Virus record (IMG/VR): IMGVR_UViG_3300044911_003339
Coordinates: 41,162-105,161 of that record
Direction: 5' to 3' (one strand)
DNA length: 64,000 nucleotides
From: a virus
The notes below the pieces were generated by a model. The model was not told the origin of the DNA and did not search any database. It worked only from the letters and a program-made list of their open reading frames with translations. Positions 1 through 64,000 of this stretch are shown in pieces. The position numbers were made by a program, and so were the translations under genes. Position 1 is the first letter of the stretch; every line of letters begins with the position of its first letter.

Positions 1-2463
1 AACGAGATCCACGGCGAGCGCGTCCAGGAGATCATCGAAGACCCGAAGGAGCGAGAGAATCTCGCGAAGCAGATCATCATCTCGAACGACGGCTTCATCC
101 TCGATGGGCACCATCGCTGGGCAGCGCTCACGACGATCGACCCGAAGGCGAAGATCAAGACGCTCCATGTGGACATGCCGATGCGCTCTCTGCTGAAGGA
201 GGCGCACGCGTTCGAGGGTGTGGAGTACCAGAAGAGCGAACAGGAGACGGACATGGGCGGCGACCTCATCGACAACCTCGAACTGCTCGCGAAGGGCGAC
301 ACGCTCGTCGGCTTCTACTCGCCCGGTGTCGCTCGCGGCGGCAAGTACTACCGCCGAGTCCCGACCGGGAATCCGAAGCACCCGTGGAGGTACTTCTACA
401 CGGAGGCGGAGTACAAGGACGCGATGAAGGACGCTTCGCACGTCGGCGGGACCGAGGCGAAGCGGGCGCGCGTGAAGAAGCGCGTCTTCGTGAGCGAGAA
501 GGAGGCGCGCGAGAAGTACGGCCTTCCTGGTACGACGAAGGAGCTTCACGCGCCGGACGGGAACTACCCGCCCGAGCGGAAGAAGCTCCACGAGGAGATC
601 ATCTCGCACTTCCTCGACGGCAAGGGGAAGCCCCCCGCAGGCAAGAAGCCCGTCGCGCTGCTCACCGTCGGAGGTCCGGCCGCGGGCAAGTCCACGCTGC
701 TGAAGCACCTCGGCGAGAACCTCGACGATTACGTGATGATCGCCGCCGACGACGTGAAGGAGAAGCTCCCCGAGTTCCAGCGCGCGCTCAACCTCGGGAA
801 TCGCAAGGTGACGCAGCCCGACGGCTCGGTCACGAGCGTGCCAGTCACGGCGAGCCACTCGGGCTGGATGGCGCACGACGAGAGCACGGACATCTCCGAC
901 GAACTGGAGAAGCGCGTCATCGCCTCGGGCAAGTCGGCCATCTTCGACGGCACGGGCAAGAACGTCCCGAAGATGCTCGCGAAGATCGCCGCGCTGAAGA
1001 AGGCCGGCTACCACGTGCGCGTGGTGATGCCGCACGTGCCGATGGGCGAAGCGATCAAGCGGCTGCACTCGCGCTCGGAGGACACGGGCCGCACGCTGCC
1101 CGTCGATGCGGCGATCGACATGCACCGGAAGATTCCGGGCAACTTCGAAGCCATCGCTCGCGCTGCCGACGACTTCTCGCTCTTCAAGTCGGGCAACCCG
1201 CCGAAGCCGATCTGGACGGGCGGCGCGGGTCAGGAGGACAAGATCCACGACCACGAGGAGATGTCGAAGTTCAACCTCGCGCGAGGACTGCACCAGGACA
1301 TCGGCGCAGAGGAGAAGGCGGGCGGAATCTACAAGAAGAGCGAGGACCCCGAAGCGCTCGACGCGACCGGCCCGAAGCAGCCGCACCACACCATGAACGA
1401 GTTCATGGAGATCCTCTCGCGCTGGAACGGCTCCATCGACAACCACGAGGACGGCCGGAGCAAGGTGCCGCACGACGGCGACATCGAGGACGGCCTCGCG
1501 GACGTGATTCCCGACGCGGAGGACGAGACCGTCAAGCACCTGAAGCGTCGTGCTCCGAAGGCCAAGAAGGCGAAGGGCGCTCGCTTCATGGAGCGAGGCG
1601 AGGTCGAGAAGAGCGGCGACCTCATCGACTCGCTGGAAGCTCTCGTGAAGGGCGGCGAGGCTGCGGGGCACAAGCTGGTGCACTCGGAGAATCCGCGTGC
1701 GCACGGAGGAGACGTGACGAAGAGCGACCGCTCGCGTCGCCTGGAGGAGAAGATCATGAGCGACGAGATGCAGAAGGGCCTCTACCAGTTCCAAGGTCTC
1801 GGCTCGGGCGAGGTCCCGGACCAGTACCTCTACGATTACCTCTGCGCGTTCGTCGAAGAGGCGTACGAGCACGAGCGGCAGGAGAAGGTGCACCAGAACA
1901 CGCTCGTGCCGCCGTCGAGCACGGGGGCGAGCATCGAGGACGTGTGGGCGACCGCCGTCTTCAACGAACTCGTCAGCATGATGGGCTCGAACGCGAACCT
2001 GAAGCGCGCGGCGGTGAAGTACAACGTCACGAAGGACGTGATCGCGCACATCCTCCGCAGCAAGGGCCTCGTGCGCCCCTTCTCCGACGCCGGCACGTGG
2101 ACGAGCGACTACGACTCGATGCGCGCGATGGACGGCGAGGGCGTCACGCGCCCGCTCGTGCTCTCCGAGTCGGCCCGCGCGCAGTACCGCGACATCGTGC
2201 CGGATCCGTTCGGGCACAACGTCGGAGTCGCGCTCGCGAAGGCCGAGCCCGCGCCGACCGCGCCGCTCTTCATCGACGATTCCCACGACCCGCACGGGAA
2301 TCTCGCGAAGGCCGAGCGTGCTCGCCTCGCACTCGTGGACTACCGGCAGAACGCCGAGTGGCGGCCGAACGTCTCGCCGACGTGTATGATCCACGGCAGC
2401 GCGGATCTCACGAAGTCGATGAATCTCTCGAACCCGCACGCTCGCTGCACCTGCCCGCGCTGA
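1..2463 (+). CDS. Multi-domain head-associated protein (5' partial): ParB/Srx-like domain + zeta-toxin-like P-loop kinase
   Basis: Frame of ORF 169..2463 is open back to base 1 (NEIHGERVQ...IIISNDGFILDGHHRWAAL, ParB/Srx DGHHR motif). Further on: GGPAAGKST Walker A, DDVKEKLPEF, HDES, IFDGTG, typical of zeta toxin/AAA_33 kinases. Lies directly upstream of the portal. Confidence 0.8.
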   Translation, partial: NEIHGERVQEIIEDPKERENLAKQIIISNDGFILDGHHRWAALTTIDPKAKIKTLHVDMPMRSLLKEAHAFEGVEYQKSEQETDMGGDLIDNLELLAKGDTLVGFYSPGVARGGKYYRRVPTGNPKHPWRYFYTEAEYKDAMKDASHVGGTEAKRARVKKRVFVSEKEAREKYGLPGTTKELHAPDGNYPPERKKLHEEIISHFLDGKGKPPAGKKPVALLTVGGPAAGKSTLLKHLGENLDDYVMIAADDVKEKLPEFQRALNLGNRKVTQPDGSVTSVPVTASHSGWMAHDESTDISDELEKRVIASGKSAIFDGTGKNVPKMLAKIAALKKAGYHVRVVMPHVPMGEAIKRLHSRSEDTGRTLPVDAAIDMHRKIPGNFEAIARAADDFSLFKSGNPPKPIWTGGAGQEDKIHDHEEMSKFNLARGLHQDIGAEEKAGGIYKKSEDPEALDATGPKQPHHTMNEFMEILSRWNGSIDNHEDGRSKVPHDGDIEDGLADVIPDAEDETVKHLKRRAPKAKKAKGARFMERGEVEKSGDLIDSLEALVKGGEAAGHKLVHSENPRAHGGDVTKSDRSRRLEEKIMSDEMQKGLYQFQGLGSGEVPDQYLYDYLCAFVEEAYEHERQEKVHQNTLVPPSSTGASIEDVWATAVFNELVSMMGSNANLKRAAVKYNVTKDVIAHILRSKGLVRPFSDAGTWTSDYDSMRAMDGEGVTRPLVLSESARAQYRDIVPDPFGHNVGVALAKAEPAPTAPLFIDDSHDPHGNLAKAERARLALVDYRQNAEWRPNVSPTCMIHGSADLTKSMNLSNPHARCTCPR

Positions 2464-2499
2464 ACGCGCAGGAGTCGCCCCGAGGCGTAGAGGAGACGC

Positions 2500-4299
2500 A
2501 TGGGCCTGTTCGACAAGTTCAAGGATGGATTCGAAGCGCTCGCGAAGGCGCTCGGCGAATCCGAGGAAGACGGCGAGGACATCCCCTTCGACAAGATGCG
2601 GGATGCCCTCGTGCGTTCAGGTCTCGCGGAACCGACGGAGGAGAAGCCGCGCGCGCTCTTCCACGATCCCTACGCGGTCACGGACTGGGGAGGCTGGCGA
2701 GAGCGACCGTCGTCGATGACGTACGAGACGCTTCGCATGATGAGCGTGAAGAACACGGTCATCGCCTCCATCATCCAGATCCGGTGTAATCAGGTCGCGC
2801 AGTTCGGTCGGCCTCAGCAGGGCCCGTACGACAAGGGCTACCGGATCATCCCGCGCGACAGGCGGGACAAGAAGAAGGTGCTCACGCCCGCGGAGAAGAA
2901 GCAGGCCGCGGAGATCGAGCGGATGCTGGAGACGACGGGCTTCCTCCTGCCCGGCGAGAAGCCCGCGGATCGCGACAGCTTCCGCACCTTCTTGCGGAAG
3001 GCCACGCGCGACATCCTCACCTACGACCAGTGGGCGTTCGAGAAGATTCGCGACCGCAAGGGTCGCGTCTCGCGCTTCATCGCGCTCCCCTCAGAGAGCA
3101 TCCGGCCGGCGAGCGCGGACATCGAGCACATGGACGTGAAGTCCCTGCGCGAGCGCGTCTCGCACGTCCAGGTCTACGAGGACACGCCGATCGCCGAGTT
3201 CAGCCCCGAGGACATCGCGTGGTGCGTGATGAATCCTCGCTCCGACCTGCGCGCGAACGGCTTCGGCTTCTCGTACATCGAGATGCTCGTCTCGCTCGTG
3301 ACCGCGTGGCTCTACGGGTTCGAGTACAACCAGCGATTCTTCATGCAGGGCAGCGCCATCAAGGGCATCCTGAACGTGAAGGGCGCGATTCCCGATCGTC
3401 AGCTTCGTGCGTTCCGACGCATGTGGTATTCGATGGTCTCGGGCGTGAGCAACGCGTGGAAGACGCCGATCCTCAACAGCGAGGATCTCCAGTGGGTCCC
3501 GCTCCACGTGAACAACCGCGAGATGGAGTACGGGCAGTGGATGGACTGGCTCACGAAGCTCACGTGCGCCGTGTTCGGAATCGATCCCGTCGAGATCAAC
3601 TTCATCTTCGGCAACAGCGGGCAGTCGTCGTCGCTGAACCAGTCGCGCCCGAACGCGGCGGAGGTCCAGGAGTCGAAGGACAAGGGCCTCGTGCCTCTCA
3701 TGGACCACATCGCCGACAACCTGAACATGCACATCATCTGGGAACTCGCACCAGATTTCGAGTTCGCCTTCACGGGCTTCGACGCGCAGGCCGAGGAGAA
3801 GGAGCAGGAGGGTCGCATCAAGGCGGTCACGAACTACAAGATGATCGACGAGGTGCGCGCGCTCTACGAAGACGATCCGCTGCCGAACGGCATGGGCCAA
3901 CTGATTCTGAATCCGACCTACATGCAGTGGGCGATGCAGAAGGAGCAGGCCGCGATGGGCGGACCTCCCGGTGGAGGTGAGGGCGACATGGGCATGGGCG
4001 ATCCCGACGCGCTGCCCTCCACAGCACCGGGCAACGACGAGGAAGACCTCGCAGGGCCTCCCCAGAAGGGCCCGCCCAAGCCCGGCCAGCCCCCGAAGGG
4101 TCCGCAGGGCCCGCAACCCCCGAAGGGCGCGCAGAAGCCCCCAGGGAAGCCCTTCGGCTCCCCCGGTGAGGAAGCGCTCCAGGCGTCAGCCTTCGTCGAG
4201 CGCACGGCGCGTGGCATCCTCCGCAAGTCCCGCGTACACACGCGCACCGAAGGCGGGCGGGAAATCATCGACATCGAACTGCCGGAGGATCCGACATGA
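2500..4299 (+). CDS. Portal protein (SPO1/Twort-like)
   Basis: Motifs IIQIRCNQV..F, DILTYDQ..FE, NPRSDL..GFGFS.IE, YNQRFF.QG..KGIL, MEY..W...L...CAVFGIDP.EINF and SKDKGL.PL match Herelleviridae-type portals; RBS GAGGAG; Pro/Gly-rich C-terminal tail. Confidence 0.92.
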   Translation: MGLFDKFKDGFEALAKALGESEEDGEDIPFDKMRDALVRSGLAEPTEEKPRALFHDPYAVTDWGGWRERPSSMTYETLRMMSVKNTVIASIIQIRCNQVAQFGRPQQGPYDKGYRIIPRDRRDKKKVLTPAEKKQAAEIERMLETTGFLLPGEKPADRDSFRTFLRKATRDILTYDQWAFEKIRDRKGRVSRFIALPSESIRPASADIEHMDVKSLRERVSHVQVYEDTPIAEFSPEDIAWCVMNPRSDLRANGFGFSYIEMLVSLVTAWLYGFEYNQRFFMQGSAIKGILNVKGAIPDRQLRAFRRMWYSMVSGVSNAWKTPILNSEDLQWVPLHVNNREMEYGQWMDWLTKLTCAVFGIDPVEINFIFGNSGQSSSLNQSRPNAAEVQESKDKGLVPLMDHIADNLNMHIIWELAPDFEFAFTGFDAQAEEKEQEGRIKAVTNYKMIDEVRALYEDDPLPNGMGQLILNPTYMQWAMQKEQAAMGGPPGGGEGDMGMGDPDALPSTAPGNDEEDLAGPPQKGPPKPGQPPKGPQGPQPPKGAQKPPGKPFGSPGEEALQASAFVERTARGILRKSRVHTRTEGGREIIDIELPEDPT

Positions 4300-5060
4300 G
4301 CGTCCGCACCTTCCTCGACATGAGCTTCCAGATCGGACTGGAGAACAGTCTCGACGATTCGCTGTTCGAGCGCACGAACTCGCAGCTTCTCGACACGCTT
4401 GACCACGCAACCGGAGGTGTCGTGTCGCTCGCGGCGCTTCAGACGAACGTCACGCTGCCCTTCGGCGACGTGACCGAGGCGCGAATCCTCTACATCGAGG
4501 CCGAGGACGGCGACGTGCGCTTCACGCTCGGCGGCGGGCTCGCGACCTCGGGGCGTATCGACGCCGTGGGCGCGGCCTACCCGACGGGCTTCGTCGGCGC
4601 AGAGACGCTCGACTTCGAAGTGGACGCCACGGCGATCGCCGTGACCTTCACGTCGGGAGACCAGACGATCACGCAGGTCATCAACCGTATCAACGCGGCG
4701 TGCGCGCTCGCGGGATTCGCCACGCCGATCGCGAAGGTGAGCGCGGGGCAGCTTCGCCTCGAAAGCCCGACGACGGGCACGTCTTCGTCGATCGAGATCA
4801 TCGGAGGCACAGGCCGCGCGACGCTCGGCCTCCCCGCTCCCTCCACCATCAACTCAGGTGCGAACTCGACGCCCGGCACGAGCCCCGTGGAGCTTCGTCG
4901 TCCCGCGGACCCCGCGGGCGCGAGCGCCGCGGCAGGCGTGAAGGCGATCTTCTTCGGCACCGTGAAGACGAGCAGCATCGTCATGGAGAATCTCTCCGAC
5001 AACGTGACGAAGGTGCGCTGGGCGATCGCGGGAGACCTCACGACCGACGACGCGTGCTGA
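4296..5060 (+). CDS. Hypothetical virion structural protein
   Basis: ATGA overlap with the portal stop; Gly/Thr/Ala-rich beta-type composition; typical codon usage. Confidence 0.7.
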   Translation: MSVRTFLDMSFQIGLENSLDDSLFERTNSQLLDTLDHATGGVVSLAALQTNVTLPFGDVTEARILYIEAEDGDVRFTLGGGLATSGRIDAVGAAYPTGFVGAETLDFEVDATAIAVTFTSGDQTITQVINRINAACALAGFATPIAKVSAGQLRLESPTTGTSSSIEIIGGTGRATLGLPAPSTINSGANSTPGTSPVELRRPADPAGASAAAGVKAIFFGTVKTSSIVMENLSDNVTKVRWAIAGDLTTDDAC

Positions 5061-5070
5061 CGGAGGTCCC

Positions 5071-6885
5071 GTGGCTCGCGTACGCATCGAAGCCCCCGAG
5101 GGACTGGACCGACTGACGCTCGCGCAGATCGTCGTCGGTCCTCACCTGCTTCTGAAGTCCCAGCACGTCCGGCATGCCGGCGAGCGGACGTTCTCGCGCT
5201 ACGTCGCGCTCCAGGAGTTGAACGAGCACGTCGTGAAGTCGTTCGAGGAGACGCTGAAGCAAGCGCTGAAGCGCGCGGACGATTACATGCAGCGCACGGT
5301 GCTGCTCGCCGACGTGGGGCTGCGGAAGGCGGACGAGCACCTCCCCGCGTTCCCTCCGCTCTTCACGCCCGAGCAGATGGAGGCGGTGCGCCGCATCCTC
5401 ACCGATCACGTGCACGGCTTCATCGCGACGACCGTGGATCCGAATCTTCTCTCGCAGCACGAGGTCGCGCGCCTGATCGCCGAGGGAGTGATTCCCGCGT
5501 CGATGAGCTACGTGTTCCAGGCCGAGCCGGGGCAGGAGGCTCCTCTCGCCGAGGACTGGATCGGAGCGGCCTACACCTACGGCGCGATGCTCGGCTCGAT
5601 GCGAGAGGGCGATGACGCCGCCTACGTGAAGTCGCTGTCGTGGCCGACGTTCGCCAAGAAGCAGAAGGCACAGCCGCTCGTGCTGACCCCGCACGAGCAG
5701 GCCGCGCTCGACGTGGCGAAGCACAGCGCGGGCATCCACTGCCGCGGGCTCGGGAACGAAGTCGCCGACGACTTCTCGACGATCGCCATCGACACGGACC
5801 GCGCGCTGCGGAAGCGATTCGAGCACGAGATCCAGACCTCGACCGAGGCGAACATCGCGCGCCGCGACGCGTGGCGGAAGCTCGCGAGCGACCTCGGGCA
5901 CAAGACCGGGGACTGGGCGCGAGGCTTCGGGCGCATCGCCGCGACCGAGAAGCAGCGCGCGTTCCAGGAGGGATTCTCCACGACGCTGAAGAAGCGCGAG
6001 AAGAAGCGCCCCGAGGACGTGCGCGTCGCCAAGCTCCCGGCACCCGACGCGTGCCCCGACTGCGTGCGCCTGCACCTCACCGCAGGTCCCGGTTCCAAGC
6101 CGCGCATCTTCTCGCTCGCAGACCTGGAGGCCAACGGCTCGAACATCGGCGTGAAGCGCGCCTCGTGGAAGGCCGTCGTCGGGCCGGTGCATCCGTGGTG
6201 CGGGTGCGAACTCGTGCACGTGCCCGACGGCTGGGATTTCGACGACGAGAACAAGCTCATGCCCACGAAGCTCGAACGCAGCGCACGCCTGGAGGCGGAC
6301 CTGCGGAAGAGCGCGGACAAGCAGCGACACCTGACCTACAGGGAATCGGTTCCCGAGAAGGGCATCGTCGTTCGCGTCGGCGACCCGCTCACGCGAGCGG
6401 AGATCGACAAGGTGATCGCGCGCACGCCCGAAGTGCTGTTCGACCACAAGGTCGGCGTCACGCTCATCACGACCGATCTGCCGACGGTGCAGAACGTGCT
6501 CGACCCGCACGATCTCGCCTACTGGACGGGCAACGAGATTCGCCTCTCGCAGACTCTCGCGCCCGAGCGCGTGAACCTCGTGCTCATGCACGAGTTCGGT
6601 CACGCGCTGAACGTGTTCCTCTACCAGAAGTTCGACGAGAACACGGACCGCGTGCGCGCGTGGCACGACGCCCTGTTCGCCATCGCGAAGGTCGAGGGCT
6701 TCGTCTCCGATTACGCGACCCGCGAGCCGATCGAGAACGCAGCCGAGGTGACCCGGCTCTACCTCTACGACCGGCCGAAGCTCATGCGGGAGTTCCCGCG
6801 GCAGTTCGCCTTCTGCCAGAAGGACTACCGCGACATCCTCCCGCCCTGGAAGTGGAGGAACGATGGCGATTCTAAAGATCGCTGA
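5071..6885 (+). CDS. MuF/SPP1 gp7-like head morphogenesis protein with C-terminal zincin metallopeptidase
   Basis: RIAATEKQRA, CPDC and GPVHPWCGC (MuF HPxCxC motif); C-terminal HEFGH...FVSDYA....ENAAE zincin signature; GTG start after GGAGG. Confidence 0.85.
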   Translation: MARVRIEAPEGLDRLTLAQIVVGPHLLLKSQHVRHAGERTFSRYVALQELNEHVVKSFEETLKQALKRADDYMQRTVLLADVGLRKADEHLPAFPPLFTPEQMEAVRRILTDHVHGFIATTVDPNLLSQHEVARLIAEGVIPASMSYVFQAEPGQEAPLAEDWIGAAYTYGAMLGSMREGDDAAYVKSLSWPTFAKKQKAQPLVLTPHEQAALDVAKHSAGIHCRGLGNEVADDFSTIAIDTDRALRKRFEHEIQTSTEANIARRDAWRKLASDLGHKTGDWARGFGRIAATEKQRAFQEGFSTTLKKREKKRPEDVRVAKLPAPDACPDCVRLHLTAGPGSKPRIFSLADLEANGSNIGVKRASWKAVVGPVHPWCGCELVHVPDGWDFDDENKLMPTKLERSARLEADLRKSADKQRHLTYRESVPEKGIVVRVGDPLTRAEIDKVIARTPEVLFDHKVGVTLITTDLPTVQNVLDPHDLAYWTGNEIRLSQTLAPERVNLVLMHEFGHALNVFLYQKFDENTDRVRAWHDALFAIAKVEGFVSDYATREPIENAAEVTRLYLYDRPKLMREFPRQFAFCQKDYRDILPPWKWRNDGDSKDR

Positions 6886-9800
6886 TCTCGTGAAGAGCGG
6901 AGGTCCGTACATCGGGCCGAAGGGCGGTGTGTGGGCCGACCCGCAGCACACGGTGCCGTGGAAATCGGATCATGAGGACACCACCTCTCACTTGTTCCAC
7001 TCCACGCCCGCGTACGCGATGAGCCGGATCAAGCGGGAAGGTCTTGCTCCGCGCAAGGGCGCAGGTCTCTTCCAGCACGGCGGCTACGATCTGCACTCGC
7101 AAGGCAAGGTGTTCCTCTCGAACAACCTCTACGCGGCGAAGCAGTGGCACAGCAAGGTCGAGGCTCAACTCGAACACCACCACGATAATCCGAAGCACCA
7201 CGTTGCAGTCATGCTTCGTGTGAAGCCTCGGGAGACGCATCTCGACGATGTTGGAGACCGCGATGTGAGCGGCTCTCGCTTCGTGCGCGACGTTGTGCCT
7301 GCAACCGACATCGAGTTCTTCCACGAAGGTACGAAGCGCTGGAAGCCGGTGAAGGATTACAAGCACGGCACGCACGGTATCCCGGACGACCACTACGAAG
7401 CTCACGCGCCGCGCGACGAAGAGGCAGACGCCGCCGAGAAGGCCGCAGCGAAAGAGGCACGACGCGCGAAGCGCGAAGCCGAGGAGCAGGCGACTCGCGC
7501 GCGGCTCGCGGCGCTCCAGGAGGAGCGCGCGAAGCGCGAGGCTGCGGAAGCGCAGGTTCACTTCAGGGATTCTGACGAAGGCAAGGCAATCCTCACGCGC
7601 TGGAAGGGCCTCTCCCCCGAAGAGCGTCAGGCGAAGGCGAAGCGCATCCTCGACGCGCCCCGCCCTTTCCCCGGCGCTCCCTCGATGCTGTCGCTCGGGC
7701 AGCGAGGCGAGGTGTGGCGCGAAGCTCTCGGAGTCGATGAGAAAGGGAATCTCGTGAAGTCGCGATTCATCATCAAGGCAGGCCCCTCAGGTGGGGGTTG
7801 GATGCCGATCCCCGGAGGCCACCACGGAGGGCTTCGGCGACGACACGGCGCGGGCTGGGAGTACTGGTACCCGAACGGAGCCCCGCACTTCGTGCTCCGC
7901 GAGCAGAAGCACCCCGAGGAGCAGCACGGGCACGAGCAGATCGACCCGGAGCCCTCGCACTGGGCCCTCGTCACGCCCGGCCCCGGCCTGCCCCCGGTCG
8001 GGTGGACCGCGGGCGGCGTGAACCCGCACGACACGAAGACCCCCGTGAAGGAGGCCGGTGTCTCGGGGAAGCTCTACCGCATCAAGAATCCGCACATCCG
8101 AGAAGGCTGGGCGCTGCTCACCGACGTGCGCTCGGGCGAGGACCACATGGTCCAGCACGACCGCGTGATGCCCGTTCGGTGGCTTTCGCCCGAAGAGAGG
8201 GCTCTCCAGGGCTCTACAGAGCCTCAGGAGCCGTTTTCGACCTGGAAGCCAGGGGTGGGTCCCTCCAAGCGCCCGAGCGGCGGAGGGGCGTCTGAGGGCA
8301 AGCGGATGCCCTCCTTCCCCGACTCCCGAGCGCTGCCCGGAACCGAGACGCACAAGCTGGAGAACGGCGCGTACGTCTGGCGCAAGGTCACGCGGTACGA
8401 AGCCGACGAGGACGGCACCACTCGCAAGGTCGAGCGGCTCGCGCCTGGAATCCCCGACTCCGACAAGATCGCGCTCATCGCAGAGTACGAGGGCCTCGTC
8501 GCCAAGACGGCGAAGCGCGTGCGCAGCGCGTTCGGGCTCAGCGCCCGCCTCTCCACCGGCCCCGGTCAGCGCACGGTGGACGACACGCTCGTCGAGCTTC
8601 GGCAGGCCGGCGTGGAGGGTCTGCTCCACGCCATCGACAGCTATCGCCCCGTGGGCCCGTTTGCAGCGCACGCCCAGCAGTACGTTCGCGATTACGCGCG
8701 TCTCCACGCCGCACGGGAGTTCGCGGGAGGCATCGCGATCCCGCGGCGGCATGCGCGCCTGCTCTCGTCCTACATCGCGGCCCGCGCAGAGGCCGCGCGC
8801 GTGAGCGGAAGCCACGACCCGAGCCCCGAGGTGGTCGCGGAGTTCTGGAAGCCGAAGAAGCGGGACCTGCACTCGGGCCTCTCGCCCGAGGAAGGCGGAG
8901 GAACGATTCCTCTCGCTGGCTACACGCTGAAGCGCAAGACGACCTCGACCGATCCCGAGACGGGCAAGAAGAAGACGACCGTCGAGGGCGAGGACGTGGT
9001 GCAGCAGCCCGGCCGCCTGGAGTGGGCGCAGCAGTTCCACGCGTTCCTCGTCGGGCAGGGAGGCATGGCGGACATCGACGAGCAGGCCGCGCTGTTCCCC
9101 GGCCTCGGCGTCGGCACGGGGCTCGGCGCGGACGAGCGCATCGCCGTGCGCGAGGCGATGATGCGCGCGCTCCCTCCCGACGGGACGATCGTCACGGTCC
9201 AGGCGGGCCCGCAGGCCCAGTTCCGCGGCGAGACCTGGAAGGCGATCGACCTCGCCCTCGGGCTCTCGTCGGGCGATCCGCTGCCTCTCGACGAAGTGGT
9301 CCGTCGCGTGCCCGTCGAGGGATCGCGCGGAGGTGAGTGGAAGCGTCTCGGAAGCTCGCGAGCGCGCGCCGCGATCGAGGCGCTCATCCGCGACGGCCTG
9401 AACACGGTCGCGCGTCACCTGCGAGGCGACGAGGACCGAGCAGCGTCGCTCGCGCAGGCCCTCGTGACGAAGCTCGTGCCGACCGAGGCTCCGAAGGAGC
9501 GGCTCCCCACGATGCGAGAGCGAATCCGCGCTGCGATGGCCCGCATCACCCCGGCCGAGGTGCAGCGCTGGCGCGAGGAGACGCGAGCGCGCTACCCCGA
9601 GCGGCCCGACATCGGCCGACGGATGTCTCGTGTCACCGATTCCGAAGCGAAGCGCCGCATCGTCGAGGAGCGCATCGCCGCAGCCCCGCTCACGCCCGAG
9701 ATGCACGAGGCGATGCTCCGCACGATGACGGCGATTCGCCAGGGCGTCTCGGCCTCGGGCCAGAACGTCTTCGGCGTCGTGGACCCGAAGGGGTCGAAGA

Positions 9801-9976
9801 AGAGCCTGCGCGTGCACTCGCTCTCCAAGGCCGGCGACCACGGCGCGTCCGATTCGGCTATGGTCGGGGAGTGGCTCCGGTTCCCGGAGCTTTCGCGACT
9901 TCGCTGGGCGAGCGAAGATCCGCTCGTGCACGCTCCGACGATCGCTCGCGCACGGTTCGATTCCATCATCGGGTGA
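6863..9976 (+). CDS. Multi-domain head-module protein: ADP-ribosyltransferase (Tpt1/KptA-like) domain + sigma70-like domain
   Basis: ART-like LFHST...IKREGLAP...VFLS...MLRV...VPATDI at about 6990-7320. Sigma region 2/3 LIAEYEGLVAKTAKR...ELRQAGVEGLLHAIDSY...FAAHAQQYVR...IAIP...HDPSPEVVA at about 8460-8850. Region 4-like IDLALGLSSGDPLPLDEV at about 9240-9420. Confidence 0.75.
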   Translation: MAILKIADLVKSGGPYIGPKGGVWADPQHTVPWKSDHEDTTSHLFHSTPAYAMSRIKREGLAPRKGAGLFQHGGYDLHSQGKVFLSNNLYAAKQWHSKVEAQLEHHHDNPKHHVAVMLRVKPRETHLDDVGDRDVSGSRFVRDVVPATDIEFFHEGTKRWKPVKDYKHGTHGIPDDHYEAHAPRDEEADAAEKAAAKEARRAKREAEEQATRARLAALQEERAKREAAEAQVHFRDSDEGKAILTRWKGLSPEERQAKAKRILDAPRPFPGAPSMLSLGQRGEVWREALGVDEKGNLVKSRFIIKAGPSGGGWMPIPGGHHGGLRRRHGAGWEYWYPNGAPHFVLREQKHPEEQHGHEQIDPEPSHWALVTPGPGLPPVGWTAGGVNPHDTKTPVKEAGVSGKLYRIKNPHIREGWALLTDVRSGEDHMVQHDRVMPVRWLSPEERALQGSTEPQEPFSTWKPGVGPSKRPSGGGASEGKRMPSFPDSRALPGTETHKLENGAYVWRKVTRYEADEDGTTRKVERLAPGIPDSDKIALIAEYEGLVAKTAKRVRSAFGLSARLSTGPGQRTVDDTLVELRQAGVEGLLHAIDSYRPVGPFAAHAQQYVRDYARLHAAREFAGGIAIPRRHARLLSSYIAARAEAARVSGSHDPSPEVVAEFWKPKKRDLHSGLSPEEGGGTIPLAGYTLKRKTTSTDPETGKKKTTVEGEDVVQQPGRLEWAQQFHAFLVGQGGMADIDEQAALFPGLGVGTGLGADERIAVREAMMRALPPDGTIVTVQAGPQAQFRGETWKAIDLALGLSSGDPLPLDEVVRRVPVEGSRGGEWKRLGSSRARAAIEALIRDGLNTVARHLRGDEDRAASLAQALVTKLVPTEAPKERLPTMRERIRAAMARITPAEVQRWREETRARYPERPDIGRRMSRVTDSEAKRRIVEERIAAAPLTPEMHEAMLRTMTAIRQGVSASGQNVFGVVDPKGSKKSLRVHSLSKAGDHGASDSAMVGEWLRFPELSRLRWASEDPLVHAPTIARARFDSIIG

Positions 9977-9984
9977 GGTTCTCC

Positions 9985-10329
9985 ATGAAGAGGTTCTCCA
10001 TCGACCCCGCCACGCTGCCGACCACATGGCGGGTCGGGCGGCGTGTCGGCAATAGCGGGCTGGAGCACGCCTTCGATCTCCGCCGTCGGGATGACGGCGG
10101 AATCTCCATCTCGAACGTCGAGCACCCGCTCACGGAGACCGAGCGCACCATGCTGCTCTCGCACTTCGGCAAGGCGCGCGTCGTGACGATCGGAGGCGAG
10201 GCCGACAACGGCGCGCTCGTGACGACGATGCAGCGCCACGAGCCGGGGGAGATCGAGAACTTCGTGGAGGCGGTCTACTCGCTGCCCTCACCCTTCATGG
10301 TGATGCCGAACGCTCGGAGGGAGACATGA
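9985..10329 (+). CDS. Hypothetical protein (114 aa)
   Basis: ATG at 9985 after GAGGT, in the frame of track ORF 9337..10329; fills the gap and overlaps the next start (ATGA). Confidence 0.7.
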   Translation: MKRFSIDPATLPTTWRVGRRVGNSGLEHAFDLRRRDDGGISISNVEHPLTETERTMLLSHFGKARVVTIGGEADNGALVTTMQRHEPGEIENFVEAVYSLPSPFMVMPNARRET

Positions 10330-13300
10330 GCCGGTTCGTGATTCCTGCGCTCCGCGCCGCACTGCCGGACGCCCTGGCGAAGTCGTTCCAGCGAGGCCCG
10401 CTCGCGCAGCACAAGTACCTGAAGCGAGAGCCCTACTTCGTCGGGGGCAAGCTGCGCTGGAGGTACTGGTACGCGAGCGACGAGCTTCGCAAGCAGGGCA
10501 TGGTCGAGCACGACCCCGCGGGCGAGCACGAGCACCACCTGCTCGCGAACATCGCGGACATCTACGAGCACTTCAAGTCCGTGATCCGCTCGACTGCTGC
10601 GACCCCGACGACGGCGATCGAGGGAATCTTCCAGGCCGCGGTCGATGACCCGAAGGCGCAGCGCGTGCCACAGGTCGCGATGTCTCCGGCGTTCCAGGCG
10701 CAGCACGTTCAGCCGTTCATCGACGCAGAGGCGAAGGGAGCACCTCCCGAGGCGAGCCCGATCGTGCGCGTGCACGACGCGCTGGAGATGGTGCCCGACT
10801 ACCTCCTGAAGCTCGTGATGGGCGGGACGAAGAACACGAAGCACCCCGGCTACAAGGGGCTCGGCCCGTACCCCGGTCTCTCCGCGCTCGTGATGAATCG
10901 CCAGGAGGACGAGGGAGCGGATTACGCGAACACCGCAGGTTGGGCGCATCCGAAGACGGGCGAGCTTCACCTGCTTGGCGGCGGCTCGGGCAAGCACGGC
11001 AGCGATTCGAGCTACTCCTTCCTCGACGGCGGCGACCCTGCCACGGCTCCCACGCCGACGGACTTCAACGACGCGAAGGTGCATCTCGAAAAGGTCGTCT
11101 GGCACGAGCTTGGGCACCACGTGCACTTCACGCTGGAGACCGAGCAGCCGGACGTGATGGATTCGTGGAGGGACCTCTCGACGGGTCCGGGTCCGAAGCC
11201 GACGGCCTACGCGCACACGGCATGGTGGGAGGACTTCGCAGAATCCTTCTCGGGCTGCTTCGCGCTCCCGAAGGTGATGGCGATGCGCTGCCCCGAGCGA
11301 TACGACTGGATGCGACAGCACGTCCTGAAGTCGCTGCCCGAGAGGTCCGCGCTCCTGAAGATGTCGGACGAGGAACTCGCGTGGTGGAACAAGAAGAAGA
11401 CCACGCCGCCCGGCAAGCTGCTGATGCACCTGAAGTCGAACGCGCCCGCGCGTCGCTTCGGTGCCTACTACAGCGACAAGGACCAGTTCTTCACGGTCGG
11501 CAAGGGAGGGCGCACGGTCTACCTGCGCTTCGGTCCGTCCGAGCCTGATCAGGAGGACGGCTGGACGCAGGTCCCCTCGACCATCGACCCGGAGACCGGG
11601 CTGCCGGTCTACGACGCCGCCTACGGTCCGCGCTTCAAGGTGCAGGGCAACCTGAAGGAGATGTACGACGAGCGCGGGAATCCGCTCGACGACTTCCAGG
11701 CGTTCCTCTACCTCGGACAAGACGACCCCGAGGTGCAGAAGTTCGTCGCCGACACGATGGAGAAGTACGTCGCGACGTTGCCTCCGAACTCGCCGCAGCC
11801 GACGGAGTACGACGCGGTGCAGTGGCTCGCCGCGAAGGGCGGCGACGAGGCGAAGGCTCTGGAGACGCGTCTGCTCTCGTACAAGATGTACACGTCGCTC
11901 GGCTACAAGCGGGAGTCGGAGAAGATTTCCGCGAAGGAAGCCCACACGACGGAGAAGGAGCGCAAGCGAGTCGAGAAGGAGCGCGCGAAGGGCGGCACGG
12001 GCTACCTCGATCGCCACGACTGGGTTCCGGTCGAGATTCCTCGCTCGGAGTTCGTTCAGAAGTCGGGCACCTTCAAGTTCGACAACGTGCGACCCGCGGA
12101 GTACCAGCCGTGGCAGGCCCGCGAGTGGGATCCCGTCACGAAGACCTCGCGTGTGAAGACCGTCTACGACCCTGCGGCCGGCAAGGTGGTGCCCGTGCGC
12201 ACGGCGACGGTCTACGAGCAGGAGAACCCCGACGGCACGACGTTCCGTGTGACGGTCGCGGAGGGCGAGCCCTTCTCGATCGGACAGACCATCCTCGCGC
12301 CGGTCAGCGTGAAGCTGCCCGACGGTCGCATCTCGCAGGACTGGCAGCCCTACAAGCTGTCCGTCGAAGACGGCGAGATGACCGTCACGAACCTCGCGAA
12401 GAAGTTCCGCGTCGATCCTGAGGCGCTCCTTCGTCAGAATCACCGCTACATGCGCGGGCAGATCACGGACCCGATGCTCGCCGCGCTCCTCAACCCGAGC
12501 GGCGAGGTGATTCGCGATCAGTTCGATCTCATGCGCCTCATGAAGCTCGCGGCCGAGCAGCCCACGCCGCCGACCGCGTGGGTCAGCGTCCGGGGCAAGA
12601 CGGGCTCGATCGCTCACTTCAAGGTGAGCTTCGACGGCTCGGGCCCGCCGCGCGTCGAGGGTCGTCAGTGGGCCGCGAAGCTCGGGAAGGACCCGACCGA
12701 ACCCATCCGCCTCGATCAGATTCTCGGGAAGGACGACGAACTCATCGGCGTCGAGACCGTGCGCGAGCGGAAGGCGAAGGAGGTCAAGATCAAGCCGGGC
12801 GGCCTGGTGTGGGTCACCGTCAAGAATCACCTCGGCGACGCGAAGCGCGTGATGGCGCGCTACATCGAGAAGAAGTCGTTCGAGGAGAAGGGCAAGAAGA
12901 AGAACGCCCACGTCGTCCAGGTGCTCCCCGGTCAGGGCACGGGTCTGCCGAAGGACCGCGTGATCGTCACGCGCGTGAACAAGAGCGACGAGAGCCAGAT
13001 CCCCGGCAAGCCGGAGATTCGTCGGCGCTTCGTCGAGCCGATGCAGAAGGACGTGCTGCTCTACGCCGACGAGGTGCGGGTCGGCTCGGGCGACCGAGAC
13101 ACGAGCGGCGTGATCAAGATCCTCCCGCCGAAGAACGGCTCGGTCACGAAGGCGCAACTCGCTGCGATTCCTGGCGTGCGCATCATCGGACTGGAGAAGG
13201 CACGGAACAAGAAGGGCGGAGCAGTCACGGAGGAGCTTCCCGAGGGCGTCGAGCTTGCCATCTCGCCCCGTGACCTCCCGGCCTTCCGGGAGTACCTCGG

Positions 13301-16300
13301 CGGCTTCGTGATGGACGAGCGCGTCTCGTCCATGATGGACGAGCAGGCTGCCATCATCCGAGAGCGCGCGCTCCAGGTGACCGGAGAGGACTGGCCTCCC
13401 GCAGACCAGATCGTCGATGCGGACGGCAACGTGAATCCCAACGGAGTGCTGCGCGGCATGGTGACGGGCGCGATGGGCATGCAGCCCGGCGCGCATCGCA
13501 TCGAGGCGCTTCAGCGCGTCGCGATGAACAACGGTCGCCTCATCGCTGCGCACTTCATGGGCACGGGCAAGACCGCGTTCTCGATCGCAGCCGCGCAGAT
13601 GATGCGGAACCTCGAATCCCGCGAGCAGCCCGGCAAGCCGCACCCGAATCAGGTGAAGAAGAAGGTGCTCGCGCTCGTGCCGCTCAACACCGCGAACAAC
13701 TACGCCGACGAGGTGGAGGTGTTCACCGGAAGGCCCGCAACGATCATCGGCTCGGGCTCGCTCGCGGGCAGCGTGCGGATGTTCCGCATGCCGAAGGACC
13801 AGGGCCAGAAGAAGAACGAGACGCGCGAGGCGTTCATCGCGCGCTCGCTCGCCGCATGGAAGGCGGCGGTCAAGACCGACCCGACGCTGTGGAACCCGTG
13901 GGCAGACGATTCCCAGATGTGCGTCTGCCCCTACGAGTACTTCCGCGACAACGAGGAGTTGATGCGGGCCACGGAGATGTTCGACGGGCTCGTCGTGGAC
14001 GAGGCGCACAACATCGCACGTGAGAACGAACTCTCACGTGCGGTCGAGCGCTGGAATCCGAACATGAACATGTTCCTCATGCTCACCGGCACGCCCGTGA
14101 CGAACACGCTCGACGTGCTCCCGCGTATGGCGAGCCTCGTGAGCGCGGGCAAGGTGAACCTCGGCACGAAGCAGGAGTTCACGGAGCGCTACCTCGTCGG
14201 CTCGGCTGTCGCGAAGGGCGAGGGCGCGAAGAATCCTCCGAAGACGGACCTCAACCCGCAGCGTGCCGGCGAACTGGCGGCGATCATGCGTCCGCTCATG
14301 CACATCGCGACGACGCAGGACGTGAAGGGCAAGACGATGCCCGCGGTGCTGCTCGACGAGAACAAGCCCGCGCACATGATCGGTCAGCAGGCGCGCATGT
14401 ACCGACTCTCGATGGCGAAGTTCACGCCCGAGGAGAAGGCGGCGATCATCGAGAGCGGTGCGGTCGGCACCGACGAGTCGTACGCGCTCGATGACGAGGG
14501 TCGCCGCAAGATCGGTGTCGCTCGCTCGATCGCGAACTGCCTCGCCTACAAGGCACCCGACCAGCGTGAGAATCTCACGTACGAGTCGAAGAGCACCGAG
14601 GAGAAGAAGGGCAAGGTCATCGAGAAGACCGTCACCCGCGTCTTCTCGCTGCCCACGCACGCGATGATGACGACGAAGCGCCCCGAGGGCTGGGGCGGGA
14701 AGTGGCCGACGTTCTCGGAGGTCGAGAAGGGAATCGTCGAGCCGGGCTACTACAACGTGCTCTCGGAGTACTACGAGCGCCTCTTCGGCGTGACGTACGA
14801 CTCCGTGGAGGGCAAGCCCATCGCGAAGGAGATCCTGGACGGCGTGAAGCGCGGCGACTACGTGACGCCGAGCGGCGCGCCGTGGGGTACGGTCGTGAAT
14901 CCCGATTACGGCCCAGAGGGCATGATCTGTCGCGGCACGCTCGACCCGGTGACGGGCAAGATCGAGCCGCTGCGGAAGGAGATCGTCGAGAACGGGCAGA
15001 AGCGCGTCGTCGAGGTCAAGCCGGGCACGCGCTTCATCCGCGATCCGAACTCCAAGGCGGCGGGCCTCTTCTACCACGAGGATGACTGGAACTTCACCGG
15101 CCGCTTCATCGACTCGGGCGAGGGAGGCGGCGGCGAGGGTGGAGGCGAGGACGATCCGTCCGACCCGAAGCCCGCGTCTGCCGGCAAGCAGGCCCCGAAG
15201 GACCCCTCGCTCTCCATCCAGCGTTCGACGAAGCGCCGGAAGGAGCGAGAGATGTTCGACCTCGCGGTCACGGCGGGCAACGCGAAGAGCGACGAACTGG
15301 AGCAGTACATCCACAACGCGCTTCGCGACGACAACCTCGGGCCCGATCAGCAGTTCATCCTCTTCGGGAATCGCATCGGCTCTTCCTTCCGCACGATGGA
15401 GAGCAAGCTCCGCACGATGGGATTCCAGGACGTGAACGAAGCGCTCGGGCACCCCGAGTGGAGCACGGCCGAGGACAAGGCGATGATGCCTCGGAAGTTC
15501 TTCGTGACGTACGCGGGCAAGGGAGCAACGCTCGGCGACCGCGACATCAACTCGGAAATCTTCCGACAGAAGCTCGACCAGTTCGGCCACAAGACCGGGC
15601 AGTCGATGTTCGTCTTCCGCACGCTCAACGGCGGCACGAAGAAGCCACCCAAGGTCGGCGAGATGCGCGAGGGCTGGAGCCGTGGCCAGCGGAAGCGCAT
15701 CGCCGACGCTCTCGCGGAGCCCACGCGCAAGACGGCCGAGGGCAAGCCTGCGGGCCTGGAGGTGCCGATGCGCGTGACGAGCGTCGAGGTCGATGGTCGC
15801 ATCGAGCAGCGGTACCTCTACGAGTCGGACATGAAGCCGAAGGATCGCGCAGAGTTCCTCCGGCTGGAGAAGGAGCGCCGCGGCGCGGACAAGGCGCGCA
15901 AGCAGGCGATCGACGGCGAGATGCGCGCGCTCGCCGACCGCTACTGGAGCGACCGGATTCCTCTGTCCGATCACTACCAGTACGTGCTGAACAACACGCA
16001 GATCATGGTGGCGACCGACGCCGCGAACGTCGGCCTCAACTGGCCTGCTCCCAAGCTCGTCATGTACGACTCGCTCTTCTCGCCGATGGACGAGTGGCAG
16101 CGCATGACGCGTGCGGCCCGCATGCTCGACGCAGCGGTCACCGGACCCGCGAAGAAGTACGTCGAGAAGATCGACGCGAAGCTCTCCGAGATGGAGAAGC
16201 AGACCGGGCTGAAGGAGTACGGACCAGAATCTTCCCTTCAGGCGGTGCAGGACGCGATCGAGTCGCTCCCCGAGGACGAGCGCGCCGAGCTTCTGAACCT

Positions 16301-16961
16301 GGAGGGAGGAGGCCCCGATCAGATCGTCGAGGCCATCTTCAGCCGTCGCGCCATGGACAAGATCGCGAAGCTCCGCCCCGAGGTCGGCGCGCATCTCCGG
16401 CAGGCCGGCGCTGCGCCTGATCCCGATCGCCCCGAGATCCGCATCCGTCCATCGGCCATCCAGGAATCCGACGTGACGAACGAGATCATCCGCAAGCACC
16501 TCACGCCCTTCGAGCAGCGCGTGCTCCGAGGACGCATGTACCTCGTGGACGTGAAGCGGCTCACGACCTCGTGCGACGTGCCCGAGATGAAGTCGATTCG
16601 CATCGAAGACCCGATGACGGGCAAGAAGACCACGGTTCAGGTCCCGACCGGCAAGTGGTCGGTCGAGGCTCCGACGCAGGCCGAGCGAAGCCAACTCACG
16701 CAGGGCCGCATGAAGATGGTGCCCTACGAGAAGGCGATGAAGGCGTTCCAGAACGCGCAGCCGGTGAAGACCGACTACGACTTCCTCGTGACGCCTCGCG
16801 GGAGCGTGCGTAGCTTCTCGATCATGCCTGAGGAGATCGAGCGCGAGAAGGCGAGTCGCGCGAAGCGCGAGGTCGCGAAGCCGAAGCCCACGAAGACGAA
16901 GAAGTCGGAGAGCTACAGCCGATTCTTCATTCCAGCGCGAACCGCGCGCGGGGAGGCGTGA
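10326..16961 (+). CDS. Giant polyvalent protein: zincin metallopeptidase + SNF2/SWI2 (SF2) helicase/ATPase
   Basis: HELGH...TAYA....EDFAESF zincin; AHFMGTGKT Walker A; VVDEAHNI; LTGTP; ATDAANVGLN...QRMTRAAR (motifs V/VI); 2211 aa. Confidence 0.88.
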   Translation: MSRFVIPALRAALPDALAKSFQRGPLAQHKYLKREPYFVGGKLRWRYWYASDELRKQGMVEHDPAGEHEHHLLANIADIYEHFKSVIRSTAATPTTAIEGIFQAAVDDPKAQRVPQVAMSPAFQAQHVQPFIDAEAKGAPPEASPIVRVHDALEMVPDYLLKLVMGGTKNTKHPGYKGLGPYPGLSALVMNRQEDEGADYANTAGWAHPKTGELHLLGGGSGKHGSDSSYSFLDGGDPATAPTPTDFNDAKVHLEKVVWHELGHHVHFTLETEQPDVMDSWRDLSTGPGPKPTAYAHTAWWEDFAESFSGCFALPKVMAMRCPERYDWMRQHVLKSLPERSALLKMSDEELAWWNKKKTTPPGKLLMHLKSNAPARRFGAYYSDKDQFFTVGKGGRTVYLRFGPSEPDQEDGWTQVPSTIDPETGLPVYDAAYGPRFKVQGNLKEMYDERGNPLDDFQAFLYLGQDDPEVQKFVADTMEKYVATLPPNSPQPTEYDAVQWLAAKGGDEAKALETRLLSYKMYTSLGYKRESEKISAKEAHTTEKERKRVEKERAKGGTGYLDRHDWVPVEIPRSEFVQKSGTFKFDNVRPAEYQPWQAREWDPVTKTSRVKTVYDPAAGKVVPVRTATVYEQENPDGTTFRVTVAEGEPFSIGQTILAPVSVKLPDGRISQDWQPYKLSVEDGEMTVTNLAKKFRVDPEALLRQNHRYMRGQITDPMLAALLNPSGEVIRDQFDLMRLMKLAAEQPTPPTAWVSVRGKTGSIAHFKVSFDGSGPPRVEGRQWAAKLGKDPTEPIRLDQILGKDDELIGVETVRERKAKEVKIKPGGLVWVTVKNHLGDAKRVMARYIEKKSFEEKGKKKNAHVVQVLPGQGTGLPKDRVIVTRVNKSDESQIPGKPEIRRRFVEPMQKDVLLYADEVRVGSGDRDTSGVIKILPPKNGSVTKAQLAAIPGVRIIGLEKARNKKGGAVTEELPEGVELAISPRDLPAFREYLGGFVMDERVSSMMDEQAAIIRERALQVTGEDWPPADQIVDADGNVNPNGVLRGMVTGAMGMQPGAHRIEALQRVAMNNGRLIAAHFMGTGKTAFSIAAAQMMRNLESREQPGKPHPNQVKKKVLALVPLNTANNYADEVEVFTGRPATIIGSGSLAGSVRMFRMPKDQGQKKNETREAFIARSLAAWKAAVKTDPTLWNPWADDSQMCVCPYEYFRDNEELMRATEMFDGLVVDEAHNIARENELSRAVERWNPNMNMFLMLTGTPVTNTLDVLPRMASLVSAGKVNLGTKQEFTERYLVGSAVAKGEGAKNPPKTDLNPQRAGELAAIMRPLMHIATTQDVKGKTMPAVLLDENKPAHMIGQQARMYRLSMAKFTPEEKAAIIESGAVGTDESYALDDEGRRKIGVARSIANCLAYKAPDQRENLTYESKSTEEKKGKVIEKTVTRVFSLPTHAMMTTKRPEGWGGKWPTFSEVEKGIVEPGYYNVLSEYYERLFGVTYDSVEGKPIAKEILDGVKRGDYVTPSGAPWGTVVNPDYGPEGMICRGTLDPVTGKIEPLRKEIVENGQKRVVEVKPGTRFIRDPNSKAAGLFYHEDDWNFTGRFIDSGEGGGGEGGGEDDPSDPKPASAGKQAPKDPSLSIQRSTKRRKEREMFDLAVTAGNAKSDELEQYIHNALRDDNLGPDQQFILFGNRIGSSFRTMESKLRTMGFQDVNEALGHPEWSTAEDKAMMPRKFFVTYAGKGATLGDRDINSEIFRQKLDQFGHKTGQSMFVFRTLNGGTKKPPKVGEMREGWSRGQRKRIADALAEPTRKTAEGKPAGLEVPMRVTSVEVDGRIEQRYLYESDMKPKDRAEFLRLEKERRGADKARKQAIDGEMRALADRYWSDRIPLSDHYQYVLNNTQIMVATDAANVGLNWPAPKLVMYDSLFSPMDEWQRMTRAARMLDAAVTGPAKKYVEKIDAKLSEMEKQTGLKEYGPESSLQAVQDAIESLPEDERAELLNLEGGGPDQIVEAIFSRRAMDKIAKLRPEVGAHLRQAGAAPDPDRPEIRIRPSAIQESDVTNEIIRKHLTPFEQRVLRGRMYLVDVKRLTTSCDVPEMKSIRIEDPMTGKKTTVQVPTGKWSVEAPTQAERSQLTQGRMKMVPYEKAMKAFQNAQPVKTDYDFLVTPRGSVRSFSIMPEEIEREKASRAKREVAKPKPTKTKKSESYSRFFIPARTARGEA

Positions 16962-16962
16962 G

Positions 16963-17268
16963 ATGCCGTTGCTCGGGAAGCAGATCGACCCCATCTCGAT
17001 GTTCCAGGGAGGCCCCTTCGGCGGGGCCCCTCAGGGCGCGATCGACCTGGAGGCGTTCGAGAAGATCACCAGCGCGGACCTCGCCTTCAAGCGGCTGAAC
17101 TGGCTCCGCAACTACGACGTGGTGCTGCGCGGCTTTCACGCGCCGTCCGACATGCAGCGCATGTGGCGCGCGGTCTTCCGCTCCTCACTCGCCTACGGCT
17201 CGCCCATCCCAACCGACATGATTCCGTACGCACGCGCGCTCGGCGTCGTGATCCCGTCGAGTTCGTGA
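16963..17268 (+). CDS. Hypothetical protein
   Basis: Tightly packed after the SNF2 gene, RBS GGGAGG, typical codon bias. Confidence 0.65.
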   Translation: MPLLGKQIDPISMFQGGPFGGAPQGAIDLEAFEKITSADLAFKRLNWLRNYDVVLRGFHAPSDMQRMWRAVFRSSLAYGSPIPTDMIPYARALGVVIPSSS

Positions 17269-17495
17269 TGCTGTGTCCTCACTGCGGATCGGCTGTCTTC
17301 AAGTCGAGCGGCGACGCCCGGCTGAAGGCGCGCGTCACGGTGCTCGTGCTCCGCAAGGGCACGGGAGGCGAGGTGCAGGTCGAGACGAACTGCGATTCGT
17401 GCAAGGGAGCAATCCTTCTTCCTCTCGTGCTCGCAGCCGGTCCGTTCGAGATTCGAAAGTCGGACCAGCCGCGACTCGTCGTGAGGCGGACTTGA
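17268..17495 (+). CDS. Small zinc-ribbon protein (75 aa)
   Basis: TGATG stop/start overlap; CPHC...CDSC. Confidence 0.65.
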   Translation: MLCPHCGSAVFKSSGDARLKARVTVLVLRKGTGGEVQVETNCDSCKGAILLPLVLAAGPFEIRKSDQPRLVVRRT

Positions 17496-17555
17496 CGCTG
17501 CTGCCGGATTCGTGACACACCATGGACCGTGGCCTGCTCCCGTGTGGAGCACGAG

Positions 17556-17591
17556 AGGCGACCGAAGGAGAAATCCATCGGTCGCCTTTTT
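17556..17591 (+). terminator. Probable intrinsic terminator between the cargo genes and the protease/scaffold/capsid genes
   Basis: AGGCGACCGA (17556-65) / TCGGTCGCCT (17578-87), a perfect 10-bp stem followed by a T run. Confidence 0.65.
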
Positions 17592-17621
17592 CGTTCTCGG
17601 GTCGCAGATCGCGCGGACGCG

Positions 17622-18377
17622 ATGAAGACCTCTCCCCAGCGCAAGTTCAGCTTCGACTTCGATGTCGAGGTGTTCGAGAAGGCGAGCCCCGAAGGAACGG
17701 AGCGCCGCATCGGCGGAATCGTGTCCACCGATCACCTCGATCGTCAGAGCGAGGTGCTGCTTCAGGAGGGCCTGGACTTCTCGCCCTTCCTGAAGGGCGG
17801 GTGGTTCAACGACAACCACGAGTCCACGACGGACAGCGTGATCGGCTACCCGACGGCGGCCGAGCTTCGTCACCTGCCGGACGGCAGGAAGGGCTGGTAC
17901 GTCGAGGGCTACCTCCTGAAGACCGACCGCGCGAATCGGATCTGGGACCTCGCGACCGAGCTTCAGCGCTCGGGCTCGGGGCGCAAGCTCGGATTCTCGG
18001 TCGAGGGCTCGATCGCCGAGCGCGACCCGGACGACCCGAAGAAGGTCCGCAAGGCCGTCGTGCGCGAGGTCGCGATCACGAAGTGCCCGGTCAACACGAA
18101 CACCGCGCTGCACGTGCTGGCGAAGTCGCTGGCCGTTGGTGCGGGTGGGCCGCCCTCAGGGCCGACGGGTGACGCGAGCGTGCTCGCGCCCGAGGCTCTG
18201 GAGGGCGTGAGTCCCGCGCGCCCGAGTCCGAAGGACCCGAAGAAGCGCCGCAAGGTCAAGCAGCGGATGAACAAGTCCGAGGCTGTGGATTTCTTGCTGT
18301 CGGTTCGGCCTGGGATGTCTCGGGCGCTCGCAGAGCGCGTGGTCGAGTACGCGATTCGGTGGCACCCGGCCGCCTGA
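17622..18377 (+). CDS. Prohead (capsid maturation) protease
   Basis: IGGIVST..LDRQ.E...Q.GLDF..F...GWFN.NH, IGYPT, YVEG.L, LGFSVEG, VAIT..PVN are characteristic of SPO1/Twort-type prohead proteases; start chosen downstream of the terminator. Confidence 0.88.
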   Translation: MKTSPQRKFSFDFDVEVFEKASPEGTERRIGGIVSTDHLDRQSEVLLQEGLDFSPFLKGGWFNDNHESTTDSVIGYPTAAELRHLPDGRKGWYVEGYLLKTDRANRIWDLATELQRSGSGRKLGFSVEGSIAERDPDDPKKVRKAVVREVAITKCPVNTNTALHVLAKSLAVGAGGPPSGPTGDASVLAPEALEGVSPARPSPKDPKKRRKVKQRMNKSEAVDFLLSVRPGMSRALAERVVEYAIRWHPAA

Positions 18378-18392
18378 AGAGGAGAAGAGGAC

Positions 18393-19427
18393 ATGAGCGG
18401 AAGCAACGTCGAAGTGGACGTGAGCGGTCTGGAGGCCAGCCTGAACGATCTCGTGAAGGCAGCCGACGCGACCGATCTCGTCAAGGGCAAGGGCGCAGGC
18501 GGTTCGGTGAACCGGGACTACTCGGGTCACATGGACGAGCGCGGCAAGGTCGGCGGAGGTGCCGCGGGCAGCGGCGACATCGGCGGCATCGACGACATGA
18601 TGATCGGCAAGATGGGCGAGACCGCGATGTCGGCCCTCGCGTCGGCGGGCTTCAGCGCGCCGCAGATCGCCGCCTTCATGTCGGGCAAGGCCGCGGACGA
18701 GGACGAGGACGAGAGCGACGACGAGGACGAGAGCGACGACGAGGACATGAGCGGTCAGGCCGACGGCTCGTTCGTCTCGCACAACCGCCCCGAGCCGACC
18801 GGCAAGATGGCTCCTCCGATGCCGCCCTTCCGCGGCAAGGCGAAGAAGAGCGGCGCGGGCGAGGGCGAGCCCCTCAACAAGTCGCTCGACATGCTCCGGC
18901 AGGACCCGGACATCGGCGACGCGATCGACGTGTCGGCGTACCTGGAGGCCATGACCGCGCGTGTCGCCGAGCAGATCGACGGGCTCGCGAAGGGCGTCCA
19001 CGGCGCGCGCACGGAGCAGGCGCAGGTCAACCGCGCGATGGCCGCGGCACTCTGGCAGACCGGCAAGCTGGTGAAGAGCCAGCAGGCGATCATCCAGGCG
19101 CTCGGCGAGCGTCTCGGAATCGTCGAGGCGACGCCGGTCCCGCCGAAGGGCGTCCAGGACCCGCGTCGGGCTGCCGCGCTCGCGAAGGGATTCGCGGGCG
19201 AGGCGGGCGGGCCGGGCTCGCGTCAGATGAAGAAGAGCGAGATCCTCGGAGCGCTCTCCTACATGACGCTGGAGAAGGGCATCCGCGAGATCAACGGCCA
19301 GAAGACCTCCGAGGTCATCTCGCTGTTCGAGGGCGGCAACGTGATCGCCCCCGAGACCATCCAGGCGGTCGAGAGCTTCCTCCGCCAGAACCCGAGCGAC
19401 GCCGCGAAGGCGCTCTCGTACCGCTGA
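18393..19427 (+). CDS. Probable scaffolding protein
   Basis: Between protease and capsid gene; acidic low-complexity tract, coiled-coil segment, many LxK[S/A/G] sites. Confidence 0.72.
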   Translation: MSGSNVEVDVSGLEASLNDLVKAADATDLVKGKGAGGSVNRDYSGHMDERGKVGGGAAGSGDIGGIDDMMIGKMGETAMSALASAGFSAPQIAAFMSGKAADEDEDESDDEDESDDEDMSGQADGSFVSHNRPEPTGKMAPPMPPFRGKAKKSGAGEGEPLNKSLDMLRQDPDIGDAIDVSAYLEAMTARVAEQIDGLAKGVHGARTEQAQVNRAMAAALWQTGKLVKSQQAIIQALGERLGIVEATPVPPKGVQDPRRAAALAKGFAGEAGGPGSRQMKKSEILGALSYMTLEKGIREINGQKTSEVISLFEGGNVIAPETIQAVESFLRQNPSDAAKALSYR

Positions 19428-19497
19428 ACAACGTCTGGGCTCGCTCGGAAGTGATTCCGAGTGAATCCACCGAACCGAAGAGAGAAAGACCAGGATC

Positions 19498-20922
19498 ATG
19501 AACACCACCCCGTTCGTCAGCGCACGCGACTACGGCGGCTTCGGGTCGAGCAGCCCCGACGAGATCGCCGCACTCAGGAAGGCCCTCTACGCGGGCCAGG
19601 ACGTGAACGCCCCCGCGGTCGTTCCCGGCGAGGGCTTCCCGCTCCGCACCGAATCTCTGGAGGCGAGCTTGAAGGTGCTCACCTACGAGATGGACGAGAT
19701 CAAGCTGTTCAAGACGATCAGCAAGATTCCCGCGACGAACACCGTCGAGGAGTTCAACCGTCTCCTGAGCTACGGCCGCGGCGGCAGCCGACGCTTCAAC
19801 CTCGGCTGGATGACCGAGGGCGATCTTCCCGAGGAGGAGGACTCGACCTACGAGCGCATCACGATGCAGATCAAGTTCCTCGGCGTGGTCGGCCGCGTGA
19901 CCCACGTCGCGAACACGATCCGCGCCGCGCACGGCAACGTGATCGCGATGGAGACGCAGAACAAGACGATGGAACTGCTGAAGCAGTTGGAGAACGCGCT
20001 GTTCTTCGGCGATTCCTCGCTCATCCCCGAGCAGATCGACGGCCTCGAACGCCTCATCACCGCGGGTGCTCCGAACAACGTCATCGACCTCCGCGGTGGA
20101 CCGATCACCGAGGAGATCATGAACGACTCGCTGCTCCAGATCCGCGACAACTTCGGCATGGCGACCGACTGCTACCTCGGCACGGGCCCGTTCGCGGACC
20201 TCGCGAAGCAGGTCTACGACCGTCAGCGCTTCGGCGTCGCTCCGGCTCCGGGCGTGCTCGGCGCGCAGGTGACGGCGTTCCAGGGCCAGCACGGCAAGGT
20301 GTCGATGCACGACCACGTGTTCATCACGGAGGGTCAGACGGCGCTCGCTGCGGGCCTCGGCTCGACCACGAAGCGCGCGGCGGCTCCGACCATCACCGTC
20401 GCTCCCGCGGCCGGTGCGGCGGCGGGCTCGCTCTTCACCGCGGCCGACGCGGGCACCTACATCTACCGCGTGGTGGCGGGCAATCGCTTCGGCCTCAGCG
20501 TCCCCGTGAACTCGGCGGGCGTGGCGGTCGTCGCGGGCGACGGCGTGACCTTCACGGTCGCGGACGGCGGCCCCCCGAGCGCGACCTTCTACGAAATCTA
20601 CCGCACGACCCCCGGAGGCTCGGCGGCAGATGCTCGTCTCATGACGCGCGTCGCGCGCACGGGTGCCACGCAGGTCATCACCGACCTCAACGCGGACATC
20701 CCCGGCACGTCGAAGGGCTTCATGCTCATGCAGAACGCGCGCTCGTTCTCGTGGGCGCAGCTTCTCCCGATGACGCGCATCCCGCTCGCCGCGATCGACA
20801 CGTCGATCCGCTGGGCGCAGGTGCTCTACGGCGGCGTGAAGATGTACACGCCCGCGAAGAACATCGTGTTCAAGAACATCGGTCGCCTGCCCGGCTCGCT
20901 CCCGTCGTCGGTCGTCCCCTGA
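19498..20922 (+). CDS. Major capsid protein (SPO1/A511/K-like)
   Basis: LRTESLE, ENALFFGDSSL...DGL..LI...NVID.RG, FGMATD.Y, QLLPMTRIPLA.I......YG.....P.K...KNI parallel the A511/phage K capsid sequence; candidate N-terminal cleavage site LRK|A. Confidence 0.93.
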   Translation: MNTTPFVSARDYGGFGSSSPDEIAALRKALYAGQDVNAPAVVPGEGFPLRTESLEASLKVLTYEMDEIKLFKTISKIPATNTVEEFNRLLSYGRGGSRRFNLGWMTEGDLPEEEDSTYERITMQIKFLGVVGRVTHVANTIRAAHGNVIAMETQNKTMELLKQLENALFFGDSSLIPEQIDGLERLITAGAPNNVIDLRGGPITEEIMNDSLLQIRDNFGMATDCYLGTGPFADLAKQVYDRQRFGVAPAPGVLGAQVTAFQGQHGKVSMHDHVFITEGQTALAAGLGSTTKRAAAPTITVAPAAGAAAGSLFTAADAGTYIYRVVAGNRFGLSVPVNSAGVAVVAGDGVTFTVADGGPPSATFYEIYRTTPGGSAADARLMTRVARTGATQVITDLNADIPGTSKGFMLMQNARSFSWAQLLPMTRIPLAAIDTSIRWAQVLYGGVKMYTPAKNIVFKNIGRLPGSLPSSVVP

Positions 20923-20950
20923 CGTGAGCGCCGTGAGCGTGTAGGCTCGG

Positions 20951-20990
20951 AAGGCGAGCGGGCTACGGCTCGCTCGCCTTTCACGTTTGT
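20951..20990 (+). terminator. Probable intrinsic terminator after the capsid gene
   Basis: AAGGCGAGCGGGC-TACG-GCTCGCTCGCCTT, a 13-bp stem with a C(UACG)G tetraloop, followed by TCACGTTTGT. Confidence 0.7.
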
Positions 20991-21004
20991 AGGAGGATTT
21001 CCCC

Positions 21005-21460
21005 ATGGCCCGAATCCAGAACAAGAATCTCCCGTGGACCCAGCTTCGCCTGCGGAGCGGCAAGGTCGTCCAGACCGACGGCGACGGCGTGCTCTCGGAC
21101 ATCTCCGACGAGGACGCGAAGATGCTCGGCGCGACCCCCGGCTGGCGCGTGGCAGGCGCGATCGGCGAGGTCCGGTCCGACGGCATCGCCACGGTCTCCA
21201 GGCGGGCTCCCGTGCCCCCGAAGGTCGAGGAGGAGCCTCCCGCCGCCAAGGTCGAGCCGAAGGCTCCCGAGAGCCCGGAGCAGGCCGCGAGCGAGACCGA
21301 GGAGAGCGAGGAGGCCGAAGGGCCGGACATCGACGGGCTCCGGTCGAAGGCCGAGGCTCTGCGCATCGCCGAGGAGTACGGCGTGGAGGGGCTGACCGAG
21401 GACATGAAGCTCGCCGACATGAAGGCGAAGCTGAACGCGGCCCTCTACCCCGAGGGCTGA
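21005..21460 (+). CDS. Hypothetical head-associated protein with a C-terminal helix-extension-helix (HeH/Rho-N-like) motif
   Basis: RBS AGGAGG; acidic linker then SKAEALRIAEEYGVEGLTEDMKLADMKAKL. Confidence 0.7.
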   Translation: MARIQNKNLPWTQLRLRSGKVVQTDGDGVLSDISDEDAKMLGATPGWRVAGAIGEVRSDGIATVSRRAPVPPKVEEEPPAAKVEPKAPESPEQAASETEESEEAEGPDIDGLRSKAEALRIAEEYGVEGLTEDMKLADMKAKLNAALYPEG

Positions 21461-21501
21461 ACTCGCCGCAGAACTGATCTGCGCGGAAACGGAGGATTCT
21501 C

Positions 21502-21855
21502 ATGGCGGCTCGTGGCGACGATCTCCTCGACTTCTACAGGCGGGATCCCGACAAGGCGATCGTGCTCGCGCTGACGAACGTCTCCGCGCAGATCCCCGCG
21601 CCCCTGCCTCCCGGCAGGTACTTGCTCATCCTGCGGGCAGTCGCAGGCGTGTGGGCCTGGTTCCGGGCGGAGCCCTACGAGGACGGAAGCACCGTGACCG
21701 TGGTGGCCGCGCAGGGAATCCCACTTTCCATCGACGGTCTTCAGACCATCGAGATCAACGTGAGGAAGGGTCACAACGACCGCATCGCCGCCATCACCGA
21801 GGCCGGTGTCGGCACGCTCTACATCGTGCCTCTCGCGCGGCCCGCGCGCCGCTGA
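21502..21855 (+). CDS. Hypothetical virion protein
   Basis: RBS GGAGG; position between capsid and neck genes. Confidence 0.65.
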   Translation: MAARGDDLLDFYRRDPDKAIVLALTNVSAQIPAPLPPGRYLLILRAVAGVWAWFRAEPYEDGSTVTVVAAQGIPLSIDGLQTIEINVRKGHNDRIAAITEAGVGTLYIVPLARPARR

Positions 21856-21865
21856 AGGAGTCCCC

Positions 21866-22519
21866 ATGCCGCTCCCGCGCATGCGCACTGACGGTGCGCA
21901 GCCCATCACGAACGATGGCACCGTGCCGATGGCGGCTCCGCTGTCTCTCGGCGGGAATCGTATCGAGCGCCTGGGGCCTCCGACGCAGCCCGACGATGCG
22001 GCTCGACTGGCGGACGTGAGCGGGGGCGGGGCTGCGGATGAGGTGACCTACGACGATTCCGCGGTCTCGCCTCCACTGGGAGCGGCCGATGTGCAGGGCG
22101 CGCTCGACGCCGTGAAGGGAGACCTCGCAGATCGCGCAACGAGCAGCGCGAGCACCTACGCACCAACCATCACGCCCGTCACGCCCGGCACGCTGGTCGC
22201 TGCTGCGGCAGCGAACTTCAGGTACTTCCGAATCGGCTCGATGGTTCACGTCATGGGCACGCTCAACGTGACCCCTGCCTCGCTGGCGGGCAACAACCAG
22301 ATCGACATCTCGCTGCCTGTCGCAACCGCGAGCGTCGCTGACCTCACGGGCGTCGCAGCAGGCTCGTCTCTCCCCGGATCGAGCTTCGACGTGATGTTCG
22401 TCCACGGGCCTGTGGTCGGCTCGGGAGGCAACGCTCGCGTCTACTTCTCGCTCGCCATCGCGAACGCTCCGGGCACGCAGTTCAAGCTGCCCGTGAGCTT
22501 CTCCTACACCGTCTCGTGA
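21866..22519 (+). CDS. Probable head/neck fibre or decoration protein
   Basis: ATG after AAGGAG; fibre-type motifs DGTVPM...L.LGGNRI..L..PT...DAA and A.EVTYD.......A.DVQGALD; C-terminal YFRIGSMVHV beta domain. Confidence 0.6.
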   Translation: MPLPRMRTDGAQPITNDGTVPMAAPLSLGGNRIERLGPPTQPDDAARLADVSGGGAADEVTYDDSAVSPPLGAADVQGALDAVKGDLADRATSSASTYAPTITPVTPGTLVAAAAANFRYFRIGSMVHVMGTLNVTPASLAGNNQIDISLPVATASVADLTGVAAGSSLPGSSFDVMFVHGPVVGSGGNARVYFSLAIANAPGTQFKLPVSFSYTVS

Positions 22520-22544
22520 TCAACCCTCTTGCCGTGAGGTTTCA

Positions 22545-22886
22545 GTGGACGCAGCGACGAGCACGCTCATCACACAAGGTGGAATCTTCGGAGCGTTCTT
22601 CGTCTTCGTCACCATCCCTCTCGCGCTCTACGCGCGCACGCTCGCTCAACGTCTCAACGAGGTGCAGGCCCAGCGCGTAGCAGATGCCCGTGAGGTGCGA
22701 GACACGCTTCTCGCCGTCACGGCTGAGTTCTCTGGGGCCTTGCGAGAGCAGGTCCGCACTTCGACTGAAGTGAAGGGGGTCTACGAGCGCACCGTAGCGA
22801 CCCTCGAACGCGTGGAGAAGAGAATCGAGACGCTGGAAGACACGGTGCGCGCTCATCAACACCACTTCGGAGGGAGCAAGCGATGA
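22545..22886 (+). CDS. Holin-like membrane protein (one TM helix + coiled coil)
   Basis: LITQGGIFGAFFVFVTIPLALY N-terminal TM followed by a coiled coil, reminiscent of BhlA/UviB-type holins. Confidence 0.5.
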   Translation: MDAATSTLITQGGIFGAFFVFVTIPLALYARTLAQRLNEVQAQRVADAREVRDTLLAVTAEFSGALREQVRTSTEVKGVYERTVATLERVEKRIETLEDTVRAHQHHFGGSKR

Positions 22887-23083
22887 AGCCTGCCGTCGGC
22901 GAAGAAGAAGCGATCCAGGAGATGCGCGCGTCACTCGTGGCCTTCCGAGAAGCCGCGACGCGAGTCGCCCGCCGCGTGAGCGACTCGCAGCGAACGCTGC
23001 GCGCGGTGCTCACGCCTCCAGGCGGCGTGCCCTGTGCGCCTCTCGACCCAGCCCCGCTCGCCGATCCTCCGGCAGAACGGTAG
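22883..23083 (+). CDS. Hypothetical protein
   Basis: ATGA overlap with the previous gene, RBS GGAG. Confidence 0.45.
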   Translation: MKPAVGEEEAIQEMRASLVAFREAATRVARRVSDSQRTLRAVLTPPGGVPCAPLDPAPLADPPAER

Positions 23084-23093
23084 ACTCGATCTC

Positions 23094-24158
23094 ATGCCTC
23101 CTTCAGCGCGCATCGACGCAGGGTCGATCGGCACCGTCATCACGGTGGCCGTAATCGACGAGAACATCGACGCTGCCATCGAGAGCGGCTACAGCCGTCT
23201 CGTAGTCGAGCGCTCGACGGATGGTGGTCTCACGTACTCCGAGATCACGATCCCTTCCGAGCGGCCGGTGCTGGCGAAGGGGCAGACGACGCTGAAGTTC
23301 GTCGATCGTCGAGGAGACCCGAACGCGCTCTACCGCACACGCTACCTGATTCGGGGTGGAGAGTTCGATGGAGAGACCAGCGATCCGTCCGACCCGATTC
23401 CTGGAGCCGGTCTGGCGATCCGTCGAATCCTGTCGGTTCCTCAGTTGAAGGACCGCTACCTCTTCGGCGTGAACATCACGCGCGACGACGGGACGCCGCT
23501 GCCCGATGCCGTGTTCCAGCACTACATCATGCAGTCGATTCGCTGGATGGAGAAGCAACTCGACATCCCGATCCTGCCGACGGTGTTCGTCGAGAAGCAC
23601 GATTACTTCCGCGGCGACTACCAGGCGTTCAACCTGATTCGCCTCGACAACTACCCCGTGATCGACGTGGAGGAGTTCCGCGTTCAGTACCCGTCGGGGC
23701 AGAACGTGGTCGTGTTCCCTCCCGAGTGGTACCGACTCAACAAGCCCGAGGGGCACATCCAGATCGTGCCGACTGCGGGCACGCTCTCGAACATCATGAT
23801 CGGACAGGGAGGCTCGTTCCTGCCCGCCATCTACTCCGGCATGGATTATCTGCCGCAGTTGTTCGAGGTCACGTACACCGCGGGCTTCGAGGACGGACAG
23901 ATTCCCGAGGACATCCTCGACCTCATCGGCATGTTCGCGTCGCTCGGTCCCTTCAACATCTTTGGCGATTTGATTGCGGGGGCGGGCATCGCGACGATCT
24001 CGCTGTCGATGGATGGGCTCTCGCAGAACATCGGCACCACGTCGAGCGCCACGAACGCGGGGTACGGTGCGCGCATCATCCAGTACTTGAAGCAAATCAA
24101 GGAACAGATTCCGAATCTGCGCCGCTACTACAAGGGCCTGCGCATGGTGGTCGCGTGA
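23094..24158 (+). CDS. Head-tail connector / neck protein
   Basis: C-terminus IAGAGIA..SLS.DGLSQ.IGTT.SA...GYGA.I.Q....IK.....LR.YY matches Herelleviridae neck proteins; start inferred. Confidence 0.8.
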   Translation: MPPSARIDAGSIGTVITVAVIDENIDAAIESGYSRLVVERSTDGGLTYSEITIPSERPVLAKGQTTLKFVDRRGDPNALYRTRYLIRGGEFDGETSDPSDPIPGAGLAIRRILSVPQLKDRYLFGVNITRDDGTPLPDAVFQHYIMQSIRWMEKQLDIPILPTVFVEKHDYFRGDYQAFNLIRLDNYPVIDVEEFRVQYPSGQNVVVFPPEWYRLNKPEGHIQIVPTAGTLSNIMIGQGGSFLPAIYSGMDYLPQLFEVTYTAGFEDGQIPEDILDLIGMFASLGPFNIFGDLIAGAGIATISLSMDGLSQNIGTTSSATNAGYGARIIQYLKQIKEQIPNLRRYYKGLRMVVA

Positions 24159-25045
24159 CCGACTCGCGACGCATCGACCGACGGAAGATCAAGCCTGCGT
24201 CCGTAGTGGACGAGGGAGATTACCGCGTTGCCGTTCCTCCGACCGTGCTCGACCAGGACACGCCTCGGAACAGCAACGACGACGCTCGACTGCGCAAGCA
24301 GCGCGCGGACTTCCGGCCGGACTACTTCAAGCAGGCCATCGACCAGAAGGGCCGCCACGTTGTGTGGCGCAAGGCGCTCGTCTGTCCCTGCTTCAACCCG
24401 ACGACGAACCAGACCGAGATCAACTGCGAGGACTGCGACGGCTCGGGCTACGTCTACGTGGACCCGCTGCGCATCCAGGCGTGGACGACGAACTTCGATC
24501 AGAATCTCTCCATCTACAAGCACGCAGGCTCGTGGCTCGCTGGCGAAGGGTCCGCGACGACCTACCCCGAGCACCGCTGCGGCTACAGGGATTCGCTCGA
24601 ACTCGTGAACGACCTCATGCCGTTCAACGAACTGCTGAAGCGCGGTAATCGACGCGGCATCCGCAGCAAGCTCCCCGACGGGGTGGACTCGGCGCGGTAC
24701 CGCATCAAGCAGATCGTGCGCATCGGCTACAAGAACGCAGAGGGGCGTGTCGCGCTCGCCGAAGAGGACGTGCACTTCAGGCTCACGAAGGAGGGCTGGA
24801 TCGAGTGGCTCCCCGCGAGCAACGCGATCATCGCCGACGAGAGCTACTTCTCGATTCTCTACAACTTCGCGCCCGTCTACATCGTGAACTCGCACGCGAA
24901 CGTGACGCGCAACGAGATGAACATCTTCGCGCAGCCGAAGAACACCCTCACGGCGCTCCCCACGCGCGTGTTGATCAAGCTCGACTACCTGACCGACGTG
25001 AACGCACCCGTCACCGGGCCCCTCGGAGAGCCCACCTCGACCTGA
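24155..25045 (+). CDS. Head completion / neck protein with Cys motif
   Basis: GTGA overlap; W.KA..CPC.......NC..C.GSG motif typical of SPO1/K-type neck genes. Confidence 0.75.
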   Translation: MTDSRRIDRRKIKPASVVDEGDYRVAVPPTVLDQDTPRNSNDDARLRKQRADFRPDYFKQAIDQKGRHVVWRKALVCPCFNPTTNQTEINCEDCDGSGYVYVDPLRIQAWTTNFDQNLSIYKHAGSWLAGEGSATTYPEHRCGYRDSLELVNDLMPFNELLKRGNRRGIRSKLPDGVDSARYRIKQIVRIGYKNAEGRVALAEEDVHFRLTKEGWIEWLPASNAIIADESYFSILYNFAPVYIVNSHANVTRNEMNIFAQPKNTLTALPTRVLIKLDYLTDVNAPVTGPLGEPTST

Positions 25046-25047
25046 AC

Positions 25048-25857
25048 ATGCCGGCAATCGTGAAAGTGGACATCACGCCGCTCGTGGCGACGGTGCTGAG
25101 GGCGATGCCCTCCGCAGACGATCGCACGCGCATCGTCCACGGAATCGCGGCGAGCGCGCGAGCCTTCTGGATCTCGCTCGCGCAGACGCGTCTGCGCTCG
25201 ACCGCTCGCGACTACATCCAGGGCATCCAGGAAGACATCGGAGACGACTACGCCGTGCTCACGCTGGAAGGCACGGTGCCCAACATGGTCGAGCAGGGAT
25301 GGACCGGAGGCGATCTGCGGCAGTGGCTTCTCCACGGTCCGAACGCGAAGCAGGGCAAGAACGGTCCGTACAACGTGATTCCGTTCGGCCACGGCACGCC
25401 CGGCACTGGAGGTCGCAACGTCGGCCGCCCGATGCCGACCGACATCCACGCCGCTGCGAAGATGCTCGCCCCCACGCTCTCCCGGCCGGGCAAGGTGGAC
25501 ACGAAGGGCGGACGCACGACCGTCTACGGCGAGAGGCTGCACCCCGGCTCGCGCAACGTGAACGACGTGGCGCACAAGCTCCTCACCACGAAGTCGAAGC
25601 CGTGGCACGCGACCTCGATCTTCATGGGCATGATCCGTGAGGGCAAGCAGTTCTCGTCTGGGCGAATCCAGACGACGGGGTACAAGTCGTTCCGCACGAT
25701 CTCGCTCACCGATCGCGCGCCCGGCAAGCACTGGTTCCATCCAGGAATCAAGGCGCGCCGATTCGCGAACGAGGTCAACACGCACGTCGGCCAAGTCGCA
25801 TCGCGGATCGTCTCCGCGACGCTCGCCGACGCTTCCACGCCGCGAGGTTCTCGATGA
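25048..25857 (+). CDS. Neck / tail completion protein
   Basis: Syntenic position; Y..FRT.S......WFHPG motif. Confidence 0.65.
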   Translation: MPAIVKVDITPLVATVLRAMPSADDRTRIVHGIAASARAFWISLAQTRLRSTARDYIQGIQEDIGDDYAVLTLEGTVPNMVEQGWTGGDLRQWLLHGPNAKQGKNGPYNVIPFGHGTPGTGGRNVGRPMPTDIHAAAKMLAPTLSRPGKVDTKGGRTTVYGERLHPGSRNVNDVAHKLLTTKSKPWHATSIFMGMIREGKQFSSGRIQTTGYKSFRTISLTDRAPGKHWFHPGIKARRFANEVNTHVGQVASRIVSATLADASTPRGSR

Positions 25858-26618
25858 GCCGCAAGCAGCGACTTCTGCGGAACCTCGGAGGCACCACCTC
25901 GGCGGCGACGCCTGAGGCCCCCGACGCGCCCGAGGTGATGCGCACGAACATCGTGCTCGTAGAGCGCATCGTGCTCGCAATCCTCCGCTCCGAGGTGGAG
26001 CGGCTGTCGAAGGACACGTCGGAATGCACGCGATTCTTCTCGCACTTCTTCGATCCCATCGCTGGACCGACCGAGCGCGCGGAGTTCGTGCGCAACTTCG
26101 TGAGGCGGCCTCCCACGGTCGTGCTCGGCTATCCGAGAACCTCCGCCGAGTTCCCCTGCGTCTCGATCGTGCTCGGCAGCGAGGAGGAGACGCAGAACGC
26201 AGTAGGTGATTTCATCACGCAGACCGCTTCGGATTCCCCGGAGCGCGACGCGCGGGAGTACGTCGGCGCGACCTTCTCGCAGAGCTACATGATCTACATC
26301 TACGCCGAGCACCCGGACGTGGTGATGTACCTCTACCAGTTCGTGAAGCTCTGCCTGTTCGGCGCGAAGCAGACCTTCCTGGAATCTGGTTGCACGGAGG
26401 TCAGCTTCAGCGGCGGCGAACTCTCGCCCGACGAGGGCTACCTCCCCGAGAACATGTTCGTGCGCTACCTCCAGGTGCGCGCGCAAGCGCAGGTCACGAT
26501 TCCGAAGCTGCTCGTCGTCGATCCTCGCCGCATGAGGGTCACTGGGATTCACATGCACGACGTGGTAGTAGACGGCATGCGTGGCGGCGTGACCCCGTAC
26601 GCAGAGGACGACGAATGA
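25854..26618 (+). CDS. Probable tail terminator protein
   Basis: Just before the sheath region; GYPR....FPC.SI.LG.E.E motif. Confidence 0.6.
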   Translation: MSRKQRLLRNLGGTTSAATPEAPDAPEVMRTNIVLVERIVLAILRSEVERLSKDTSECTRFFSHFFDPIAGPTERAEFVRNFVRRPPTVVLGYPRTSAEFPCVSIVLGSEEETQNAVGDFITQTASDSPERDAREYVGATFSQSYMIYIYAEHPDVVMYLYQFVKLCLFGAKQTFLESGCTEVSFSGGELSPDEGYLPENMFVRYLQVRAQAQVTIPKLLVVDPRRMRVTGIHMHDVVVDGMRGGVTPYAEDDE

Positions 26619-26878
26619 CGCGCAGGAATCGAGAGACCCGCCACGAGGAGGAGATTCCCATGGCGCTCCAGACGCCCGAGCCCGAGTCCGAGGCTCCGCC
26701 GCCTCGCGCGGTGTTCGTCGCCGAGTTCGTCCGGCTCCGGCATCACGGTGTGCTGGGCGAGGCGTTCGCGAGCCAGCTTCGCGGTGAAGCTCTCGTCGCG
26801 AAGCAGCCCCCGAAGAGGCTCCCGCTCACCGAGTGGGATTCGATGTTCCAGGAGTGGTCGCGCAAGTCGCGCGGGTGA
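26615..26878 (+). CDS. Small hypothetical protein
   Basis: ATGA overlap (alternative ATG at 26660 with GAGGAG RBS); ends before the sheath RBS. Confidence 0.55.
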   Translation: MTRRNRETRHEEEIPMALQTPEPESEAPPPRAVFVAEFVRLRHHGVLGEAFASQLRGEALVAKQPPKRLPLTEWDSMFQEWSRKSRG

Positions 26879-26893
26879 GGAGACAAGGGAATC

Positions 26894-29164
26894 ATGCCGA
26901 CCGCAATCTTCTTCAACGGCCGTCGCATCGTGCGCCCCGGCGCGTACTCCAAGGTGGACGCGAGCGCGCTCTCGTCCGTGAGCCCGTCTGCCGTCGGCAT
27001 CGTGGCTCTCATCGGAACCGCAGAGGGAGGCAAGCCTCTCTCGGTCGCGTCGGAGGACAGCGACCACACGCGGCCGGAGACCGTGCTGGAGCGCTACCGC
27101 TCGGGCTACCTCCGCACGGCGGGCCAGTTCTGCTTCGAGCCTGCGAACGACGAGGCAGTGCCCGGTGGCGCGCAGCGTCTCGTGTGCGTGAAGGTGAACC
27201 CCGCCACGCAGGCGACCGCGACGCTCTTCGACTCGACGCCCACGGCGTCAGTGCTGCTCACGTCGAAGGACTACGGCGCGTTCACGAACCAGATCAACGT
27301 GGAGGTCGCCGCGGGCACGACGCTCGGCAAGCGCATCACGGTGCGGTTCGAGAGCACGACCGAGGACTTCGACGACGTGGGCGGGCTCGACGTGCTCTCC
27401 CTCGCCTACCCGGCCGTCGCAGGGCAGTGGTCGAGCGCCACGCTCGAATCGCTCACGACGAGCCTTCGCGTGAACCTCACGCGCTCGATGACGGGCCTCA
27501 TCGGCGAGCGTGCTGCCGACATTCCCGCAACCGGCGTGGTGCGCGTGGTCTCGACCGACGCGGGCGACACCACGCAGACCGTGACCGTCTACGGCCTCGA
27601 CGGCACCAACACCCCGGTGAGCGAGACGCTCTCCCTGAACGGCACGACGGCAGTCGTGGGCACGCAGTCGTTCGCGAGCGTGACCGCAGCGCGGAAGAGC
27701 GCGGCCACGATCGGCACCGTGACGGTCGAGGATTCGCCGTTCACCGTGGCGATGTTCTCGCTCGCACCTGCGACGCTCACGCGCGGCCTCGTGTCCGTGA
27801 CCGACATGACGGTCGCTTCGGCGCTCGCCATCTCGATCGACACGCTCACGGCCGGTGCGAACGCGGTCATCCGCGGTCGGACGGCGGCGAACGCCGACAT
27901 CGCGGTGCGCTGCGACCTCTCGGCTGCGGTGCCTGCGACGGCGGTCTTCTCGCGCATCACGCAGATCGAACTCGGCGACGTGTCGGCCGCGCGCACGGTC
28001 ACGGTCGCAGGCTCGATCAGCTTCTCGCACAGCGTCTACAACACGGTGCAGAAGGTGCTCGACGCGCTGAACAACATCACGGGCTTCACGGCGACCAGCG
28101 AGGTCGCGAATCCCACGACGTTCCTCCCGAGCGACTTCGACCGCACGCTCGTCGCCGTCTCCGCGACGCCCGGCCCCGCCACGCTGTCGGCCGACCTCTT
28201 CTACTTCATCGACAAGCTCAACAACGAATCCGCGTTCGTGAGCGGCTCTCGCGTGGCCGCGCCGAGCGGCGTCCGCGTGCCGGCGAACACGGCTGCTCCG
28301 GTCTTCCTCGGGGGCGCGGTCGAGGGCACGCCGACCATCTCGGAGTACCAGCAGGCGTTCACGCTGCTGAAGAAGCGCAGGGTGAACATCATCGTCCCGC
28401 TGACGGGCGACCCTGCCGTGCACGCGCTGCTCCTCTCGCACCTCATCGAGCGCGCGGGCAAGCTGCGCTCGGAGGCGAACGGCTACGTGGGCCTGGAGAA
28501 CGTCGGCCTGACGGCGGCCCCCGACCTCTCGCGCATCAAGTCGCTCATCCAGGTCATCCAGTCGCGCCACATCTCCGCGGTCGCGCAGGAGCCTCAGCGC
28601 TTCGATCCCGACACGGGCGAGGCGACCTACTACCCGACGTGGATGCTCGCCGCGATCGCCGCGGGCATGCAGGCGGGCTCGCCCATCGGCGAGCCGCTCA
28701 CGCGCAAGAAGCCGCTCCTCACCGACTTCCGCCAGGATTCGTCCTGGACCTCGGAGGACAACGGCGACGAGCTTCTCGACGCGGGCCTCATGTTCTTGGA
28801 GAAGGTGGACGGCGTGGGAATCCGCTTCGTGCGCTCCCTGACGACCTACCTCGCCGACGACAACGTGGTCTTCAGCGAGATGAGCGCGAACGAGAGCGCG
28901 AACACCGCGGTCTACCGTCTGCGAACCGCGCTCGACCGGCGCATCGGCTCGCGCGGCCTTCGCGGCACCGTCGCGGCGATCAAGTCCCTCGCCAACGACG
29001 AACTCTCGCGCATGCGAGACGAGGAGATCATCGTGGACTACAGGAATCTCCAGGTGGAGCAGGTCGGCGACGTGTTCCCGATCTCGGTGGAGATCGCGCC
29101 CGTCTTGCCGGTGAACTTCATCCCCATCACCGTGCATCTCGTCGCCACGCGCGCTGCGGCGTGA
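26894..29164 (+). CDS. Contractile tail sheath protein
   Basis: N-terminal FNGR.IVRPGAYS.VD.S.L....IVALIG.AEGGKP; C-terminal AAIAAGM.AG..IGEPLT.K and PV.PVNFI; myovirus sheath. Confidence 0.92.
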   Translation: MPTAIFFNGRRIVRPGAYSKVDASALSSVSPSAVGIVALIGTAEGGKPLSVASEDSDHTRPETVLERYRSGYLRTAGQFCFEPANDEAVPGGAQRLVCVKVNPATQATATLFDSTPTASVLLTSKDYGAFTNQINVEVAAGTTLGKRITVRFESTTEDFDDVGGLDVLSLAYPAVAGQWSSATLESLTTSLRVNLTRSMTGLIGERAADIPATGVVRVVSTDAGDTTQTVTVYGLDGTNTPVSETLSLNGTTAVVGTQSFASVTAARKSAATIGTVTVEDSPFTVAMFSLAPATLTRGLVSVTDMTVASALAISIDTLTAGANAVIRGRTAANADIAVRCDLSAAVPATAVFSRITQIELGDVSAARTVTVAGSISFSHSVYNTVQKVLDALNNITGFTATSEVANPTTFLPSDFDRTLVAVSATPGPATLSADLFYFIDKLNNESAFVSGSRVAAPSGVRVPANTAAPVFLGGAVEGTPTISEYQQAFTLLKKRRVNIIVPLTGDPAVHALLLSHLIERAGKLRSEANGYVGLENVGLTAAPDLSRIKSLIQVIQSRHISAVAQEPQRFDPDTGEATYYPTWMLAAIAAGMQAGSPIGEPLTRKKPLLTDFRQDSSWTSEDNGDELLDAGLMFLEKVDGVGIRFVRSLTTYLADDNVVFSEMSANESANTAVYRLRTALDRRIGSRGLRGTVAAIKSLANDELSRMRDEEIIVDYRNLQVEQVGDVFPISVEIAPVLPVNFIPITVHLVATRAAA

Positions 29165-29184
29165 GAAGGATTCGGAGGTAGGTC

Positions 29185-29622
29185 ATGGCCGAACTGGGCA
29201 GGGTTCTTTCTGGCGCACGGGCGCGTCTCATGATCGAGGGCGTTCCCGTGATGTACGCCACGAACTGCTCGTACTCGGAGGAAATCCAGTACGACCCCGT
29301 GGAGGTGCTCGACAAGCTCGACGTGGCCGAGCACGTGCCCGTCGCGTACCGAGTCACCTTCTCGGCGCAGATGGTCCGTGTCGTGCTGAGCCCGATCAAG
29401 AATCGGGACGGCGTGGCGATCATGCCGGTGCTGGAGGACATCCTCACGGCCGGCGAACTGACGGCGACCATCGAGGACTCGGTGACGGGCGCGGTCGTGG
29501 CGAGCATCGAGCGTGTGCGGGCCTCCCGCTACACGCAGAACATCGGTGCCCGCGCGATGGTGCTGACGGATGTCGAGTTCGTCGCCATCCGCGTCCGCGA
29601 CGAGAGCGAGATCGGAACCTGA
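29185..29622 (+). CDS. Tail tube protein
   Basis: Follows the sheath; SGARA.L...PVEVL......EHVPV.Y; 145 aa. Confidence 0.8.
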   Translation: MAELGRVLSGARARLMIEGVPVMYATNCSYSEEIQYDPVEVLDKLDVAEHVPVAYRVTFSAQMVRVVLSPIKNRDGVAIMPVLEDILTAGELTATIEDSVTGAVVASIERVRASRYTQNIGARAMVLTDVEFVAIRVRDESEIGT

Positions 29623-29651
29623 TTCCAGGTTCCACACAGGGAGGGTGATCC

Positions 29652-30242
29652 ATGACGAGTGCATCGGCGGCGAGGAAGAGCCTCGCAGCAGCGCAACAGG
29701 CGGCGTCGAAGGACGAGACGGCGAAGAAGACCGTCTCGTCCGAGACGTACATCGACCTCGACGTGACCGACACGTCGGGGCGGCGCTTCACGGGGCGGTT
29801 CAAGTACCGCGTCCCGAACCTCTCCGCGATCGTCGAGATCGGGAAGCTGAAGGCGCTGCTCGCAGCGGGTCAGAATCTCGCCGTCGTCGATCCGGCTTCA
29901 GCAGGCATCGTCGAGGTGACGGCGTACCTGGAGGTCACGATCGACCACAGCGCGCCCGGCACGCCTTCGTGGTGGCAGGAGACCGACCACGGCTCGCGCC
30001 TCTACGACTTCACCCCGCTGCGGCGGCTCTACGAGGAGGTGCGCTCGTACGAGGAGAGGTTTCACGGAGGAGGTAAGAAGCGCGGCGAATCTGAAGCCGC
30101 TGCTCCAGCACCCGAAGAGCCCGGAGATGCAGGTGATGCTGGTGCGGACGCTCTGGGCGAGAGCGTTCAACCTGAGCCCGCTGGACCCGTCGTGCTCGCA
30201 GGTGACGGTGCGCGAAGCTCTGGAATGGATCGCCGCGGCTAA
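29652..30242 (+). CDS. Tail assembly chaperone (short form)
   Basis: Between tube and tape measure genes; G.F.Y..P, A.L.V......P.WW; the conserved-looking part ends at YEERF (30062). Confidence 0.7.
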   Translation: MTSASAARKSLAAAQQAASKDETAKKTVSSETYIDLDVTDTSGRRFTGRFKYRVPNLSAIVEIGKLKALLAAGQNLAVVDPASAGIVEVTAYLEVTIDHSAPGTPSWWQETDHGSRLYDFTPLRRLYEEVRSYEERFHGGGKKRGESEAAAPAPEEPGDAGDAGADALGESVQPEPAGPVVLAGDGARSSGMDRRG

Positions 30243-30471
30243 CGCGGTCGAAGAGATTGCGAACGAGAGCCGGAAGAAGAGGGAGCGAGAGCAGGCGAGG
30301 TACAAGCTCGGAGACACGGAGGTCACCGTGCGCAGCGACGAAGAGGCGAGGAAGCTCGCAGACACGCCGCACCTCACGGGCGATCCTGAGTGGGACGCCA
30401 TCGAACTCGCCGCAACCGACGCTTCCCGGCCCCTGCTCGACAAGGGAATCAAGGTGAAGCGTGGCCGGTGA
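30061..30471 (+). CDS. Tail assembly chaperone extension, probably reached by +1 frameshift
   Basis: +1 frame open from TTC at 30061 through ORF 30127..30471 (LW...F.L.P.DP motif). Confidence 0.55.
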   Translation, partial: FTEEVRSAANLKPLLQHPKSPEMQVMLVRTLWARAFNLSPLDPSCSQVTVREALEWIAAANAVEEIANESRKKREREQARYKLGDTEVTVRSDEEARKLADTPHLTGDPEWDAIELAATDASRPLLDKGIKVKRGR

Positions 30472-32305
30472 GAAGCTGAAGACGACGATCGAGATCGGGG
30501 TCGATGACCGTCAGGTCCGCGGCCTCGGTCGAACGCTCGACGGTGCGCTCAACCCGCGCACCGTCGATCGCTTCACGCGTTCGATCGATCGCGCCACGGC
30601 GGCCATCGAGAAGATGGCGAAGCTCCAGGCGGGCCTCGTCGGGCACCTGGAAGAAGCCGCGAAGATTCAGAGCGAGATGGCTCGCTCGATGGAGATGGCG
30701 CAGCGGCGGCAGCAGCAGCAGATGCCCGGAGGCGCGCTGGCTCCGACGCCTGGGCAGCGCTCTCCCGCAGACGAGCGCGAGCGAGACGAGCATCGTCGCG
30801 AGCTTGCGGCGCAGCGCTACCAGCGATGGGAGAATCGAGTCAACTCCGCTGGCGCTGCCGTCGTGCCTCAGGAGGGCATGATCGCGCGCGCCCTCGGAGG
30901 TCTCCCTTGGGTCGGCGGCCTGCTCGGCGGAGCGGCGAGCGCCGCCACGCAGTTCTCGTCGCACAGCGACGCCTACAGCCGCGCCCTCGCACAGACCGCA
31001 GGCGTGCTCGGCACCTCGCGCGGCTTCAACACCCGGATGCCGGGTGAGGAGCGGAGCGCTGTCGGCGCGTATCAGCGCGCAGGATTCTCGGCGACCGAGA
31101 TGCTGCCCATGCTGCGCGAGCTTGCGCAGGCTGGTTGGATCAGCGGCGACAACGTGCTCGGCGTCGCCCCCACGGCTGCGCGCCTTCAGGCAGGTCTCGG
31201 AGTGGGCGCGGGGCAGGCCGGCTCGCTGATCAGCGCGATCGGCACGGCGCGCATGGACGAGCCGAACCCGCAGGAATCCATCGCCATCCTCACCGACGCA
31301 GTGGACTCCGGCATCCGCTCGGGCTTCTCGCGCTCCGTCATCGGGCAGTACATGCAGCAGATGGCGTCGGACATCGAGGGGCTCCGACGGCAGGGCATCA
31401 TGATCGACCCGCACGGCATGCTCGCGATGCAGCGGTTCGTGGCGAATCTCGGGCAGGGCTTCGCGGGTGCTGCGGGCCCGCAGGCGGCGCAGGGCATGCG
31501 CGACGCGCTCCGGGGTGCCCCTGACCGCTCGGGTGCCTTCTCGGCCTTCGCGATGCAGGCGGCGGGCTTCGGAAGGGGGCGCTCGGCCTTCCAGGCGGCC
31601 CGTACGCTGGAGGAGAGCCCCTGGGAGGTGCTTCCGACCATCCTCCAGCAGATGAACGCTCGTGGAGGCTCTGAGGAGTCGCGCGCCATGGCGATCCGCC
31701 AGTTGTTCATGGACGGCGGTCACACGCTCTCGCGCACGCAGGCCCTCACGCTCGCGCAGATCGCCCCCGAGGACATCCAGCGACGCATCGACGACGCGAA
31801 TCGACGCGGAGGGCTGTCGGACATCGAGCAGCTTCTCGAACCCGGTGAGCGTGGGTCGGGAGGAGCCGCGGTCATCGCGGGCGAAGAGAATCAGCGCATC
31901 GCAGTCGGCCAGCGTGTGCGTCCCATCGTGACCCAGATGCGAGGGCTCGAACTCCAGTACGCGCGCGAGTTCGCAGAGATCGGCGTGAACGTCTTCAACG
32001 CGGTTCGCGAAGGGCTGCGAGAGGCAGCCGACGCCGCGGTGAGCGGAGGTGCGCGCGGGCTCATGCGTCATCTCGCGAGCACGGTCGCTCCGAGCGGCTC
32101 AACGGCGCGAGCTTCCGCAGACCAGTGGGAGGCCGGCCGCGAGGACATCAACCGCTCGTTCGACGAAGCCATGGCTCCGGTCATCGGCTCGCTCCAGGAC
32201 TTCGATTCCGCGCTCTCGACCGTCATCAACCGGATCAGTCGCTTCTTCGGTGGAGGCAGCGAGGCCCCCGCACCCGCAGCGCTCTCTGCCGGAACGAGGG
32301 AGTGA
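30461..32305 (+). CDS. Tape measure protein
   Basis: Ala/Gly/Gln-rich helical protein following the chaperones. Confidence 0.75.
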   Translation: MAGEKLKTTIEIGVDDRQVRGLGRTLDGALNPRTVDRFTRSIDRATAAIEKMAKLQAGLVGHLEEAAKIQSEMARSMEMAQRRQQQQMPGGALAPTPGQRSPADERERDEHRRELAAQRYQRWENRVNSAGAAVVPQEGMIARALGGLPWVGGLLGGAASAATQFSSHSDAYSRALAQTAGVLGTSRGFNTRMPGEERSAVGAYQRAGFSATEMLPMLRELAQAGWISGDNVLGVAPTAARLQAGLGVGAGQAGSLISAIGTARMDEPNPQESIAILTDAVDSGIRSGFSRSVIGQYMQQMASDIEGLRRQGIMIDPHGMLAMQRFVANLGQGFAGAAGPQAAQGMRDALRGAPDRSGAFSAFAMQAAGFGRGRSAFQAARTLEESPWEVLPTILQQMNARGGSEESRAMAIRQLFMDGGHTLSRTQALTLAQIAPEDIQRRIDDANRRGGLSDIEQLLEPGERGSGGAAVIAGEENQRIAVGQRVRPIVTQMRGLELQYAREFAEIGVNVFNAVREGLREAADAAVSGGARGLMRHLASTVAPSGSTARASADQWEAGREDINRSFDEAMAPVIGSLQDFDSALSTVINRISRFFGGGSEAPAPAALSAGTRE

Positions 32306-32308
32306 CCG

Positions 32309-34135
32309 ATGCGCGGGCAGCACACGCGCGTCATCCCGACGTTCTACTCGGCGCAGGGATTCTCAGGTGAGGTCGTTGACGGCTATCACCAGGACTTCGG
32401 TCACATCGTCGGCTTCACGCACCAGAAGGCGTTCGGCGGCGCGAGTGGTCGCTGGTCGATCACCTTCAAGAAGGCGAGTGCCGACCCGCTGCGTCTCTGG
32501 CGCGAGCCCGAGGGCGTGTGGGTCGGCCTCGACGTGCTGCTCGGGAATCGTCGTCATCCGCTGACGCTCGGTCACGTCGATTCGCTGCGCAAGAACGTGG
32601 CTCGCGGCGGAGGTGGCGATCGCGACGTGACCTTCACGCTCTCGGGACGCGACATCGGCAAGCCGCTGGAGACGACGGAACTCTACATCAACATCTACGA
32701 GCAGACCGGGGCGATTCCCATGGTCCCGCTCTACGACGCGGTGCAGGACGACCTGGAGGGATCTCCCGACACCATCATCGCGTCGATCATCAAGGCGTGG
32801 CTCGGCAACAACGGCGTGGCCGACAAGCAGTGGGTCCTGCCTCCCGGTCTCGGCTCGGGCTCGACCGCGTTCTTCGACGAGCTTCGCCTCGCGCTCGGAA
32901 CCACGCGCGGACGCATCTACGAGCCTGCGCTCTACAACCCCGACCAGTGGCAAGGCCGCAAGCTCTGGGAGTGCCTCCAGGAGTACCAGAACGGCCTGCT
33001 CAACGAGATGTGGGTCGATTACGCGCCCGAGCGCCCGAACACGACCGACCCCAGCACGCCGGCCGAGAACCTGAAGCCGACGCTCTTCCTGCGCGAGAGG
33101 CCCTTCCCGACATTCGAAGGAGGTCATCGCGCGTGGGACGCGCTCACGACCTGGAAGCTCCGCTTGGAGGACTACAGGAGCCTCGACGTGAACGTCGGGA
33201 ATCCGACCGAGCGCTTCAACTACTGGATGATCGAAGGGCAGGGTCTCGGCAGCGAGCGCTACGAGTCGATCGCGTACGTCCAGGAGTCGGTGCAGCGCCA
33301 GCGCGGCGAGCCCGGCTCTCTGCCGATCTACAACCTCGAATCCATCCGCAAGCACGGCTTCCGTCGCTGGCAGCAGAGCACGCGCTACCTCCCGCTCGCT
33401 GACGAGAAGGAGTGGCTCCAGCAGTGCGCGCCGTGGCTCCAGATGGTGCACGACTGGTACGTCATCTCGCCGCAACTCGCCTCGGGCATCGTCCAGACCT
33501 CGCGCCTCATGCCGTGGATTCGCATCGGCGACCGCGTGAAGATCACGGAGTACGAGGGGCACACGCGAATCTACTACGTCGAGGGTGTCTCCCACGCCTA
33601 CCAGTACCCGCAGGCCGGAACGACCACGCTCACGATCACGCGAGGTCAGCGGATCGATGAAGACCTGCTCTCGGTCTACTATCGGACGGTGGTCAGCGCG
33701 CAGGTCGAGGAGAACGACCGCGCTCGCATCGAGGAGAATCGTCGCATGAGCGTGGAGGACGCAACCGATCGCGCGCTCGCGTCCTACGACGCCACGGTGG
33801 GCACGCCGCTCGACTCGCCCGAGGAAGGGCTCGACGCGAGCGAGGCGGGCAACCTCGATCGTGTCGATCCTGAGGACACGTCTGCGGTCGCCGACGACAC
33901 GACGCTCGGAGACGATTCGTCGCTGCGGGGTCGCGAGGTCGCGCCCGACGCAGAGGCCCTCGTCGAGACCCCGAGCGACGACACGGCGGCGACGAGCCTC
34001 GAACGAGGAGACCCGATCGCGACCGAGGATGCTCCGACCGATGACGTGCGCGCACCCCTGGAGGACCGTCCTGGCGTCGTCCGCATCTCGGAGCCGATGG
34101 TGTTCGAGGGCCGCATCGGCGGAGGTCGCCGATGA
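32309..34135 (+). CDS. Baseplate hub protein
   Basis: Post-tape-measure position; G.VD...., SGRD.GK.L, IRIGDRV....YYVEGVSH......TTL.ITRG; acidic tail. Confidence 0.7.
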   Translation: MRGQHTRVIPTFYSAQGFSGEVVDGYHQDFGHIVGFTHQKAFGGASGRWSITFKKASADPLRLWREPEGVWVGLDVLLGNRRHPLTLGHVDSLRKNVARGGGGDRDVTFTLSGRDIGKPLETTELYINIYEQTGAIPMVPLYDAVQDDLEGSPDTIIASIIKAWLGNNGVADKQWVLPPGLGSGSTAFFDELRLALGTTRGRIYEPALYNPDQWQGRKLWECLQEYQNGLLNEMWVDYAPERPNTTDPSTPAENLKPTLFLRERPFPTFEGGHRAWDALTTWKLRLEDYRSLDVNVGNPTERFNYWMIEGQGLGSERYESIAYVQESVQRQRGEPGSLPIYNLESIRKHGFRRWQQSTRYLPLADEKEWLQQCAPWLQMVHDWYVISPQLASGIVQTSRLMPWIRIGDRVKITEYEGHTRIYYVEGVSHAYQYPQAGTTTLTITRGQRIDEDLLSVYYRTVVSAQVEENDRARIEENRRMSVEDATDRALASYDATVGTPLDSPEEGLDASEAGNLDRVDPEDTSAVADDTTLGDDSSLRGREVAPDAEALVETPSDDTAATSLERGDPIATEDAPTDDVRAPLEDRPGVVRISEPMVFEGRIGGGRR

Positions 34136-35193
34136 GCCGCTTCGGCCCCGTGCTGGGTCCCTCGGGCGAGATCGTCCAAGGAGGCGTCGCACCCCGCCTC
34201 GCCGGCTCCACGCCGCGCTACGGGCCCCGCGGGACGCTCTACCGGGCCATCGTGCTCCGCACCTTCACGACCGACGACCCGGTGCGCACGGAGGGACGCA
34301 AGGGCTCGACGGATCGCACGGTGGACGTGGAGTGCGACGTGGTGCTCACGAAGTCGCACGTGCGACTCCGACGCGTGCCGGTGCTTCAGCGCAACCACGG
34401 CTTGAACGACCTGCACAACGTCTGGATTCCGAGGCCGTGCTCCCGCGTGATCAACGTGGACGGCACGACTGATCCGAATCGCCAGTTGAACCTGCGAGGC
34501 GTCTCGCGCCGCGGCGTTCCGATCAGCGTGCCTCCCGCCTTCACTGACCTCGACGGCGATCACGTGCTCGTCTCGTTCATCGACAACGACATGGAGTCGC
34601 CCGTCATCGTCGGCGCGCTCGCGCACGCTCGCACGCGCAGGCTCGTCGTCTCGGGCAGCGGGTGGCGCGAGGACGGCTCGGGCGCGGCCCGCGGCGAGGT
34701 CGGCGAGAACGAGTTCTACACGCGTCACCGCGGGACCGAGGTGCGCATCAACGATCAGGGCGACCTGCTCTTCGACGCGCTCGGCGCGACCACGAACGAA
34801 GAGAATCAGTCGCCCGGAAGTGGCATCGGTCAGATCCGATTCCGGGTGAAGGACTCGACCCGCCTCACGATCGAGGTGGACGGCACGGACGTGCTGGAGG
34901 TGTGGCAGGACGGCGCGCAGGTGCGCATCGACCTCGGCGAAGGCGCGAGCGAGAGCCTCATCCTGGGCGACTCCTTCCGCTCGTTCCTGAACGACTGGCT
35001 CACGCACGTCTTCGCGCAGCACCAGCACCTCCCCGGTACGCTCACGAACAGCGGAGGTGCCGTCACAGGGCTCTCGGGCACGGTCTCTCCGGTGACCGTC
35101 CCGCCGCTCGTGCCTCCACCTCCCCTCTCCTACACCGGCTCGCAGATGGCGGCTTCGCTCCTCTCCGACCTCGCGAAGACGAAGCGGACCTGA
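34132..35193 (+). CDS. Baseplate central spike (gpV/gp5-like)
   Basis: OB-fold-like GD.VLVSFID....PV.VG; C-terminal HQH (HxH metal-binding apex motif). Confidence 0.7.
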   Translation: MSRFGPVLGPSGEIVQGGVAPRLAGSTPRYGPRGTLYRAIVLRTFTTDDPVRTEGRKGSTDRTVDVECDVVLTKSHVRLRRVPVLQRNHGLNDLHNVWIPRPCSRVINVDGTTDPNRQLNLRGVSRRGVPISVPPAFTDLDGDHVLVSFIDNDMESPVIVGALAHARTRRLVVSGSGWREDGSGAARGEVGENEFYTRHRGTEVRINDQGDLLFDALGATTNEENQSPGSGIGQIRFRVKDSTRLTIEVDGTDVLEVWQDGAQVRIDLGEGASESLILGDSFRSFLNDWLTHVFAQHQHLPGTLTNSGGAVTGLSGTVSPVTVPPLVPPPPLSYTGSQMAASLLSDLAKTKRT

Positions 35194-35206
35194 CAGGATC
35201 ACCACC

Positions 35207-36985
35207 GTGACCGCATCCACCGATAGAACGACGATCTCCGCCCCGAGCTTGCTCCAGGCGGAGACATCGCTTGTCGATGCTCGAATCGGCTTCCAGAACG
35301 GATTCGTGTTCGAGCTTTTCGACGCCGCTCCCGGTGCCGGAATCATCGCGACGCACGTGCTCGTCCTGAACCCGAGCGGCTACACCCTCGGCGAGCCGTT
35401 CCAGGCTGCGCTCACGCCGACCGAGGACAACTCGATCGTGGCCGAAGAGGTCGGCACGATCATGCGGGACATCACGCTGGAGGGCACCTTCGGCTTGGCG
35501 AAGAAGCGCGTGACCTCCTTCGACGGAGCGCAGGGAGGCGGAGCCGAACTCTCCGGCTCCGAGCACTTCATGAAGCTGCGGAATCTGTTCCGCGAGTACA
35601 GCCGCTTGAAGAAGGATCACACGCGCTCCGAGAACATCCGCATGCACTTCCACGCGCTGCGCGACGACGACCACTTCATCGTCGTCCCGAAGATGTTCGA
35701 GACGCCGCGCGACGCGAAGGGCAACCGCGTCCACTACGAATACAGAATCCAGTTGACCGTGGTCGGCACCGTGGATGGCTCGACGCTTCGCCCTCGCGCA
35801 GACGAGTCGGACTTCAGCGATGCGCTCCGCGACATCAACGAATCCTTCCACGACATGCGCGGTTACTTCTCCGACATCACCGCGTCGATCAGCAAGGCGC
35901 GCCGCTACGTCGGCACGATCAACACCGTGATGCGCCAGGGCGCGGTACTGATCAACTCGGTCGGCAACGTCGTGCGCGGAGCGAGCAGCTTCATCGAGGG
36001 CTCGATCCTCGGCTTCGTCTCGACCATCGAGGAGTACGAGCGCACGAGCCTTCGTCTCGCAGATTCCATCGTGGCCTTCCAGGTTGGCACCGACGACCTC
36101 TTCGGCGTCGAGCGCGCCATCCGAAGGCTGGAGGCCGCGGGCGACCGCATCGCGGCCTACCCGGAGAAGTTCGCGCCTCCGACGGGCTCGGGCGTGGCGG
36201 CTGCGTACGACGGCGAGCGCCGCCTCACGCAGCGAGACGTTCGAGAGCGCACGGCGGGCGCGAACGTCGGCTCTCGCACTCGTGTCGCGCTCGGCTCGGA
36301 ATCTCGCGCGGGGCTCGACCTCTCGGTCTACACCGGCCGCCTGACCGTGATGGTGACCCGCACGGACACGGTGGAAGGTCTCGCGGCCCGCTACGGTGTG
36401 GAGCCCGAGGCGATCATCATCATCAACGACCTGCGCCCTCCCTACATCGCGGAAGGTGGCGGGCCGGGCATCTTGGCTCCTGGCGACGAGATGCTGATTC
36501 CCGTCATCGGCGGAGCGGCGCTCACCGCGAGCCCCTCGAACGCGTTCTACCGCACGCCCGACGACCTGCTCTACGGCGTCGATTTCATGATCGACCCCAC
36601 GACGTTCGAGCGCGAGGGTCTGTTCGAGATCCAGATCGACGCCGCGCACGGAGCGACCGACGCATCGCTGATCCGCGGTGTTCAGAACGTCGTGCAAGGC
36701 ACGCGGATTACCATCGAGACCGAGCGCGGCTCGACGACGTTCTTGCCGCAGGTCGGCATCTTGCGGAACGTCGGGGTCCGGGGGACGCTCCAGCACATGT
36801 TGCTCGCCGCTCTCCGGCTTCGCGAGGCTGTTCTCTCCGACCCGCGCATCGAGCGGATCGCGAGTTCACGCATCGTGCTGGAGGCCGACGTGCTGACGCA
36901 GGAAATCACCCCCGTCGTTCGCGGTCGCACGGCTGCCCCCACGATCGCAATCCCGTTCGGCCGCGCGTCTGGCGGAGGAGCCTGA
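35207..36985 (+). CDS. Baseplate protein with LysM domain and C-terminal gp25/W-like domain
   Basis: LysM-like DTVEGLAARYG......INDL.PPYI....GD..LIP; gp25-like G..N..Q....I.TERG....P..G....DPRI. Confidence 0.7.
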   Translation: MTASTDRTTISAPSLLQAETSLVDARIGFQNGFVFELFDAAPGAGIIATHVLVLNPSGYTLGEPFQAALTPTEDNSIVAEEVGTIMRDITLEGTFGLAKKRVTSFDGAQGGGAELSGSEHFMKLRNLFREYSRLKKDHTRSENIRMHFHALRDDDHFIVVPKMFETPRDAKGNRVHYEYRIQLTVVGTVDGSTLRPRADESDFSDALRDINESFHDMRGYFSDITASISKARRYVGTINTVMRQGAVLINSVGNVVRGASSFIEGSILGFVSTIEEYERTSLRLADSIVAFQVGTDDLFGVERAIRRLEAAGDRIAAYPEKFAPPTGSGVAAAYDGERRLTQRDVRERTAGANVGSRTRVALGSESRAGLDLSVYTGRLTVMVTRTDTVEGLAARYGVEPEAIIIINDLRPPYIAEGGGPGILAPGDEMLIPVIGGAALTASPSNAFYRTPDDLLYGVDFMIDPTTFEREGLFEIQIDAAHGATDASLIRGVQNVVQGTRITIETERGSTTFLPQVGILRNVGVRGTLQHMLLAALRLREAVLSDPRIERIASSRIVLEADVLTQEITPVVRGRTAAPTIAIPFGRASGGGA

Positions 36986-36986
36986 G

Positions 36987-38387
36987 ATGCCGATCTTCTC
37001 GCTGCGAAATCGAGTCCAGATCATCCGCGACATGGTGGCCCGCGTCGTCGCGCGGAGTCCTCTCGCGGGACTCACGCGCAACTCGGTCGTCTACCACGTC
37101 CTCGCAGCAGCGAGCGCAGAGGACGCGGAGCAGTACCTCCAGCTTGCGCGCCTGCGCGCGCTCTTCTCGATCGACACCGCGACGGGCTCCGACCTCGACG
37201 AGCGCGCAGCGGAGATCCAGCCCGCGGTCGTCGCGCGCCGAAGCGCACTCTACGCGTCGGGGGTCGTCACCTTCTCGCGCCCCGGCACGATCGGCGCGAC
37301 TGCGGTCCCTGCGGGCTCCATCGTCGCGGCCACGGATGCACGTGGGCAGATCCGATTCCGCACGACGGCCGCGGCGACGATCCTCGCGGGCAACACGACC
37401 GTCTCTGGCGTGCCCGTGATCGCCATGGAGGCCGGCTCTCGGGGGAACGTGGACGCGGGCCAGATCGTCCGCTTCGTCACGCGCATCCCTGGCGTCACGG
37501 GCGTGACGAATCCTGCCTCGTTCACGACGGGCCGCGATCGCGAGAGCGACGAGGAGTTCCGCGCGCGGTTGAAGGCGTACACGCAGTCGCTCTCGCGGGG
37601 GACGGTCACCGCGCTCACGGGCTACGCGCTGAACGTGCTGCTCACGACGGGACAGCGCGTGCTCTTCGCGAAGGTGTTCGAGCCTGCGATTCCGAACGGC
37701 ACGGTGCGCCTCTACATCGACGACGGCACGGGCGCGGTCGAGAGCTACTCGTCAGCGTTCATCGGCACGCCCGACGTGTTCCTGCCCGCCGCAGTCGGCG
37801 GAGAGCGCGACGTGTTCACGACGCAGAAGCCGATCCGCGACGATGGCTCGTTCGTCTTCCGCATCAACGCAGTCGTCCAGACCCGCAACGTCGATTACAC
37901 GCTGAACGCGGCGACGGGGCAGATCACCCTCACGACGACGAGCTACCCCACAGGGCTCGCGCCCGCGGATGCCTGCGAGGCGGAGTACCGATTCTACACG
38001 GGCCTCATCGCGGCCACGCAGCGAGTCATCGACGGCGACCCGGCCTTCCCGACGCAGTTCCCCGGTGTGCGCGCGGCTGGCATCACGGTGTACGTGCTCC
38101 CGCCGCAGACGCTCCTTCAGAGCGTGACGGCGAACCTCTCGGTCGCCTCGGGCTTCGACGTGACGGTCGTGACGCAGCGCGTGCGCGACGCCATCCAGGA
38201 TTACATCAACACGCTGAACATCGGCGACGACGTGATCGTCGCGGAACTGATCCAGCGCATCATGGACGTGGACGGGATGTTCGATGTGGACCTCCAGTCG
38301 CTCACAGGCTCGGCGCCTCCTGCGAATCAGGTCGTCGGAGCGACGCAGGTCGCTCGAATCTTCTCGGTCAACATCACTCTGACGTGA
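36987..38387 (+). CDS. Baseplate J-like wedge protein
   Basis: ATG.DLD..A, A.G.VTF, G..GNV.AG.I, VTNP..F..G.D.ESD.E.R.R, RAAGI.V.V. Confidence 0.9.
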   Translation: MPIFSLRNRVQIIRDMVARVVARSPLAGLTRNSVVYHVLAAASAEDAEQYLQLARLRALFSIDTATGSDLDERAAEIQPAVVARRSALYASGVVTFSRPGTIGATAVPAGSIVAATDARGQIRFRTTAAATILAGNTTVSGVPVIAMEAGSRGNVDAGQIVRFVTRIPGVTGVTNPASFTTGRDRESDEEFRARLKAYTQSLSRGTVTALTGYALNVLLTTGQRVLFAKVFEPAIPNGTVRLYIDDGTGAVESYSSAFIGTPDVFLPAAVGGERDVFTTQKPIRDDGSFVFRINAVVQTRNVDYTLNAATGQITLTTTSYPTGLAPADACEAEYRFYTGLIAATQRVIDGDPAFPTQFPGVRAAGITVYVLPPQTLLQSVTANLSVASGFDVTVVTQRVRDAIQDYINTLNIGDDVIVAELIQRIMDVDGMFDVDLQSLTGSAPPANQVVGATQVARIFSVNITLT

Positions 38388-38396
38388 GGCTCGCAC

Positions 38397-39743
38397 ATGG
38401 CAGCGAAGATCGTGATGGACGATGGTGGCGGGCCGGTTACCGGCTCGATCGAGGTGCCCGCGAGCACGCTCGTCACGCTGTCCAACCTCAACGACACGGG
38501 CGTCGCCGCCTGGGCATGGACGCTGCGCGACAAGCCCGCGGGCTCGGCCGCAACGCTCTCGGCGTCGAACGTCGCCTCTCCAACGATCACGCCCGACATC
38601 GAGGGTGAGTACCTGATCGAACTGATCACGTACCGCGACGCCGCGATGACGGTGTTCGACGGCTCTGACACTCAGGTCGTGGGAATCCGCTACGCAGGAC
38701 CCTACGCGTGGCTCCTGCCTGCCGCGGGGCAGACGAACCAACGCGACTCCGGCAAGGGCTGGAAGGTCGAACTGAACGCGATTCTGACCCAGATCCGCTC
38801 GGCACTCGCCGCTGTGGTCTCGGGCATCAACCAACTCACGGGAGACGCGACTGCGGGGCCGGGCTCGGGCTCTCAGGCGGTCACGGTGGTGCAGGCGCGA
38901 GGTCTGCGCGAGACCGGAGGACCGACAACGCTCACGATGGGCGCAGTCGCCGATGGTGAGTACCTCCTCCGTTCCGGCAACACGATCGTTGGCGGATCTG
39001 GCGGATCTGGCGGCGGTAGCACGGTGCTCTACGACATGCCGATCAGCGTCGGTTCCGTCGGTACCCCGTACTACTACCGATGGTCTGGCGACACGGGCAC
39101 ACCCGTGCCTACGTCGGTCGCCACGTCGATCGAAGCATGGGAGTGCTACCCCCGCTTCAACGCGCTTCGCTTGTCGGCCTCAGGACTCTCGTTGGGTGGG
39201 GTCGTCTGGCCAATCAACCATGGAATCGTGCTCCCGGAGCAGTATCTCCTGGAGGTGACTTTCTCGGGAATGGACTCGATGCTCGGCTCTAACAAGGCCG
39301 TTGTGTTTCCGTTCTGCGAGTTGTTCCTGGACGGAGCAAACCGCACGGTGCGGGGCTTGTCGGTCGAGTTCTATCGGTACCAAGGTCAAGCCGAGCCGCG
39401 CCCGGTCGATGTCGCACTTGGCCCGTACTCCCGTGTGTCTGGCAGCACGCTCGGGCCCGTTCAGGGATACGGCTCCACACCAGATTTCCCAGCGGGGGAG
39501 AACGTTGTCACGTTCCTCGTACGGCGCAGGCTGCCCAACTTGGGCACCACTGCGGAGTGGTCGATGCGGAGTCAGTACCTCGGCACTGATACCCCGATGA
39601 CGAACTACTTCATTTCAGGAGAAGCGGATGCACATGCGCCGTTCGACGCCCAGGCTATGACAGAAATCGCCATTGGCGTCTTCGGTGGCTCTGGCGACAT
39701 GGATGTGGACATCGCTCGGCTCCGCATTCTCTCGGTTCCGTGA
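38397..39743 (+). CDS. Probable tail fibre / receptor-binding protein with N-terminal PKD/Ig-like domain
   Basis: WAWTL..KPAGS.A.L.....P.ITPD.EG.Y PKD-like repeat; fibre-like linker; divergent C-terminal beta domain. Confidence 0.6.
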   Translation: MAAKIVMDDGGGPVTGSIEVPASTLVTLSNLNDTGVAAWAWTLRDKPAGSAATLSASNVASPTITPDIEGEYLIELITYRDAAMTVFDGSDTQVVGIRYAGPYAWLLPAAGQTNQRDSGKGWKVELNAILTQIRSALAAVVSGINQLTGDATAGPGSGSQAVTVVQARGLRETGGPTTLTMGAVADGEYLLRSGNTIVGGSGGSGGGSTVLYDMPISVGSVGTPYYYRWSGDTGTPVPTSVATSIEAWECYPRFNALRLSASGLSLGGVVWPINHGIVLPEQYLLEVTFSGMDSMLGSNKAVVFPFCELFLDGANRTVRGLSVEFYRYQGQAEPRPVDVALGPYSRVSGSTLGPVQGYGSTPDFPAGENVVTFLVRRRLPNLGTTAEWSMRSQYLGTDTPMTNYFISGEADAHAPFDAQAMTEIAIGVFGGSGDMDVDIARLRILSVP

Positions 39744-39802
39744 TGTGTGGGCGAGGAATCAATGACAGCGAAGACCACCAACCTACTCGCTGAGAGGCCG
39801 AC

Positions 39803-40279
39803 GTGACTTGGGGACTCGGCACATTCGGAATCTCGCCGTGGGGCACGGGCATCACCGCGCCCCCTCCGGGGCTCGCTGCCGTGTCGAGTCCTCACGGTGC
39901 GGGTCCTCTCGGCGGCTCGCTGGTCGAGGTGCGCGGCGGCACCGTCATCACGATCGCAGGGACCGACTTCTTCTCTCCCGTGCTCATCGAGGTGTTGGAG
40001 GGCGCGGGTGCTCCCTTCAACGTAGTCGGCACGTGCTTCGTGTGGGATTACGAGTTCGACCTGAAGAACAACCTGATCTACGCAGGCACCCCAGCGCTTC
40101 CGGCCGGCCTCTACTCGCTGCGTGTCACGACCGACGGAGGCCCGAGTCCCGTGCTCCTCGATTGCCTGGAGTACGTGCCGTTCTCGGAGGAGATGAAGGT
40201 GCAGCGCGCTCGCCGCGGCTTCGCCCCGGTGTGGAAGACGGGACCTCGCGTGCTCGTCACGAACGAGGACGGAGGCTGA
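39803..40279 (+). CDS. Virion protein with IPT/TIG-like domain
   Basis: WG.G..G.SPWG N-terminus; GGT.ITI.GT.F, TPALP.G.Y...VTT.GG.S. Confidence 0.6.
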   Translation: MTWGLGTFGISPWGTGITAPPPGLAAVSSPHGAGPLGGSLVEVRGGTVITIAGTDFFSPVLIEVLEGAGAPFNVVGTCFVWDYEFDLKNNLIYAGTPALPAGLYSLRVTTDGGPSPVLLDCLEYVPFSEEMKVQRARRGFAPVWKTGPRVLVTNEDGG

Positions 40280-40280
40280 C

Positions 40281-41267
40281 GTGGGACTACTTCAGGCGAT
40301 TCTCGACGCCATCCAGGGCGAGGACGAGCGCATCGGCGGTCAGAAGCTCACGCGTCTGACCGCGACGCTCTCCGAGACCGAGGTCGCCACGATGAGCGTG
40401 GACACGACGTACGGCTTCGGGGAGTACGACGACGGCACGGGCAACGGTCGCGTGCTCGTGGGCGGAGAGGTCATCACGTTCACAGGTCGCACGCCGACGA
40501 CCTTCACAGGGCTCACGCGCGGCGTCGGAGCCTCCCGCGTGAGGCAGCACGTTCCCACGTCGCTCGTCTACGATCTCTCGCAGAACACGAGCGCGATCGA
40601 TCACGTGAGGCGCGGGCTGTTCGTCAACTTCGCCATCGGCGAAGACCTCGACGTGATCGCGCGGAATCTCGGGCTGCCGAAGTGCCCCGGTCTCTCGGAG
40701 GCGCAGTGGCGCGCCGTGATCAAGGCGACTGCCTACCTCGCGAAGCAGCCCCTCGACGCCTTCAGGCAAGCGCTGACGGCGCTGCTCGGCGCAGGCAACT
40801 TCTCGATCCGAGAGGGCATCACGGACCCGTGGAAGGTCTTCGTCTCGATCGCGATCGTGCTCGCCACGTCGCTGCGCGGTCGTTTCGTGTTGAACGGAGG
40901 CACGCTCGCGACGGCCGACGGTGCCGGTGCGACGGTGACGGTGCCCTACGACGTGAATCACGTCATCGGCGTGTACCTCGACACGCCGCTCGCGCGTCGC
41001 GGTGAGCGCTCGGGCCTCACGAACTACTTCCTGCCCGGAGGCTCCTTCCTCGGGCCGGTCATCACGCTGGGCACGGCCACGGCACCGTCTGCGGCGGTCA
41101 TCGTCGATTACGGCGCGCACGAAGCCCACTACCTCGCACCGAACGAGACCACGCTCGACGACGCCGATTACTACGCCTATCTCGCGGACCCGCTCTTGAC
41201 CGCTCGCTGCTTGGTGGATCACATCCGAGCAGCGGGCATCAAGGTCGAAGTCACCGCGATGCTCTGA
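40281..41267 (+). CDS. Baseplate wedge / fibre attachment protein (gpI-like)
   Basis: A.GEDLD.IA.NLG......SE..WR..I; C-terminal RAAGIKV. Confidence 0.65.
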   Translation: MGLLQAILDAIQGEDERIGGQKLTRLTATLSETEVATMSVDTTYGFGEYDDGTGNGRVLVGGEVITFTGRTPTTFTGLTRGVGASRVRQHVPTSLVYDLSQNTSAIDHVRRGLFVNFAIGEDLDVIARNLGLPKCPGLSEAQWRAVIKATAYLAKQPLDAFRQALTALLGAGNFSIREGITDPWKVFVSIAIVLATSLRGRFVLNGGTLATADGAGATVTVPYDVNHVIGVYLDTPLARRGERSGLTNYFLPGGSFLGPVITLGTATAPSAAVIVDYGAHEAHYLAPNETTLDDADYYAYLADPLLTARCLVDHIRAAGIKVEVTAML

Positions 41268-41276
41268 GGAGACGCC

Positions 41277-43919
41277 ATGAGAATCGTTCAGTGGACCGCG
41301 CAGGAGCGAGTCGATCAGCCCGACATCACGGCGATGTCGTTCCTCGTGCTCGGGGAGTTCCGTCGCCTTGCGCGTTCGGTGCTGCTCGGAGAGAGCGCGC
41401 TGAAGGTGATTCGAGGCTTCGCGGTCGAGGCCGCGGCCCCGCCCGACACGACGGTCATCGTGAAGCTCGACCCCGGAGGCGGAAATCCCCTGTCGGCGGC
41501 GCTCGGCGCAGAGGACACGGGCTTCACTGATCACGGCGCGCTCATCGGCGATCGCGACTCCAACGGCGCATCGAGCCTGGAGGGCAACGCGCAGCAGATC
41601 ATCGACTTCACCGGACAGCCGGTCGGCGTCTACACGATCGAGATGACGTTCCAGTACGCCTCGGGTGCGAACGACAACCGCGCGTTCTGGAATCCTGGCA
41701 CGAACACGGAGAGCATCGCCGCGACCGACACGCGCTTCCTCCCGACGTGGACCACGCAGATCGTCGCAGCCCCCACGGGAGGTGCGTGGATCCCTCTCGC
41801 CACGGTCAACTGGGGCGGCGGCGTCATCGTGAGCGGCGACATCACGGACGCGCGCACGTTCGCGTTCGAGGGGACCCGACCATTCCGGCAGACGACGCAG
41901 ACCGGCACGGGCGGCGTGCCGGACTTCTCGCGCTCGACCTCGCGAGGGTCCGTCACGGTCGAGCGCAACGGCGTCTACACCGCGCTCCGCGCGCTCGCGC
42001 GTCAGGTGCAGGACATCAAGGGGCCTGCGACCGATGGGCAGTGGGACTGGTTCTCCTACGTCGCGAAGCCCTTCGATCCGGGAGGCGTGCTCACGGCGGG
42101 GCTCACGAAGAATCTTCGCTCCATCGACACCGTGACCTACACCGTCGGCGACGGCACGACGACGTTCGGCGACTTCAACGGCGCGACGGGCCTCAACGCG
42201 TGTCTTGCTCACCTCGACGCGATGGCCGCCGCGAACGTGCCCGAGCGTGTCGAGATCGTGCTCCACGGCGGAGTCACCTACACGCTGACGGGCTCGAAGA
42301 ACATCGCGGGAGGTCTCGGCAATCCGCTCACGATCATCATCCGCGCAGGGCAGACTCTCGCGCAGGCGAACACGGGCACGTACGGCAGGCCCCGCGTGGA
42401 GATCGACGGTGCGTCGCTCGCGGTCTCCTCGTACGCGCTCGCGGTTTCTGGCAGCGGGCTCGGCTCGCTCACGCTGCGCGACATCGACGTGACCTGGACG
42501 GGCACCACGGCGGGCGGGCGAGGCGCGTTTGCGACCACGGGCGCTCTCATCGTCGAGCGATGCAGTCTGCTCTCAGGCACGACGCCCGCCGTGGACGCGG
42601 GCTACACGCTCTCGTCGGCGAACGCGCGTCGCAGCGCTGTGAGGCACTCGACCATCGTGGGTCGTGTGCAGTTCTACGACGACGATGCCTCGGGCTCTCC
42701 TCCGGTCGAGGGTGAGTGCGGCGTGATCGAGCACTGCCGAATCGACTCCGCGCAGGTCGTGCTCCACGCAGACGCGGCCGGCGCTCCGGGCCGAGACATG
42801 GTGAACGGATTCGCGATCCGCAACACGTTCCTCCAGGGGCGCGGCACGGCGATCTACAACTCCTCGCTCGCGGTCATCGACGCGCGAAGCGCGCGCAAGC
42901 TGCGCGTCTCCGACTGCACCATCAACTACGGCACGAACGAGAACGCGATCGACGGGCGCACCTACAGCACCGTCACGCCGTTCGACTGGTGCATCGAGCG
43001 CTGCCGCTTCGACGACGGAGCGACGAACGGCGCAGCCCACGCTTCCGGTGCTGGAGGCTCGGGCGCGGCTGGTACGGGCTGGGCGATCTCGGTCAGCGCG
43101 GGCGCGATGATCACGCTGCGGGGCAACCGCTACGCCGTGACGAACTCGGTCGATGCCGGCTGCGTGCGGCTCTCCGACGTTCAGGGATTCGAGATCGACG
43201 GTGCTCAGCACCTCTTCTGCGGGCACGCCTCGGGCGGTGCGGACCAGTTCGACGGCTACCTGCTCACTGGCACGGGCAACGGCTGCTTCCTCGGCTCGAT
43301 GCGCGGAATCAACTTCTCCGACTGGAGCACGGGCGTCACGCGCGTGATCGCGATCAACCTCGACTTCGTGTCACGCCTCGACATCGAGGCGAGCGTGCTG
43401 CTCGGGCAGGAGACCGCGTTCGGCGCAGCCCTCGTGCCTGCTGCCGGCTTCGGCGCGATGCGCGTGGATCAGATCCAGGACGTGTCGGTGCGCGGCTGTC
43501 TGTTCGAGAAGTGGGCGAACGCGACTGCGAACTCTCGGACGATCTTCTTCACGTCGAACCTTCAGTCGTTCACCGCGAGCGAGTGCAGCTTCCTCGACTG
43601 CGGCGGCTTCTCGGTCATCCGCTCCGCAGGCTCTCCGGTCGCCGTGACGCTGGACGACTGCAAGCACTACACGGGCGATGGCGCGAACGAGGATTTCGCG
43701 GACCTGCGCTCGTGCATCGCGCCTCGCGTGACGAACTGCAAGGGCACGGTCACGGCGGGCGGACCGAACACGTTCGTGTCGTTCAACACCGCCAACTTCC
43801 TCTTCATGGGGAATCAGTGCCCGAACGGCGACTTCAACATGAACGGCGCAGCGGTCGCGGGCCGCGGCTTCAACGAAGCCGGGCAGGATCTCAACCTCGT
43901 CAACGCGTACACGCCCTGA
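41277..43919 (+). CDS. Tail fibre / tailspike with right-handed beta-helix
   Basis: N-terminal ERVD.PD baseplate-attachment motif; TVGDG...FGDFNG; periodic x-I-x-x-C-x-F/I repeats typical of pectin-lyase-like beta-helices. Confidence 0.75.
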   Translation: MRIVQWTAQERVDQPDITAMSFLVLGEFRRLARSVLLGESALKVIRGFAVEAAAPPDTTVIVKLDPGGGNPLSAALGAEDTGFTDHGALIGDRDSNGASSLEGNAQQIIDFTGQPVGVYTIEMTFQYASGANDNRAFWNPGTNTESIAATDTRFLPTWTTQIVAAPTGGAWIPLATVNWGGGVIVSGDITDARTFAFEGTRPFRQTTQTGTGGVPDFSRSTSRGSVTVERNGVYTALRALARQVQDIKGPATDGQWDWFSYVAKPFDPGGVLTAGLTKNLRSIDTVTYTVGDGTTTFGDFNGATGLNACLAHLDAMAAANVPERVEIVLHGGVTYTLTGSKNIAGGLGNPLTIIIRAGQTLAQANTGTYGRPRVEIDGASLAVSSYALAVSGSGLGSLTLRDIDVTWTGTTAGGRGAFATTGALIVERCSLLSGTTPAVDAGYTLSSANARRSAVRHSTIVGRVQFYDDDASGSPPVEGECGVIEHCRIDSAQVVLHADAAGAPGRDMVNGFAIRNTFLQGRGTAIYNSSLAVIDARSARKLRVSDCTINYGTNENAIDGRTYSTVTPFDWCIERCRFDDGATNGAAHASGAGGSGAAGTGWAISVSAGAMITLRGNRYAVTNSVDAGCVRLSDVQGFEIDGAQHLFCGHASGGADQFDGYLLTGTGNGCFLGSMRGINFSDWSTGVTRVIAINLDFVSRLDIEASVLLGQETAFGAALVPAAGFGAMRVDQIQDVSVRGCLFEKWANATANSRTIFFTSNLQSFTASECSFLDCGGFSVIRSAGSPVAVTLDDCKHYTGDGANEDFADLRSCIAPRVTNCKGTVTAGGPNTFVSFNTANFLFMGNQCPNGDFNMNGAAVAGRGFNEAGQDLNLVNAYTP

Positions 43920-43931
43920 GTGGAGGCCGTC

Positions 43932-44297
43932 ATGGGAATCTGGTCTGAGTTGCTCTGGAACCCGATCATCGTCGTCATCGCGTTCGTCATCGGCACGCTC
44001 GGCGAGATCGCGAAGCGAGCCGTCAAGGCGAAGGCCGGCGACAAGGGGTGGCGAGGCGTCTACTACGTCACGCTCCCCGCGCATCCTGTGCTCGTCGGCG
44101 CGCTCGTGGGCCTGATCCCGTGGCTCCCGATCCCCGAGGCGCTCACGAAGGAGGGATTCGAGTTCGCGGGTCGCCTCGCGACGGGTCTCCTGGGAGGCAT
44201 CCTCTGCAAGATCGGCTACGACATCCTCGTCTCGACCGCGAAGCGCATGCTCGGTCAGGGCGCGGCGCGCGAGAGCAATCCTCCCGACGGAAGGTGA
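43932..44297 (+). CDS. Multi-TM membrane protein, holin candidate
   Basis: GGAGG then ATG at 43932; three hydrophobic segments and a charged C-terminus. Confidence 0.55.
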   Translation: MGIWSELLWNPIIVVIAFVIGTLGEIAKRAVKAKAGDKGWRGVYYVTLPAHPVLVGALVGLIPWLPIPEALTKEGFEFAGRLATGLLGGILCKIGYDILVSTAKRMLGQGAARESNPPDGR

Positions 44298-44300
44298 CCC

Positions 44301-44786
44301 ATGACGAAGCGCCCCTGGTATCGCGGATTCCTCTACATCGGCACGCTGCCGACTGATCTCGTCGGCTGGCTCTGCGTCGCCGTCGTGCGCGCTCTCTGGG
44401 GGCGTGACCTCGCGTGGCAGGACGGCGTGCTCTTCGTCCGGCTGAAGAAGGACACGTGGTTCGAGAAGCGCTTCTATCAGAAGTGGGGAGGCTCCACGAT
44501 CGGCCACGCGATCATCATCAACGAGCGCTGGGACGGCGAGCGCATCGTGCTCCACGAGTTCGCGCACGTGGAGCAGAAGGAAGCCTACGGCCTGCTCGGC
44601 GTCGTCTGCGCGCTCGCGTGCGTGTGGTGGGCGTGGTGGATCGCGCTCCTCTTCTGGTTCTTCATGCCGACGCTCTCGTACGTGCTCGGCGGCTGCGCGG
44701 CGGTGCTGCGCGGCGAGGACTGGTACCGCGGCAACCACAACGAGGAGAGCGCTCGCGCGCACGCTCTCGCTGAGGGGCGCGAGTGA
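44301..44786 (+). CDS. Membrane protein with HExxH zinc-peptidase motif
   Basis: GGSTIGHAII...VLHEFAHVEQ...Y..N..E..AR; hydrophobic helices. Confidence 0.6.
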   Translation: MTKRPWYRGFLYIGTLPTDLVGWLCVAVVRALWGRDLAWQDGVLFVRLKKDTWFEKRFYQKWGGSTIGHAIIINERWDGERIVLHEFAHVEQKEAYGLLGVVCALACVWWAWWIALLFWFFMPTLSYVLGGCAAVLRGEDWYRGNHNEESARAHALAEGRE

Positions 44787-45142
44787 GCGACGGCCCCGTC
44801 AAGATTCCCGTCTCGTGGTTCGTGGCCGCCATCGGCCTCGGGCTGCTCGTGGTCGTGCTCTCGTTCTTCATCGGGCGAGGGTGCGAGCGTTCTCCACAGC
44901 CTGTGGATGAACTGGGGATCGATGCGGGGCCTGGAGAGGCCGAGATCGCGGCGAGGCTCGACGGGTCGCTTCAGGCGGCCGAGGTCGAGCTTCGTCGCAT
45001 CGAGGAGCAGCACGCAGCCGACATCGCTGCGTTCGAGGCGCTCCAGCGCGAGAAGTACGAGGAGATGCGCGCCGAGGGGCCCGAGGCCCTCGCGCACTGG
45101 TTCTCCGACTTCAATCGGAGGCTGCGAGACGGAGGTCCGTGA
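44783..45142 (+). CDS. Membrane-anchored coiled-coil protein (spanin-like)
   Basis: N-terminal TM ending GRGC, then a coiled coil. Confidence 0.45.
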   Translation: MSDGPVKIPVSWFVAAIGLGLLVVVLSFFIGRGCERSPQPVDELGIDAGPGEAEIAARLDGSLQAAEVELRRIEEQHAADIAAFEALQREKYEEMRAEGPEALAHWFSDFNRRLRDGGP

Positions 45143-45654
45143 TGATTCGTGCCTTGCAGGTTGCCGTCCTGTGTTGCGTGGCGGCGTTCACCCCCCTGTC
45201 GCATGCTCGGGCGCAGGACGGCAACCTGCAAGGCACGGGGCCCGCGCAGACGCCCCCAGGAAGCCCGGAGAGCACCGAGCCGCGTGGAGAGGTCGTCTTC
45301 CTCCCTGCGGGCCGGCCAGCCCCCTTCGCGGGCTTCCTCCTGGAAGGGCAGGATCTCGCGCGCTGGCGCTTCCACATCGAGACCCTGGAGTACCGGCTCG
45401 CGCGAGACGCCGAAGCCGCGGCTGCTCGGCTCGACGTGCTGCTCGGGATGGAGCGCGCCCGCACGAGCGCGGCCGAGGAGAGGCTCACGCTCCGCGACAC
45501 GCTCTGGCAGCAGCGCGTCGAGCAGCTTGCTTCAGAGCTTCGGGAGGCGCGGCGTGCCGTCGAGCGCGGGTGGTGGGAGAGCCCCGCTCTCTGGTTCGCG
45601 ATCGGCATGGTCGTCGCTGGCGGTGCTGTGATCGGAATCGCCGCCGCTCTCTGA
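45139..45654 (+). CDS. Secreted coiled-coil protein with C-terminal TM (spanin-like)
   Basis: Signal peptide (AxA), G.PAPF.G.LL, coiled coil, C-terminal TM. Confidence 0.5.
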   Translation: MMIRALQVAVLCCVAAFTPLSHARAQDGNLQGTGPAQTPPGSPESTEPRGEVVFLPAGRPAPFAGFLLEGQDLARWRFHIETLEYRLARDAEAAAARLDVLLGMERARTSAAEERLTLRDTLWQQRVEQLASELREARRAVERGWWESPALWFAIGMVVAGGAVIGIAAAL

Positions 45655-46593
45655 GCGTGCGCGGATGTTCGCCAGCTTGACGGCCTCGCCGAACGCGGTG
45701 AAGGCCGCTCGCTCTTCCTCGGTCAGCGGATCCGCCATGGGGTCAACGTTGATCAGAGAGAGCGCGTGAACGACGCTCGCGTAGGGAGTTGCGAACGGCG
45801 GGGGCATCGGCGGAGGACTCTTCATCACGGTCTTGAACATCCCCGGTGCCCCAGGTACCGGCTCCAGTTCGCGATCGTCGGGAAGCCGGAGCTTCCCCGC
45901 GTACTGCCGTACGTACGGACCGACCGACTTGGCGGCGATGGCCTGAGTCAAGAGTCGCGCTCGGTAATCGCTGTCCAACTCTCCTGCGTAGCGAAGCATG
46001 CCAAGCTCGGTGCCGATCTCATCCAGCAGCCCGGCAGCGTTCTCGGCGAGCAGGCGGCGCAGATCCTCTTCAGCTTGATCGGGTTCGAATCCCGCAGGCA
46101 CGGCCTCGCCGCGTCGCTTCCGCATGAAGGCTGCGAACGCGGTAGCGCTCATGGAGGCCGAGTGCGCGCCTTCCTTCTTGCTGCTGTGAGGTCCCAGCAA
46201 GAAGCTGCGCGCTCTGGTGCGCACATGCGTAATCGCATTGGCGCGCGAGACGTGCCAATCCAGACCGCGCTCACCCTCCACGAGACCGGCGAGCAGCTTG
46301 CCGCCGCCCTCCCACGAGAACGCCGCGGTGTACGAGCGAGAGCGACCGAGGGTCAGCACGAGGAAGGCGAGGTCTTCCTCAGGGTCGCCGTCGAGGAGTT
46401 TCACGGCGTTGAACCCGCCGATTCCTCTGAGCGTGAGAGAATCCAAGATCGTGACTTCTTCTCCGAACTCGGTCGCAATCTTGTGGAGGTGCTCCGCGCG
46501 CGTCCAGATCGTGATCTCTTCGCTGTAAGAGATTACCCGCTGCCGGACGTAGTTGAGAACGATCTCCAGGGTCTCTCTGTAGCTCTTGCCCAT
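45532..46593 (-). CDS. Hypothetical protein (only minus-strand gene)
   Basis: 353 aa with protein-like composition; TAAGGAG upstream; its 3' end overlaps the convergent gene by about 120 nt. Confidence 0.65.
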   Translation of the reverse strand: MGKSYRETLEIVLNYVRQRVISYSEEITIWTRAEHLHKIATEFGEEVTILDSLTLRGIGGFNAVKLLDGDPEEDLAFLVLTLGRSRSYTAAFSWEGGGKLLAGLVEGERGLDWHVSRANAITHVRTRARSFLLGPHSSKKEGAHSASMSATAFAAFMRKRRGEAVPAGFEPDQAEEDLRRLLAENAAGLLDEIGTELGMLRYAGELDSDYRARLLTQAIAAKSVGPYVRQYAGKLRLPDDRELEPVPGAPGMFKTVMKSPPPMPPPFATPYASVVHALSLINVDPMADPLTEEERAAFTAFGEAVKLANIRARSESGGDSDHSTASDDHADREPESGALPPPALDGTPRLPKL

Positions 46594-46727
46594 GCTCTCT
46601 CCTTACCCGATTACGACCCGCTCCTCTCCGGCCGGACTCTGGTGCTGGGATCGCGCGGAGCGCACAATGGGTCGGGCGAAATCCGAAGCGAAGCGCGGAC
46701 ACACGCCCCCCATTAGCCGCTCCGCGG

Positions 46728-46765
46728 CTTCAATCTGATTCGACGTTAGGAGAATCAGATTGAAG
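46728..46765. repeat. Perfect 14-bp inverted repeat
   Basis: CTTCAATCTGATTC (46728-41) / GAATCAGATTGAAG (46752-65), 10-nt spacer. Confidence 0.9.
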
Positions 46766-46769
46766 GCTT

Positions 46770-47450
46770 CCCGGATCTCCGGGCGGAGGGGGTCAGACGA
46801 GTTGAACGCAGGTAGCTCTGAAGCGTGAGGCCCGCGGCGAGGTGTCTACGCTCGCCCGGCTCGTGTTCAGGATTCCCGGCTATACGAGTCAGCGAAGGGG
46901 TGTTGCTCCACACTGGGGTGGGGGGCGTTCGTTGCTCGGTCCTTCTCAGGACTTCGCATAGCGGCGATGCCGCCGCGCTCACGCGCGTCGAGGTGCCTTC
47001 CTCGATCCGGGACGCAGGCTCCGGTATGGCGGGGGTCCCCCAGTGCGCCGTCCACCACATCGACCCTGTACTGCTCCGCCGCGATTACCGCGGCAGTAGG
47101 GGAGGTCGGTCGCGACGCGACCTCACACGAAGAGGCCACCTCTGCGGGATGGAAGTGCCAGGATGCACGCTGTTGCAAGGTCCCGCCTCTCGTCGTCGAT
47201 GCGGCTGCTAGGGCTCGGCCCGATCTCAGCCTCGGCACGCATACGGCGTGCGCGTCACGAGGCACCGATGCCTCGCTCGCGGTGCCCTGCCAGGGACTAC
47301 CCGCGAGCGAAGACCCTGGCCGACTTGCAGCCGAAGCGCAAGTCCTGCATCCTCTGAGGGTCCCGATCTCATGGTTCCTCCCACAGCACCCGCTGAACCC
47401 GGAGGCACCAACACGAAGCCCGGTGTGCCAGCACTGGGCTTCGGCGTTTC
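46770..47450 (+). ncRNA. Candidate large structured non-coding RNA (or structured origin)
   Basis: No ORF with genome-like codon bias; many nested stems and two pseudoknot-type pairings; G:T pairs favour the + strand; ends in a terminator-like hairpin. Confidence 0.45.
47414..47450 (+). terminator. Terminator-like hairpin
   Basis: CGAAGCCCGGTGT-GCCA-GCACTGGGCTTCG, a 13-bp stem with two G:T pairs, followed by GCGTTTC. Confidence 0.5.
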
Positions 47451-47462
47451 TGGGCTACGCGT

Positions 47463-47475
47463 AATCGTGTAAGAC
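47463..47475 (+). promoter_or_regulatory. Putative phage promoter element AATCGTGTAAGAC
   Basis: Exact copy at 58926-58938; both copies are intergenic and upstream of operons. Confidence 0.45.
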
Positions 47476-47481
47476 GGGCTT

Positions 47482-47576
47482 GCTCCCGAGCGTGCGAGTC
47501 CCGTAGACCGGCAACGGGCACAGGTCACGGCAGTCCGGCTCCACCACTGGTTCAAGTCCAGCGTGCGCTCGGGAGC
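47482..47576 (+). ncRNA. tRNA-like element in the leader of the helicase operon
   Basis: 15-bp closing stem, D-like arm CCCGT-AGACCGGCA-ACGGG, T-like arm CTGG-TTCAAGT-CCAG; no canonical anticodon arm or 3' CCA. Confidence 0.5.
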
Positions 47577-47587
47577 GCTACCCACAC

Positions 47588-49000
47588 ATGCGCGTCTTCG
47601 TCGGCAACTCCTGGGCGGAACTCATGGGCGCGAGCCCGAGCTTCCTCGACTCGTGCACGAGGCACCTCGCGGTCTCCCTCGGGGACGATCCAGGGCCGGG
47701 CGCGAAGGTCGGTCACCGCTTCGGCGCGCTCTTCTGGGCGACGCACCAGGGGCAGCGCACGCTCTGGGGCTCGCTGCTCCACGAGAGGCGTCGCGTGGCC
47801 TCGGGGCTCGTGCCGTGGGTCGAGGCCCTCGCGCGGCACTACGGCGAGCCGATCGAGATCGTCGAGTGCCGCCGCCGCCCCGAGTGCGAACTGCCGATGT
47901 GGTCGATCAGCGGCGTCTCGTGGAGGCCGTACCAGGACGCGGTGCAGAAGCAGATTCTTCTGCATGACCGCGGGGTCGTCGCTGCCCCGCCTCGTTCCGG
48001 CAAGACGCTCATGGCCGCGCGTGCGTTCGACGCGATCGCGCAGCCGTGCCTCTGGCTCGTGCCCAGCCTCGCGATCGGCCGGCAGACCTACACCGTGCTG
48101 AAGAAGCACTTCGGGGCCGACTTCGTGGCGCGTCTCGACGGCGAGGCGAGCCGCGACGAGCGCGACATCGAGAAGAGGCTCGTCGTCTCGACGATCCAGT
48201 CGGCGCTCTCGCAGAGCCCCGAGTGGTTCAAGACGCGCAAGATGCTCGTCATCGACGAGTTCCATCACGCAGCGGCGGAATCCTATCATCGCCTCAACGC
48301 GCTCTGCGAGCACGTCTACTATCGACTGTGCTGGACGGGCACGCACTTCCGCACGGGAGAGGACGCGCTCGCGATGCACGCGATCTGCTCGACCGTGCTG
48401 CACAAGATCGAGTTCGATGACCTCGTGGCCGAGGGCTTCCTCGCGCCCGCGCGCGTGCTCTTCATGCAGCCGCGAGCGCCCGCTCCGATCTTCACCGACA
48501 ACCGCTGGATGCAGGTCTACCAGACCGGAATCGTCGAGTGGGAGCCGCGCAACGCGATGATCGCGTTCACCGCGCGCACGCTCGACGCGAGCGGCGTCCC
48601 GACGATCGTGCTCACGCGCCGCCGCGCGCACGCAGAAGCTCTCGCGAAGATGATCCCCGGCGCGCAGGTCGTGCTCGGCGGAGACGGCGCGCTCCTCTCG
48701 CGAGCGATCGCCGACTTCAACGACGGCGTGACGAACGTCCTGGTCGGCACGCAGGTGATCGGCGAGGGTGTGGACGTTCCTCGCGCCGCAGCGCTCATCT
48801 ACGCGGCAGGCGGCAACGAAGGGGTGCAGCAGATGCAGAGCTACTACCGACCGCTCACGGCGTTCCCTGGCAAGAAGATCGGCCTCATCTACGACTTCCA
48901 AGATTCCCAGCACGGCATGCTCAACGCGCACGCGCGCTCTCGGCAGCGCATCACGGCAGAGATCCTCGGCGAGAAGGCTCTCGTGCGGGTGGAGCGATGA
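47588..49000 (+). CDS. SF2 DNA helicase (UvsW/XPB-like)
   Basis: WRPYQ, APPRSGKT, IDEFHH, TGT.FR, IGEGVDVP. Confidence 0.9.
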   Translation: MRVFVGNSWAELMGASPSFLDSCTRHLAVSLGDDPGPGAKVGHRFGALFWATHQGQRTLWGSLLHERRRVASGLVPWVEALARHYGEPIEIVECRRRPECELPMWSISGVSWRPYQDAVQKQILLHDRGVVAAPPRSGKTLMAARAFDAIAQPCLWLVPSLAIGRQTYTVLKKHFGADFVARLDGEASRDERDIEKRLVVSTIQSALSQSPEWFKTRKMLVIDEFHHAAAESYHRLNALCEHVYYRLCWTGTHFRTGEDALAMHAICSTVLHKIEFDDLVAEGFLAPARVLFMQPRAPAPIFTDNRWMQVYQTGIVEWEPRNAMIAFTARTLDASGVPTIVLTRRRAHAEALAKMIPGAQVVLGGDGALLSRAIADFNDGVTNVLVGTQVIGEGVDVPRAAALIYAAGGNEGVQQMQSYYRPLTAFPGKKIGLIYDFQDSQHGMLNAHARSRQRITAEILGEKALVRVER

Positions 49001-49668
49001 GCGCCGACCTGCTCGCGCGCTACGACGCTCTCTGCCAGGAGCACGGCGTCTACTCGGGCAAGCGCAGCCTCTCGCGATTCCGTGAGCCGATGGAGCACTA
49101 CGCAGCGTGGTGCGCGGAGAGGCAGATCGACCCGAAGCTCTTCATGCGATTCCGGTTCGAGCAGGCGCTCGCGCGGCACAAGGCCGCACCGAGCATCAAG
49201 ACGCTCGTGAGCGACGACTCCGCGCAGGAGTACCTCCGCACGGAGGCAGGCGCGTCCCTCGCGGTGTTCGAGCAGACCGTGAAGCCCGTCTACGATCTCG
49301 TGGGGCCGGGCAACGGACGAATCTACTCGCTCGTGCGAGACGCGATGTGCGCGCCCGAGCCCTACGTCGAGCGCTTCCGGCACCAGCAGGTCTCGACTGG
49401 CAGGGCGTGGGCGTGCCGCTCCGAGCGCCTCAGGTTCGGAATCGGGTATGACCCTCGGAGCAGCGTGTGTCCTCGCTGCCCCGAGGCTGCTCTCTGCGCG
49501 CAGCAGACGAGCGCGGAGATCGGCTTCGACATCACAGCGCTACGCCGAGGAGACTTCGACTTGCTCCCTGAGATTCCCAAGAAGGTCGCACGCCACAGCT
49601 CGGAGCTTCACGCTCTCGTGAAGCAGGGCTCCGCTGCTCGCCGCCGCGCAGCACGGAGGCTCGCATGA
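48997..49668 (+). CDS. Hypothetical replication-module protein with Cys cluster
   Basis: ATGA overlaps at both ends; C..(n)..CPRCPEAALC. Confidence 0.65.
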   Translation: MSADLLARYDALCQEHGVYSGKRSLSRFREPMEHYAAWCAERQIDPKLFMRFRFEQALARHKAAPSIKTLVSDDSAQEYLRTEAGASLAVFEQTVKPVYDLVGPGNGRIYSLVRDAMCAPEPYVERFRHQQVSTGRAWACRSERLRFGIGYDPRSSVCPRCPEAALCAQQTSAEIGFDITALRRGDFDLLPEIPKKVARHSSELHALVKQGSAARRRAARRLA

Positions 49669-51008
49669 CCTCGCTGTCGGAGTTCGGAATCGACTTCCAG
49701 CGCGCCATCGTGCGGCTCGCGCAGGTCGATGACGCGTTCGCCTACCGCGCAGTGAAGCACGTCGAGCCCGGCTTCTTCTCGATCGAGCCTCTCGGCTGGT
49801 TGTGGAAGGGAATCCGCGCGCACGTTGAGGCGTACCGCAAGCCTCCATCGGACCTCGTGCTCAACGAGTGGCTCCGCACGCTGCCCGGCGACAAGCAGCC
49901 GGTCTACGCGCCCGAGGTGTACGCGGTCCGCACGCTCGGCGAGGTGAAAGACTCGGAGTACGTGAAGCACAAGCTCCGCGACTTCCTTCGTCGGAATCTG
50001 TTCGCGACCGCGCATCGAGAGAGCGCGCTCCTCTTCAACGAGAACAAGTTCGACGAGAGCTACGACGTGATGGCGAAGGCGCACGACGCCATCGCGACGC
50101 TGGATTTCGAGATCGTCGATCGCCAGTGGTTCTTCGACGAGGTGAGCGAGCGCCAGCACTCGCGCGCTCTCGCAGCGATGTCGTTCGAGCAGAACTTCAC
50201 GACGGGCGTGACGATGCTCGACAGGATCTCCGAAGGTGGCGTGAAGCTCGGCGAGGTCTGGTCGATTCTGGGCTACGCGAAGCGCGGCAAGACCACGTGG
50301 TTGATCAACCAGGCGTTCGGAGCGACGCGCGTGCATCGCGCTCCCACGCTCGTAATCAACATGGAGGGCAAGGGCTCTCAGTGGGCCGACAAGCTCGACG
50401 CGTGCTTCTCACGCGAGTTGTACTCCAACGTGAAGCGCGGCCAGATCGATCCCGTGCTCTGGCGCGAGATGCACGCGGAGTACCTCGGGCTTCGTCGTCT
50501 GCTCGTAATCCGCACACGCAACGAGTGGGACACGAACATCCTCGACATCCAGGCGGAGATCGACGAACTGCGCGCGCAGAACTTCAAGCCGCGCATGCTG
50601 ATCGTGGACTACATGGATCTCGGCCGCTCGCGTGACCGCGTGGATTCCGAGACCGCGCACCAGATCGCGTTCGGTCGCGACCTGAAGCGGCTCGTCGTGA
50701 ACGAGGAGATGGCGTGCTGGACCGCGTGGCAGGCGCAGCGCCCGAAGGCCGACGCGAACGTGCGCGAGCACATCATCACGTCCGGCATGGTGGCCGACGC
50801 CTACGCGAAGGTGCGCATCGTGGACGGCTTCGGATCGATCAACGCGACCGATGAGGAATGGAAGCGCGGCCACGCGCGCCTCTACTGGGAGAACTACCGC
50901 GACGCTGCGGTCAACGAGACCTTCTGGCTCCAGAACGACCTCGCGCGCATGCGAATGGCGGTCGCCTCTGGTGCAGGCGTAGACCCGAGCACGATGGGGC
51001 ATCCATGA
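49665..51008 (+). CDS. DnaB-like replicative helicase
   Basis: TG...LD....GG...GE, GYAKRGKTT, INMEG, LIVDYMDL, WTA.Q. Confidence 0.88.
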   Translation: MTSLSEFGIDFQRAIVRLAQVDDAFAYRAVKHVEPGFFSIEPLGWLWKGIRAHVEAYRKPPSDLVLNEWLRTLPGDKQPVYAPEVYAVRTLGEVKDSEYVKHKLRDFLRRNLFATAHRESALLFNENKFDESYDVMAKAHDAIATLDFEIVDRQWFFDEVSERQHSRALAAMSFEQNFTTGVTMLDRISEGGVKLGEVWSILGYAKRGKTTWLINQAFGATRVHRAPTLVINMEGKGSQWADKLDACFSRELYSNVKRGQIDPVLWREMHAEYLGLRRLLVIRTRNEWDTNILDIQAEIDELRAQNFKPRMLIVDYMDLGRSRDRVDSETAHQIAFGRDLKRLVVNEEMACWTAWQAQRPKADANVREHIITSGMVADAYAKVRIVDGFGSINATDEEWKRGHARLYWENYRDAAVNETFWLQNDLARMRMAVASGAGVDPSTMGHP

Positions 51009-51454
51009 GACCGCTGATCTTGGAAGACGGGCAGCAGGATCGCTTCGCAGAACACGTGAAGCGCGTCATGAGCGCGCTCTGGGTTGACACGACCGATTAC
51101 GAAATCGACGCGCACCTTCGGCAGACGTGCGCGCAGTGGCTCGACGGCACGACCTGCGACATCGTGATCGCGCGCGAGTCCCTGGACAACGGAGATGTCC
51201 GGCTGGACGTGGACTTCCGCTGGAGGGTCGGCACGCCCCTTTCCGGTGCGAGTCTCACCGGGGAAGGGCCCATCGCGGGCGTCTCCTTCGCATTCGATCG
51301 TGAAGGTCCCGTCATCAAGTTCCGATTCTTGCGCAAGGGCTGGGAGTCCCGCAGCTTCGCCCCCTCCACCTCCTCGCTGCCGCTCGACCACACCAAGCTC
51401 TCGAATCGCGACTTCGCCAAGCTCATGCGCGAGCGCAGGAGCGGCGGTCGATGA
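51005..51454 (+). CDS. Hypothetical protein
   Basis: ATGA overlaps with the helicase and primase genes. Confidence 0.6.
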   Translation: MRPLILEDGQQDRFAEHVKRVMSALWVDTTDYEIDAHLRQTCAQWLDGTTCDIVIARESLDNGDVRLDVDFRWRVGTPLSGASLTGEGPIAGVSFAFDREGPVIKFRFLRKGWESRSFAPSTSSLPLDHTKLSNRDFAKLMRERRSGGR

Positions 51455-52509
51455 GCAACGTGCGCAGGGCGCTCGCGCAGTTCGACGCGCACGCGTTCGT
51501 GCGCAAGCATGGAGGCCGGAAGGAATCCAGTTCGGCGCTCTCGCAGGAGTACCTGCTCAACTGCCCCGCGTGCGGCTCGTCGCGTCTGCGCTGGAACGCA
51601 GCGAAGAAGCAGGGCGCGTGGACGTGCTGGGGCTGCCATCGCTCCGGCGACACGCTCTCGCTCGTGAGGCTGCTCGAACGCACGACCGACATGGGCGCGA
51701 TCGACTTCGTGATGCAGGGCTACGTCGGAGGAGACCAGCCGACGAACCTCGAACCGCTCGGAATCGTCGCGCCTCGCGCGCCCCAGCGCGCCACCGTGAA
51801 GCACCTGCCCGCGATCTCGTGGCCTCACGGTGTGGACCTGCTCGCGCCCGTGCCTGCTCACGCACGAGCGTTCGATTACCTGCGAGGTCGAAAGCACTTC
51901 GGCGTGGACCCCGCGCTGCTCGCGCCGCATCGCGTCGGCTTCGGTCGCTCGGGCCGCCTCGACGGCTACCTCGTGTTCCCGTGCTGGATGGACAACGGGC
52001 TCGCCTACTGGCAGGGCCGCGCGACGTGGGACCCTCCCGCGGGCACCGACGAAGAGGTGCGCGCGTGGAAGGAGAGCACGGGCTACCGCAAGACGCTGAA
52101 CCCCGTCGCGGTGCCCGGAGCGGCTACGGCGAGCGACGTGATCTTCGGCTTCGATCACGCGCGCACGGCCGAGCACGTCGTCGTGTGCGAAGGTCCCTTC
52201 GATGCCGCGCAGATCGGAATCCCTTCGACGGCGGTCGCGGGTGTCGCGCTGCTCGGGAAGGCGTGGAGCGATCAGAAGCTCGCGCGCCTCGCACGCCTCC
52301 CGGCACGACGCGTGACCGTCTACCTCGACCGAGGTCGCGACGAGTGGGAATCCGCGTGCCGGCTCGCCGCCGCGCTCTCTCCCTACGTGGAGACCTACCT
52401 CGCGGTCCCTCCCGAGGGGTGCGATGCCGGATCCCTGACCCCCCAGCACAACGCGGTCGTGCTCGCGCACGCCACCCGGTACGCGGGGCAGGCCCTCCAG
52501 GGCGTCTGA
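51451..52509 (+). CDS. DNA primase (zinc finger + TOPRIM)
   Basis: CPAC...CWGC..SGD, YL.GR, WQGR, VCEGPFDA, YLD. Confidence 0.88.
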   Translation: MSNVRRALAQFDAHAFVRKHGGRKESSSALSQEYLLNCPACGSSRLRWNAAKKQGAWTCWGCHRSGDTLSLVRLLERTTDMGAIDFVMQGYVGGDQPTNLEPLGIVAPRAPQRATVKHLPAISWPHGVDLLAPVPAHARAFDYLRGRKHFGVDPALLAPHRVGFGRSGRLDGYLVFPCWMDNGLAYWQGRATWDPPAGTDEEVRAWKESTGYRKTLNPVAVPGAATASDVIFGFDHARTAEHVVVCEGPFDAAQIGIPSTAVAGVALLGKAWSDQKLARLARLPARRVTVYLDRGRDEWESACRLAAALSPYVETYLAVPPEGCDAGSLTPQHNAVVLAHATRYAGQALQGV

Positions 52510-52715
52510 TAATCCTGAGTCTTTACGGCGACTTCTGAGAATCTTTCGGAGATTTTCCAGAATCGCCCTCCGACGGTCCATCTCTCTGAGTGTCGGTCGC
52601 TGCTGGGCTTCGTGCTCGGAGGAACCGACTTCGGAGCGGTGTCGGCCCCTGCGGGGTGTGCGGTCGCTCCCCAACTCTGCGCTGCGTAGGTCGCAGCGCT
52701 CTCTGGGAGGGCATC

Positions 52716-52940
52716 ATGCTCATGCACGTCGGCGCGGTCTCGCGCGTGGTCGTCTCGTCGCGGTACGAGGACCGGGCGGTTCGCTCGGTCTCGCGGTCGA
52801 AGGATTCGGTCGTCTGCTGCGGCCGGGTCGAGCGGGAGGAGTGGTCGTGGCGGTGCGCGCGGTGCAACGCGCGCGGCGTCGGCAACCGGAACCGCTGCGA
52901 CTGCGGCATGCCCGTCGTCCCCAACCTCAACTACGTCTGA
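52716..52940 (+). CDS. Small Cys-rich protein
   Basis: GGGAGG RBS; W.CARC...N..RCDCG. Confidence 0.55.
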   Translation: MLMHVGAVSRVVVSSRYEDRAVRSVSRSKDSVVCCGRVEREEWSWRCARCNARGVGNRNRCDCGMPVVPNLNYV

Positions 52941-52953
52941 AGGAGAAGGAATC

Positions 52954-53271
52954 ATGGACAGCTATCAGGATTCGGTCGAGCACGGCAAGGCTCTCGCGGC
53001 GGCGGTCGGTCGCGCGGTGAAGAAGGTCTGGCCGGGCACGACGGCGCGCCTCAACTACGTCGGCACGGGTTCGAAGGCCCATCGGCGGCAGGTCTGGCTC
53101 CGGTGCCCGGACGGCTACTGCGTGGACGTGTGGCTCGACGGCGCGCAGTCCACGGCGCAGGTCGGCGGCGTGGTCGGGCGGCAGGGCGTGCCGCGGGTCG
53201 TCGGCGTGGGCTCGGTCGGCGATTACGTGGTCGAGGAGATGCGGGCGCGTGGCGCGGCAGGAGGTGCGTGA
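52954..53271 (+). CDS. Hypothetical protein
   Basis: AAGGAG RBS; packed gene array. Confidence 0.65.
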   Translation: MDSYQDSVEHGKALAAAVGRAVKKVWPGTTARLNYVGTGSKAHRRQVWLRCPDGYCVDVWLDGAQSTAQVGGVVGRQGVPRVVGVGSVGDYVVEEMRARGAAGGA

Positions 53272-53510
53272 TGGCGATGGTGAAGCGCTTCGTCGTGACG
53301 CACGCGAGCCAGAAGCTCGGGCTCCGCATCCTGACCTTCCCGGCCCAGGGCCGGTGGACGTTCGAGACGCGCGAGGAAGCCGAGAAGGTGCTCGCGACCT
53401 TCGCGCCCTCGCTGCGCGAGAAGGTGCTCGGCGACCTCGCGGACACGCTGGAGGTCACGGAAGTGGATTGCTATCCGGGTCATCACGACCCCTCACGCAC
53501 GGTTTTCTGA
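53271..53510 (+). CDS. Hypothetical protein
   Basis: TGATG overlap, GGAGG RBS. Confidence 0.6.
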   Translation: MAMVKRFVVTHASQKLGLRILTFPAQGRWTFETREEAEKVLATFAPSLREKVLGDLADTLEVTEVDCYPGHHDPSRTVF

Positions 53511-53522
53511 AGGGAGCGAACG

Positions 53523-53819
53523 ATGGAACGAGGAGATTACGTCAAGGTCCGGGCTCTCGCGGGTGTCGCCTGCGTCTTCCTCGGGCCCGGCCGGGTATGG
53601 GAGCAGACGACGGTGCTCGTCGAGAACGAGGACGGCGAAGAGGTCGAGCACGAGATTCCGGGCGACGGCGAGTGGGTCCCCGACGAGTCGGTCGCTCGTG
53701 TGCGCATGGTCGGCGACGACACGGTGTACGAGGTCGATCCCGACGACTGCAAGCCGCTCGACGAGAGCGAGTTCTGCGGCTCCTGCGGGCAGATGGGCTG
53801 CTCGCACGGGCGGCAGTGA
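53523..53819 (+). CDS. Hypothetical protein with C-terminal CxxC..C.H
   Basis: GGGAG RBS; FCGSCGQMGCSH. Confidence 0.65.
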   Translation: MERGDYVKVRALAGVACVFLGPGRVWEQTTVLVENEDGEEVEHEIPGDGEWVPDESVARVRMVGDDTVYEVDPDDCKPLDESEFCGSCGQMGCSHGRQ

Positions 53820-53829
53820 AGGAGGAATC

Positions 53830-54069
53830 ATGAGTCTGGCTTTCCGATACAGCCTGCGGGCGATCGAGGTCCGCTGCGGTTCGCGCGTCTGCGCGCTCGC
53901 AGTGGACTCGGGATTCACTGGCGCGAGCCTCGTGCTCACGAGCGGCGAGGATTGGGTCTGCCTCTGGTACGAGACCCTGGACGCCGCGGCCAAGGCCGCC
54001 GCGGACTACCTCGTCGTGTTCGCGACGCACCTCGAATCGAAGGCGACGCTCCCCGCGTTGCCGCGCTGA
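53830..54069 (+). CDS. Hypothetical protein
   Basis: AAGGAGG RBS, ATG at 53830. Confidence 0.55.
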   Translation: MSLAFRYSLRAIEVRCGSRVCALAVDSGFTGASLVLTSGEDWVCLWYETLDAAAKAAADYLVVFATHLESKATLPALPR

Positions 54070-54133
54070 CCGCGCGTGTGGTGACAGCCGAGGTTCGACT
54101 CCTCGGCCGCGCATTCCAACAGGGAGGGATTCA

Positions 54134-54505
54134 ATGCTCGGAATCAACGTGGTGAACGCGCTTCGTGCGCAGGAGATGAAGATGAAGACGGATCAGGATT
54201 CGGTTCCCCTCACCCCCGGCGAGGAGAACCTCTCGCACTTCGCCCCCGACGAGCACACGACCATCCGCATCGGCAGTCGCGTGCGCCTGAACGATGAGAC
54301 GCTCGCGGAGTACCGCGCCGCGGGGATCAGCGAGGGCACGCGCGCCGCGTACCGCAAGGGCGGCACCGTCACGCAGATCGTCACGCATCGCCGCCACGGC
54401 TGGGTCTCCATCCGCATCCGGCTCGACGAGCCCTTCTCGCACGCGGACGGGTCGGGAGGCGACCCCTACACGTGGCAGGCACCCGGTGACCTGACCTCGC
54501 TCTGA
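54134..54505 (+). CDS. Hypothetical protein (SH3/KOW-like)
   Basis: GGGAGG RBS; IRIGSRVRL...GTVT.I. Confidence 0.55.
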   Translation: MLGINVVNALRAQEMKMKTDQDSVPLTPGEENLSHFAPDEHTTIRIGSRVRLNDETLAEYRAAGISEGTRAAYRKGGTVTQIVTHRRHGWVSIRIRLDEPFSHADGSGGDPYTWQAPGDLTSL

Positions 54506-54557
54506 GGTCTGTCAGTTCAGCAACAAGTCGATCGTCAACAACCAGGAGAAGAGAACC

Positions 54558-55076
54558 ATGGATTACTCGAACAGCAGCAAGAACGATCTCATCGCCCTCG
54601 TCGTCGCTCGCGGCCTCGCGAAGAACAAGACCGCGGCCCGCGACATCAAGGCGGCTGACCTCCGCGCGATGCTCGCGGAGAACGACACCGCGAACCGCGC
54701 CGCGCTCCGCGAGTCGATCGACCCGACCCCGGTCGTCACCGCCCGCGCGCCGAAGATGATGCCGGGCCAGGAGCCCTACACGCCCGCGGAGATGGCGCGC
54801 CTCAACTCGCTCGTGAGCGATGCGGCCCGCGCGAACGTCACGGAGATCGACGAGCCCCACGGCTTCGACGATCGAGGGATGCCGGTCAACACGGACCACA
54901 CGGGGCGATTCACGACGCCTCCGGTCGCGAGTCCGAAGGCTCGCGTCTTCGTGCCCCCCCTCACCCGCGAGCAGCGCGCACGCAAGCTCGCTCGTAATCG
55001 TCGTCGCCACAAGCGCTCGCTCGCCGCATGGCCGAACGGGCAGAAGACGCCGCGTCAGTCGGCGGCCGAGGTCTGA
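54558..55076 (+). CDS. Hypothetical protein, N-terminal HeH-like motif and basic C-terminus
   Basis: AGGAG RBS; SKNDLIALVVARGL......K.ADL..ML. Confidence 0.65.
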   Translation: MDYSNSSKNDLIALVVARGLAKNKTAARDIKAADLRAMLAENDTANRAALRESIDPTPVVTARAPKMMPGQEPYTPAEMARLNSLVSDAARANVTEIDEPHGFDDRGMPVNTDHTGRFTTPPVASPKARVFVPPLTREQRARKLARNRRRHKRSLAAWPNGQKTPRQSAAEV

Positions 55077-55078
55077 AC

Positions 55079-55477
55079 GTGACCGAGAAGAAGCCCCATC
55101 ACGAACTCGACGAGTTCATCGTCCGCGTCTCCGACGACGGCCGGCGTCTCGCGAAGCGCTACTCGGGTCGCATGAGCGTGACGATGACGCTCATGCCCGA
55201 CGACACCTACCGCTGCATCGTGCGCGACGCGGACAAGCTCGCGGTCTCTGTGACCGTCGGTCGGCCCGCGCGCTCGACGGTCGCGACCGACGCGCCCGAG
55301 GCGTTCGATGCAGCGGCGAGCGCCGCAATCTCCTTCGCCCTGGAGGAGAAGGACGAGCACGGGATTCGCGTGCTCACGGACCATTCGGTCTACGACGAGC
55401 ACGAGCGCGTCATCGCGCGCTCGCCGTCGGAAGACCCCACGCTGAAGAACAACCTCCGACGAAAGGATTCGAAGTGA
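55079..55477 (+). CDS. Hypothetical protein
   Basis: GTG at 55079 in the frame of track ORF 55028..55477. Confidence 0.6.
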   Translation: MTEKKPHHELDEFIVRVSDDGRRLAKRYSGRMSVTMTLMPDDTYRCIVRDADKLAVSVTVGRPARSTVATDAPEAFDAAASAAISFALEEKDEHGIRVLTDHSVYDEHERVIARSPSEDPTLKNNLRRKDSK

Positions 55478-55707
55478 AGGAAAAGCGATTCGTCGTTCTC
55501 GACGGCAGCGACCAGAACGTGCTCGGCGGCGAGGTGAGCGAAGCCAACGCCTACATCGCCGCCTACGGCGCTCTGCTCGCGGGTCACCCGCCCGTCTCGG
55601 ATCTCGCCGTCGGCGAGAGCACCCGGAAGCGGTACGCGCTCTCCGGCCAGAAGCCCACCGTCTACCGCATCCTGCGAGTGCAGGACGCAGAAGGAGATTC
55701 GAAGTGA
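55474..55707 (+). CDS. Hypothetical protein
   Basis: GTGA overlaps at both ends. Confidence 0.55.
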   Translation: MKEKRFVVLDGSDQNVLGGEVSEANAYIAAYGALLAGHPPVSDLAVGESTRKRYALSGQKPTVYRILRVQDAEGDSK

Positions 55708-56648
55708 CCGTCACGCTCTCTCGACACTGCTCGCGCTGCGGCAAGCCGCTCGACGATGCCGCCTCCCGCGAGGCCGGCACCGGCCCGGTCTGCCGCAAGC
55801 TCGACAACGCACTGCTCGCCCGCCTCATCCCGGCCGACGTGGCGAAGGCCATCGCCATCGCGCAGCACATGGTCGATGCCGCCGACGCCATCACGGCCGC
55901 CGAGGAGACGCGCGAGACCTTCCTCCGCGTGCTCGACGATCTCGCCGACGCCTCGCGCACCGACTGGCGCACGACCGTCAAGCGGATCGAGTGGCTCGCG
56001 AGCTTCGACATCGGCTCGCACGGCGAGCGCGAGCGGCTCTTCGGAATCGTCGAAGCGCTCGGCTACCTCGCGCTCACGGCCGCGTGGCGCGGCGAGACGG
56101 CGAGCGGCAAGGCGCTCGTCTGGCTCCAGGACGGACGCACGTGGGATTACGGCCGACCCCAGACGCAGGAGGGCTCGTTCCTCTTCGCGCAGGGCGTGCG
56201 CAATCCCGCCTTCAACGCGGCGATCAAGCGCTGCGTCGGCGCGAAGTTCCATCGCGCGGGTCCGCACGGCAAGCCGTGCTGGAGCGTGCCGGTCACCGCG
56301 CACGAGGGATTCTGGCGAGCCGTCGCCGTCCACTACCCCAACCACGAGGTCGATGGGCACGACGACCTCGACGCGCTCGTCGCCCGCGCCGCCTCGCTCG
56401 CGACCGTCGCGAAGCCTGCGCCGGTCGCCTCGGCCTACTCCATCACGCACGCGGGCGACTGGCTCCTCGTGCGCACCCCGCGGCGTGACGACGCCTTCCT
56501 CTCCACGCTGAAGTCGCTGCCCTACAGCGACCGCAAGTGGACCGAGGGCCTGCGGGCCTGGATGGTCCTCTCCAAGCACGAGACGTTCGTGCGCGACGCC
56601 TGCGAGCGCTGCTTCGGCGCGGCTCGCGCTTCCGACATCGCAGCCTGA
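55704..56648 (+). CDS. DUF6011-like zinc finger protein with HARP-like C-terminal domains
   Basis: CSRCGKPL.D..S...G.GPVC; F...LKSLP...RKW......W.V. Confidence 0.6.
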   Translation: MTVTLSRHCSRCGKPLDDAASREAGTGPVCRKLDNALLARLIPADVAKAIAIAQHMVDAADAITAAEETRETFLRVLDDLADASRTDWRTTVKRIEWLASFDIGSHGERERLFGIVEALGYLALTAAWRGETASGKALVWLQDGRTWDYGRPQTQEGSFLFAQGVRNPAFNAAIKRCVGAKFHRAGPHGKPCWSVPVTAHEGFWRAVAVHYPNHEVDGHDDLDALVARAASLATVAKPAPVASAYSITHAGDWLLVRTPRRDDAFLSTLKSLPYSDRKWTEGLRAWMVLSKHETFVRDACERCFGAARASDIAA

Positions 56649-56675
56649 TTCAACCCGTCAACGAAGGAGATTCCC

Positions 56676-57095
56676 ATGACCGCACGCATCCGCTGGACCG
56701 ACTCACTGAAGATCGCGAAGAAAGGACACAGAATCTTCCGCGAGGACCGTGGGCCGTTCGCGGCTCCCGAGACCTGCCACTGGGCCATCGCGGACAACAG
56801 CGGCTCGCGCCCCGACACGACCGACGACGGCGTGCTCTGGCTCGCCTTCGACCGGCCCATCGTGGTCGATCTCGGCGACCACTTCATCGCGAGCATCCCG
56901 GTCCGCAAGGACCACGACCGCAGTCGCGATTACTGGGTCGCGACGAACGAAGAGGGTCTGCTCACGCTGCGGAAGAAGTTCCCGCGCTGGCCGCTCATCA
57001 TCGGAGAGCGCGCGCAGATGCTCCTGGAGGCCCTCCAGGACGCGCCGCGCTACGTCGAGCCCAGCACCCCGGCCCCGGCGCTCTCGCCGCTCTGA
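56676..57095 (+). CDS. Hypothetical protein
   Basis: AAGGAG RBS. Confidence 0.65.
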   Translation: MTARIRWTDSLKIAKKGHRIFREDRGPFAAPETCHWAIADNSGSRPDTTDDGVLWLAFDRPIVVDLGDHFIASIPVRKDHDRSRDYWVATNEEGLLTLRKKFPRWPLIIGERAQMLLEALQDAPRYVEPSTPAPALSPL

Positions 57096-57204
57096 GGCCC
57101 CGCGCACGAACCGCAACAGCGGTTCCTGCGCGCCTCCTGCTCTCGACTCGATCGAGGTCAGGAGGCGCGAAGGTCGCGCCATGTTCAAACAGGAGGATTC
57201 CGAT

Positions 57205-57735
57205 ATGCGCTGTCCCGATTGCAACAAGTTCGTCCCCCAGACGGCCGGTGACCTCGATGTTCAGAGCGAGGACTGCGACCAGGAAGGGAGCATCTCTGTC
57301 GAGTGCCGCATCACGCAGGTCTGCGAGGAGTGCGGCACGGAGTTGAAGGAGGCCACGATCCTCCTGGAGTTCGATGCGGGCGACGAGGGTCACGAGGAGC
57401 CCGAGTTCACGCACGACAACGTGGACGTGACCGACGAGATGGACGACGCGCTCGCTGTCACGTACGCGCTCTACCTGCTCCTCACGGACATGAGCGAGAG
57501 CGACCTGAAGGGTCATCTCCTCTTCCTCCGCGACGGCTTCGTGCCGAAGCACGAGTTCGAGATCGAGGTGAATCTCGACAACGACACGCGGGTCGAGGGC
57601 AAGGGCCGCGGCAAGCTGACCTTCTACGGCGTGAGCGGCAGCATCGACGTGAAGTGCTCGTGCGGCTGGGACCACACGATCGAGGTCAGCGTCGCCGACA
57701 ACGGCGTCGCCGCTTCGTCGATGGACGAGTGCTGA
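57205..57735 (+). CDS. Acidic zinc-binding protein
   Basis: AGGAGG RBS; CPDC, CEECG, CSCG. Confidence 0.65.
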   Translation: MRCPDCNKFVPQTAGDLDVQSEDCDQEGSISVECRITQVCEECGTELKEATILLEFDAGDEGHEEPEFTHDNVDVTDEMDDALAVTYALYLLLTDMSESDLKGHLLFLRDGFVPKHEFEIEVNLDNDTRVEGKGRGKLTFYGVSGSIDVKCSCGWDHTIEVSVADNGVAASSMDEC

Positions 57736-57766
57736 AATCCGACAACCAACGAAAGAGAGGACCGAC

Positions 57767-57976
57767 ATGAACGACCCGATGGAATCGATCCGAGAGATGA
57801 AGCGTGTGCAGGCAGAGTTCGAGCGCTCGGTCAACGCGGTGCTCGACGCTGCGAACGAGTGGGAGCAGAAACGGGATTCGCGCAGTCGCGTGTCCGACCT
57901 CGCCGACGCGGTGCGGGACTGGCGCGCCGCCGCCGCTCTGCTCATCGACACGCAGCGCAAGATGATGGGGGGCTGA
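57767..57976 (+). CDS. Small helical protein
   Basis: GAGG RBS; packed array. Confidence 0.55.
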   Translation: MNDPMESIREMKRVQAEFERSVNAVLDAANEWEQKRDSRSRVSDLADAVRDWRAAAALLIDTQRKMMGG

Positions 57977-57979
57977 GAG

Positions 57980-58924
57980 ATGGATTCCAAGACCATCGGC
58001 TACCGCGTGAAGCGCGCCACTGCCGTGCTCGCGCTCAACAGCGTGACGCTCGGCACCTACTCGCACCTCCGGCCCGCGCTGGAGGCGCTCGCTGCCGTCA
58101 ACTTCGACATGGAGCGCCTCCCCGACGAGACGGTGCAGGTGCTCTACGCGGGCCTCGACGACACGTTCTCCGCGAAGGTGCTCGCCGAGTTCAGCTACGT
58201 GCCCGGTCGCGGTGCCGTGCGCGACAACGGTGCGTGCGTCGCGATCTGCAACCTGTGCGGCAAGGGAGATTCCCGAGACGACGGCGCGAACCGAGACCAC
58301 CTCCGCTACGAGTTCCGGCTCACGAACGTGGCCGGTGGCAGCGAAGTCTGGACGGGTTCGACCTGCATCATCAACCACGCGCTGAAGGTCCAGGGCGCGG
58401 AGAACGCCGAAGAGGCGCGCCGCATCCTGGAGAAATCCTTCCGCGAGCACCTCGCGATGTGGCGCATCGAGCAGTGGCAAGCCGAGCATCCCGACCACAA
58501 GGAGATTCCGACGCAGTTCGAGCAGTTCCGCACGCTGCCGCGCGACCTGTCGTCCTACGGTCGCTACTCGCGCTACGAGGGTGAGGCCGCGCTGCTCGGG
58601 CTCGACCTCGGCAGGCTCTCGCGTGACGCGTCGCGGTCCTTCAAGCCGTTCCGCGCCGCGGTGCGCAAGTACCAGCGCGACGGGCATCTCGGCTTCGGCA
58701 AGGGCACGTTCCCGAGTGAGAAACAGGCAGCGTGGGAGCGCGCGAAGGACGTGCTGGAGAAGGTCGTGCGCTTGGAGCGCGACCTTCTCGACGCTGCCCA
58801 GATCAACGACCCCGACGAGCGCATCGCGCACTTCGTGAAGCTGCGCGAGCAGCGCGAGCAGGAGGCGGCCGAAGCGGCCGCCAACGCGCCGCGCATCCGA
58901 CGCCCTCGCGTCATCCTCGACTGA
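57980..58924 (+). CDS. Hypothetical protein with Cys motif
   Basis: C.LCGK....LRY.F...N......GS.CI. Confidence 0.7.
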   Translation: MDSKTIGYRVKRATAVLALNSVTLGTYSHLRPALEALAAVNFDMERLPDETVQVLYAGLDDTFSAKVLAEFSYVPGRGAVRDNGACVAICNLCGKGDSRDDGANRDHLRYEFRLTNVAGGSEVWTGSTCIINHALKVQGAENAEEARRILEKSFREHLAMWRIEQWQAEHPDHKEIPTQFEQFRTLPRDLSSYGRYSRYEGEAALLGLDLGRLSRDASRSFKPFRAAVRKYQRDGHLGFGKGTFPSEKQAAWERAKDVLEKVVRLERDLLDAAQINDPDERIAHFVKLREQREQEAAEAAANAPRIRRPRVILD

Positions 58925-58925
58925 G

Positions 58926-58938
58926 AATCGTGTAAGAC
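58926..58938 (+). promoter_or_regulatory. Putative phage promoter element AATCGTGTAAGAC (second copy)
   Basis: Identical to 47463-47475; intergenic, upstream of the AAA+ gene. Confidence 0.45.
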
Positions 58939-58963
58939 CCCCTTCAACGAGAAAGTAGGAATC

Positions 58964-59932
58964 ATGAAGCAGAGAAAGCCCCGCACCGTCGCTTCGGTCG
59001 CAGACACCGCCGAAGCGGCTGCCGCCGCGCCGACGACCATCAAGATCGCGGGCCACGATTTCGTCGTGGCCGAGCCCTCCCCCGAGCACGCCTTCCGCGT
59101 GCCGCCCACGCGCCCGTACCGCTTCAACGACGTGCTCGTGAAAGACCTCGCCGTCGGCATCGAGGAGGCCATGAACATCTTCCTCACGGGCCCGACGGGC
59201 TGCGGCAAGACCTCGGTCATCGTCGCGCTCGCCGCGCTCCTCCGGCGTCCCCTGATCCGCTTCAACCTGGACGGCGAGACGCGCGTCACGCATCTCCGCG
59301 GGCAGCAGGTCCCCGCCGCGAAGGACGGCGTGCTCACGCTCGCCTTCAGCCCCGGTGCGCTCGCGGTCGCGATGCGCGAGGGCTACTGGGTCGTCTTCGA
59401 CGAGTTCGACATGGGAGCGCCGAGCGTGCTCGCGGTTCTCCAGCCCGTGCTGGAGGAGGACCGACGCACGCTCTTCGTGCCCGAGACCGGAGAGACGGTC
59501 ACCGCCCACGAGGGATTCCGCGTGTTCGCCACGGGCAACACGGTCGGCTACCGCGCATCGGCGCGCGCTCGCCACGCGGGCACGAATCCTCTCAACGCAG
59601 CCGTGCTCGACCGCTTCGGTCTGGTGATCGCCTGCGACTACCCGGACCGCGCCGAGGAGATCGAGCGCGTCGCCTGCAACGTCCCCGACTGCCCGGCCGA
59701 GTTCATCGACGGCGTGTGCCGCGTCGCCGAGGAGCTTCGGAAGGACGACAAGTTCCGCGCCGACTTCTCGACGCGTCGCCTCGTCCAGTGGGCGCGCCTG
59801 ATCCCGCGCTTCGACTTCGACGTGCTGCGCGCGAGCGAGCTTGCGGTCGTGCGCAAGCTCGAATCTTCCACCGACGCCAAGGTGGCCCGCGAGGTCATCC
59901 GCCGCGTCTTCGGCTACGAGGAGAATCGCTGA
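58964..59932 (+). CDS. MoxR-family AAA+ ATPase (CbbQ/NirQ/CobS-like)
   Basis: GPTGCGKT, VFDEFD, LQPVLE, FRVFATGN, GT..LN.A.LDRF, STRRL..W. Confidence 0.9.
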   Translation: MKQRKPRTVASVADTAEAAAAAPTTIKIAGHDFVVAEPSPEHAFRVPPTRPYRFNDVLVKDLAVGIEEAMNIFLTGPTGCGKTSVIVALAALLRRPLIRFNLDGETRVTHLRGQQVPAAKDGVLTLAFSPGALAVAMREGYWVVFDEFDMGAPSVLAVLQPVLEEDRRTLFVPETGETVTAHEGFRVFATGNTVGYRASARARHAGTNPLNAAVLDRFGLVIACDYPDRAEEIERVACNVPDCPAEFIDGVCRVAEELRKDDKFRADFSTRRLVQWARLIPRFDFDVLRASELAVVRKLESSTDAKVAREVIRRVFGYEENR

Positions 59933-60756
59933 TGGCAGACATCTACTTCGGCAAACGCGCAAAGCCCGGCGTCTCGCCGCTCACCAGCATCTACTGGATG
60001 CGAGACCACACGCTCTTCCATCTCTTCGCGGGCGATTGGTGGCCCGTCTTCAGCGACGCCGCTCTGAACGGAGGCGGGACGGTGCCGAGCATCGGCGACG
60101 TGACCGCCGCGCTCGCGACGGGATCGCACTCCTCGCTCTCCGGCGAGGTGTGGAACAAGACGCACGACTTCTCCTCCGCGGTGAAGGCGGTGACGACGCC
60201 GATGGCGCTCGTGAAGCCCGACTCGCTTCGGTCTATCAGGACCCCCACGACCGACACGCGCTGGCGCGTGGCGCACATGACCTCGTTCCGCATGGGCAGC
60301 CTGGAGTGGGTTCAGGCCGAGGTCGCCACGGTCGTGCACGGCCACACCGTCTTCACCACCCCCGGCAGTCTGTCGGACGCGGCTTCGATGGCCTTCGCTG
60401 GACCGACCGCTGAGGCCGCAGCGAAGAAGTGGATTGCGACATCGCTGTCCAGCGGGCGCAACGGCTGGTGGTTCTACGAGGGTCAGTCGATTCCGATGTT
60501 CGGATCGTTCCACGAGCGTCACCGTTTCGCGTGGGTCGATGACCTGTACGTGAAGGCGCTCGCCGAAGCCGAGTCACTGGACGCCGATGCCAAGCGCATC
60601 GCCGAGGAGCGCGAGCGCGCTCGCATCGCGGCTGAGGAGAAGGCCGCCGCGGAACGCAAGAGGCTCCTGGAAGGAGCGACCACTGACCTCTCGCGAGAAG
60701 ATTTCGCGAAGGTCGTTCAGGCGCGCATCCGCGCGCGGAAAGGAAGCACGCTGTGA
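59932..60756 (+). CDS. Hypothetical protein
   Basis: TGATG overlap; C-terminal coiled coil. Confidence 0.65.
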   Translation: MADIYFGKRAKPGVSPLTSIYWMRDHTLFHLFAGDWWPVFSDAALNGGGTVPSIGDVTAALATGSHSSLSGEVWNKTHDFSSAVKAVTTPMALVKPDSLRSIRTPTTDTRWRVAHMTSFRMGSLEWVQAEVATVVHGHTVFTTPGSLSDAASMAFAGPTAEAAAKKWIATSLSSGRNGWWFYEGQSIPMFGSFHERHRFAWVDDLYVKALAEAESLDADAKRIAEERERARIAAEEKAAAERKRLLEGATTDLSREDFAKVVQARIRARKGSTL

Positions 60757-62576
60757 GCGTCGAACACGAGATGGAGCGCATCGGCAAGATCATCGCAGCC
60801 GACAACGGAATCGATGTCGTCTGCCGCGGCGTCGATGCGTACTGCACAGAGGACCGCAAGGTCGTGATTCCGAGCATCGAGACCTACGCGTGGCTCGGGG
60901 CCGACGCGGAGCGCATGCTCCACGGGCTCCTCGACCACGAGACGGGTCACGCGCTCGACACGGACTTCGCGTGGGTCGCGAAATCCTCCGAGGAGTCACC
61001 CGCGTTCAAGGTGCTCATGAACGCGCTGGAGGACGGCTACATCGAGGCGCGCCAGGGCATGCGCTACCGCGGCAGCGCGCAGAATCTCGCTCGCAAGAAC
61101 GAGTGGTTCTGGGAGCGCGGTGCCTCCGAAAGACAGACGACGCAGAAGGTGCTCGCGAAGGCCGATCGCTGGAGCGCGTTCACGCTCGCGCTGACCTGCG
61201 TCGTCCGGCCGTACGGGGGCCGCAAGGTCTCCGACATCGAGCCGATCAGGCCCGACATCGCTGCGATGCTTCGCGAGTGCGAGAGCGACTGGAGCGAGAT
61301 CGTTCCTCTCGCCGATCAACCCCGCGCGTCCGGCGAGGTCTTCAAGATCGCGCAGCGCATCTACGCTCGATTCCTTTCGGGCTCCGACCCGGAGTCGAAG
61401 AAGGACGAGTCGAGCATCGGCGGCCTCGCCCCCGGAGCCGGAACCCCGGACGAGATCAAACTCGACCGATGGACACCTCCGCCGCAGGGCGAGTTCGCGC
61501 TGACGCCCGAGGCAGCGATCAGCGCGCGCATCCATCAGGTGTTCGATCGCAACATCGCCACGCAGCCCTACACGAACTTCGACCACAGCTTCGATCTGGA
61601 GCGCGACTTCTCGACCGAGGATCTGCGCTCCGCGTCCGCCGCGTTCGAGGAGATGGAGCACGAGGTCCGTCTCGCGACGGACGCGCTCGTGCTGGCGTTC
61701 GAGGCTGCGGTGCGCGCGCGAAGCTCGACGCGCCTCGTCTCGGGTGCCGACGAGGGTCTGATCGACTCGTCGCTGCTCCCCTCCTACGCGATCGGTGCCG
61801 AGCGCGTGGACAGCATCTTCCAGGAGTTGACGACGGACGGCGATGACCGAGCGGTCGCCGTCTCGATCCTCATCGACTGCTCCGGCAGCATGCGAGGACC
61901 GAAGTCCAAGCTCGCCGCGCAGGCCGGGCTCGCGATGTCGCGCGCCTTGTCTGTCGTCGGAATCGCGCACGAGGTCACCGGATTCACGACGGTGGACTCG
62001 ACCATCGGCTCTCACCCGTGGGTCGATTCGCTCAACCGCTCCGCCGTGGAGCGCAACTTCCGGGAGATGCGCGCCGCTCTACGCGAAGCGCAGAAGCAAG
62101 GGACCGACGTGGGGCGCTTCGCGCGCGAGGTCTACCGCGGCAGCGAGGACGACCTCGAAATGCTGGAGGTCCCGATTCACGCGACCTTCAAATCCTTCGC
62201 GAGCGACGACGCACGTGGACTCACACGCGTCGAGGGCATCGCGGAGAACCTGGACGGCGAGGCGGTGATCTGGGCCGCGCGTCGTCTCGCCGCTCGGCAC
62301 GAGCAGCGCCGCATCCTGTTCGTGCTCTCCGACGGATTCCCGGCTGGCTCGCGTGACAACGCGCAGGGCCAGCGGTACTTGCGCGAAGTGGAGAAGCGCG
62401 TGCGGGATGCCGGCATCGAGGTCTACGGCTTCGGCATCATGTCCACCGCGGTGCAGCACTTCTACCCGACCCACTGGGTCATCACGGATCTCAACGACCT
62501 CGTGCGCGAGGCGCTCACCTCGCTGGCCGAGATCCTCACTCGTAATCGTACGGAGCGTGCGTGCGTCGTGCTGTGA
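60753..62576 (+). CDS. CobT-like VWA (MIDAS) protein with N-terminal HExxH
   Basis: DHETGH...NALED..IE; IDCSGSM; ENLDGEA; LSDG.P. Confidence 0.88.
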   Translation: MSVEHEMERIGKIIAADNGIDVVCRGVDAYCTEDRKVVIPSIETYAWLGADAERMLHGLLDHETGHALDTDFAWVAKSSEESPAFKVLMNALEDGYIEARQGMRYRGSAQNLARKNEWFWERGASERQTTQKVLAKADRWSAFTLALTCVVRPYGGRKVSDIEPIRPDIAAMLRECESDWSEIVPLADQPRASGEVFKIAQRIYARFLSGSDPESKKDESSIGGLAPGAGTPDEIKLDRWTPPPQGEFALTPEAAISARIHQVFDRNIATQPYTNFDHSFDLERDFSTEDLRSASAAFEEMEHEVRLATDALVLAFEAAVRARSSTRLVSGADEGLIDSSLLPSYAIGAERVDSIFQELTTDGDDRAVAVSILIDCSGSMRGPKSKLAAQAGLAMSRALSVVGIAHEVTGFTTVDSTIGSHPWVDSLNRSAVERNFREMRAALREAQKQGTDVGRFAREVYRGSEDDLEMLEVPIHATFKSFASDDARGLTRVEGIAENLDGEAVIWAARRLAARHEQRRILFVLSDGFPAGSRDNAQGQRYLREVEKRVRDAGIEVYGFGIMSTAVQHFYPTHWVITDLNDLVREALTSLAEILTRNRTERACVVL

Positions 62577-64000
62577 ACATCGAGGAGACCGAGGGGATCG
62601 TCGAGTCCGAGATTCGGCGCGTGAGGCTCCCCGGCTACGACCGCGACGATCTCCGCCAGGAGGCTCGCATCGCGGTCGAGGCCGCTCTCCGCCGCGTGCG
62701 GAAGCACGACCCCAAGGCTCCCGCGTACGTGCGCATCACCGTGCGCAACGCGCTCCGCAATCTCGTGCGCGCCCAGTGCACGGCCGGCCGCGCTCCTCAC
62801 GACGATCGCGGCCGACGCATCGCAGGGGCCTTCCAGCCCGACATCCACGACCTGCTGCCTTCGCATGCGCCGAGCCCCGAGAGCACGGCGCACGCGCGAC
62901 AGCTTGTGCAAGCGCTCGCTCGCGAACGTCCGGCCGACATGGAGATCCTCCACGCGGTGTTCGTCGAGGGCGCGAGCGCTGCTCACGCGCTCCACACGTC
63001 GGCCGGGCTTCCCGCCTACCGACGCCTAGAAGCTGCTCGCCGACGAGCAGCCTTGATTCTGAATCGATTGCTTGATAATCAACCGATCTCTCACAGGGGT
63101 TCCATCATGACGAAGCTCGACACCGCCAAGTTCCCGCTCCCGCCGACCGACGATCCCGACTGCCACGCGCAGGAGGCCAACTCCGAGCCCATCGGCTACG
63201 ACGCCAAGCTCGCGCTCTGCCGCTACCTGTGCCCGGACAAGCACACGTGCCTCGCGCTCGCGATCGAGCGCGGTCTCGTCAAGCTCTCGCTCGACGACGA
63301 CCACGAGGTCGCCGACGTGCTCAGCGGCGCGCTCTCGGTCAACGACATGAAGGACCGCGTGCGCCAGCGGCAGAAGATCCTCGGCATCCCCGACGGCTCG
63401 CCCGAGATGGACAAGCAGATCGAGGGCCGGGTGAAGCTGCTGCCCGCGTCGCTCCTCGTGCGCAAGGCCGAGGCGAAGAAGGCGGCACCCGAGAAGAAGG
63501 ATTCGACCACGGCGGCCCCGGCCGCCGCACCTGCTGCACAGGAGGGACCCGTGAAGACCGAGACGAAGAACGAAGCACCGAAGGAACCCGCCGCGAAGGC
63601 CAAGCCCGCGAAGGCGGCGAAGCCCGCCCCGGCCCCGAAGGAGGCCCCGAAGGCTGCGGAGCCTGCTCCCGCCGCCGCGGCCCCGAAGGAGCCCGCCAAG
63701 GCCCCCGAGAAGCCCGCCAAGCCCGCGAAGGCGGCCAAGGCTGCTCCGGCCCCGAAGGAGGCCCCGAAGGCTCCCGAGAAGCCCGCGAAGGCGGCCAAGG
63801 CTGCCCCGAAGGAGCCCGCCAAGGCCCCCGAGAAGCCCGCCAAGCCCGCGAAGGCGGCCAAGGCTGCTCCGGCCCCGAAGAAGGCGGCCAAGGCCCCCGA
63901 GAAGCCCGCGAAGGGCAAGGCCGAGGCCAAGCCCGCGAAGCCCGCCAAGCCCGCGAAGAAGGCGAAGGGCAAGAAGGCAACGACGAACGGCAGCAAGGCG
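62573..64000 (+). CDS. Sigma-factor-like (ECF-type) domain read in frame into a Cys-rich domain and histone H1-like Pro/Ala/Lys repeats (3' partial)
   Basis: GTG at 62573; my translation shows no stop to the window end. DRDDLRQEARIA...AYV...VRN.LRNL resembles region 2; SPES...EIL..VF.EG resembles region 4. Internal ATG at 63107 with AGGGG. Confidence 0.7.
   Translation, partial: MNIEETEGIVESEIRRVRLPGYDRDDLRQEARIAVEAALRRVRKHDPKAPAYVRITVRNALRNLVRAQCTAGRAPHDDRGRRIAGAFQPDIHDLLPSHAPSPESTAHARQLVQALARERPADMEILHAVFVEGASAAHALHTSAGLPAYRRLEAARRRAALILNRLLDNQPISHRGSIMTKLDTAKFPLPPTDDPDCHAQEANSEPIGYDAKLALCRYLCPDKHTCLALAIERGLVKLSLDDDHEVADVLSGALSVNDMKDRVRQRQKILGIPDGSPEMDKQIEGRVKLLPASLLVRKAEAKKAAPEKKDSTTAAPAAAPAAQEGPVKTETKNEAPKEPAAKAKPAKAAKPAPAPKEAPKAAEPAPAAAAPKEPAKAPEKPAKPAKAAKAAPAPKEAPKAPEKPAKAAKAAPKEPAKAPEKPAKPAKAAKAAPAPKKAAKAPEKPAKGKAEAKPAKPAKPAKKAKGKKATTNGSKA
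63560..63975 (+). repeat. Imperfect tandem coding repeats (PAKAAKAAP / KAPEKPAK)
   Basis: Recurrent GCCCGCGAAGGCGGCCAAGGCTGC and AAGGCCCCCGAGAAGCCCGC units. Confidence 0.85.

Follow-up and report, generated by a model that had tools for sequence, protein, structure and literature searches.

T4, P1, N4 and the phiKZ-like giants pack proteins into their heads together with the DNA. The prohead protease of SPN3US and phiKZ recognizes a motif with Glu at P1, and the T4 site reads (L/I)-x-E↓ (↓ denotes the cleavage position). The capsid-targeting leader (CTS) of T4 internal proteins has been described (PMC9024508, PMC9026906), and for SPN3US/phiKZ gp245/gp175 a short motif is recognized in both head and ejection-protein substrates (PMC10052503, PMC5694885, PMC7411985). 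Phage P1 encodes the 250-kDa DarB, whose N-terminal targeting signal does not exceed 30 aa, beside its portal and protease genes (PMC9024508). The motif rule described here bears on how other phages load and process their very large "polyvalent" proteins; Iyer et al. 2017 (PMC5512222) proposed that such proteins are processed by their own zincin domains. We found no mention of a prohead-protease motif or of tags in that study, and no L-x-K↓small consensus in the papers searched on HK97-type maturation; for phi12, K/R at P1 was noted, with nothing further on a consensus (PMC8569155).

We analyzed a 64,000-nt window (IMGVR_UViG_3300044911_003339:41162-105161; all features below lie on the + strand and are given in window coordinates) from the 105-kb genome of an uncultured phage with 66% G+C. 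A motif in its proteins, L-x-K↓Ser/Ala/Gly, is probably the recognition site of an HK97/assemblin-type prohead serine protease that processes both head and cargo proteins. This system is a variant of the T4 and SPN3US principle, and the variant itself is new. With T4 gp21 it would share a hydrophobic P3, a free P2, degradation of the scaffold core, loss of the capsid N-terminal peptide and self-trimming of the protease, as well as internal proteins, injected in T4, with a leader of ~10-20 aa ending in the motif. Unlike in T4, P1 is Lys instead of Glu and P1′ is Ser, Ala or Gly only; moreover, part of the putative cargo consists of very large multi-module proteins, and a conserved tag comes after each of their internal sites. 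As in SPN3US and phiKZ, most of the predicted cuts would free N-terminal propeptides, with several motifs possible per propeptide. The motif and the lineage are different, however, and repeated site-plus-tag cassettes have not been described there. Mass spectrometry has demonstrated the SPN3US and phiKZ cleavages; ours are predicted from sequence.

HK97 gp4 (Peptidase S78)/gp5 and A511 Cps have a cut after Lys and before Ser, resembling the one predicted here, but both lack a cargo module. The 103↓104 junction of HK97 gp5, the published maturation cut, reads FNK↓S, and the delta domain holds three more [LI]-x-K↓[SA] sites. SPO1 head proteins contain 16 [LIVMF]xK↓S sites where 1.9 are expected, compared with 0 where 2.6 are expected in neighboring genes; in A511 the motif is not enriched, and its capsid site has L at P2 instead of P3. 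Polyvalent proteins (zeta-type kinase, SNF2 helicase, zincin, InPase, LPD1, ddrB-ParB) are likewise large, multidomain, encoded beside portal or head genes and thought to travel with the DNA; among their traits, the window contains Zeta_toxin, SNF2-rel_dom with HExxH in one polypeptide, and an HExxH domain in a 604-aa protein. P1 differs in that no shared leader was found there (PMC9024508). We found no cultured relative among deposited phages, and its core head genes lack close similarity to those of Herelleviridae (SPO1/A511-like phages): its major capsid protein (MCP) is at best 35% identical to that of any deposited phage, and its head genes are only distantly related.

L-x-K↓[SAG] is enriched in head-module proteins

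Using genes called with a home-made, GC3-based ORF caller, we compared motif counts with those in within-protein shuffles. The ten head-module proteins contain 27 L-x-K[SAG] sites against 7.4 expected (Poisson p 2.4e-8), and the remaining 75 proteins of the 105-kb genome contain 13 against 14.6 expected, in agreement with the head specificity claimed in the original prediction. All 21 of the L-x-K↓[SAG] sites listed there were recovered in the named proteins upon re-translation. When all 8000 a.bc patterns were ranked without preselection, L.KS came out on top in the head module (11 vs 1.76), with L.KA among the first dozen. Seven control motifs ([SAG]K.L, L.R[SAG], L.E[SAG], L..K[SAG], LK[SAG], L.K[not SAG] and [IVMF].K[SAG]) occur at expectation. 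The first 35 residues include a site in 6 of 10 head proteins but in only 1 of 75 others (p 3e-6). When this genome is pooled with five relatives, whose MCPs are 69-78% identical to that of the window and which are not independent samples, the head modules hold 167 sites in 42,251 residues and the other proteins 27 in 42,273.

The sites fall in short N- or C-terminal peptides, in linkers and all along the scaffold. Their positions are kept among relatives, as are Leu at P3, Lys at P1 and a small residue at P1′, whereas P2 and the flanking sequences differ. Leaders of 11-29 aa ending in the motif, also conserved in relatives, are found in the portal, a MuF-like/zincin protein, a 1037-aa protein and an SNF2-helicase giant. 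A short RF[VIF]I peptide noted previously is present in three copies and appears to be a variant of a strand-like leader motif. In its pattern of conservation L-x-K↓[SAG] resembles a protease site, and in this phage and its relatives it is most likely where the capsid maturation protease cuts.

Conserved sites in the capsid, scaffold, protease and portal

The head genes are ordered portal ... protease-scaffold-MCP. The MCP (19498..20922; SPO1/A511-type, phrog_752 E 4e-87) carries the site LRK↓A at K28 (19573-19584), retained as L-x-K↓A in 14/14 relatives with R, Q, H or M at P2. K28↓A29 aligns with the annotated mature N-terminus of A511 (..ALK↓S, NC_009811) and with SPO1 ..LNK↓A, and is homologous to the Lys↓Ser site at which A511 maturation is annotated; the protease would remove a 28-residue N-terminal peptide here. 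The scaffolding protein (18393..19427) has seven sites (K22, K31, K163, K200, K228, K265 and K295) where 0.5 are expected. Across 13 relatives (37-86% identical), eight sites are positionally conserved with freely varying P2, and the scaffold would be chopped into about eight pieces.

The prohead (capsid maturation) protease (17622..18377, likely start ATG at 17622) matches phrog_1028 'head maturation protease' (E 4e-50) and, weakly and below the cut-off, Pfam Peptidase_S78 (E 0.011). It contains sites at FEK↓A (17673-17684) and LAK↓S (18117-18128), both kept in 12/12 relatives, and at MNK↓S (18267-18278), kept in 11/12. The two protease sites originally listed fared differently, as VLAK↓S is of the L-x-K type and VFEK↓A reads F-x-K↓A. 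In a structural model of low confidence (pLDDT 64), the sites occupy disordered, low-confidence segments bounding the core and a C-terminal helical hairpin. The best Foldseek matches of this model are herpesvirus assemblins and T4 gp21, with weak E-values of 3e-3 to 1e-1. All 12 relatives compared retain His66 and Ser126, which may be catalytic. Two further peptides in the protease core, FLK↓G and VRK↓A, are conserved and may be structural instead of cut.

The protease would trim both itself and the two ends of the portal protein (2500..4299; Pfam Phage_portal, phrog_12), whose sites are LAK↓A at K16 (2539-2550) and LRK↓S at K576 (4219-4230). The N-terminal site is present in 4/6 relatives with shifts in position, and the C-terminal site is kept as L[RE]K↓S in 5/6. 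An internal match at K167 is unconserved among relatives and, like K958 of the SNF2 giant, probably reflects chance. Two conserved head-module proteins lack a site: a 254-aa protein (4296..5060), whose orthologues follow the portal in all relatives, none with a site, and a 101-aa protein (16963..17268).

Sites in the putative cargo proteins coincide with module boundaries

The putative cargo proteins encoded around the portal would also be processed by the prohead protease, inside the assembled prohead. Two forms of processing are predicted: removal of short leaders (about 10-30 aa) and C-terminal peptides, and cuts between cassettes at ORF1 K399/K851, MuF-like/zincin K86/K413 and K299 of the 1037-aa protein.

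The first ORF of the window begins 902 nt upstream of it, so that 820 of its 1121 aa, the C-terminal part, are encoded within the window (1..2463). This candidate cargo polyprotein has a zeta-toxin-type kinase module (Pfam Zeta_toxin E 3e-20) and 7 L.K[SAG] sites against 1.5 expected. The module is bounded upstream by LAK↓G (K399, 286..297), followed by the basic-aromatic tag RGGKYYRR...PWRYFY, and downstream by LVK↓G (K851, 1642..1653), which lies in the second copy of a D.ID.LE.L.K↓G linker also carried by G004; the duplicated GDLID..LE.L.K↓G peptide anticipated for this protein is thus present, at K399 and K851. L-x-K↓[GSA] followed by tag B or tag A (described below) marks the K399 boundary in eight homologues. 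Homology blocks break at both sites, and standalone or permuted versions of the modules have the same peptide as a leader. In P0283, the K399-type peptide forms a 12-aa N-terminal leader, and the module that follows the site homologous to K851 is the N-terminal module of ORF1, indicating that the cassettes are permuted.

The last ~230 aa of ORF1 are conserved immediately upstream of the portal in 5/5 relatives. This region contains MQK↓G (K893), LAK↓A (K1048 and K1071) and LTK↓S (K1106), spanning 1768..2418. A [LM]-x-K↓G site of the K893 type precedes GLY.F in 6/6 relatives and the last site is retained as [LI]-x-K↓[SA] in 5/6; the positions of K1048 and K1071 are not conserved among relatives. 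Matches at K635 and K697, which fall within the zeta domain or on its border, are probably due to chance.

The 604-aa MuF-like/zincin protein (5071..6885), with an HExxH domain at its C-terminus, has sites at LLK↓S (K29, 5149-5160), LRK↓A (K86, 5320-5331) and LRK↓S (K413, 6301-6312); of 92 homologues, 84, 77 and 89, respectively, retain them. The flanks around K86 and just downstream of K413 are variable and rich in indels. In the AlphaFold model (pLDDT 89), all three sites fall in loops or low-confidence linkers, with K413 between the N-terminal domain and the HExxH domain.

The 1037-aa protein (6863..9976) comprises two modules, with sites at LVK↓S (K11, 6887-6898), LVK↓S (K299, 7751-7762) and LSK↓A (K989, 9821-9832). 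Its homology blocks break at K299, and in P0273 module 2 forms a protein of its own, preceded by a 14-aa leader that terminates in the motif. Near the C-terminus, ~48 aa before the end, a hydrophobic-x-K↓[SA] is kept in 7/7 cases. The SNF2 giant (2211 aa, 10326..16961; Pfam SNF2-rel_dom E 5e-11, HELGH at residue 260) has a single conserved site, LAK↓S at K19 (10374-10385), also found in L004 and L005; its internal sites are sporadic. Because the conserved site is N-terminal only, this protein is probably trimmed and not diced, the 19-residue leader being its sole probable loss.

The proposal that the motif marks domain boundaries therefore holds at K399 and K851 of ORF1, K413 of the MuF-like/zincin protein and K299 of the 1037-aa protein, and the related claim that cargo polyproteins are diced into enzymes fits these three proteins but probably not the SNF2 giant. 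Of the proposed domain labels, zeta and SNF2 stand; a ParB-like domain in ORF1 has no Pfam match, the MuF label of the 604-aa protein is unconfirmed by Pfam, and the ART and sigma labels correspond to Tpt1-like (RNA 2′-phosphotransferase-like, E 0.03) and SigF-like (E 0.018) stretches of the 1037-aa protein that score far below the cut-off. Sites additional to those originally listed are MuF-like K86 (LRK↓A), scaffold K295 (LEK↓G), protease MNK↓S and ORF1 MQK↓G.

A probable role of the prohead protease, and alternative explanations

Assigning these sites to the prohead protease offers an alternative to the proposed zincin autoprocessing and predicts exact mature N-termini. Were the zincin-like domains of the cargo itself (at the C-terminus of the 604-aa protein and at the HExxH of the SNF2 giant) to cut the motif in place of the serine protease, this would accord with the prediction of Iyer et al., with the HExxH of the 604-aa protein, whose HE..H is invariant in 81 homologues, and with the weak Foldseek resemblance of its model to M34 zincins. 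We nevertheless consider this unlikely: the MCP, scaffold, portal and protease bear the same motif, the MCP site is homologous to that of A511, and HK97 and SPO1 head proteins contain the motif with no zincin gene annotated in the head regions examined.

A second explanation, to which we give equally little credence, is that the motif is an uncleaved docking or structural signal, for example a helix end recognized by the scaffold, portal or capsid interior during co-assembly. The motif often terminates an amphipathic helix (D.I..LE.L.K), and the conserved tags come after it, so it could belong to them. This explanation does not, however, account for the homology to a mapped maturation cut, the eight copies in the scaffold, the small P1′ and unconstrained P2 that are usual for assemblin-family sites, or the N-terminal leaders of 6-16 residues that the motif peptide forms in standalone modules.

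Cleavage by a host protease, as in staphylococcal phage 80alpha, has precedents (PMC8569155) but is very improbable here, as the module encodes a phage protease with its own conserved sites at domain borders, and the motif is conserved across phages of 63-71% G+C and shared with SPO1 and HK97, which have unrelated hosts. Finally, a compositional or coiled-coil artefact of Lys-rich head proteins (6.3% Lys vs 3.4% elsewhere) is refuted by shuffles that preserve per-protein composition, the 8000-pattern scan, the seven flat control motifs, and sites that keep their position in 92 homologues while their flanks vary.

The prohead protease thus remains our preferred candidate. The semi-specific peptide search of virion mass spectrometry data that was suggested as a check would be confounded in tryptic samples, because trypsin also cuts after Lys.

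Conserved tags follow the sites

Each released cassette would start with a conserved Gly/basic/aromatic tag (A, B or C). Tag B, HKY..R...W.Y.Y (10410-10472), follows K19 in the SNF2 giant, and tag A, GP[YF][IV]GP[KR]GG.WAD..HT..W (6899..6961), lies immediately after the K11 site of the 1037-aa protein. Gene position and motif suggest that the cargo is present in the virion and ejected. More speculatively, and on balance rather doubtfully, a large uncultured lineage may use a plug-and-play grammar of leader, L-x-K↓ cut, 20-residue tag (A/B/C), effector module and cleaved C-terminal peptide. Any effector cassette could then be loaded in the prohead, be freed as a separate enzyme by the maturation protease and enter the host along with the DNA, while the tags at the new N-termini would signal retention or ejection. 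Under this scenario, sequence alone would reveal the anti-defence proteins that hundreds of uncultured phages inject, and foreign proteins could be packed into capsids by the same grammar.

For one widespread uncultured lineage, the Lys-specific site with the tags after it amounts to a rule that can be read from sequence, and SPO1 and HK97 show echoes of it. From this rule, head-packed proteins and their trimming can be predicted and candidate injected effectors listed in metagenomic phages; the motif did flag cargo in relatives, as had been suggested. Six phages carry 13 copies of tag A, and in 10 of these the motif comes immediately before the tag. It was not found in deposited phages, and its profile matched 786 representative metagenomic proteins. 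Among the top 150 matches, 283 of 321 copies (88%), in 147 diverse proteins, lie no more than six residues after hydrophobic-x-K↓[SAG], in a search whose profile itself contained the L-x-K columns. Sampled tag A proteins carry the polyvalent-protein domains InPase, LPD1 and ddrB-ParB.

A lysine motif is enriched in the head module

The window forms the final 64 kb of one virus contig of 105,161 bp (66% G+C), whose plus strand holds nearly all genes. Genes were called with our own GC3-based ORF caller, so start codons are approximate. Within the head module (window 1-20922), the first gene encodes a 1121-aa zeta-kinase protein, predicted to be cargo (ORF1, which starts 902 nt upstream of the window and carries a Zeta_toxin domain), followed in order by the portal, a 254-aa protein, a 604-aa MuF-like protein with an invariant HExxH domain (5071-6885), a 1037-aa protein (6863-9976), a 2211-aa SNF2 helicase protein (10326-16961), a 101-aa protein, the prohead protease (phrog_1028, E 4e-50), the scaffold and a major capsid protein of the SPO1/A511 type (phrog_752, E 4e-87). 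The longest ORF of the protease includes a 31-residue N-terminal extension (17529-17621) that is absent from all relatives, and the true start is probably the ATG at 17622. The nearest deposited phages are SPO1-like phages of Bacillus, with a capsid identity of only 35%, and uncultured relatives are numerous in IMG/VR. In this 66% G+C genome, lysine makes up 6.3% of the head-module proteins compared with 3.4% of the rest of the proteome, a roughly twofold difference.

The original prediction proposed that L-x-K/[SAG] sites (/ denotes the predicted cut) mark domain boundaries throughout this module, and every site it listed is present in the re-translated proteins. The ten head proteins contain 27 L.K[SAG] sites where 7.4 are expected from within-protein shuffles that keep composition (p 2.4e-8). 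As the prediction implied, no such excess is found in the other 75 proteins (13 sites, 14.6 expected). When all 8000 a.bc patterns were scanned blind, L.KS came first in the head module, and seven near-neighbour control motifs all occurred there at expectation; these reversed the motif, placed Arg or Glu at P1, or changed the spacing, the P1′ residue or the P3 hydrophobic. Sites also cluster near protein ends, falling within the first 35 residues in 6 of 10 head proteins but in only 1 of 75 others (p 3e-6). Pooling this genome with five relatives (uncultured phages G001-G005), we counted 167 sites over 42 kaa of head-module proteins and 27 over 42 kaa from other genes, counts that are not independent because the relatives share phylogeny; tail genes in these genomes almost lack the motif. 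Flanking positions show a mild acidic preference at P4-P5, and no further position adds information.

Predicted sites are conserved across relatives

Eight scaffold sites are kept in position across 13 relatives that are 37-86% identical; P2 varies freely among them (V, L, R, T, S, Q, H, N, A or M), and P1′ is always Ser, Ala or Gly. The capsid site reads L-[RQHM]-K/A in 14 of 14 relatives. At the portal, the C-terminal L[RE]K/S is kept, the N-terminal site occurs in 4 of 6 relatives at a position that shifts inside a non-conserved leader, and the internal K167 (numbered by the residue preceding the cut) is not conserved. The G001 portal also carries an insertion of about 120 residues.

Of 92 homologues (40-86% identical) of the 604-aa protein, 84, 77 and 89 retain its sites K29, K86 and K413, respectively, and the average is 2.99 sites per homologue compared with 0.59 expected. 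Columns flanking K86 are highly variable and indel-rich, an indel-rich stretch comes right after K413, and the leader at K29 is itself fairly conserved. In an AlphaFold model built from an 81-sequence alignment (pLDDT 89), K29 lies inside the least confident segment (26-32), K86 sits in a coil between helices, and K413 opens the linker joining the N-terminal domain to the HExxH domain, which weakly resembles M34 zincins. Intein/Hint domains (PF14890, PF13403) are found in many homologues (P0011, P0014, P0034, P0039, P0040, P0067 and others), which are longer by about 300 residues.

The protease retains [FM]EK/[AS], L[AV]K/S and [MFLI]xK/[SG] in 11-12 of 12 relatives. Its weaker model (pLDDT 64) comprises a core (29-158), a disordered stretch (156-212) and a C-terminal helical hairpin, with all three sites in disordered parts; in fold comparisons it matched herpesvirus assemblins and T4 gp21 best. 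In the SNF2 protein, conservation is limited to the N-terminal site. Since the internal sites lack it, we rejected the idea that this protein is diced, and it is probably trimmed only. Its C-terminal end (..SRFFIPAR.., 16915-16961) echoes the N-terminal MSRFVIPALR (10329-10349) and may duplicate a leader-like signal.

The motif resembles known maturation cuts

The A511 capsid protein is annotated as beginning, in its mature form, after residue 23 (..ALK/S). With a one-residue shift, this junction aligns with ..LNK/A of SPO1 and with K28/A29 of the capsid protein studied here. The 103/104 junction of HK97 gp5, the published maturation cut, reads FNK/S, and the gp5 delta domain holds three further [LI]-x-K/[SA] sites. 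Of the 16 [LIVMF]xK/S sites in SPO1 head proteins (1.9 expected), the scaffold accounts for 11, and eight neighbouring SPO1 genes contain none. The head proteins of A511 show no motif enrichment, so the rule cannot be transferred unchanged to all SPO1-like phages. Sites of the assemblin superfamily share a layout of hydrophobic P3, free P2 and small P1′, as in V/L-x-A/S of herpesviruses and L/I-x-E/ of T4; a Lys-specific version of an assemblin-type site is therefore plausible.

The simplest reading of these sequence patterns, and a likely one, is that the prohead protease cuts at L-x-K/[SAG]. Under this reading, the capsid protein, the portal and the protease itself would all be trimmed by this enzyme and the scaffold would be destroyed; leaders and C-terminal peptides would be stripped off the cargo, and the cassettes of ORF1, the 604-aa protein and the 1037-aa protein would be cut apart. 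The main rival, put forward for polyvalent proteins (PMC5512222), is that zincin domains within the cargo make the cuts; this seems improbable, as it leaves unexplained both the same motif in the capsid protein, scaffold and protease and its presence in HK97 and SPO1. By analogy with T4 internal proteins, with P1 DarB, which has an N-terminal targeting signal (PMC9024508), and with SPN3US (PMC10052503), the cargo may be packaged and injected.

Sites coincide with module borders and tags

In the 1037-aa protein, breaks in the homology blocks fall exactly at K299, and modules 1 (9-298) and 2 (301-1037) are found separately and reordered in other proteins. All seven copies of module 2 begin directly after hydrophobic-x-K/[SAG], share the tag GGGW.PIPGG ... 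WEYWYP and have an additional site about 48 residues before the C-terminus; in P0273, the module is a protein of its own, preceded by a leader of 14 residues with the motif at its end. The zeta module of ORF1 is flanked by two D.ID.LE.L.K/G peptides. Its upstream border consists of L-x-K/[GSA] plus tag B or tag A, two of three conserved peptides at predicted new N-termini, in eight homologues. In the protein P0283, the upstream-border peptide stands at the N-terminus as a leader, and what comes after the downstream site is the module found at the N-terminus of ORF1.

There are 13 copies of tag A (GP[FY][IV]GP[KR]GG.WAD..HT..W) across six phages; a single 1991-aa protein holds five. A tag A profile matched 786 representative proteins, in which as many as five tags occur. 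Among the top 150, 283 of 321 tags lie within 6 residues after hydrophobic-x-K/[SAG], a count to be read with the motif columns that the profile itself included; P3 is Leu in 70% of these 283 motifs. Members that were sampled contain InPase, LPD1 and ddrB-ParB, domains known from polyvalent proteins. Pfam (E up to 1) returned nothing for the three tags, a full-text literature search with the tag A core peptide found no paper, and two tag A peptides had no tblastn match in deposited phages, short queries having little power. In the relatives, Lys/Pro-rich runs often come after tags and may point to DNA-binding or charge-balancing cargo.

N-terminal leaders span 6-30 residues and come in two kinds, one strand-like (M-[RK]-hydrophobic-V-I-P), the other acidic-helical. 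The RF[VIF]I peptide that had been noted beside several sites is present three times in the window; it is not an established signal, and we treat it as one form of strand-like leader. The domain labels first given to the cargo fared less well: 'ParB-like' in ORF1 was rejected as unverified, and the ART and sigma labels of the 1037-aa protein correspond to weak matches far below family cut-offs (Tpt1/KptA-like ART fold at residues 25-66, just after tag A; SigF-like region 2 at 571-645).

Cargo probably extends beyond ORF1 and varies among relatives

The cargo module probably reaches upstream of ORF1, to a candidate region at genome 37252-40262 (window -3909 to -899; locus L032:8253-11263). A 766-aa protein there has LMK/G at K199, tag B (HKYIARKPDGHGGWLYKY) about 30 residues later, and LRK/A 33 residues before its end. 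After it comes a 238-aa protein with 9% Lys; neither protein has a Pfam match. Between portal and protease, cargo content varies among G001-G005 (loci L004, L009, L011, L013, L014 and L024-L030). The SNF2 and 1037-aa proteins are absent from this interval in G002, G003 and G005. In G004, more than 40 kb of mostly small genes, with the MuF-like gene inside, separates the portal from the protease-scaffold-capsid block.

Follow-up and report, generated by a model that had tools for sequence, protein, structure and literature searches.

A sigma-70-like module and an ADP-ribosyltransferase-fold domain within one head-cluster protein of an uncultured phage, a candidate virion cargo

The DNA analysed here (the window) is a 64,000-nt stretch of the IMG/VR virus record IMGVR_UViG_3300044911_003339, positions 41,162 to 105,161, and belongs to an uncultured 105-kb phage. 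Its head-assembly cluster contains an open reading frame, designated P0001, with the following neighbours:

2500..4299, + strand: portal protein (Pfam Phage_portal, 1.5e-21; phrog_12, 1e-50)
5071..6885, + strand: 604-aa protein with a weakly HExxH zinc-peptidase-like C-terminus; conserved upstream neighbour
6863..9976, + strand: P0001, whole ORF, candidate polyvalent head-module protein (1037 aa plus stop; GC3 0.83; Shine-Dalgarno GGAGGA)
10326..16961, + strand: 2211-aa SNF2-helicase giant protein (Pfam SNF2-rel_dom, phrog_62); conserved downstream neighbour
17529-18377, + strand: prohead protease
18393-19427, + strand: putative scaffold
19498-20922, + strand: major capsid protein (Pfam SU10_MCP)

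The GC content of P0001 at codon positions 1/2/3 (0.70/0.52/0.83) marks a coding frame, and the Shine-Dalgarno sequence, at 6854-6859, lies 5 nt ahead of the ATG. The protease, scaffold and capsid block (17529..20922) also matched phrog_1028 (4e-50) and phrog_752 (4e-87). With portal, prohead protease, major capsid protein and a tail sheath gene all identified, the head-morphogenesis context proposed in the initial annotation is borne out; its more specific "MuF/portal" neighbourhood holds for the portal, while a MuF domain in the gene adjoining P0001 was not recovered by Pfam. The synteny survey it had suggested found the gene order (portal, 604-aa protein, sigma-core gene, SNF2, protease, scaffold, capsid) to be kept in 14 viral contigs (IMG/VR loci), judged on contigs of sufficient length, down to 22% identity. 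Near-identical DNA turned up in “RNA-Seq” runs from wastewater, which are probably DNA, in a single biofilm metatranscriptome and in data of a third study; these contigs indicate presence only. No relatives of P0001 were found among 50,697 GenBank phages or, in two pattern-limited scans, in 185,579 species genomes; those known are from uncultured viruses, with no cultured one in either set.

As a single-sequence query, P0001 has no match in Pfam (E ≤ 0.1) or PHROGs, and gives noise or weak matches only against the PDB. All of the residues on which the initial annotation was built are nevertheless present in the translation where it had placed them, and its central observation, an ADP-ribosyltransferase (ART) fold and a sigma-70 module in one head-cluster polypeptide, was confirmed. 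The protein can be divided as follows (all + strand; arrows mark predicted cuts):

6863..6967: N-terminal tag (aa 1-35) carrying DLVK↓S, a predicted protease site (relatives; recurrence in other ORFs)
6968..7399: ART-fold domain (aa 36-179; model, Foldseek, VIA, profile, relatives)
7400..7780: charged Ala/Glu/Arg/Lys-rich linker (aa 180-306), predicted cleavage sites at its end
7781..7879: junction tag G.GGW.PIP.G..GG.RRR.G.GWEYWYP (aa 307-339), predicted beta-hairpin
7958..8215: small Tudor/KOW/SH3-like beta-barrel (aa 366-451; model strands, VIA)
8465..8878: Sigma70 regions 2.1-2.4 and 3.0 (aa 535-672; profile, hhalign, model)
8879..9124: variable insert and region 3.2-like segment (aa 673-754)
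9125..9439: Sigma70 region 4 with two beta-hairpin insertions (aa 755-859; profile, hhalign, model)
9440..9817: C-terminal helical plus beta-sheet domain (aa 860-985), conserved in relatives (model)
9818..9973: SLSK↓A predicted cleavage site (aa 986-990) and conserved 48-aa C-terminal peptide

By profile comparison and structural model, aa ~535-860 are a divergent but genuine sigma-70 module with regions 2, 3.0 and 4. Region 2 includes LIAEYEGLVAKTAKR (aa 538-552, nt ~8474), ELRQAGVEGLLHAIDSY (aa 578-594) and FAAHAQQYVR (aa 600-609); the IAIP of region 3 is at aa 624 (nt ~8732), and IDLALGLSSGDPLPLDEV (aa 795-812, nt ~9245) resembles region 4. A sigma-core family profile of 13 sequences (A3), searched against the PDB, found over 40 sigma factors of solved structure, with B. 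subtilis SigA (E=1.4e-11) and RpoS as the best sequence matches. Profile positions 60-154 align with SigA 161-255 (region 2-3.0) and, co-linear with these, positions 235-283 with SigA 298-345 (region 4). The first alignment runs on after region 2.4 through IRIPVH...PTPEEIA, so that region 3.0 is present. With hhalign, the module matched bona fide sigma70 at 94.5% (E=7e-8, 182 columns, through region 4.2), and a true sigma70 was matched at E=4.4e-5 when 5.8 billion proteins were searched. The sigma resemblance reported earlier is thus far beyond chance.

The AlphaFold model of the core agrees: its top Foldseek matches are sigma factors, and VIA matches sigma2 and sigma4 separately. For sigma2, the model aligns with 1sig_A (E. 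coli sigma70; Z 7.8, rmsd 1.5 Å over 76 aa), 5h6x_B (RpoS region 2; Z 8.2) and 3ugo (a complex of sigma2 with -10 DNA; Z 6.5). Sigma4 structures match at Z 5.1-6.0, among them SigD4 (3vep_D, Z 6.0), SigA region 4 (6ono_B, Z 5.8) and 4g6d_A (Z 5.8, rmsd 2.3 Å over 62 aa). The initial annotation had let its case depend on sigma2 and sigma4 folds appearing in profile or structure searches, and both appear; region 4 is real and in the right order, with the correction that it carries two beta-hairpin insertions. For P0001 alone, the curated Pfam/NCBIfam thresholds for Sigma70_r2, r3 and r4 were not reached (a weak NCBIfam SigF match, E=0.018, has 14.7 bits against a 261-bit cut-off), and Sigma70_r2 was matched in three of 13 relatives, at E of at least 0.011; such sub-threshold scores point to divergence of the module, not to absence of homology.

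Compared with Group 1/2 sigma-70 factors (SigA/RpoD, RpoS), the same regions (2.1-2.4, 3.0, 4.1-4.2) occur co-linearly, but they are embedded in a 1037-aa multi-domain head-module protein, without region 1.1. A 12-aa insert separates regions 2.1 and 2.2, and a long variable insert precedes region 4 with its two hairpins. This second insert (aa 673-754) differs in length among relatives and has low or moderate pLDDT; from its position, part of it may correspond to region 3.2. The best-kept stretch is the core-binding segment of region 2.1-2.2 (ELRQAGVEGLL.AI..Y), and both DNA-reading parts, sigma2 (through 2.4/3.0) and the helix-turn-helix of sigma4, are kept across relatives of 20-35% identity. 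In region 2.3/2.4, the SigA alignment shows F and R retained, but the -10 melting residues only partly so, with W433 replaced by Q, W434 by Y and Y430 by H (E. coli numbering). The tryptophan pair of region 2.3 is missing in other alternative sigmas too. Co-folding of the sigma2-3.0 part with E. coli beta' residues 220-350 scored 0.24 against a mark of 0.32, in a run without controls that is evidence neither way.

The ART assignment was confirmed at the level of the fold, aa 36-179 being modelled as an ART split beta-sheet (model pLDDT 93.6). Foldseek gave KptA at E=4e-4 (probability 1.0). At least the top 20 structural matches are ARTs, KptA/Tpt1 first. VIA gave KptA (Z 7.9, rmsd 2.4 Å over 84 aa), TreX (Z 7.4) and DarT1 (Z 7.3 over 127 aa), and all 23 matches with Z of at least 5 have an ART or ART-like fold, DUF952 included. 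At the sequence level, the match is to the beta1-alpha1 NAD motif only: a domain profile searched against the PDB found Tpt1 at E=4.5e-4 over 29 positions. The motifs first noticed by eye (H46-S47-T48, I56..EGL.P63, VFLS84-87) are present, and residues conserved in the family, for which 132 relatives of the domain were found, include H46, T48, G60, L61, F84, W95, D128 and G131. In an alignment of 46 domain relatives (A5), H46, the NAD-binding His of strand 1, lies within LYH.T, is at least 90% conserved, and lines up in the profile alignment with the YHGT motif of Tpt1.

The label “Tpt1/KptA-like” nevertheless overstates the match. Tpt1/KptA proteins are two-lobed, with the catalytic Arg-His-Arg-Arg tetrad in an N-terminal RNA-binding lobe. 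The P0001 domain shares the beta1-alpha1 motif (LYH.T....I...GL.P) and the ART core fold with Tpt1/KptA and DarT, but it matches KptA residues ~90-180 only, the C-terminal NAD-binding lobe; ahead of it there is a 35-residue tag and no RNA-binding lobe with the catalytic Arg/His. Identity as a Tpt1/KptA RNA 2'-phosphotransferase was rejected on these grounds, and Pfam PTS_2-RNA has no significant match in P0001 or the domain's relatives. Nor does Pfam ART-PolyVal (PF18760, H-Y-D) match P0001 or 46 domain relatives, although one long relative gave E=0.02. Of the earlier ART claim, the fold stands, but no conserved Glu is seen for the third catalytic position: by alignment A5 and the model, the [SA]-x-[YF]-[VT] strand shows none, and an invariant Asp, D128, sits in a loop.

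Several of the remaining segments recur elsewhere. Relatives of P0001 begin M.....ADL.K[AS], and residues 4-38 are found again in other giant phage ORFs. The junction tag is near-invariant in relatives, and proteins encoded by giant ORFs on other viral contigs have as many as three copies each; a search for it as a repeat within the genome of P0001 found one copy only. Strands of the small barrel (model residues 96-142) gave weak VIA matches to Tudor, KOW and SH3 structures (Z 5.0-5.6). The C-terminal peptide keeps the consensus P.LTRL....D.LA.APT.AR...E.LLG, and is possibly a capsid- or scaffold-docking signal. There was no match in the ESM Atlas for aa 340-530 or aa 855-1037.

Relatives share a 740-aa core with P0001, while the N-terminus is swapped for InPase (in 11 of 15), SAM lyase or DUF3293; interchangeable ART, InPase and SAM-lyase heads on such a core suggest a common delivery chassis. 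This InPase has a counterpart at the C-terminal end of 9b41, a phage portal of solved structure (E=4e-29). Multiple unrelated domains, shuffling among relatives, and a head-morphogenesis/portal neighbourhood (14 loci), all seen for P0001, are features of polyvalent proteins, which Iyer et al. (2017, PMC5512222) predict to be injected; they also describe a fusion of an ART with an N4-type virion RNA polymerase. The conserved synteny, the polyvalent-type fusion partners and the InPase shared with a portal are circumstantial evidence that P0001 may be packaged.

If packaged, P0001 may also be cut. The initial annotation had singled out DLVK↓S, LVK↓SRFIIK↓A and SLSK↓A as residues bordering modules, and they do so at aa 8-12 (nt 6884-6898), aa 297-306 and aa 986-990, the second comprising the candidate sites NLVK↓S and FIIK↓A (aa 296-306, nt 7748-7780). 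All three positions are conserved in relatives, where the consensus at the linker end is LLK.A and K989 of SLSK↓A is at least 90% conserved; those at aa 296-306 and 986-990 fall in segments with pLDDT below 50 (core-model residues 1-7 and 684-698). DLVK is also found twice in the putative scaffold, which has 10 h-x-K-[SAG] sites, or 2.9 per 100 aa, six-fold the ~0.5 expected by a rough estimate from amino-acid composition. The major capsid protein has one such site (aa 26-29), at the conserved propeptide position and kept as LRK↓AL in five relatives. Overall density was discarded as an argument for P0001 itself: at 0.48 per 100 aa it is not above chance, which confines the argument to where the sites lie and to their conservation. 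Conserved sites in low-pLDDT linkers, with a motif shared with capsid and scaffold, make a circumstantial case that P0001 is cleaved into its modules.

A sigma factor would need promoters. The sequence AATCGKGTAR, for which 0.08 occurrences would be expected, is present in 13 copies on the + strand and one on the - strand. It precedes gene starts by 8-28 nt, and several of these starts look leaderless. Its core ATCG[G/T]GTA is strand-specific, ahead of early and replication genes, and is the best promoter candidate for the P0001 sigma, its presumed reader. No conserved -35 accompanies it; it looks like an extended -10, as would suit a sigma with regions 2 and 3.0. The exact 10-mer is absent from the relatives G002-G005 and was dropped as a shared element in favor of the shorter core ATCGKGTA, which is shared. 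One relative with a complete 100-kb genome, at just 33% identity in the sigma core, has the related CATCGGGTA as its top-ranked motif, with 11 copies on the + strand and none on the - strand. A search for a phage RNA polymerase in the P0001 phage found none. The same phage does encode an ordinary ECF-like sigma, P0146, which was rejected as a paralogue of the P0001 module (hhalign probability 0.2%). This sigma or a host sigma could instead be the reader of ATCGKGTA; presence or absence of a second sigma proved no guide, as G003 and G004 also encode an ECF-like sigma.

Since a sigma module and an ART occur in one head-cluster gene, the phage may carry its own promoter-recognition factor in the virion. 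That P0001 is a polyvalent cargo protein, delivering sigma and ART with the virion after cutting by the prohead protease, seems to us about evenly balanced between true and false. P0001 would be made late with the head proteins, taken up into the prohead, and cut by the protease at h-x-K↓[S/A] sites into an ART product (~aa 12-299), a sigma-containing product (~aa 307-989) and the 48-aa C-terminal peptide. The fragments would leave the capsid together with the DNA. Once inside the next host, the one containing sigma would bind the RNA polymerase core and steer it to phage promoters ahead of any phage protein synthesis, and the ART domain would modify a host target. A more specific version, in which the capsid-delivered, proteolytically released sigma reads the extended -10-type ATCG[G/T]GTA at time zero with the host core, several of the mRNAs being leaderless, is tentative, and we would sooner expect it to fail than to hold. 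It concerns a clade of uncultured ~100-kb myoviruses from wastewater and biofilm metagenomes, in which it would launch the early and replication genes together with the phage's other, ECF-like sigma, which would serve later genes.

The module might instead be delivered in the virion for docking on RNA polymerase or as a decoy, and not as an initiation factor: it could bind the host core, displace host sigma and stop host transcription, or tether entering DNA or co-delivered enzymes to the polymerase without specific promoter recognition. This would suit the core-binding segment being the best-kept stretch, the loss of the tryptophan pair for -10 melting, the insertions in region 4, and the varied N-terminal partners on what would be a common docking chassis. 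A pure core binder, however, would need neither of the two DNA-reading domains, both kept at 20-35% identity, and the phage-specific promoter-like element needs a reader; we consider the docking or decoy role unlikely. A purely structural or DNA-condensing role for the sigma fold in the capsid, unlinked to RNA polymerase, would be in keeping with the DNA binding often seen in internal head proteins, with the basic stretches of P0001 (the RRR of its junction tag), and with single-sequence scores below Pfam thresholds. Conservation, though, tracks the functional regions of sigma (the 2.2 core-binding motif, the F/H/Y/R positions of 2.3, IP..H in 3.0, L.LGL in 4.1) and not only its fold, and the module co-occurs with host-aimed enzymes, so that this role appears very improbable.

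P0001 could also stay unpackaged, as a late sigma or sigma-like regulator of the producing cell that merely lies in the head operon. Late-gene sigma factors are well known in phages (T4 gp55, SPO1 gp33/34), and provide precedents. A regulator of this kind would not explain the strictly conserved portal-protease position, the fusion to domains of predicted injected polyvalent proteins and of a portal, or the protease-type sites kept at module borders; among 5.8 billion proteins no stand-alone form was found, only fragments (141-702 aa range), and the phage already encodes a separate, ordinary sigma. We consider it distinctly unlikely.

The phage sigmas T4 gp55, SPO1 gp28 and gp33/34, and those of jumbo phages (PMC7824862) are members of the sigma family too, with the shared proposed role of redirecting host RNA polymerase to -35-less phage promoters, but they are small, free-standing and made after infection, whereas the P0001 module lies within a candidate cargo protein of the head cassette and is unrelated to the ECF-like sigma of its own phage. 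T4 Alt is an ART-fold protein that travels in the head and acts on the host at entry, as is predicted for P0001; Alt, however, belongs to the R-S-E clade, while the P0001 domain has a strand-1 His and shows no conserved Glu, and structurally it comes nearest to the KptA/Tpt1 NAD lobe, DarT and TreX. A similar plan is seen in the polyvalent proteins with N4-type virion RNA polymerases, such as that of Roseovarius Plymouth podovirus 1 (PMC5512222): large, multi-domain, some of them ART-fused, and combining a transcription device with an ART for a predicted start of transcription at entry. They carry a complete single-subunit polymerase, whereas the P0001 sigma must borrow the host core enzyme. 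The word “sigma” is absent from that survey (Iyer et al., 2017, PMC5512222). The initial annotation knew of no virion-borne sigma factor, and nothing found in the searchable literature describes a sigma module as part of a polyvalent or virion protein.

Phages are known to begin transcription either from host-sigma promoters or with a complete RNA polymerase (N4, phiKZ, crAss-like phages). A virion-carried sigma, if true, would be a third solution to this “first transcript” problem, and a cheaper one, because one small module would reprogram the host enzyme before any phage gene expression. The domains known from polyvalent proteins would then include a promoter-specificity factor, the private single-element promoter of these genomes would be explained, and a compact, host-orthogonal sigma/promoter pair that works with the host core enzyme would become available.

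The virus record, 105,161 bp and complete by CheckV, has the window as its final 64 kb, in which the + strand carries all clear genes. The reading frame at 6863-9976 encodes the protein under study, P0001 (1037 aa, GC3 0.83), and has GGAGGA 5 nt 5' of its ATG. A location within head morphogenesis, already proposed in the initial annotation, is borne out by the neighboring genes:

169-2463, + strand, upstream of P0001: 764-aa protein containing a zeta-toxin/AAA_33 kinase domain (2.7e-20 in Pfam)
2500-4299, + strand, upstream: portal
between the portal and the 604-aa gene, upstream: 254-aa protein (p254)
5071-6885, + strand, upstream: 604-aa protein (p604) with a weak HExxH signature
10326-16961, + strand, downstream: 2211-aa protein with a SNF2/ResIII helicase core (phrog_62)
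17529-18377, + strand, downstream: prohead protease
18393-19427, + strand, downstream: probable scaffold
19498-20922, + strand, downstream: major capsid protein
26894-29164, + strand, downstream: tail sheath

With the portal upstream and protease, scaffold, capsid and sheath downstream, the P0001 gene falls within the head-morphogenesis cassette, and the phage is myovirus-like; its major capsid protein is ~35% identical to SPO1-like Bacillus phage capsids. Between the terminase and the window are five ORFs of 238-766 aa (genome 34043-40262; loci L036, L037) with no Pfam or PHROG match, two of which (294 and 386 aa) have similar C-termini. The opening 50-100 bases of the contig reappear close to its other end, inside an AKP-coding repeat (1-200 vs. 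104846-105161); the record may overlap itself there, or it may be circularly permuted.

As a single sequence, P0001 has no match in Pfam or PHROGs. A search of 5.8 billion proteins yielded 15 relatives, which share residues ~300-1037 (the core) and differ in their N-termini: InPase (PF18823) in 11 of 15, SAM lyase in three, and DUF3293 in three. In the family profile, the InPase segment aligns with the C-terminal end of a phage portal of known structure (9b41_L, E = 4e-29). No relatives were found in 50,697 GenBank phages, or in two pattern-limited scans of 185,579 species genomes. In IMG/VR there are 33 loci, 14 of them with the core, and in these 14 the gene order is kept, judged as far as each contig reaches and with identity down to 22%: portal, (p254), p604, sigma-core gene, SNF2 giant, p101, protease, scaffold, capsid. 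The SNF2 giant (2211 aa here) is the constant downstream neighbor of the sigma-core gene; its N-terminus carries a HKY..R...G.LRWRYWY tag after ALAK/S (the slash marking a predicted cut). Such N-terminal shuffling on a constant core is what marks out the polyvalent proteins described by Iyer et al. (2017; PMC5512222), which are predicted there to be packaged and injected.

The sigma70-like module noticed at first reading is present, and its assignment is supported by profiles and by structural models. An alignment of P0001 aa 515-880 with the corresponding parts of 12 relatives gave a profile matching 54 PDB sequences, nearly all of them sigma factors. It aligns with Bacillus subtilis SigA (E = 1.4e-11) in two stretches in the correct order, SigA 161-255 (regions 2.2 to 3.0) and 298-345 (region 4), and by hhalign with a bona fide sigma70 bearing Pfam r1_2, r2, r3, and r4 (94.5% probability, E = 7.4e-8, 182 columns, region 2.2 to 4.2), which is also recovered among 5.8e9 sequences at E = 4.4e-5. 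No free-standing version of the module was found among those 5.8e9 sequences, only fragments from short contigs. Single family members barely register on Pfam sigma models, which is why the module has been left unannotated until now. A structural model of the core (aa 299-1037, 21 sequences) has a mean pLDDT of 72.6, with sigma2-3.0 at 84-94. Its best Foldseek matches are sigma factors in holoenzymes (E 0.01-0.2), at high rmsd because the domains are arranged differently. An exhaustive aligner recovered sigma2 (1sig_A, Z 7.8, rmsd 1.5 Å over 76 aa; 5h6x_B, Z 8.2; 3ugo, Z 6.5) and, separately, sigma4 (3vep_D, 6.0; 6ono_B, 5.8; 4g6d_A, 5.8).

A scan of 1.84 billion cluster representatives found 132 relatives of the N-terminal domain (aa 36-185), many of them ~180-aa single-domain proteins and many embedded in giant proteins, with the consensus LYH.T....I...GL.P...GGY..HS.GKVFL...W...SDDP..VPVVLR...D.LG..D..S..V..IPP..IE..G.W.P. 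The domain had been described as a Tpt1/KptA-like ADP-ribosyltransferase (ART), of which the ART fold stands: the model (pLDDT 93.6) finds KptA/Tpt1 first in Foldseek (E = 4e-4, prob 1.0), with pertussis and cholera toxin A, pierisin, and DarT next in rank. Matches by the exhaustive aligner include KptA (Z 7.9, rmsd 2.4 Å over 84 aa), TreX (Z 7.4), and DarT1 (Z 7.3, 127 aa), and all 23 of those at Z ≥ 5 are ART or ART-like folds. The closer likeness to Tpt1/KptA, however, is confined to the NAD lobe, the profile match (E = 4.5e-4) being limited to a 29-residue beta1-alpha1 motif. Among Pfam models, PARP, Tox-ART-HYE1, and PTS_2-RNA match weakly and sporadically and ART-PolyVal does not match, and no strand-5 Glu is conserved in the family.

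Within the core, sigma2 is preceded by a ~30-aa tag, G.GGW.PIP.G..GG.RRR.G.GWEYWYP (window 7781-7879), with a predicted hairpin, and then by a small beta-barrel to which Tudor, KOW and SH3 domains are weak matches (Z 5-5.6). Tags of this type are found at module starts of giant ORFs in many unrelated viral contigs (L010, L015-L030), with at most three copies per protein (a 3066-aa ORF in L023), and a second tag resembling P0001 aa 4-38 recurs likewise; both may serve in packaging, ejection or DNA binding. Sigma4 is followed by two further domains, a conserved helical one and one made of beta-sheet; after these come a loop predicted to be disordered and, at the C-terminus, a 48-aa peptide that is conserved.

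The K/S and K/A motifs of the initial annotation are present in P0001 and conserved in its relatives (N-terminus ADL.K[AS]; junction LLK.A; K989 at least 90% conserved), and the junction and C-terminal sites are in segments with pLDDT < 50. The density of h-x-K-[SAG], the predicted prohead-protease site, is at chance level over P0001 as a whole, so that the argument for cleavage is one of position and conservation only. The scaffold has ten such sites, or 2.9 per 100 aa vs. ~0.5 expected by a rough estimate from amino-acid composition, and DLVK occurs in it twice as well as at the P0001 N-terminus. The capsid protein has a single site (aa 26-29), kept as L[RN]K/AL in five relatives; its conserved N-terminal L[RN]K/AL[FY]AG (window 19498-19590; loci L003-L006, L024) is likely a propeptide cleavage site, with ~28 aa removed. 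The pattern fits a prohead protease cutting after Lys. The 764-aa kinase-domain protein has 13 sites (1.7 per 100 aa) and is likely a further cargo enzyme.

An RNA polymerase of the phage's own was not detected. The decamer AATCG[T/G]GTA[A/G] is present in 13 copies on the + strand and one on the - strand, vs. 0.08 expected; 11 of the 13 are at genome 681-27208 (L035, L036), among replication genes. The copies in the window, and a second sigma-like gene 3.6 kb downstream of one copy, are:

47463-47472, + strand: promoter-like element
58926-58935, + strand: promoter-like element
62561-64000+, continuing beyond the window and contig end: P0146, second sigma-like gene (Pfam Sigma70_r2, 26.5 bits in the genome search)

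Copies are 8-28 nt 5' of starts, several of them 8-9 nt 5' of an ATG, a spacing that suggests leaderless mRNAs. A 95%-identical relative has seven forward copies and no reverse ones. The relative G003 has a complete genome of 100 kb and a sigma core of 33% identity; there CATCGGGTA came first in an unbiased screen of 9-mers (11 on +, 0 on -), and all 16 forward copies of ATCGKGTA, the core common to both genomes, are upstream of the head cassette, mostly close before gene starts. Variants in the clade are AATCGTGTAA vs. CATCGGGTAT. The element is probably a phage promoter. A conserved -35 partner is lacking; TA would fall at -12/-11, preceded by six specified bases, a layout that regions 2.4 and 3.0 would be expected to read. 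P0146 has an ECF-like N-terminus followed by a long Ala/Lys/Pro-rich, histone-H1-like tail, and counterparts of ~725 aa in G003 and another relative, G004; P0146 and the P0001 sigma are unrelated (hhalign 0.2%). Any of three sigmas may therefore read the element: the one in P0001, the ECF-like P0146 or one from the host.

Aligned with SigA, the 2.2 core-binding motif of P0001 is well preserved (ELRQAGVEGLLHAIDSY vs. DLIQEGNMGLMKAVEKF) and region 3.0 is clear (IAIPRRHARLL...DPSPEVVA); region 2.3 retains F and R, with Y replaced by H and WW by QY, and region 4 has two hairpin insertions. One main rival explanation is that the module has a docking or decoy role; the other is that P0001 acts inside the producing cell. 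Iyer et al. (2017; PMC5512222) catalogued 131 domains in polyvalent proteins and discuss fusions of N4-type polymerase and ART that jump-start transcription, and the word “sigma” is absent from their paper; a jumbo-phage review (PMC7824862) covers phage sigmas solely as ordinary gene products. No description of a virion-borne sigma was found in the full-text literature searched, which covered few subscription journals. The best-fitting reading, to which we would give about an even chance, is that P0001 is packaged, cut and injected, and would take over phage promoters immediately.

Follow-up and report, generated by a model that had tools for sequence, protein, structure and literature searches.

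The question raised by this locus is whether a stretch of about 0.8 kb, situated between the virion (tail) genes and the replication genes of an uncultured ~105-kb freshwater phage, encodes a large structured RNA. An earlier note on positions 46770–47450 had proposed a densely structured non-coding sequence with nested domains and pseudoknots. The IMG/VR record of the phage is 105,161 bp long and rated complete, with a GC-content of 67%; the window analyzed here is the 64,000-nt stretch formed by bases 41162–105161 of that record, and positions are those of the window unless genome or contig positions are named. Sequencing runs with this stretch came mostly from lake water, with some from wastewater and marine plankton. 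Judged by comparison with its relatives, the element is probably a new, narrowly distributed structured RNA, and we put at roughly 0.55 the probability that it belongs to a new family and is made from the + strand as a structured RNA in its own right.

Setting, conservation, and non-coding status

The 5′ neighbors of the element are virion genes (portal, SU10-type major capsid, tail-tube initiator, and baseplate J), with unannotated genes until 45654. Downstream lies the gene for a UvsW-like SF2 helicase, followed by those for a DnaB-like helicase and a Toprim protein; no cultured phage was found with a helicase more than ~25% identical. A search with the helicase yielded two IMG/VR contigs, L002 and L003, and both have the element at the same place. 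The helicase of L002 is 99% identical and its DNA ~96% identical to the window; in L003 the helicase is 73% identical and the element ~60% identical overall. The comparison set consisted of the window, L002, and L003; helicases P0002 (79% identical) and P0004–P0006 are encoded on Logan contigs outside this set. The main features of the locus, apart from the two domains described below, are the following.

45532–46593, − strand: antisense ORF of 353 aa, a neighbor lying outside the element
46630–46800, + strand: 5′ region of the element (alignment A1), which holds blocks identical in L003
46876–46900, + strand: most conserved unpaired block, CCGGCTATACGAGTCAG-N-GAAGGGG, identical in L003 at 24 of 25 positions
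47235–47344, + strand: 3′ hairpins
47346–47413, + strand: hypervariable spacer, replaced in L002 and in a contig of run X7, longer and unrelated in L003
47414–25/47432–43, + strand: terminator-like closing hairpin of 12 bp, followed by GGCGTTTCT
47460–47475, + strand: promoter-like motif CGTAATCGTGTAAGAC, outside the element, a putative mark of the start of the helicase transcription unit
47481–47572, + strand: tRNA-like hairpin, candidate leader of the helicase mRNA, with a 15-bp stem, two G:U pairs, and a TTCAAGT T-loop
47588–49000: UvsW-like SF2 helicase, downstream of the element

The antisense ORF has its own copy of the promoter-like motif and a strong Shine–Dalgarno sequence, and is the only convincing antisense gene nearby; it had no match in Pfam or PHROG. 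It is absent in L003, where the element comes directly after the homolog of a 171-aa gene, and in L002 it is shorter by 534 nt, exactly 178 codons. Because it is missing in one relative and shortened in the other, we regard it as a likely insertion beside the element, apparently a mobile or rapidly evolving one that sits at a module boundary. One DNA contig of run X5 fuses 45501 to 47693 via 33 unrelated letters. Either this contig is from a relative that has neither the antisense gene nor the element and lacks the start of the helicase gene, or it is an artifact of assembly; it was left out of the evidence.

The GC-content at the three codon positions is flat across ~46590–47490. In a six-frame comparison with L003 every frame was equally weak (20–32 bits, vs 492 bits for the true helicase frame), and the ORFs inside the stretch had no match in Pfam. 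With no codon-position bias, no frame-specific conservation, and no Pfam match, a protein-coding gene was rejected; the stretch ~46630–47445 is non-coding, as the earlier note had held. The start at 46770 given there was too late, the conserved element beginning ~140 nt earlier, near 46630. Its description as the longest gene-free stretch of the genome was roughly right, 900 nt here standing against 960 nt of flat codon-position GC at genome 4801–5761, upstream of the window. The same flatness was seen at window 39330–40020 (690 nt). Neither of these two other stretches had a match in Rfam, and they may be non-coding or atypical genes.

Between 46675 and 47274 the window and L002 differ at 2 of 600 positions (99.7% identical), compared with 4–7 differences per 150 nt (3–4%) in the flanking genes. 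One of the two core differences is an indel at 46746, in the loop of the long hairpin, and is the sole indel in the 5′ region. Identical blocks of up to 19 nt (e.g., 46696–46714) are shared with L003. These alignments show apparent nucleotide-level constraint on the core; its near-identity to L002 could instead mark a recent recombination tract. Identity to L002 drops to 69% in 47275–47424. A hypervariable segment, 47282–47432, lies directly 3′ of the core, and L002 shares one alternative version of it with contigs from runs X7 and X12.

Searches beyond these contigs gave the following results. The element had no blastn match among 50,697 phage records. Scanning IMG/VR with a 15-mer and a two-block motif returned the two known contigs plus chance hits, which were checked by blastn and with covariance model R1, and a scan of JGI metagenomes and GTDB genomes with the conserved block gave 0 hits. 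Neither nhmmer nor model R1 found the element at 64 loci of helicase relatives, and the upstream 171-aa protein as query led to one distant contig, without the element. Phages with 46–53% identical helicases have a gap of 450–550 nt before the helicase with flat codon-position GC, and nothing similar to the element was found inside these gaps. In bacterial genomes, no relative of the helicase exceeds 28% identity, and these relatives therefore give no clue to a host or a prophage form. The element is single-copy; neither a second copy nor a template/variable repeat pair was found in the genome. Its distribution is probably narrow (three contigs, one phage lineage).

Folding energy and covariation in two domains

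The whole stretch (681 nt, 20 shuffles for each strand) gave a folding z-score of −2.14 on the + strand and −1.39 on the − strand, so that the z-score check proposed in the earlier note came out low for the stretch as a whole and near zero for the core, where 150-nt windows over 46850–47300 had z = −0.1, +0.3, and +0.2. Low values were confined to two 150-nt windows, the one at 46700 with the 14-bp hairpin 46728–65 (z = −2.4) and the one at 47300 with the closing hairpin 47414–43 (z = −3.8). The minimum free energy (MFE) per nucleotide equals that of the neighboring coding genes, and the difference in MFE between the strands tracks base composition. Folding energy by itself is no evidence of structure in this stretch. 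In permissive tests, which tolerated shifts of ±8 nt or accepted any 6-bp hairpin that coincided, coding controls scored as high as the element; the earlier caveat about short stems forming readily at high GC was correct. Because such stems are equally common in the coding DNA of this genome, dense structure is not visible from the single sequence. The structure conservation index in pairwise MAFFT windows was dominated by identity, with a lone outlier of 0.77 at ~46930–47080, and RNAalifold on the three sequences produced a noisy long-range model that missed helix P1 (below).

The stems named in the earlier note are present in the window at the positions it gave, including two long-range helices, P1 and P2, each of which encloses a set of hairpins. 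The two domains are made up as follows.

46911–47045, + strand: Domain I, closed by helix P1 (46911–18/47038–45, CACTGGGG/CCCCAGTG)
46938–43/46948–53, + strand: Domain I hairpin with loop TCTC
46961–65/46969–73, + strand: Domain I hairpin, absent in L003
46974–78/46983–87, + strand: Domain I hairpin
46988–93/47000–05, + strand: Domain I hairpin TCGAGG/CCTCGA with loop TGCCTT
47007–11/47020–24, + strand: Domain I hairpin
47058–47201, + strand: Domain II, closed by helix P2 (47058–64/47195–201, CATCGAC/GTCGATG)
47071–75/47095–99 with 47078–83/47089–94, + strand: Domain II hairpin
47102–08/47118–24, + strand: Domain II hairpin GAGGTCG/CGACCTC
47131–35/47139–43, + strand: Domain II hairpin
47144–49/47181–86 with 47155–58/47165–68, + strand: Domain II hairpin, outer stem GCGGGA/TCCCGC

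Helix P2 can be extended to 47054–63/47195–204 with one A-C mismatch. No internal duplication was found between Domains I and II.

Covariation was examined in L003. Covariance models were derived without L003, so that this contig could not influence them: the only sequences behind model R2 (Domain I, 46905–47050) were the window and L002, and model R3 (Domain II, 47052–47206) used the window alone. Model R2 aligned L003 at 75 bits. In that alignment, 13 of the 35 pairs of Domain I are changed on both sides and still paired, none is changed on one side, and 2 are broken; controls in which the structure was slid gave 1–3 double changes, and the fraction of paired cells was 96.9%, compared with 38–52% when slid. 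Helix P1, CACTGGGG/CCCCAGTG in the window, is CAGCAGAG/CTCTGCTG in L003. P1 and two Domain I hairpins also hold on a structure-independent MAFFT alignment.

For Domain II, model R3 aligned L003 positions 3501–3650 at 21 bits, with E = 4e-4 in 11.5 kb and with filters off only. Here 14 of 40 pairs have changes in both partners and 4 no longer pair, and L003 lacks the innermost hairpin (slid controls, 0–3 double changes; cells paired, 94.7% vs 35–52% when slid). CATCGAC/GTCGATG of helix P2 is replaced by CCGCAAC/GTTGCGG. The result for this domain depends on the structure-fitted alignment, because the MAFFT alignment breaks P2 and 47102–24. Counting pairs with letters in L003, the two domains together have 27 double-changed and paired, 0 one-sided, and 6 broken, the two strongest counts being obtained on alignments that had been fitted to a structure taken from the window.

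On the unfitted MAFFT alignment, 19 of 136 pairs in eighteen helices are changed on both sides, vs 0–5 when slid. A strict count was also made on the MAFFT alignment, of helices of at least 5 bp that occupy the same columns in both sequences, have at least 3 double-changed pairs, and span no more than 200 nt. That count was 3 for the element and 0.32 for column shuffles, of which 1 in 100 reached 3; two mirror-pairing rules gave 0 and five coding controls 0–1. One coding control yielded, by chance, a long-range helix with 4 compensatory pairs. The loops TCTC and TGCCTT are unchanged in L003 while their stems vary.

Homologs upstream of the helicase, which the earlier note had proposed to collect, thus exhibited compensatory changes above the controls. 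Because L002 does not differ from the window in either domain, these homologs amount to two independent lineages, and with two lineages a phylogeny-aware covariation statistic is impossible. The covariation is accordingly suggestive and not statistically decisive; the long-range helices P1 and P2, each closing a set of hairpins, are supported by the aligned substitutions. The proposal of nested domains stood to the extent that both have compensatory substitutions, and did not stand as a dense structure evident from one sequence.

The most conserved unpaired block (46876–46900) has a potential partner at 47024–36. Their pairing would cross helix P1, and the changes between the two segments are one-sided and G:U-compatible only.

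Outer hairpins, strand, and boundaries

The helices flanking the two domains are listed below.

46655–62/46718–25, + strand: 5′ region helix
46666–71/46709–14, + strand: 5′ region helix
46674–78/46704–08, + strand: 5′ region helix
46682–85/46696–99, + strand: 5′ region helix
46728–41/46752–65, + strand: perfect 14-bp hairpin of the 5′ region
46776–80/46785–89, + strand: 5′ region helix
47235–40/47246–51, + strand: 3′ hairpin, invariant
47259–64/47269–74, + strand: 3′ hairpin
47273–82/47301–10, + strand: 3′ hairpin TCGCTCGCGG/CCGCGAGCGA, stem conserved, tip replaced in L002
47322–28/47338–44, + strand: 3′ hairpin GACTTGC/GCAAGTC

The helices of the 5′ region were uninformative because their pairs are mostly invariant; at the site of the 14-bp hairpin L003 has a different long hairpin (3161–70/3192–3200 of that contig). 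Among the 3′ hairpins, 47259–74 has three double-sided changes and one G:U change. The stem TCGCTCGCGG/CCGCGAGCGA is present as the earlier note had described it; the H-type pseudoknot that was to form from its loop was not supported by the comparison. The tip 47282–47300 is replaced in L002 by a different self-pairing sequence that cannot pair with the unchanged CCCTGGC, and L003 is without both partners. A proposed loop pairing, AGGATGCA/TGCATCCT, fared no better, with one pair broken in L002 and none pairing in L003. GACTTGC/GCAAGTC is present in the window and is not retained in L003. A G-quadruplex was rejected, since the required G-runs are not retained in L003.

The closing hairpin had been called terminator-like. 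Its GC-rich 12-bp stem, its place at the end of the unit, its conserved position, and the T residues after it resemble an intrinsic terminator; it differs from one in its T-run, which is only three long in the window and missing in L003, and a consensus terminator scan did not call it, the U-tract being weak. Pair 47422/47435 is G:U in the window and A:U in L002. The L003 counterpart, CGAGGCCCCG...CGGGGCTTCG, lies just 5′ of the same promoter-like motif and has an A:U to G:U change. In the + strand sense, the wobbles in the two domains are three G:U and no A-C; together with the wobble changes in the closing hairpin, they weakly favor a + strand RNA, in agreement with the strand that had been proposed.

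The motif CGTAATCG(G/T)GTA is found 3′ of the closing hairpin in both lineages. Its core, AATCG-N-GTA, has 15 + strand sites genome-wide, 12 of them at genome 681–27208, before the window, and often stands 7–9 nt before an ATG; in L003 it is 7 nt before the helicase GTG. Many copies are without a separate Shine–Dalgarno sequence. The spacing fits a −10-type promoter of leaderless mRNAs and suggests that the motif is a phage-specific promoter giving such mRNAs. In full it reads (C)G(T/G)AATCG(G/T)GTA(A/T)G, with one relevant − strand site in addition to those on the + strand; further sites in the window are at 46602–46615 (− strand), 58923–58938, and 49440.

If the motif does act as a promoter, a helicase leader would be the wrong reading of the element, because the conserved hairpin and then the motif intervene in both lineages; a 5′ leader or riboswitch of the helicase operon was rejected on this basis. 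The tRNA-like hairpin (92 nt) is not part of the element and has no counterpart in L003; it fills the space from the motif to the helicase gene. It begins at the transcription start predicted from the motif, and the GGGAG that precedes the helicase ATG falls within its 3′ arm. It was not called a tRNA by ARAGORN or Rfam (tRNA-Sec, 16.4 bits vs a gathering score of 47). A tRNA-derived attachment site was rejected, since an integrase is lacking and L003 does not have the hairpin.

At the 5′ edge of the element, L003 has two overlapping sigma-70-like promoters at 3056–3101 of the contig, CTGACA-17-GATAAT and CTGACA-17-CAAAAT, which match at 10/12 and 9/12 positions with 0.0 expected, in a contig of 68% GC. 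The sigma-70-like pair is not conserved in the window, and no recognizable promoter was found at its 5′ edge. The metatranscriptome run X12 contains an identical 344-nt contig at 46881–47224, together with contigs of the flanking genes at similar depth, and DNA carry-over is possible. The four runs examined are represented by Logan contigs, which carry no ends, strand, or expression level and in which cover gaps are meaningless. We infer transcription of the element, its ends, and its stand-alone action, and its strand from G:U pairs only.

Candidate role, known systems, and rival explanations

Our reading is that ~46630–47445 is a conserved non-coding element that would fold and work as a + strand RNA. 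Its 5′ region, invariant in part, would be followed by two or more independently closed multi-hairpin domains and then by the 3′ hairpins, and the conserved hairpin 47414–43 would end the RNA, probably terminating or stabilizing the transcript. The next unit (helicase, DnaB-like helicase, and Toprim protein) would start at its own phage-type promoter motif at 47460–75. The element would most likely be a separate transcript or the structured tail of a late transcript. By analogy with what is assumed for other large phage-borne RNAs, we would guess at a role as a scaffold or protein-binding RNA during infection.

Models for GOLLD and ROOL are in Rfam. At gathering scores, no family of Rfam 15 (GOLLD, ROOL, OLE, HEARO, and raiA included) matched the window, the remainder of the genome, or its relatives, in keeping with the earlier view that the element has no assignable family; with E up to 10, 46400–47800 matched only mir-378, tRNA-Sec, and Acido-Lenti-1, at 14–17 bits. 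Group I and group II introns were rejected, there being no Rfam hit and the genes on either side being separate and complete; the element of L003 is bounded by a stop codon and the start of the helicase gene. The element is like GOLLD and ROOL in belonging to the 0.6–0.8 kb class, being phage-borne, having several multi-stem junction domains, and having no protein-coding capacity. GOLLD was first found in lake metagenomes (PMC12286853), and this phage is found in lake-water runs. The differences are that the element has no Rfam match and is limited to three contigs of one narrow lineage, and that GOLLD and ROOL are usually near tRNAs, whereas ARAGORN predicted neither tRNA nor tmRNA in the window or anywhere in the 105 kb of the genome; the link to tRNA-associated GOLLD and ROOL hinted at earlier thus fell away. 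That the element is a new class of giant "ornate" phage RNA comparable to them, free-standing at ~0.8 kb and acting as a multimeric assembly or a ribozyme during infection, seems to us unlikely; on such a reading the conserved unpaired G-rich and C-rich blocks would make tertiary or intermolecular contacts.

Two further comparisons can be made. A survey of structured RNAs in IMG/VR, which required at least 3 unique sequences, reported candidates of 29–151 nt (PMC10690425). These are similar in being comparative predictions from uncultured phage contigs, many adjoining replication genes, and different in length, the present element being at least 5 times longer. With ColE1 RNA II and the T4 origin transcripts the element shares a structured (here putative) transcript of several hundred nt, G-rich tracts, and replication neighbors, its adjoining helicase being UvsW-like; unlike them, it has no known antisense regulator or RNase H site, and it stops at a hairpin before the replication genes and does not run into an origin. 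This comparison is a functional analogy only.

Three other explanations were weighed against a separate RNA. The element could be a cis-acting structured RNA, forming the 3′ end of the late (tail-gene) transcript or controlling termination and read-through at 47414–43. Its position in L003, directly after the last upstream gene and on the same strand, fits this, as do the lack of a recognizable promoter of its own in the window, the conserved hairpin at its 3′ end, and the G-rich and C-rich blocks, which permit alternative pairings (e.g., of 46703–13 with 46666–80 or with 46918–28). However, a hairpin is enough to stabilize a 3′ end, which does not call for 0.8 kb and two closed multi-helix domains, a promoter-like motif belonging to the helicase stands 3′ of the hairpin, L003 has the sigma-70-like promoters at the 5′ edge, and in the window the antisense gene sits between the element and the upstream genes; we consider a cis-acting role rather unlikely. 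An element acting as DNA at the late/replication boundary, either an origin (maybe primed by a transcript that is structured or forms an R-loop, in the manner of ColE1 RNA II or the T4 origins) or a binding platform formed by single-stranded DNA hairpins, appears improbable. It would suit a location immediately 5′ of the genes for the UvsW-like helicase, DnaB-like helicase, and Toprim protein and the conserved + strand G-runs and a C-run, and compensatory changes would preserve DNA hairpins too. An iteron-type origin was rejected, as only weak two-copy repeats were present, GC was 0.62–0.69 throughout with no AT-rich unwinding region, and the cumulative GC skew had no turning point; moreover, two closed domains of ~135 and 145 nt with conserved loops are atypical of origins, the wobbles are G:T only and never A-C, which matters for RNA and not for DNA, and relatives with the same replication genes are without the element.

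The least probable of the explanations, and in our estimate a very unlikely one, is a non-functional spacer in which stems arose by chance at 67% GC and the similarity to L003 is residual homology. The core z-scores near zero, the coincident hairpins that permissive rules find just as often in coding DNA of the same genome, and the chance helix of 4 compensatory pairs in one coding control are what such a spacer would give. Against it stand the balance of double-changed, one-sided, and broken pairs in the two domains (27, 0, and 6), the far lower values of the slid, shuffled, and mirror-rule controls, and a core that differs less from L002 than the surrounding genes do.

To our knowledge, bacteria and phages have yielded very few RNAs of more than 500 nt in which a multi-domain fold is conserved. 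If a separate structured RNA is the correct reading, a claim to be held loosely because it is based on three contigs, the element would be a further, unrelated member of this small set, not linked to tRNAs, from a lineage without a cultured relative, and at a defined site between the virion and replication modules; it would also be compact enough to make a target for cryo-EM or for probing of its structure. If it were linked to an origin or to termination, it would show how late transcription switches to replication in this phage group.

Among the virion genes of the window, positions 10326–16961 hold a 2211-aa ORF with SNF2, ResIII, and Helicase_C domains. It sits between the portal and major capsid genes, an unusual site for a giant helicase-like protein.
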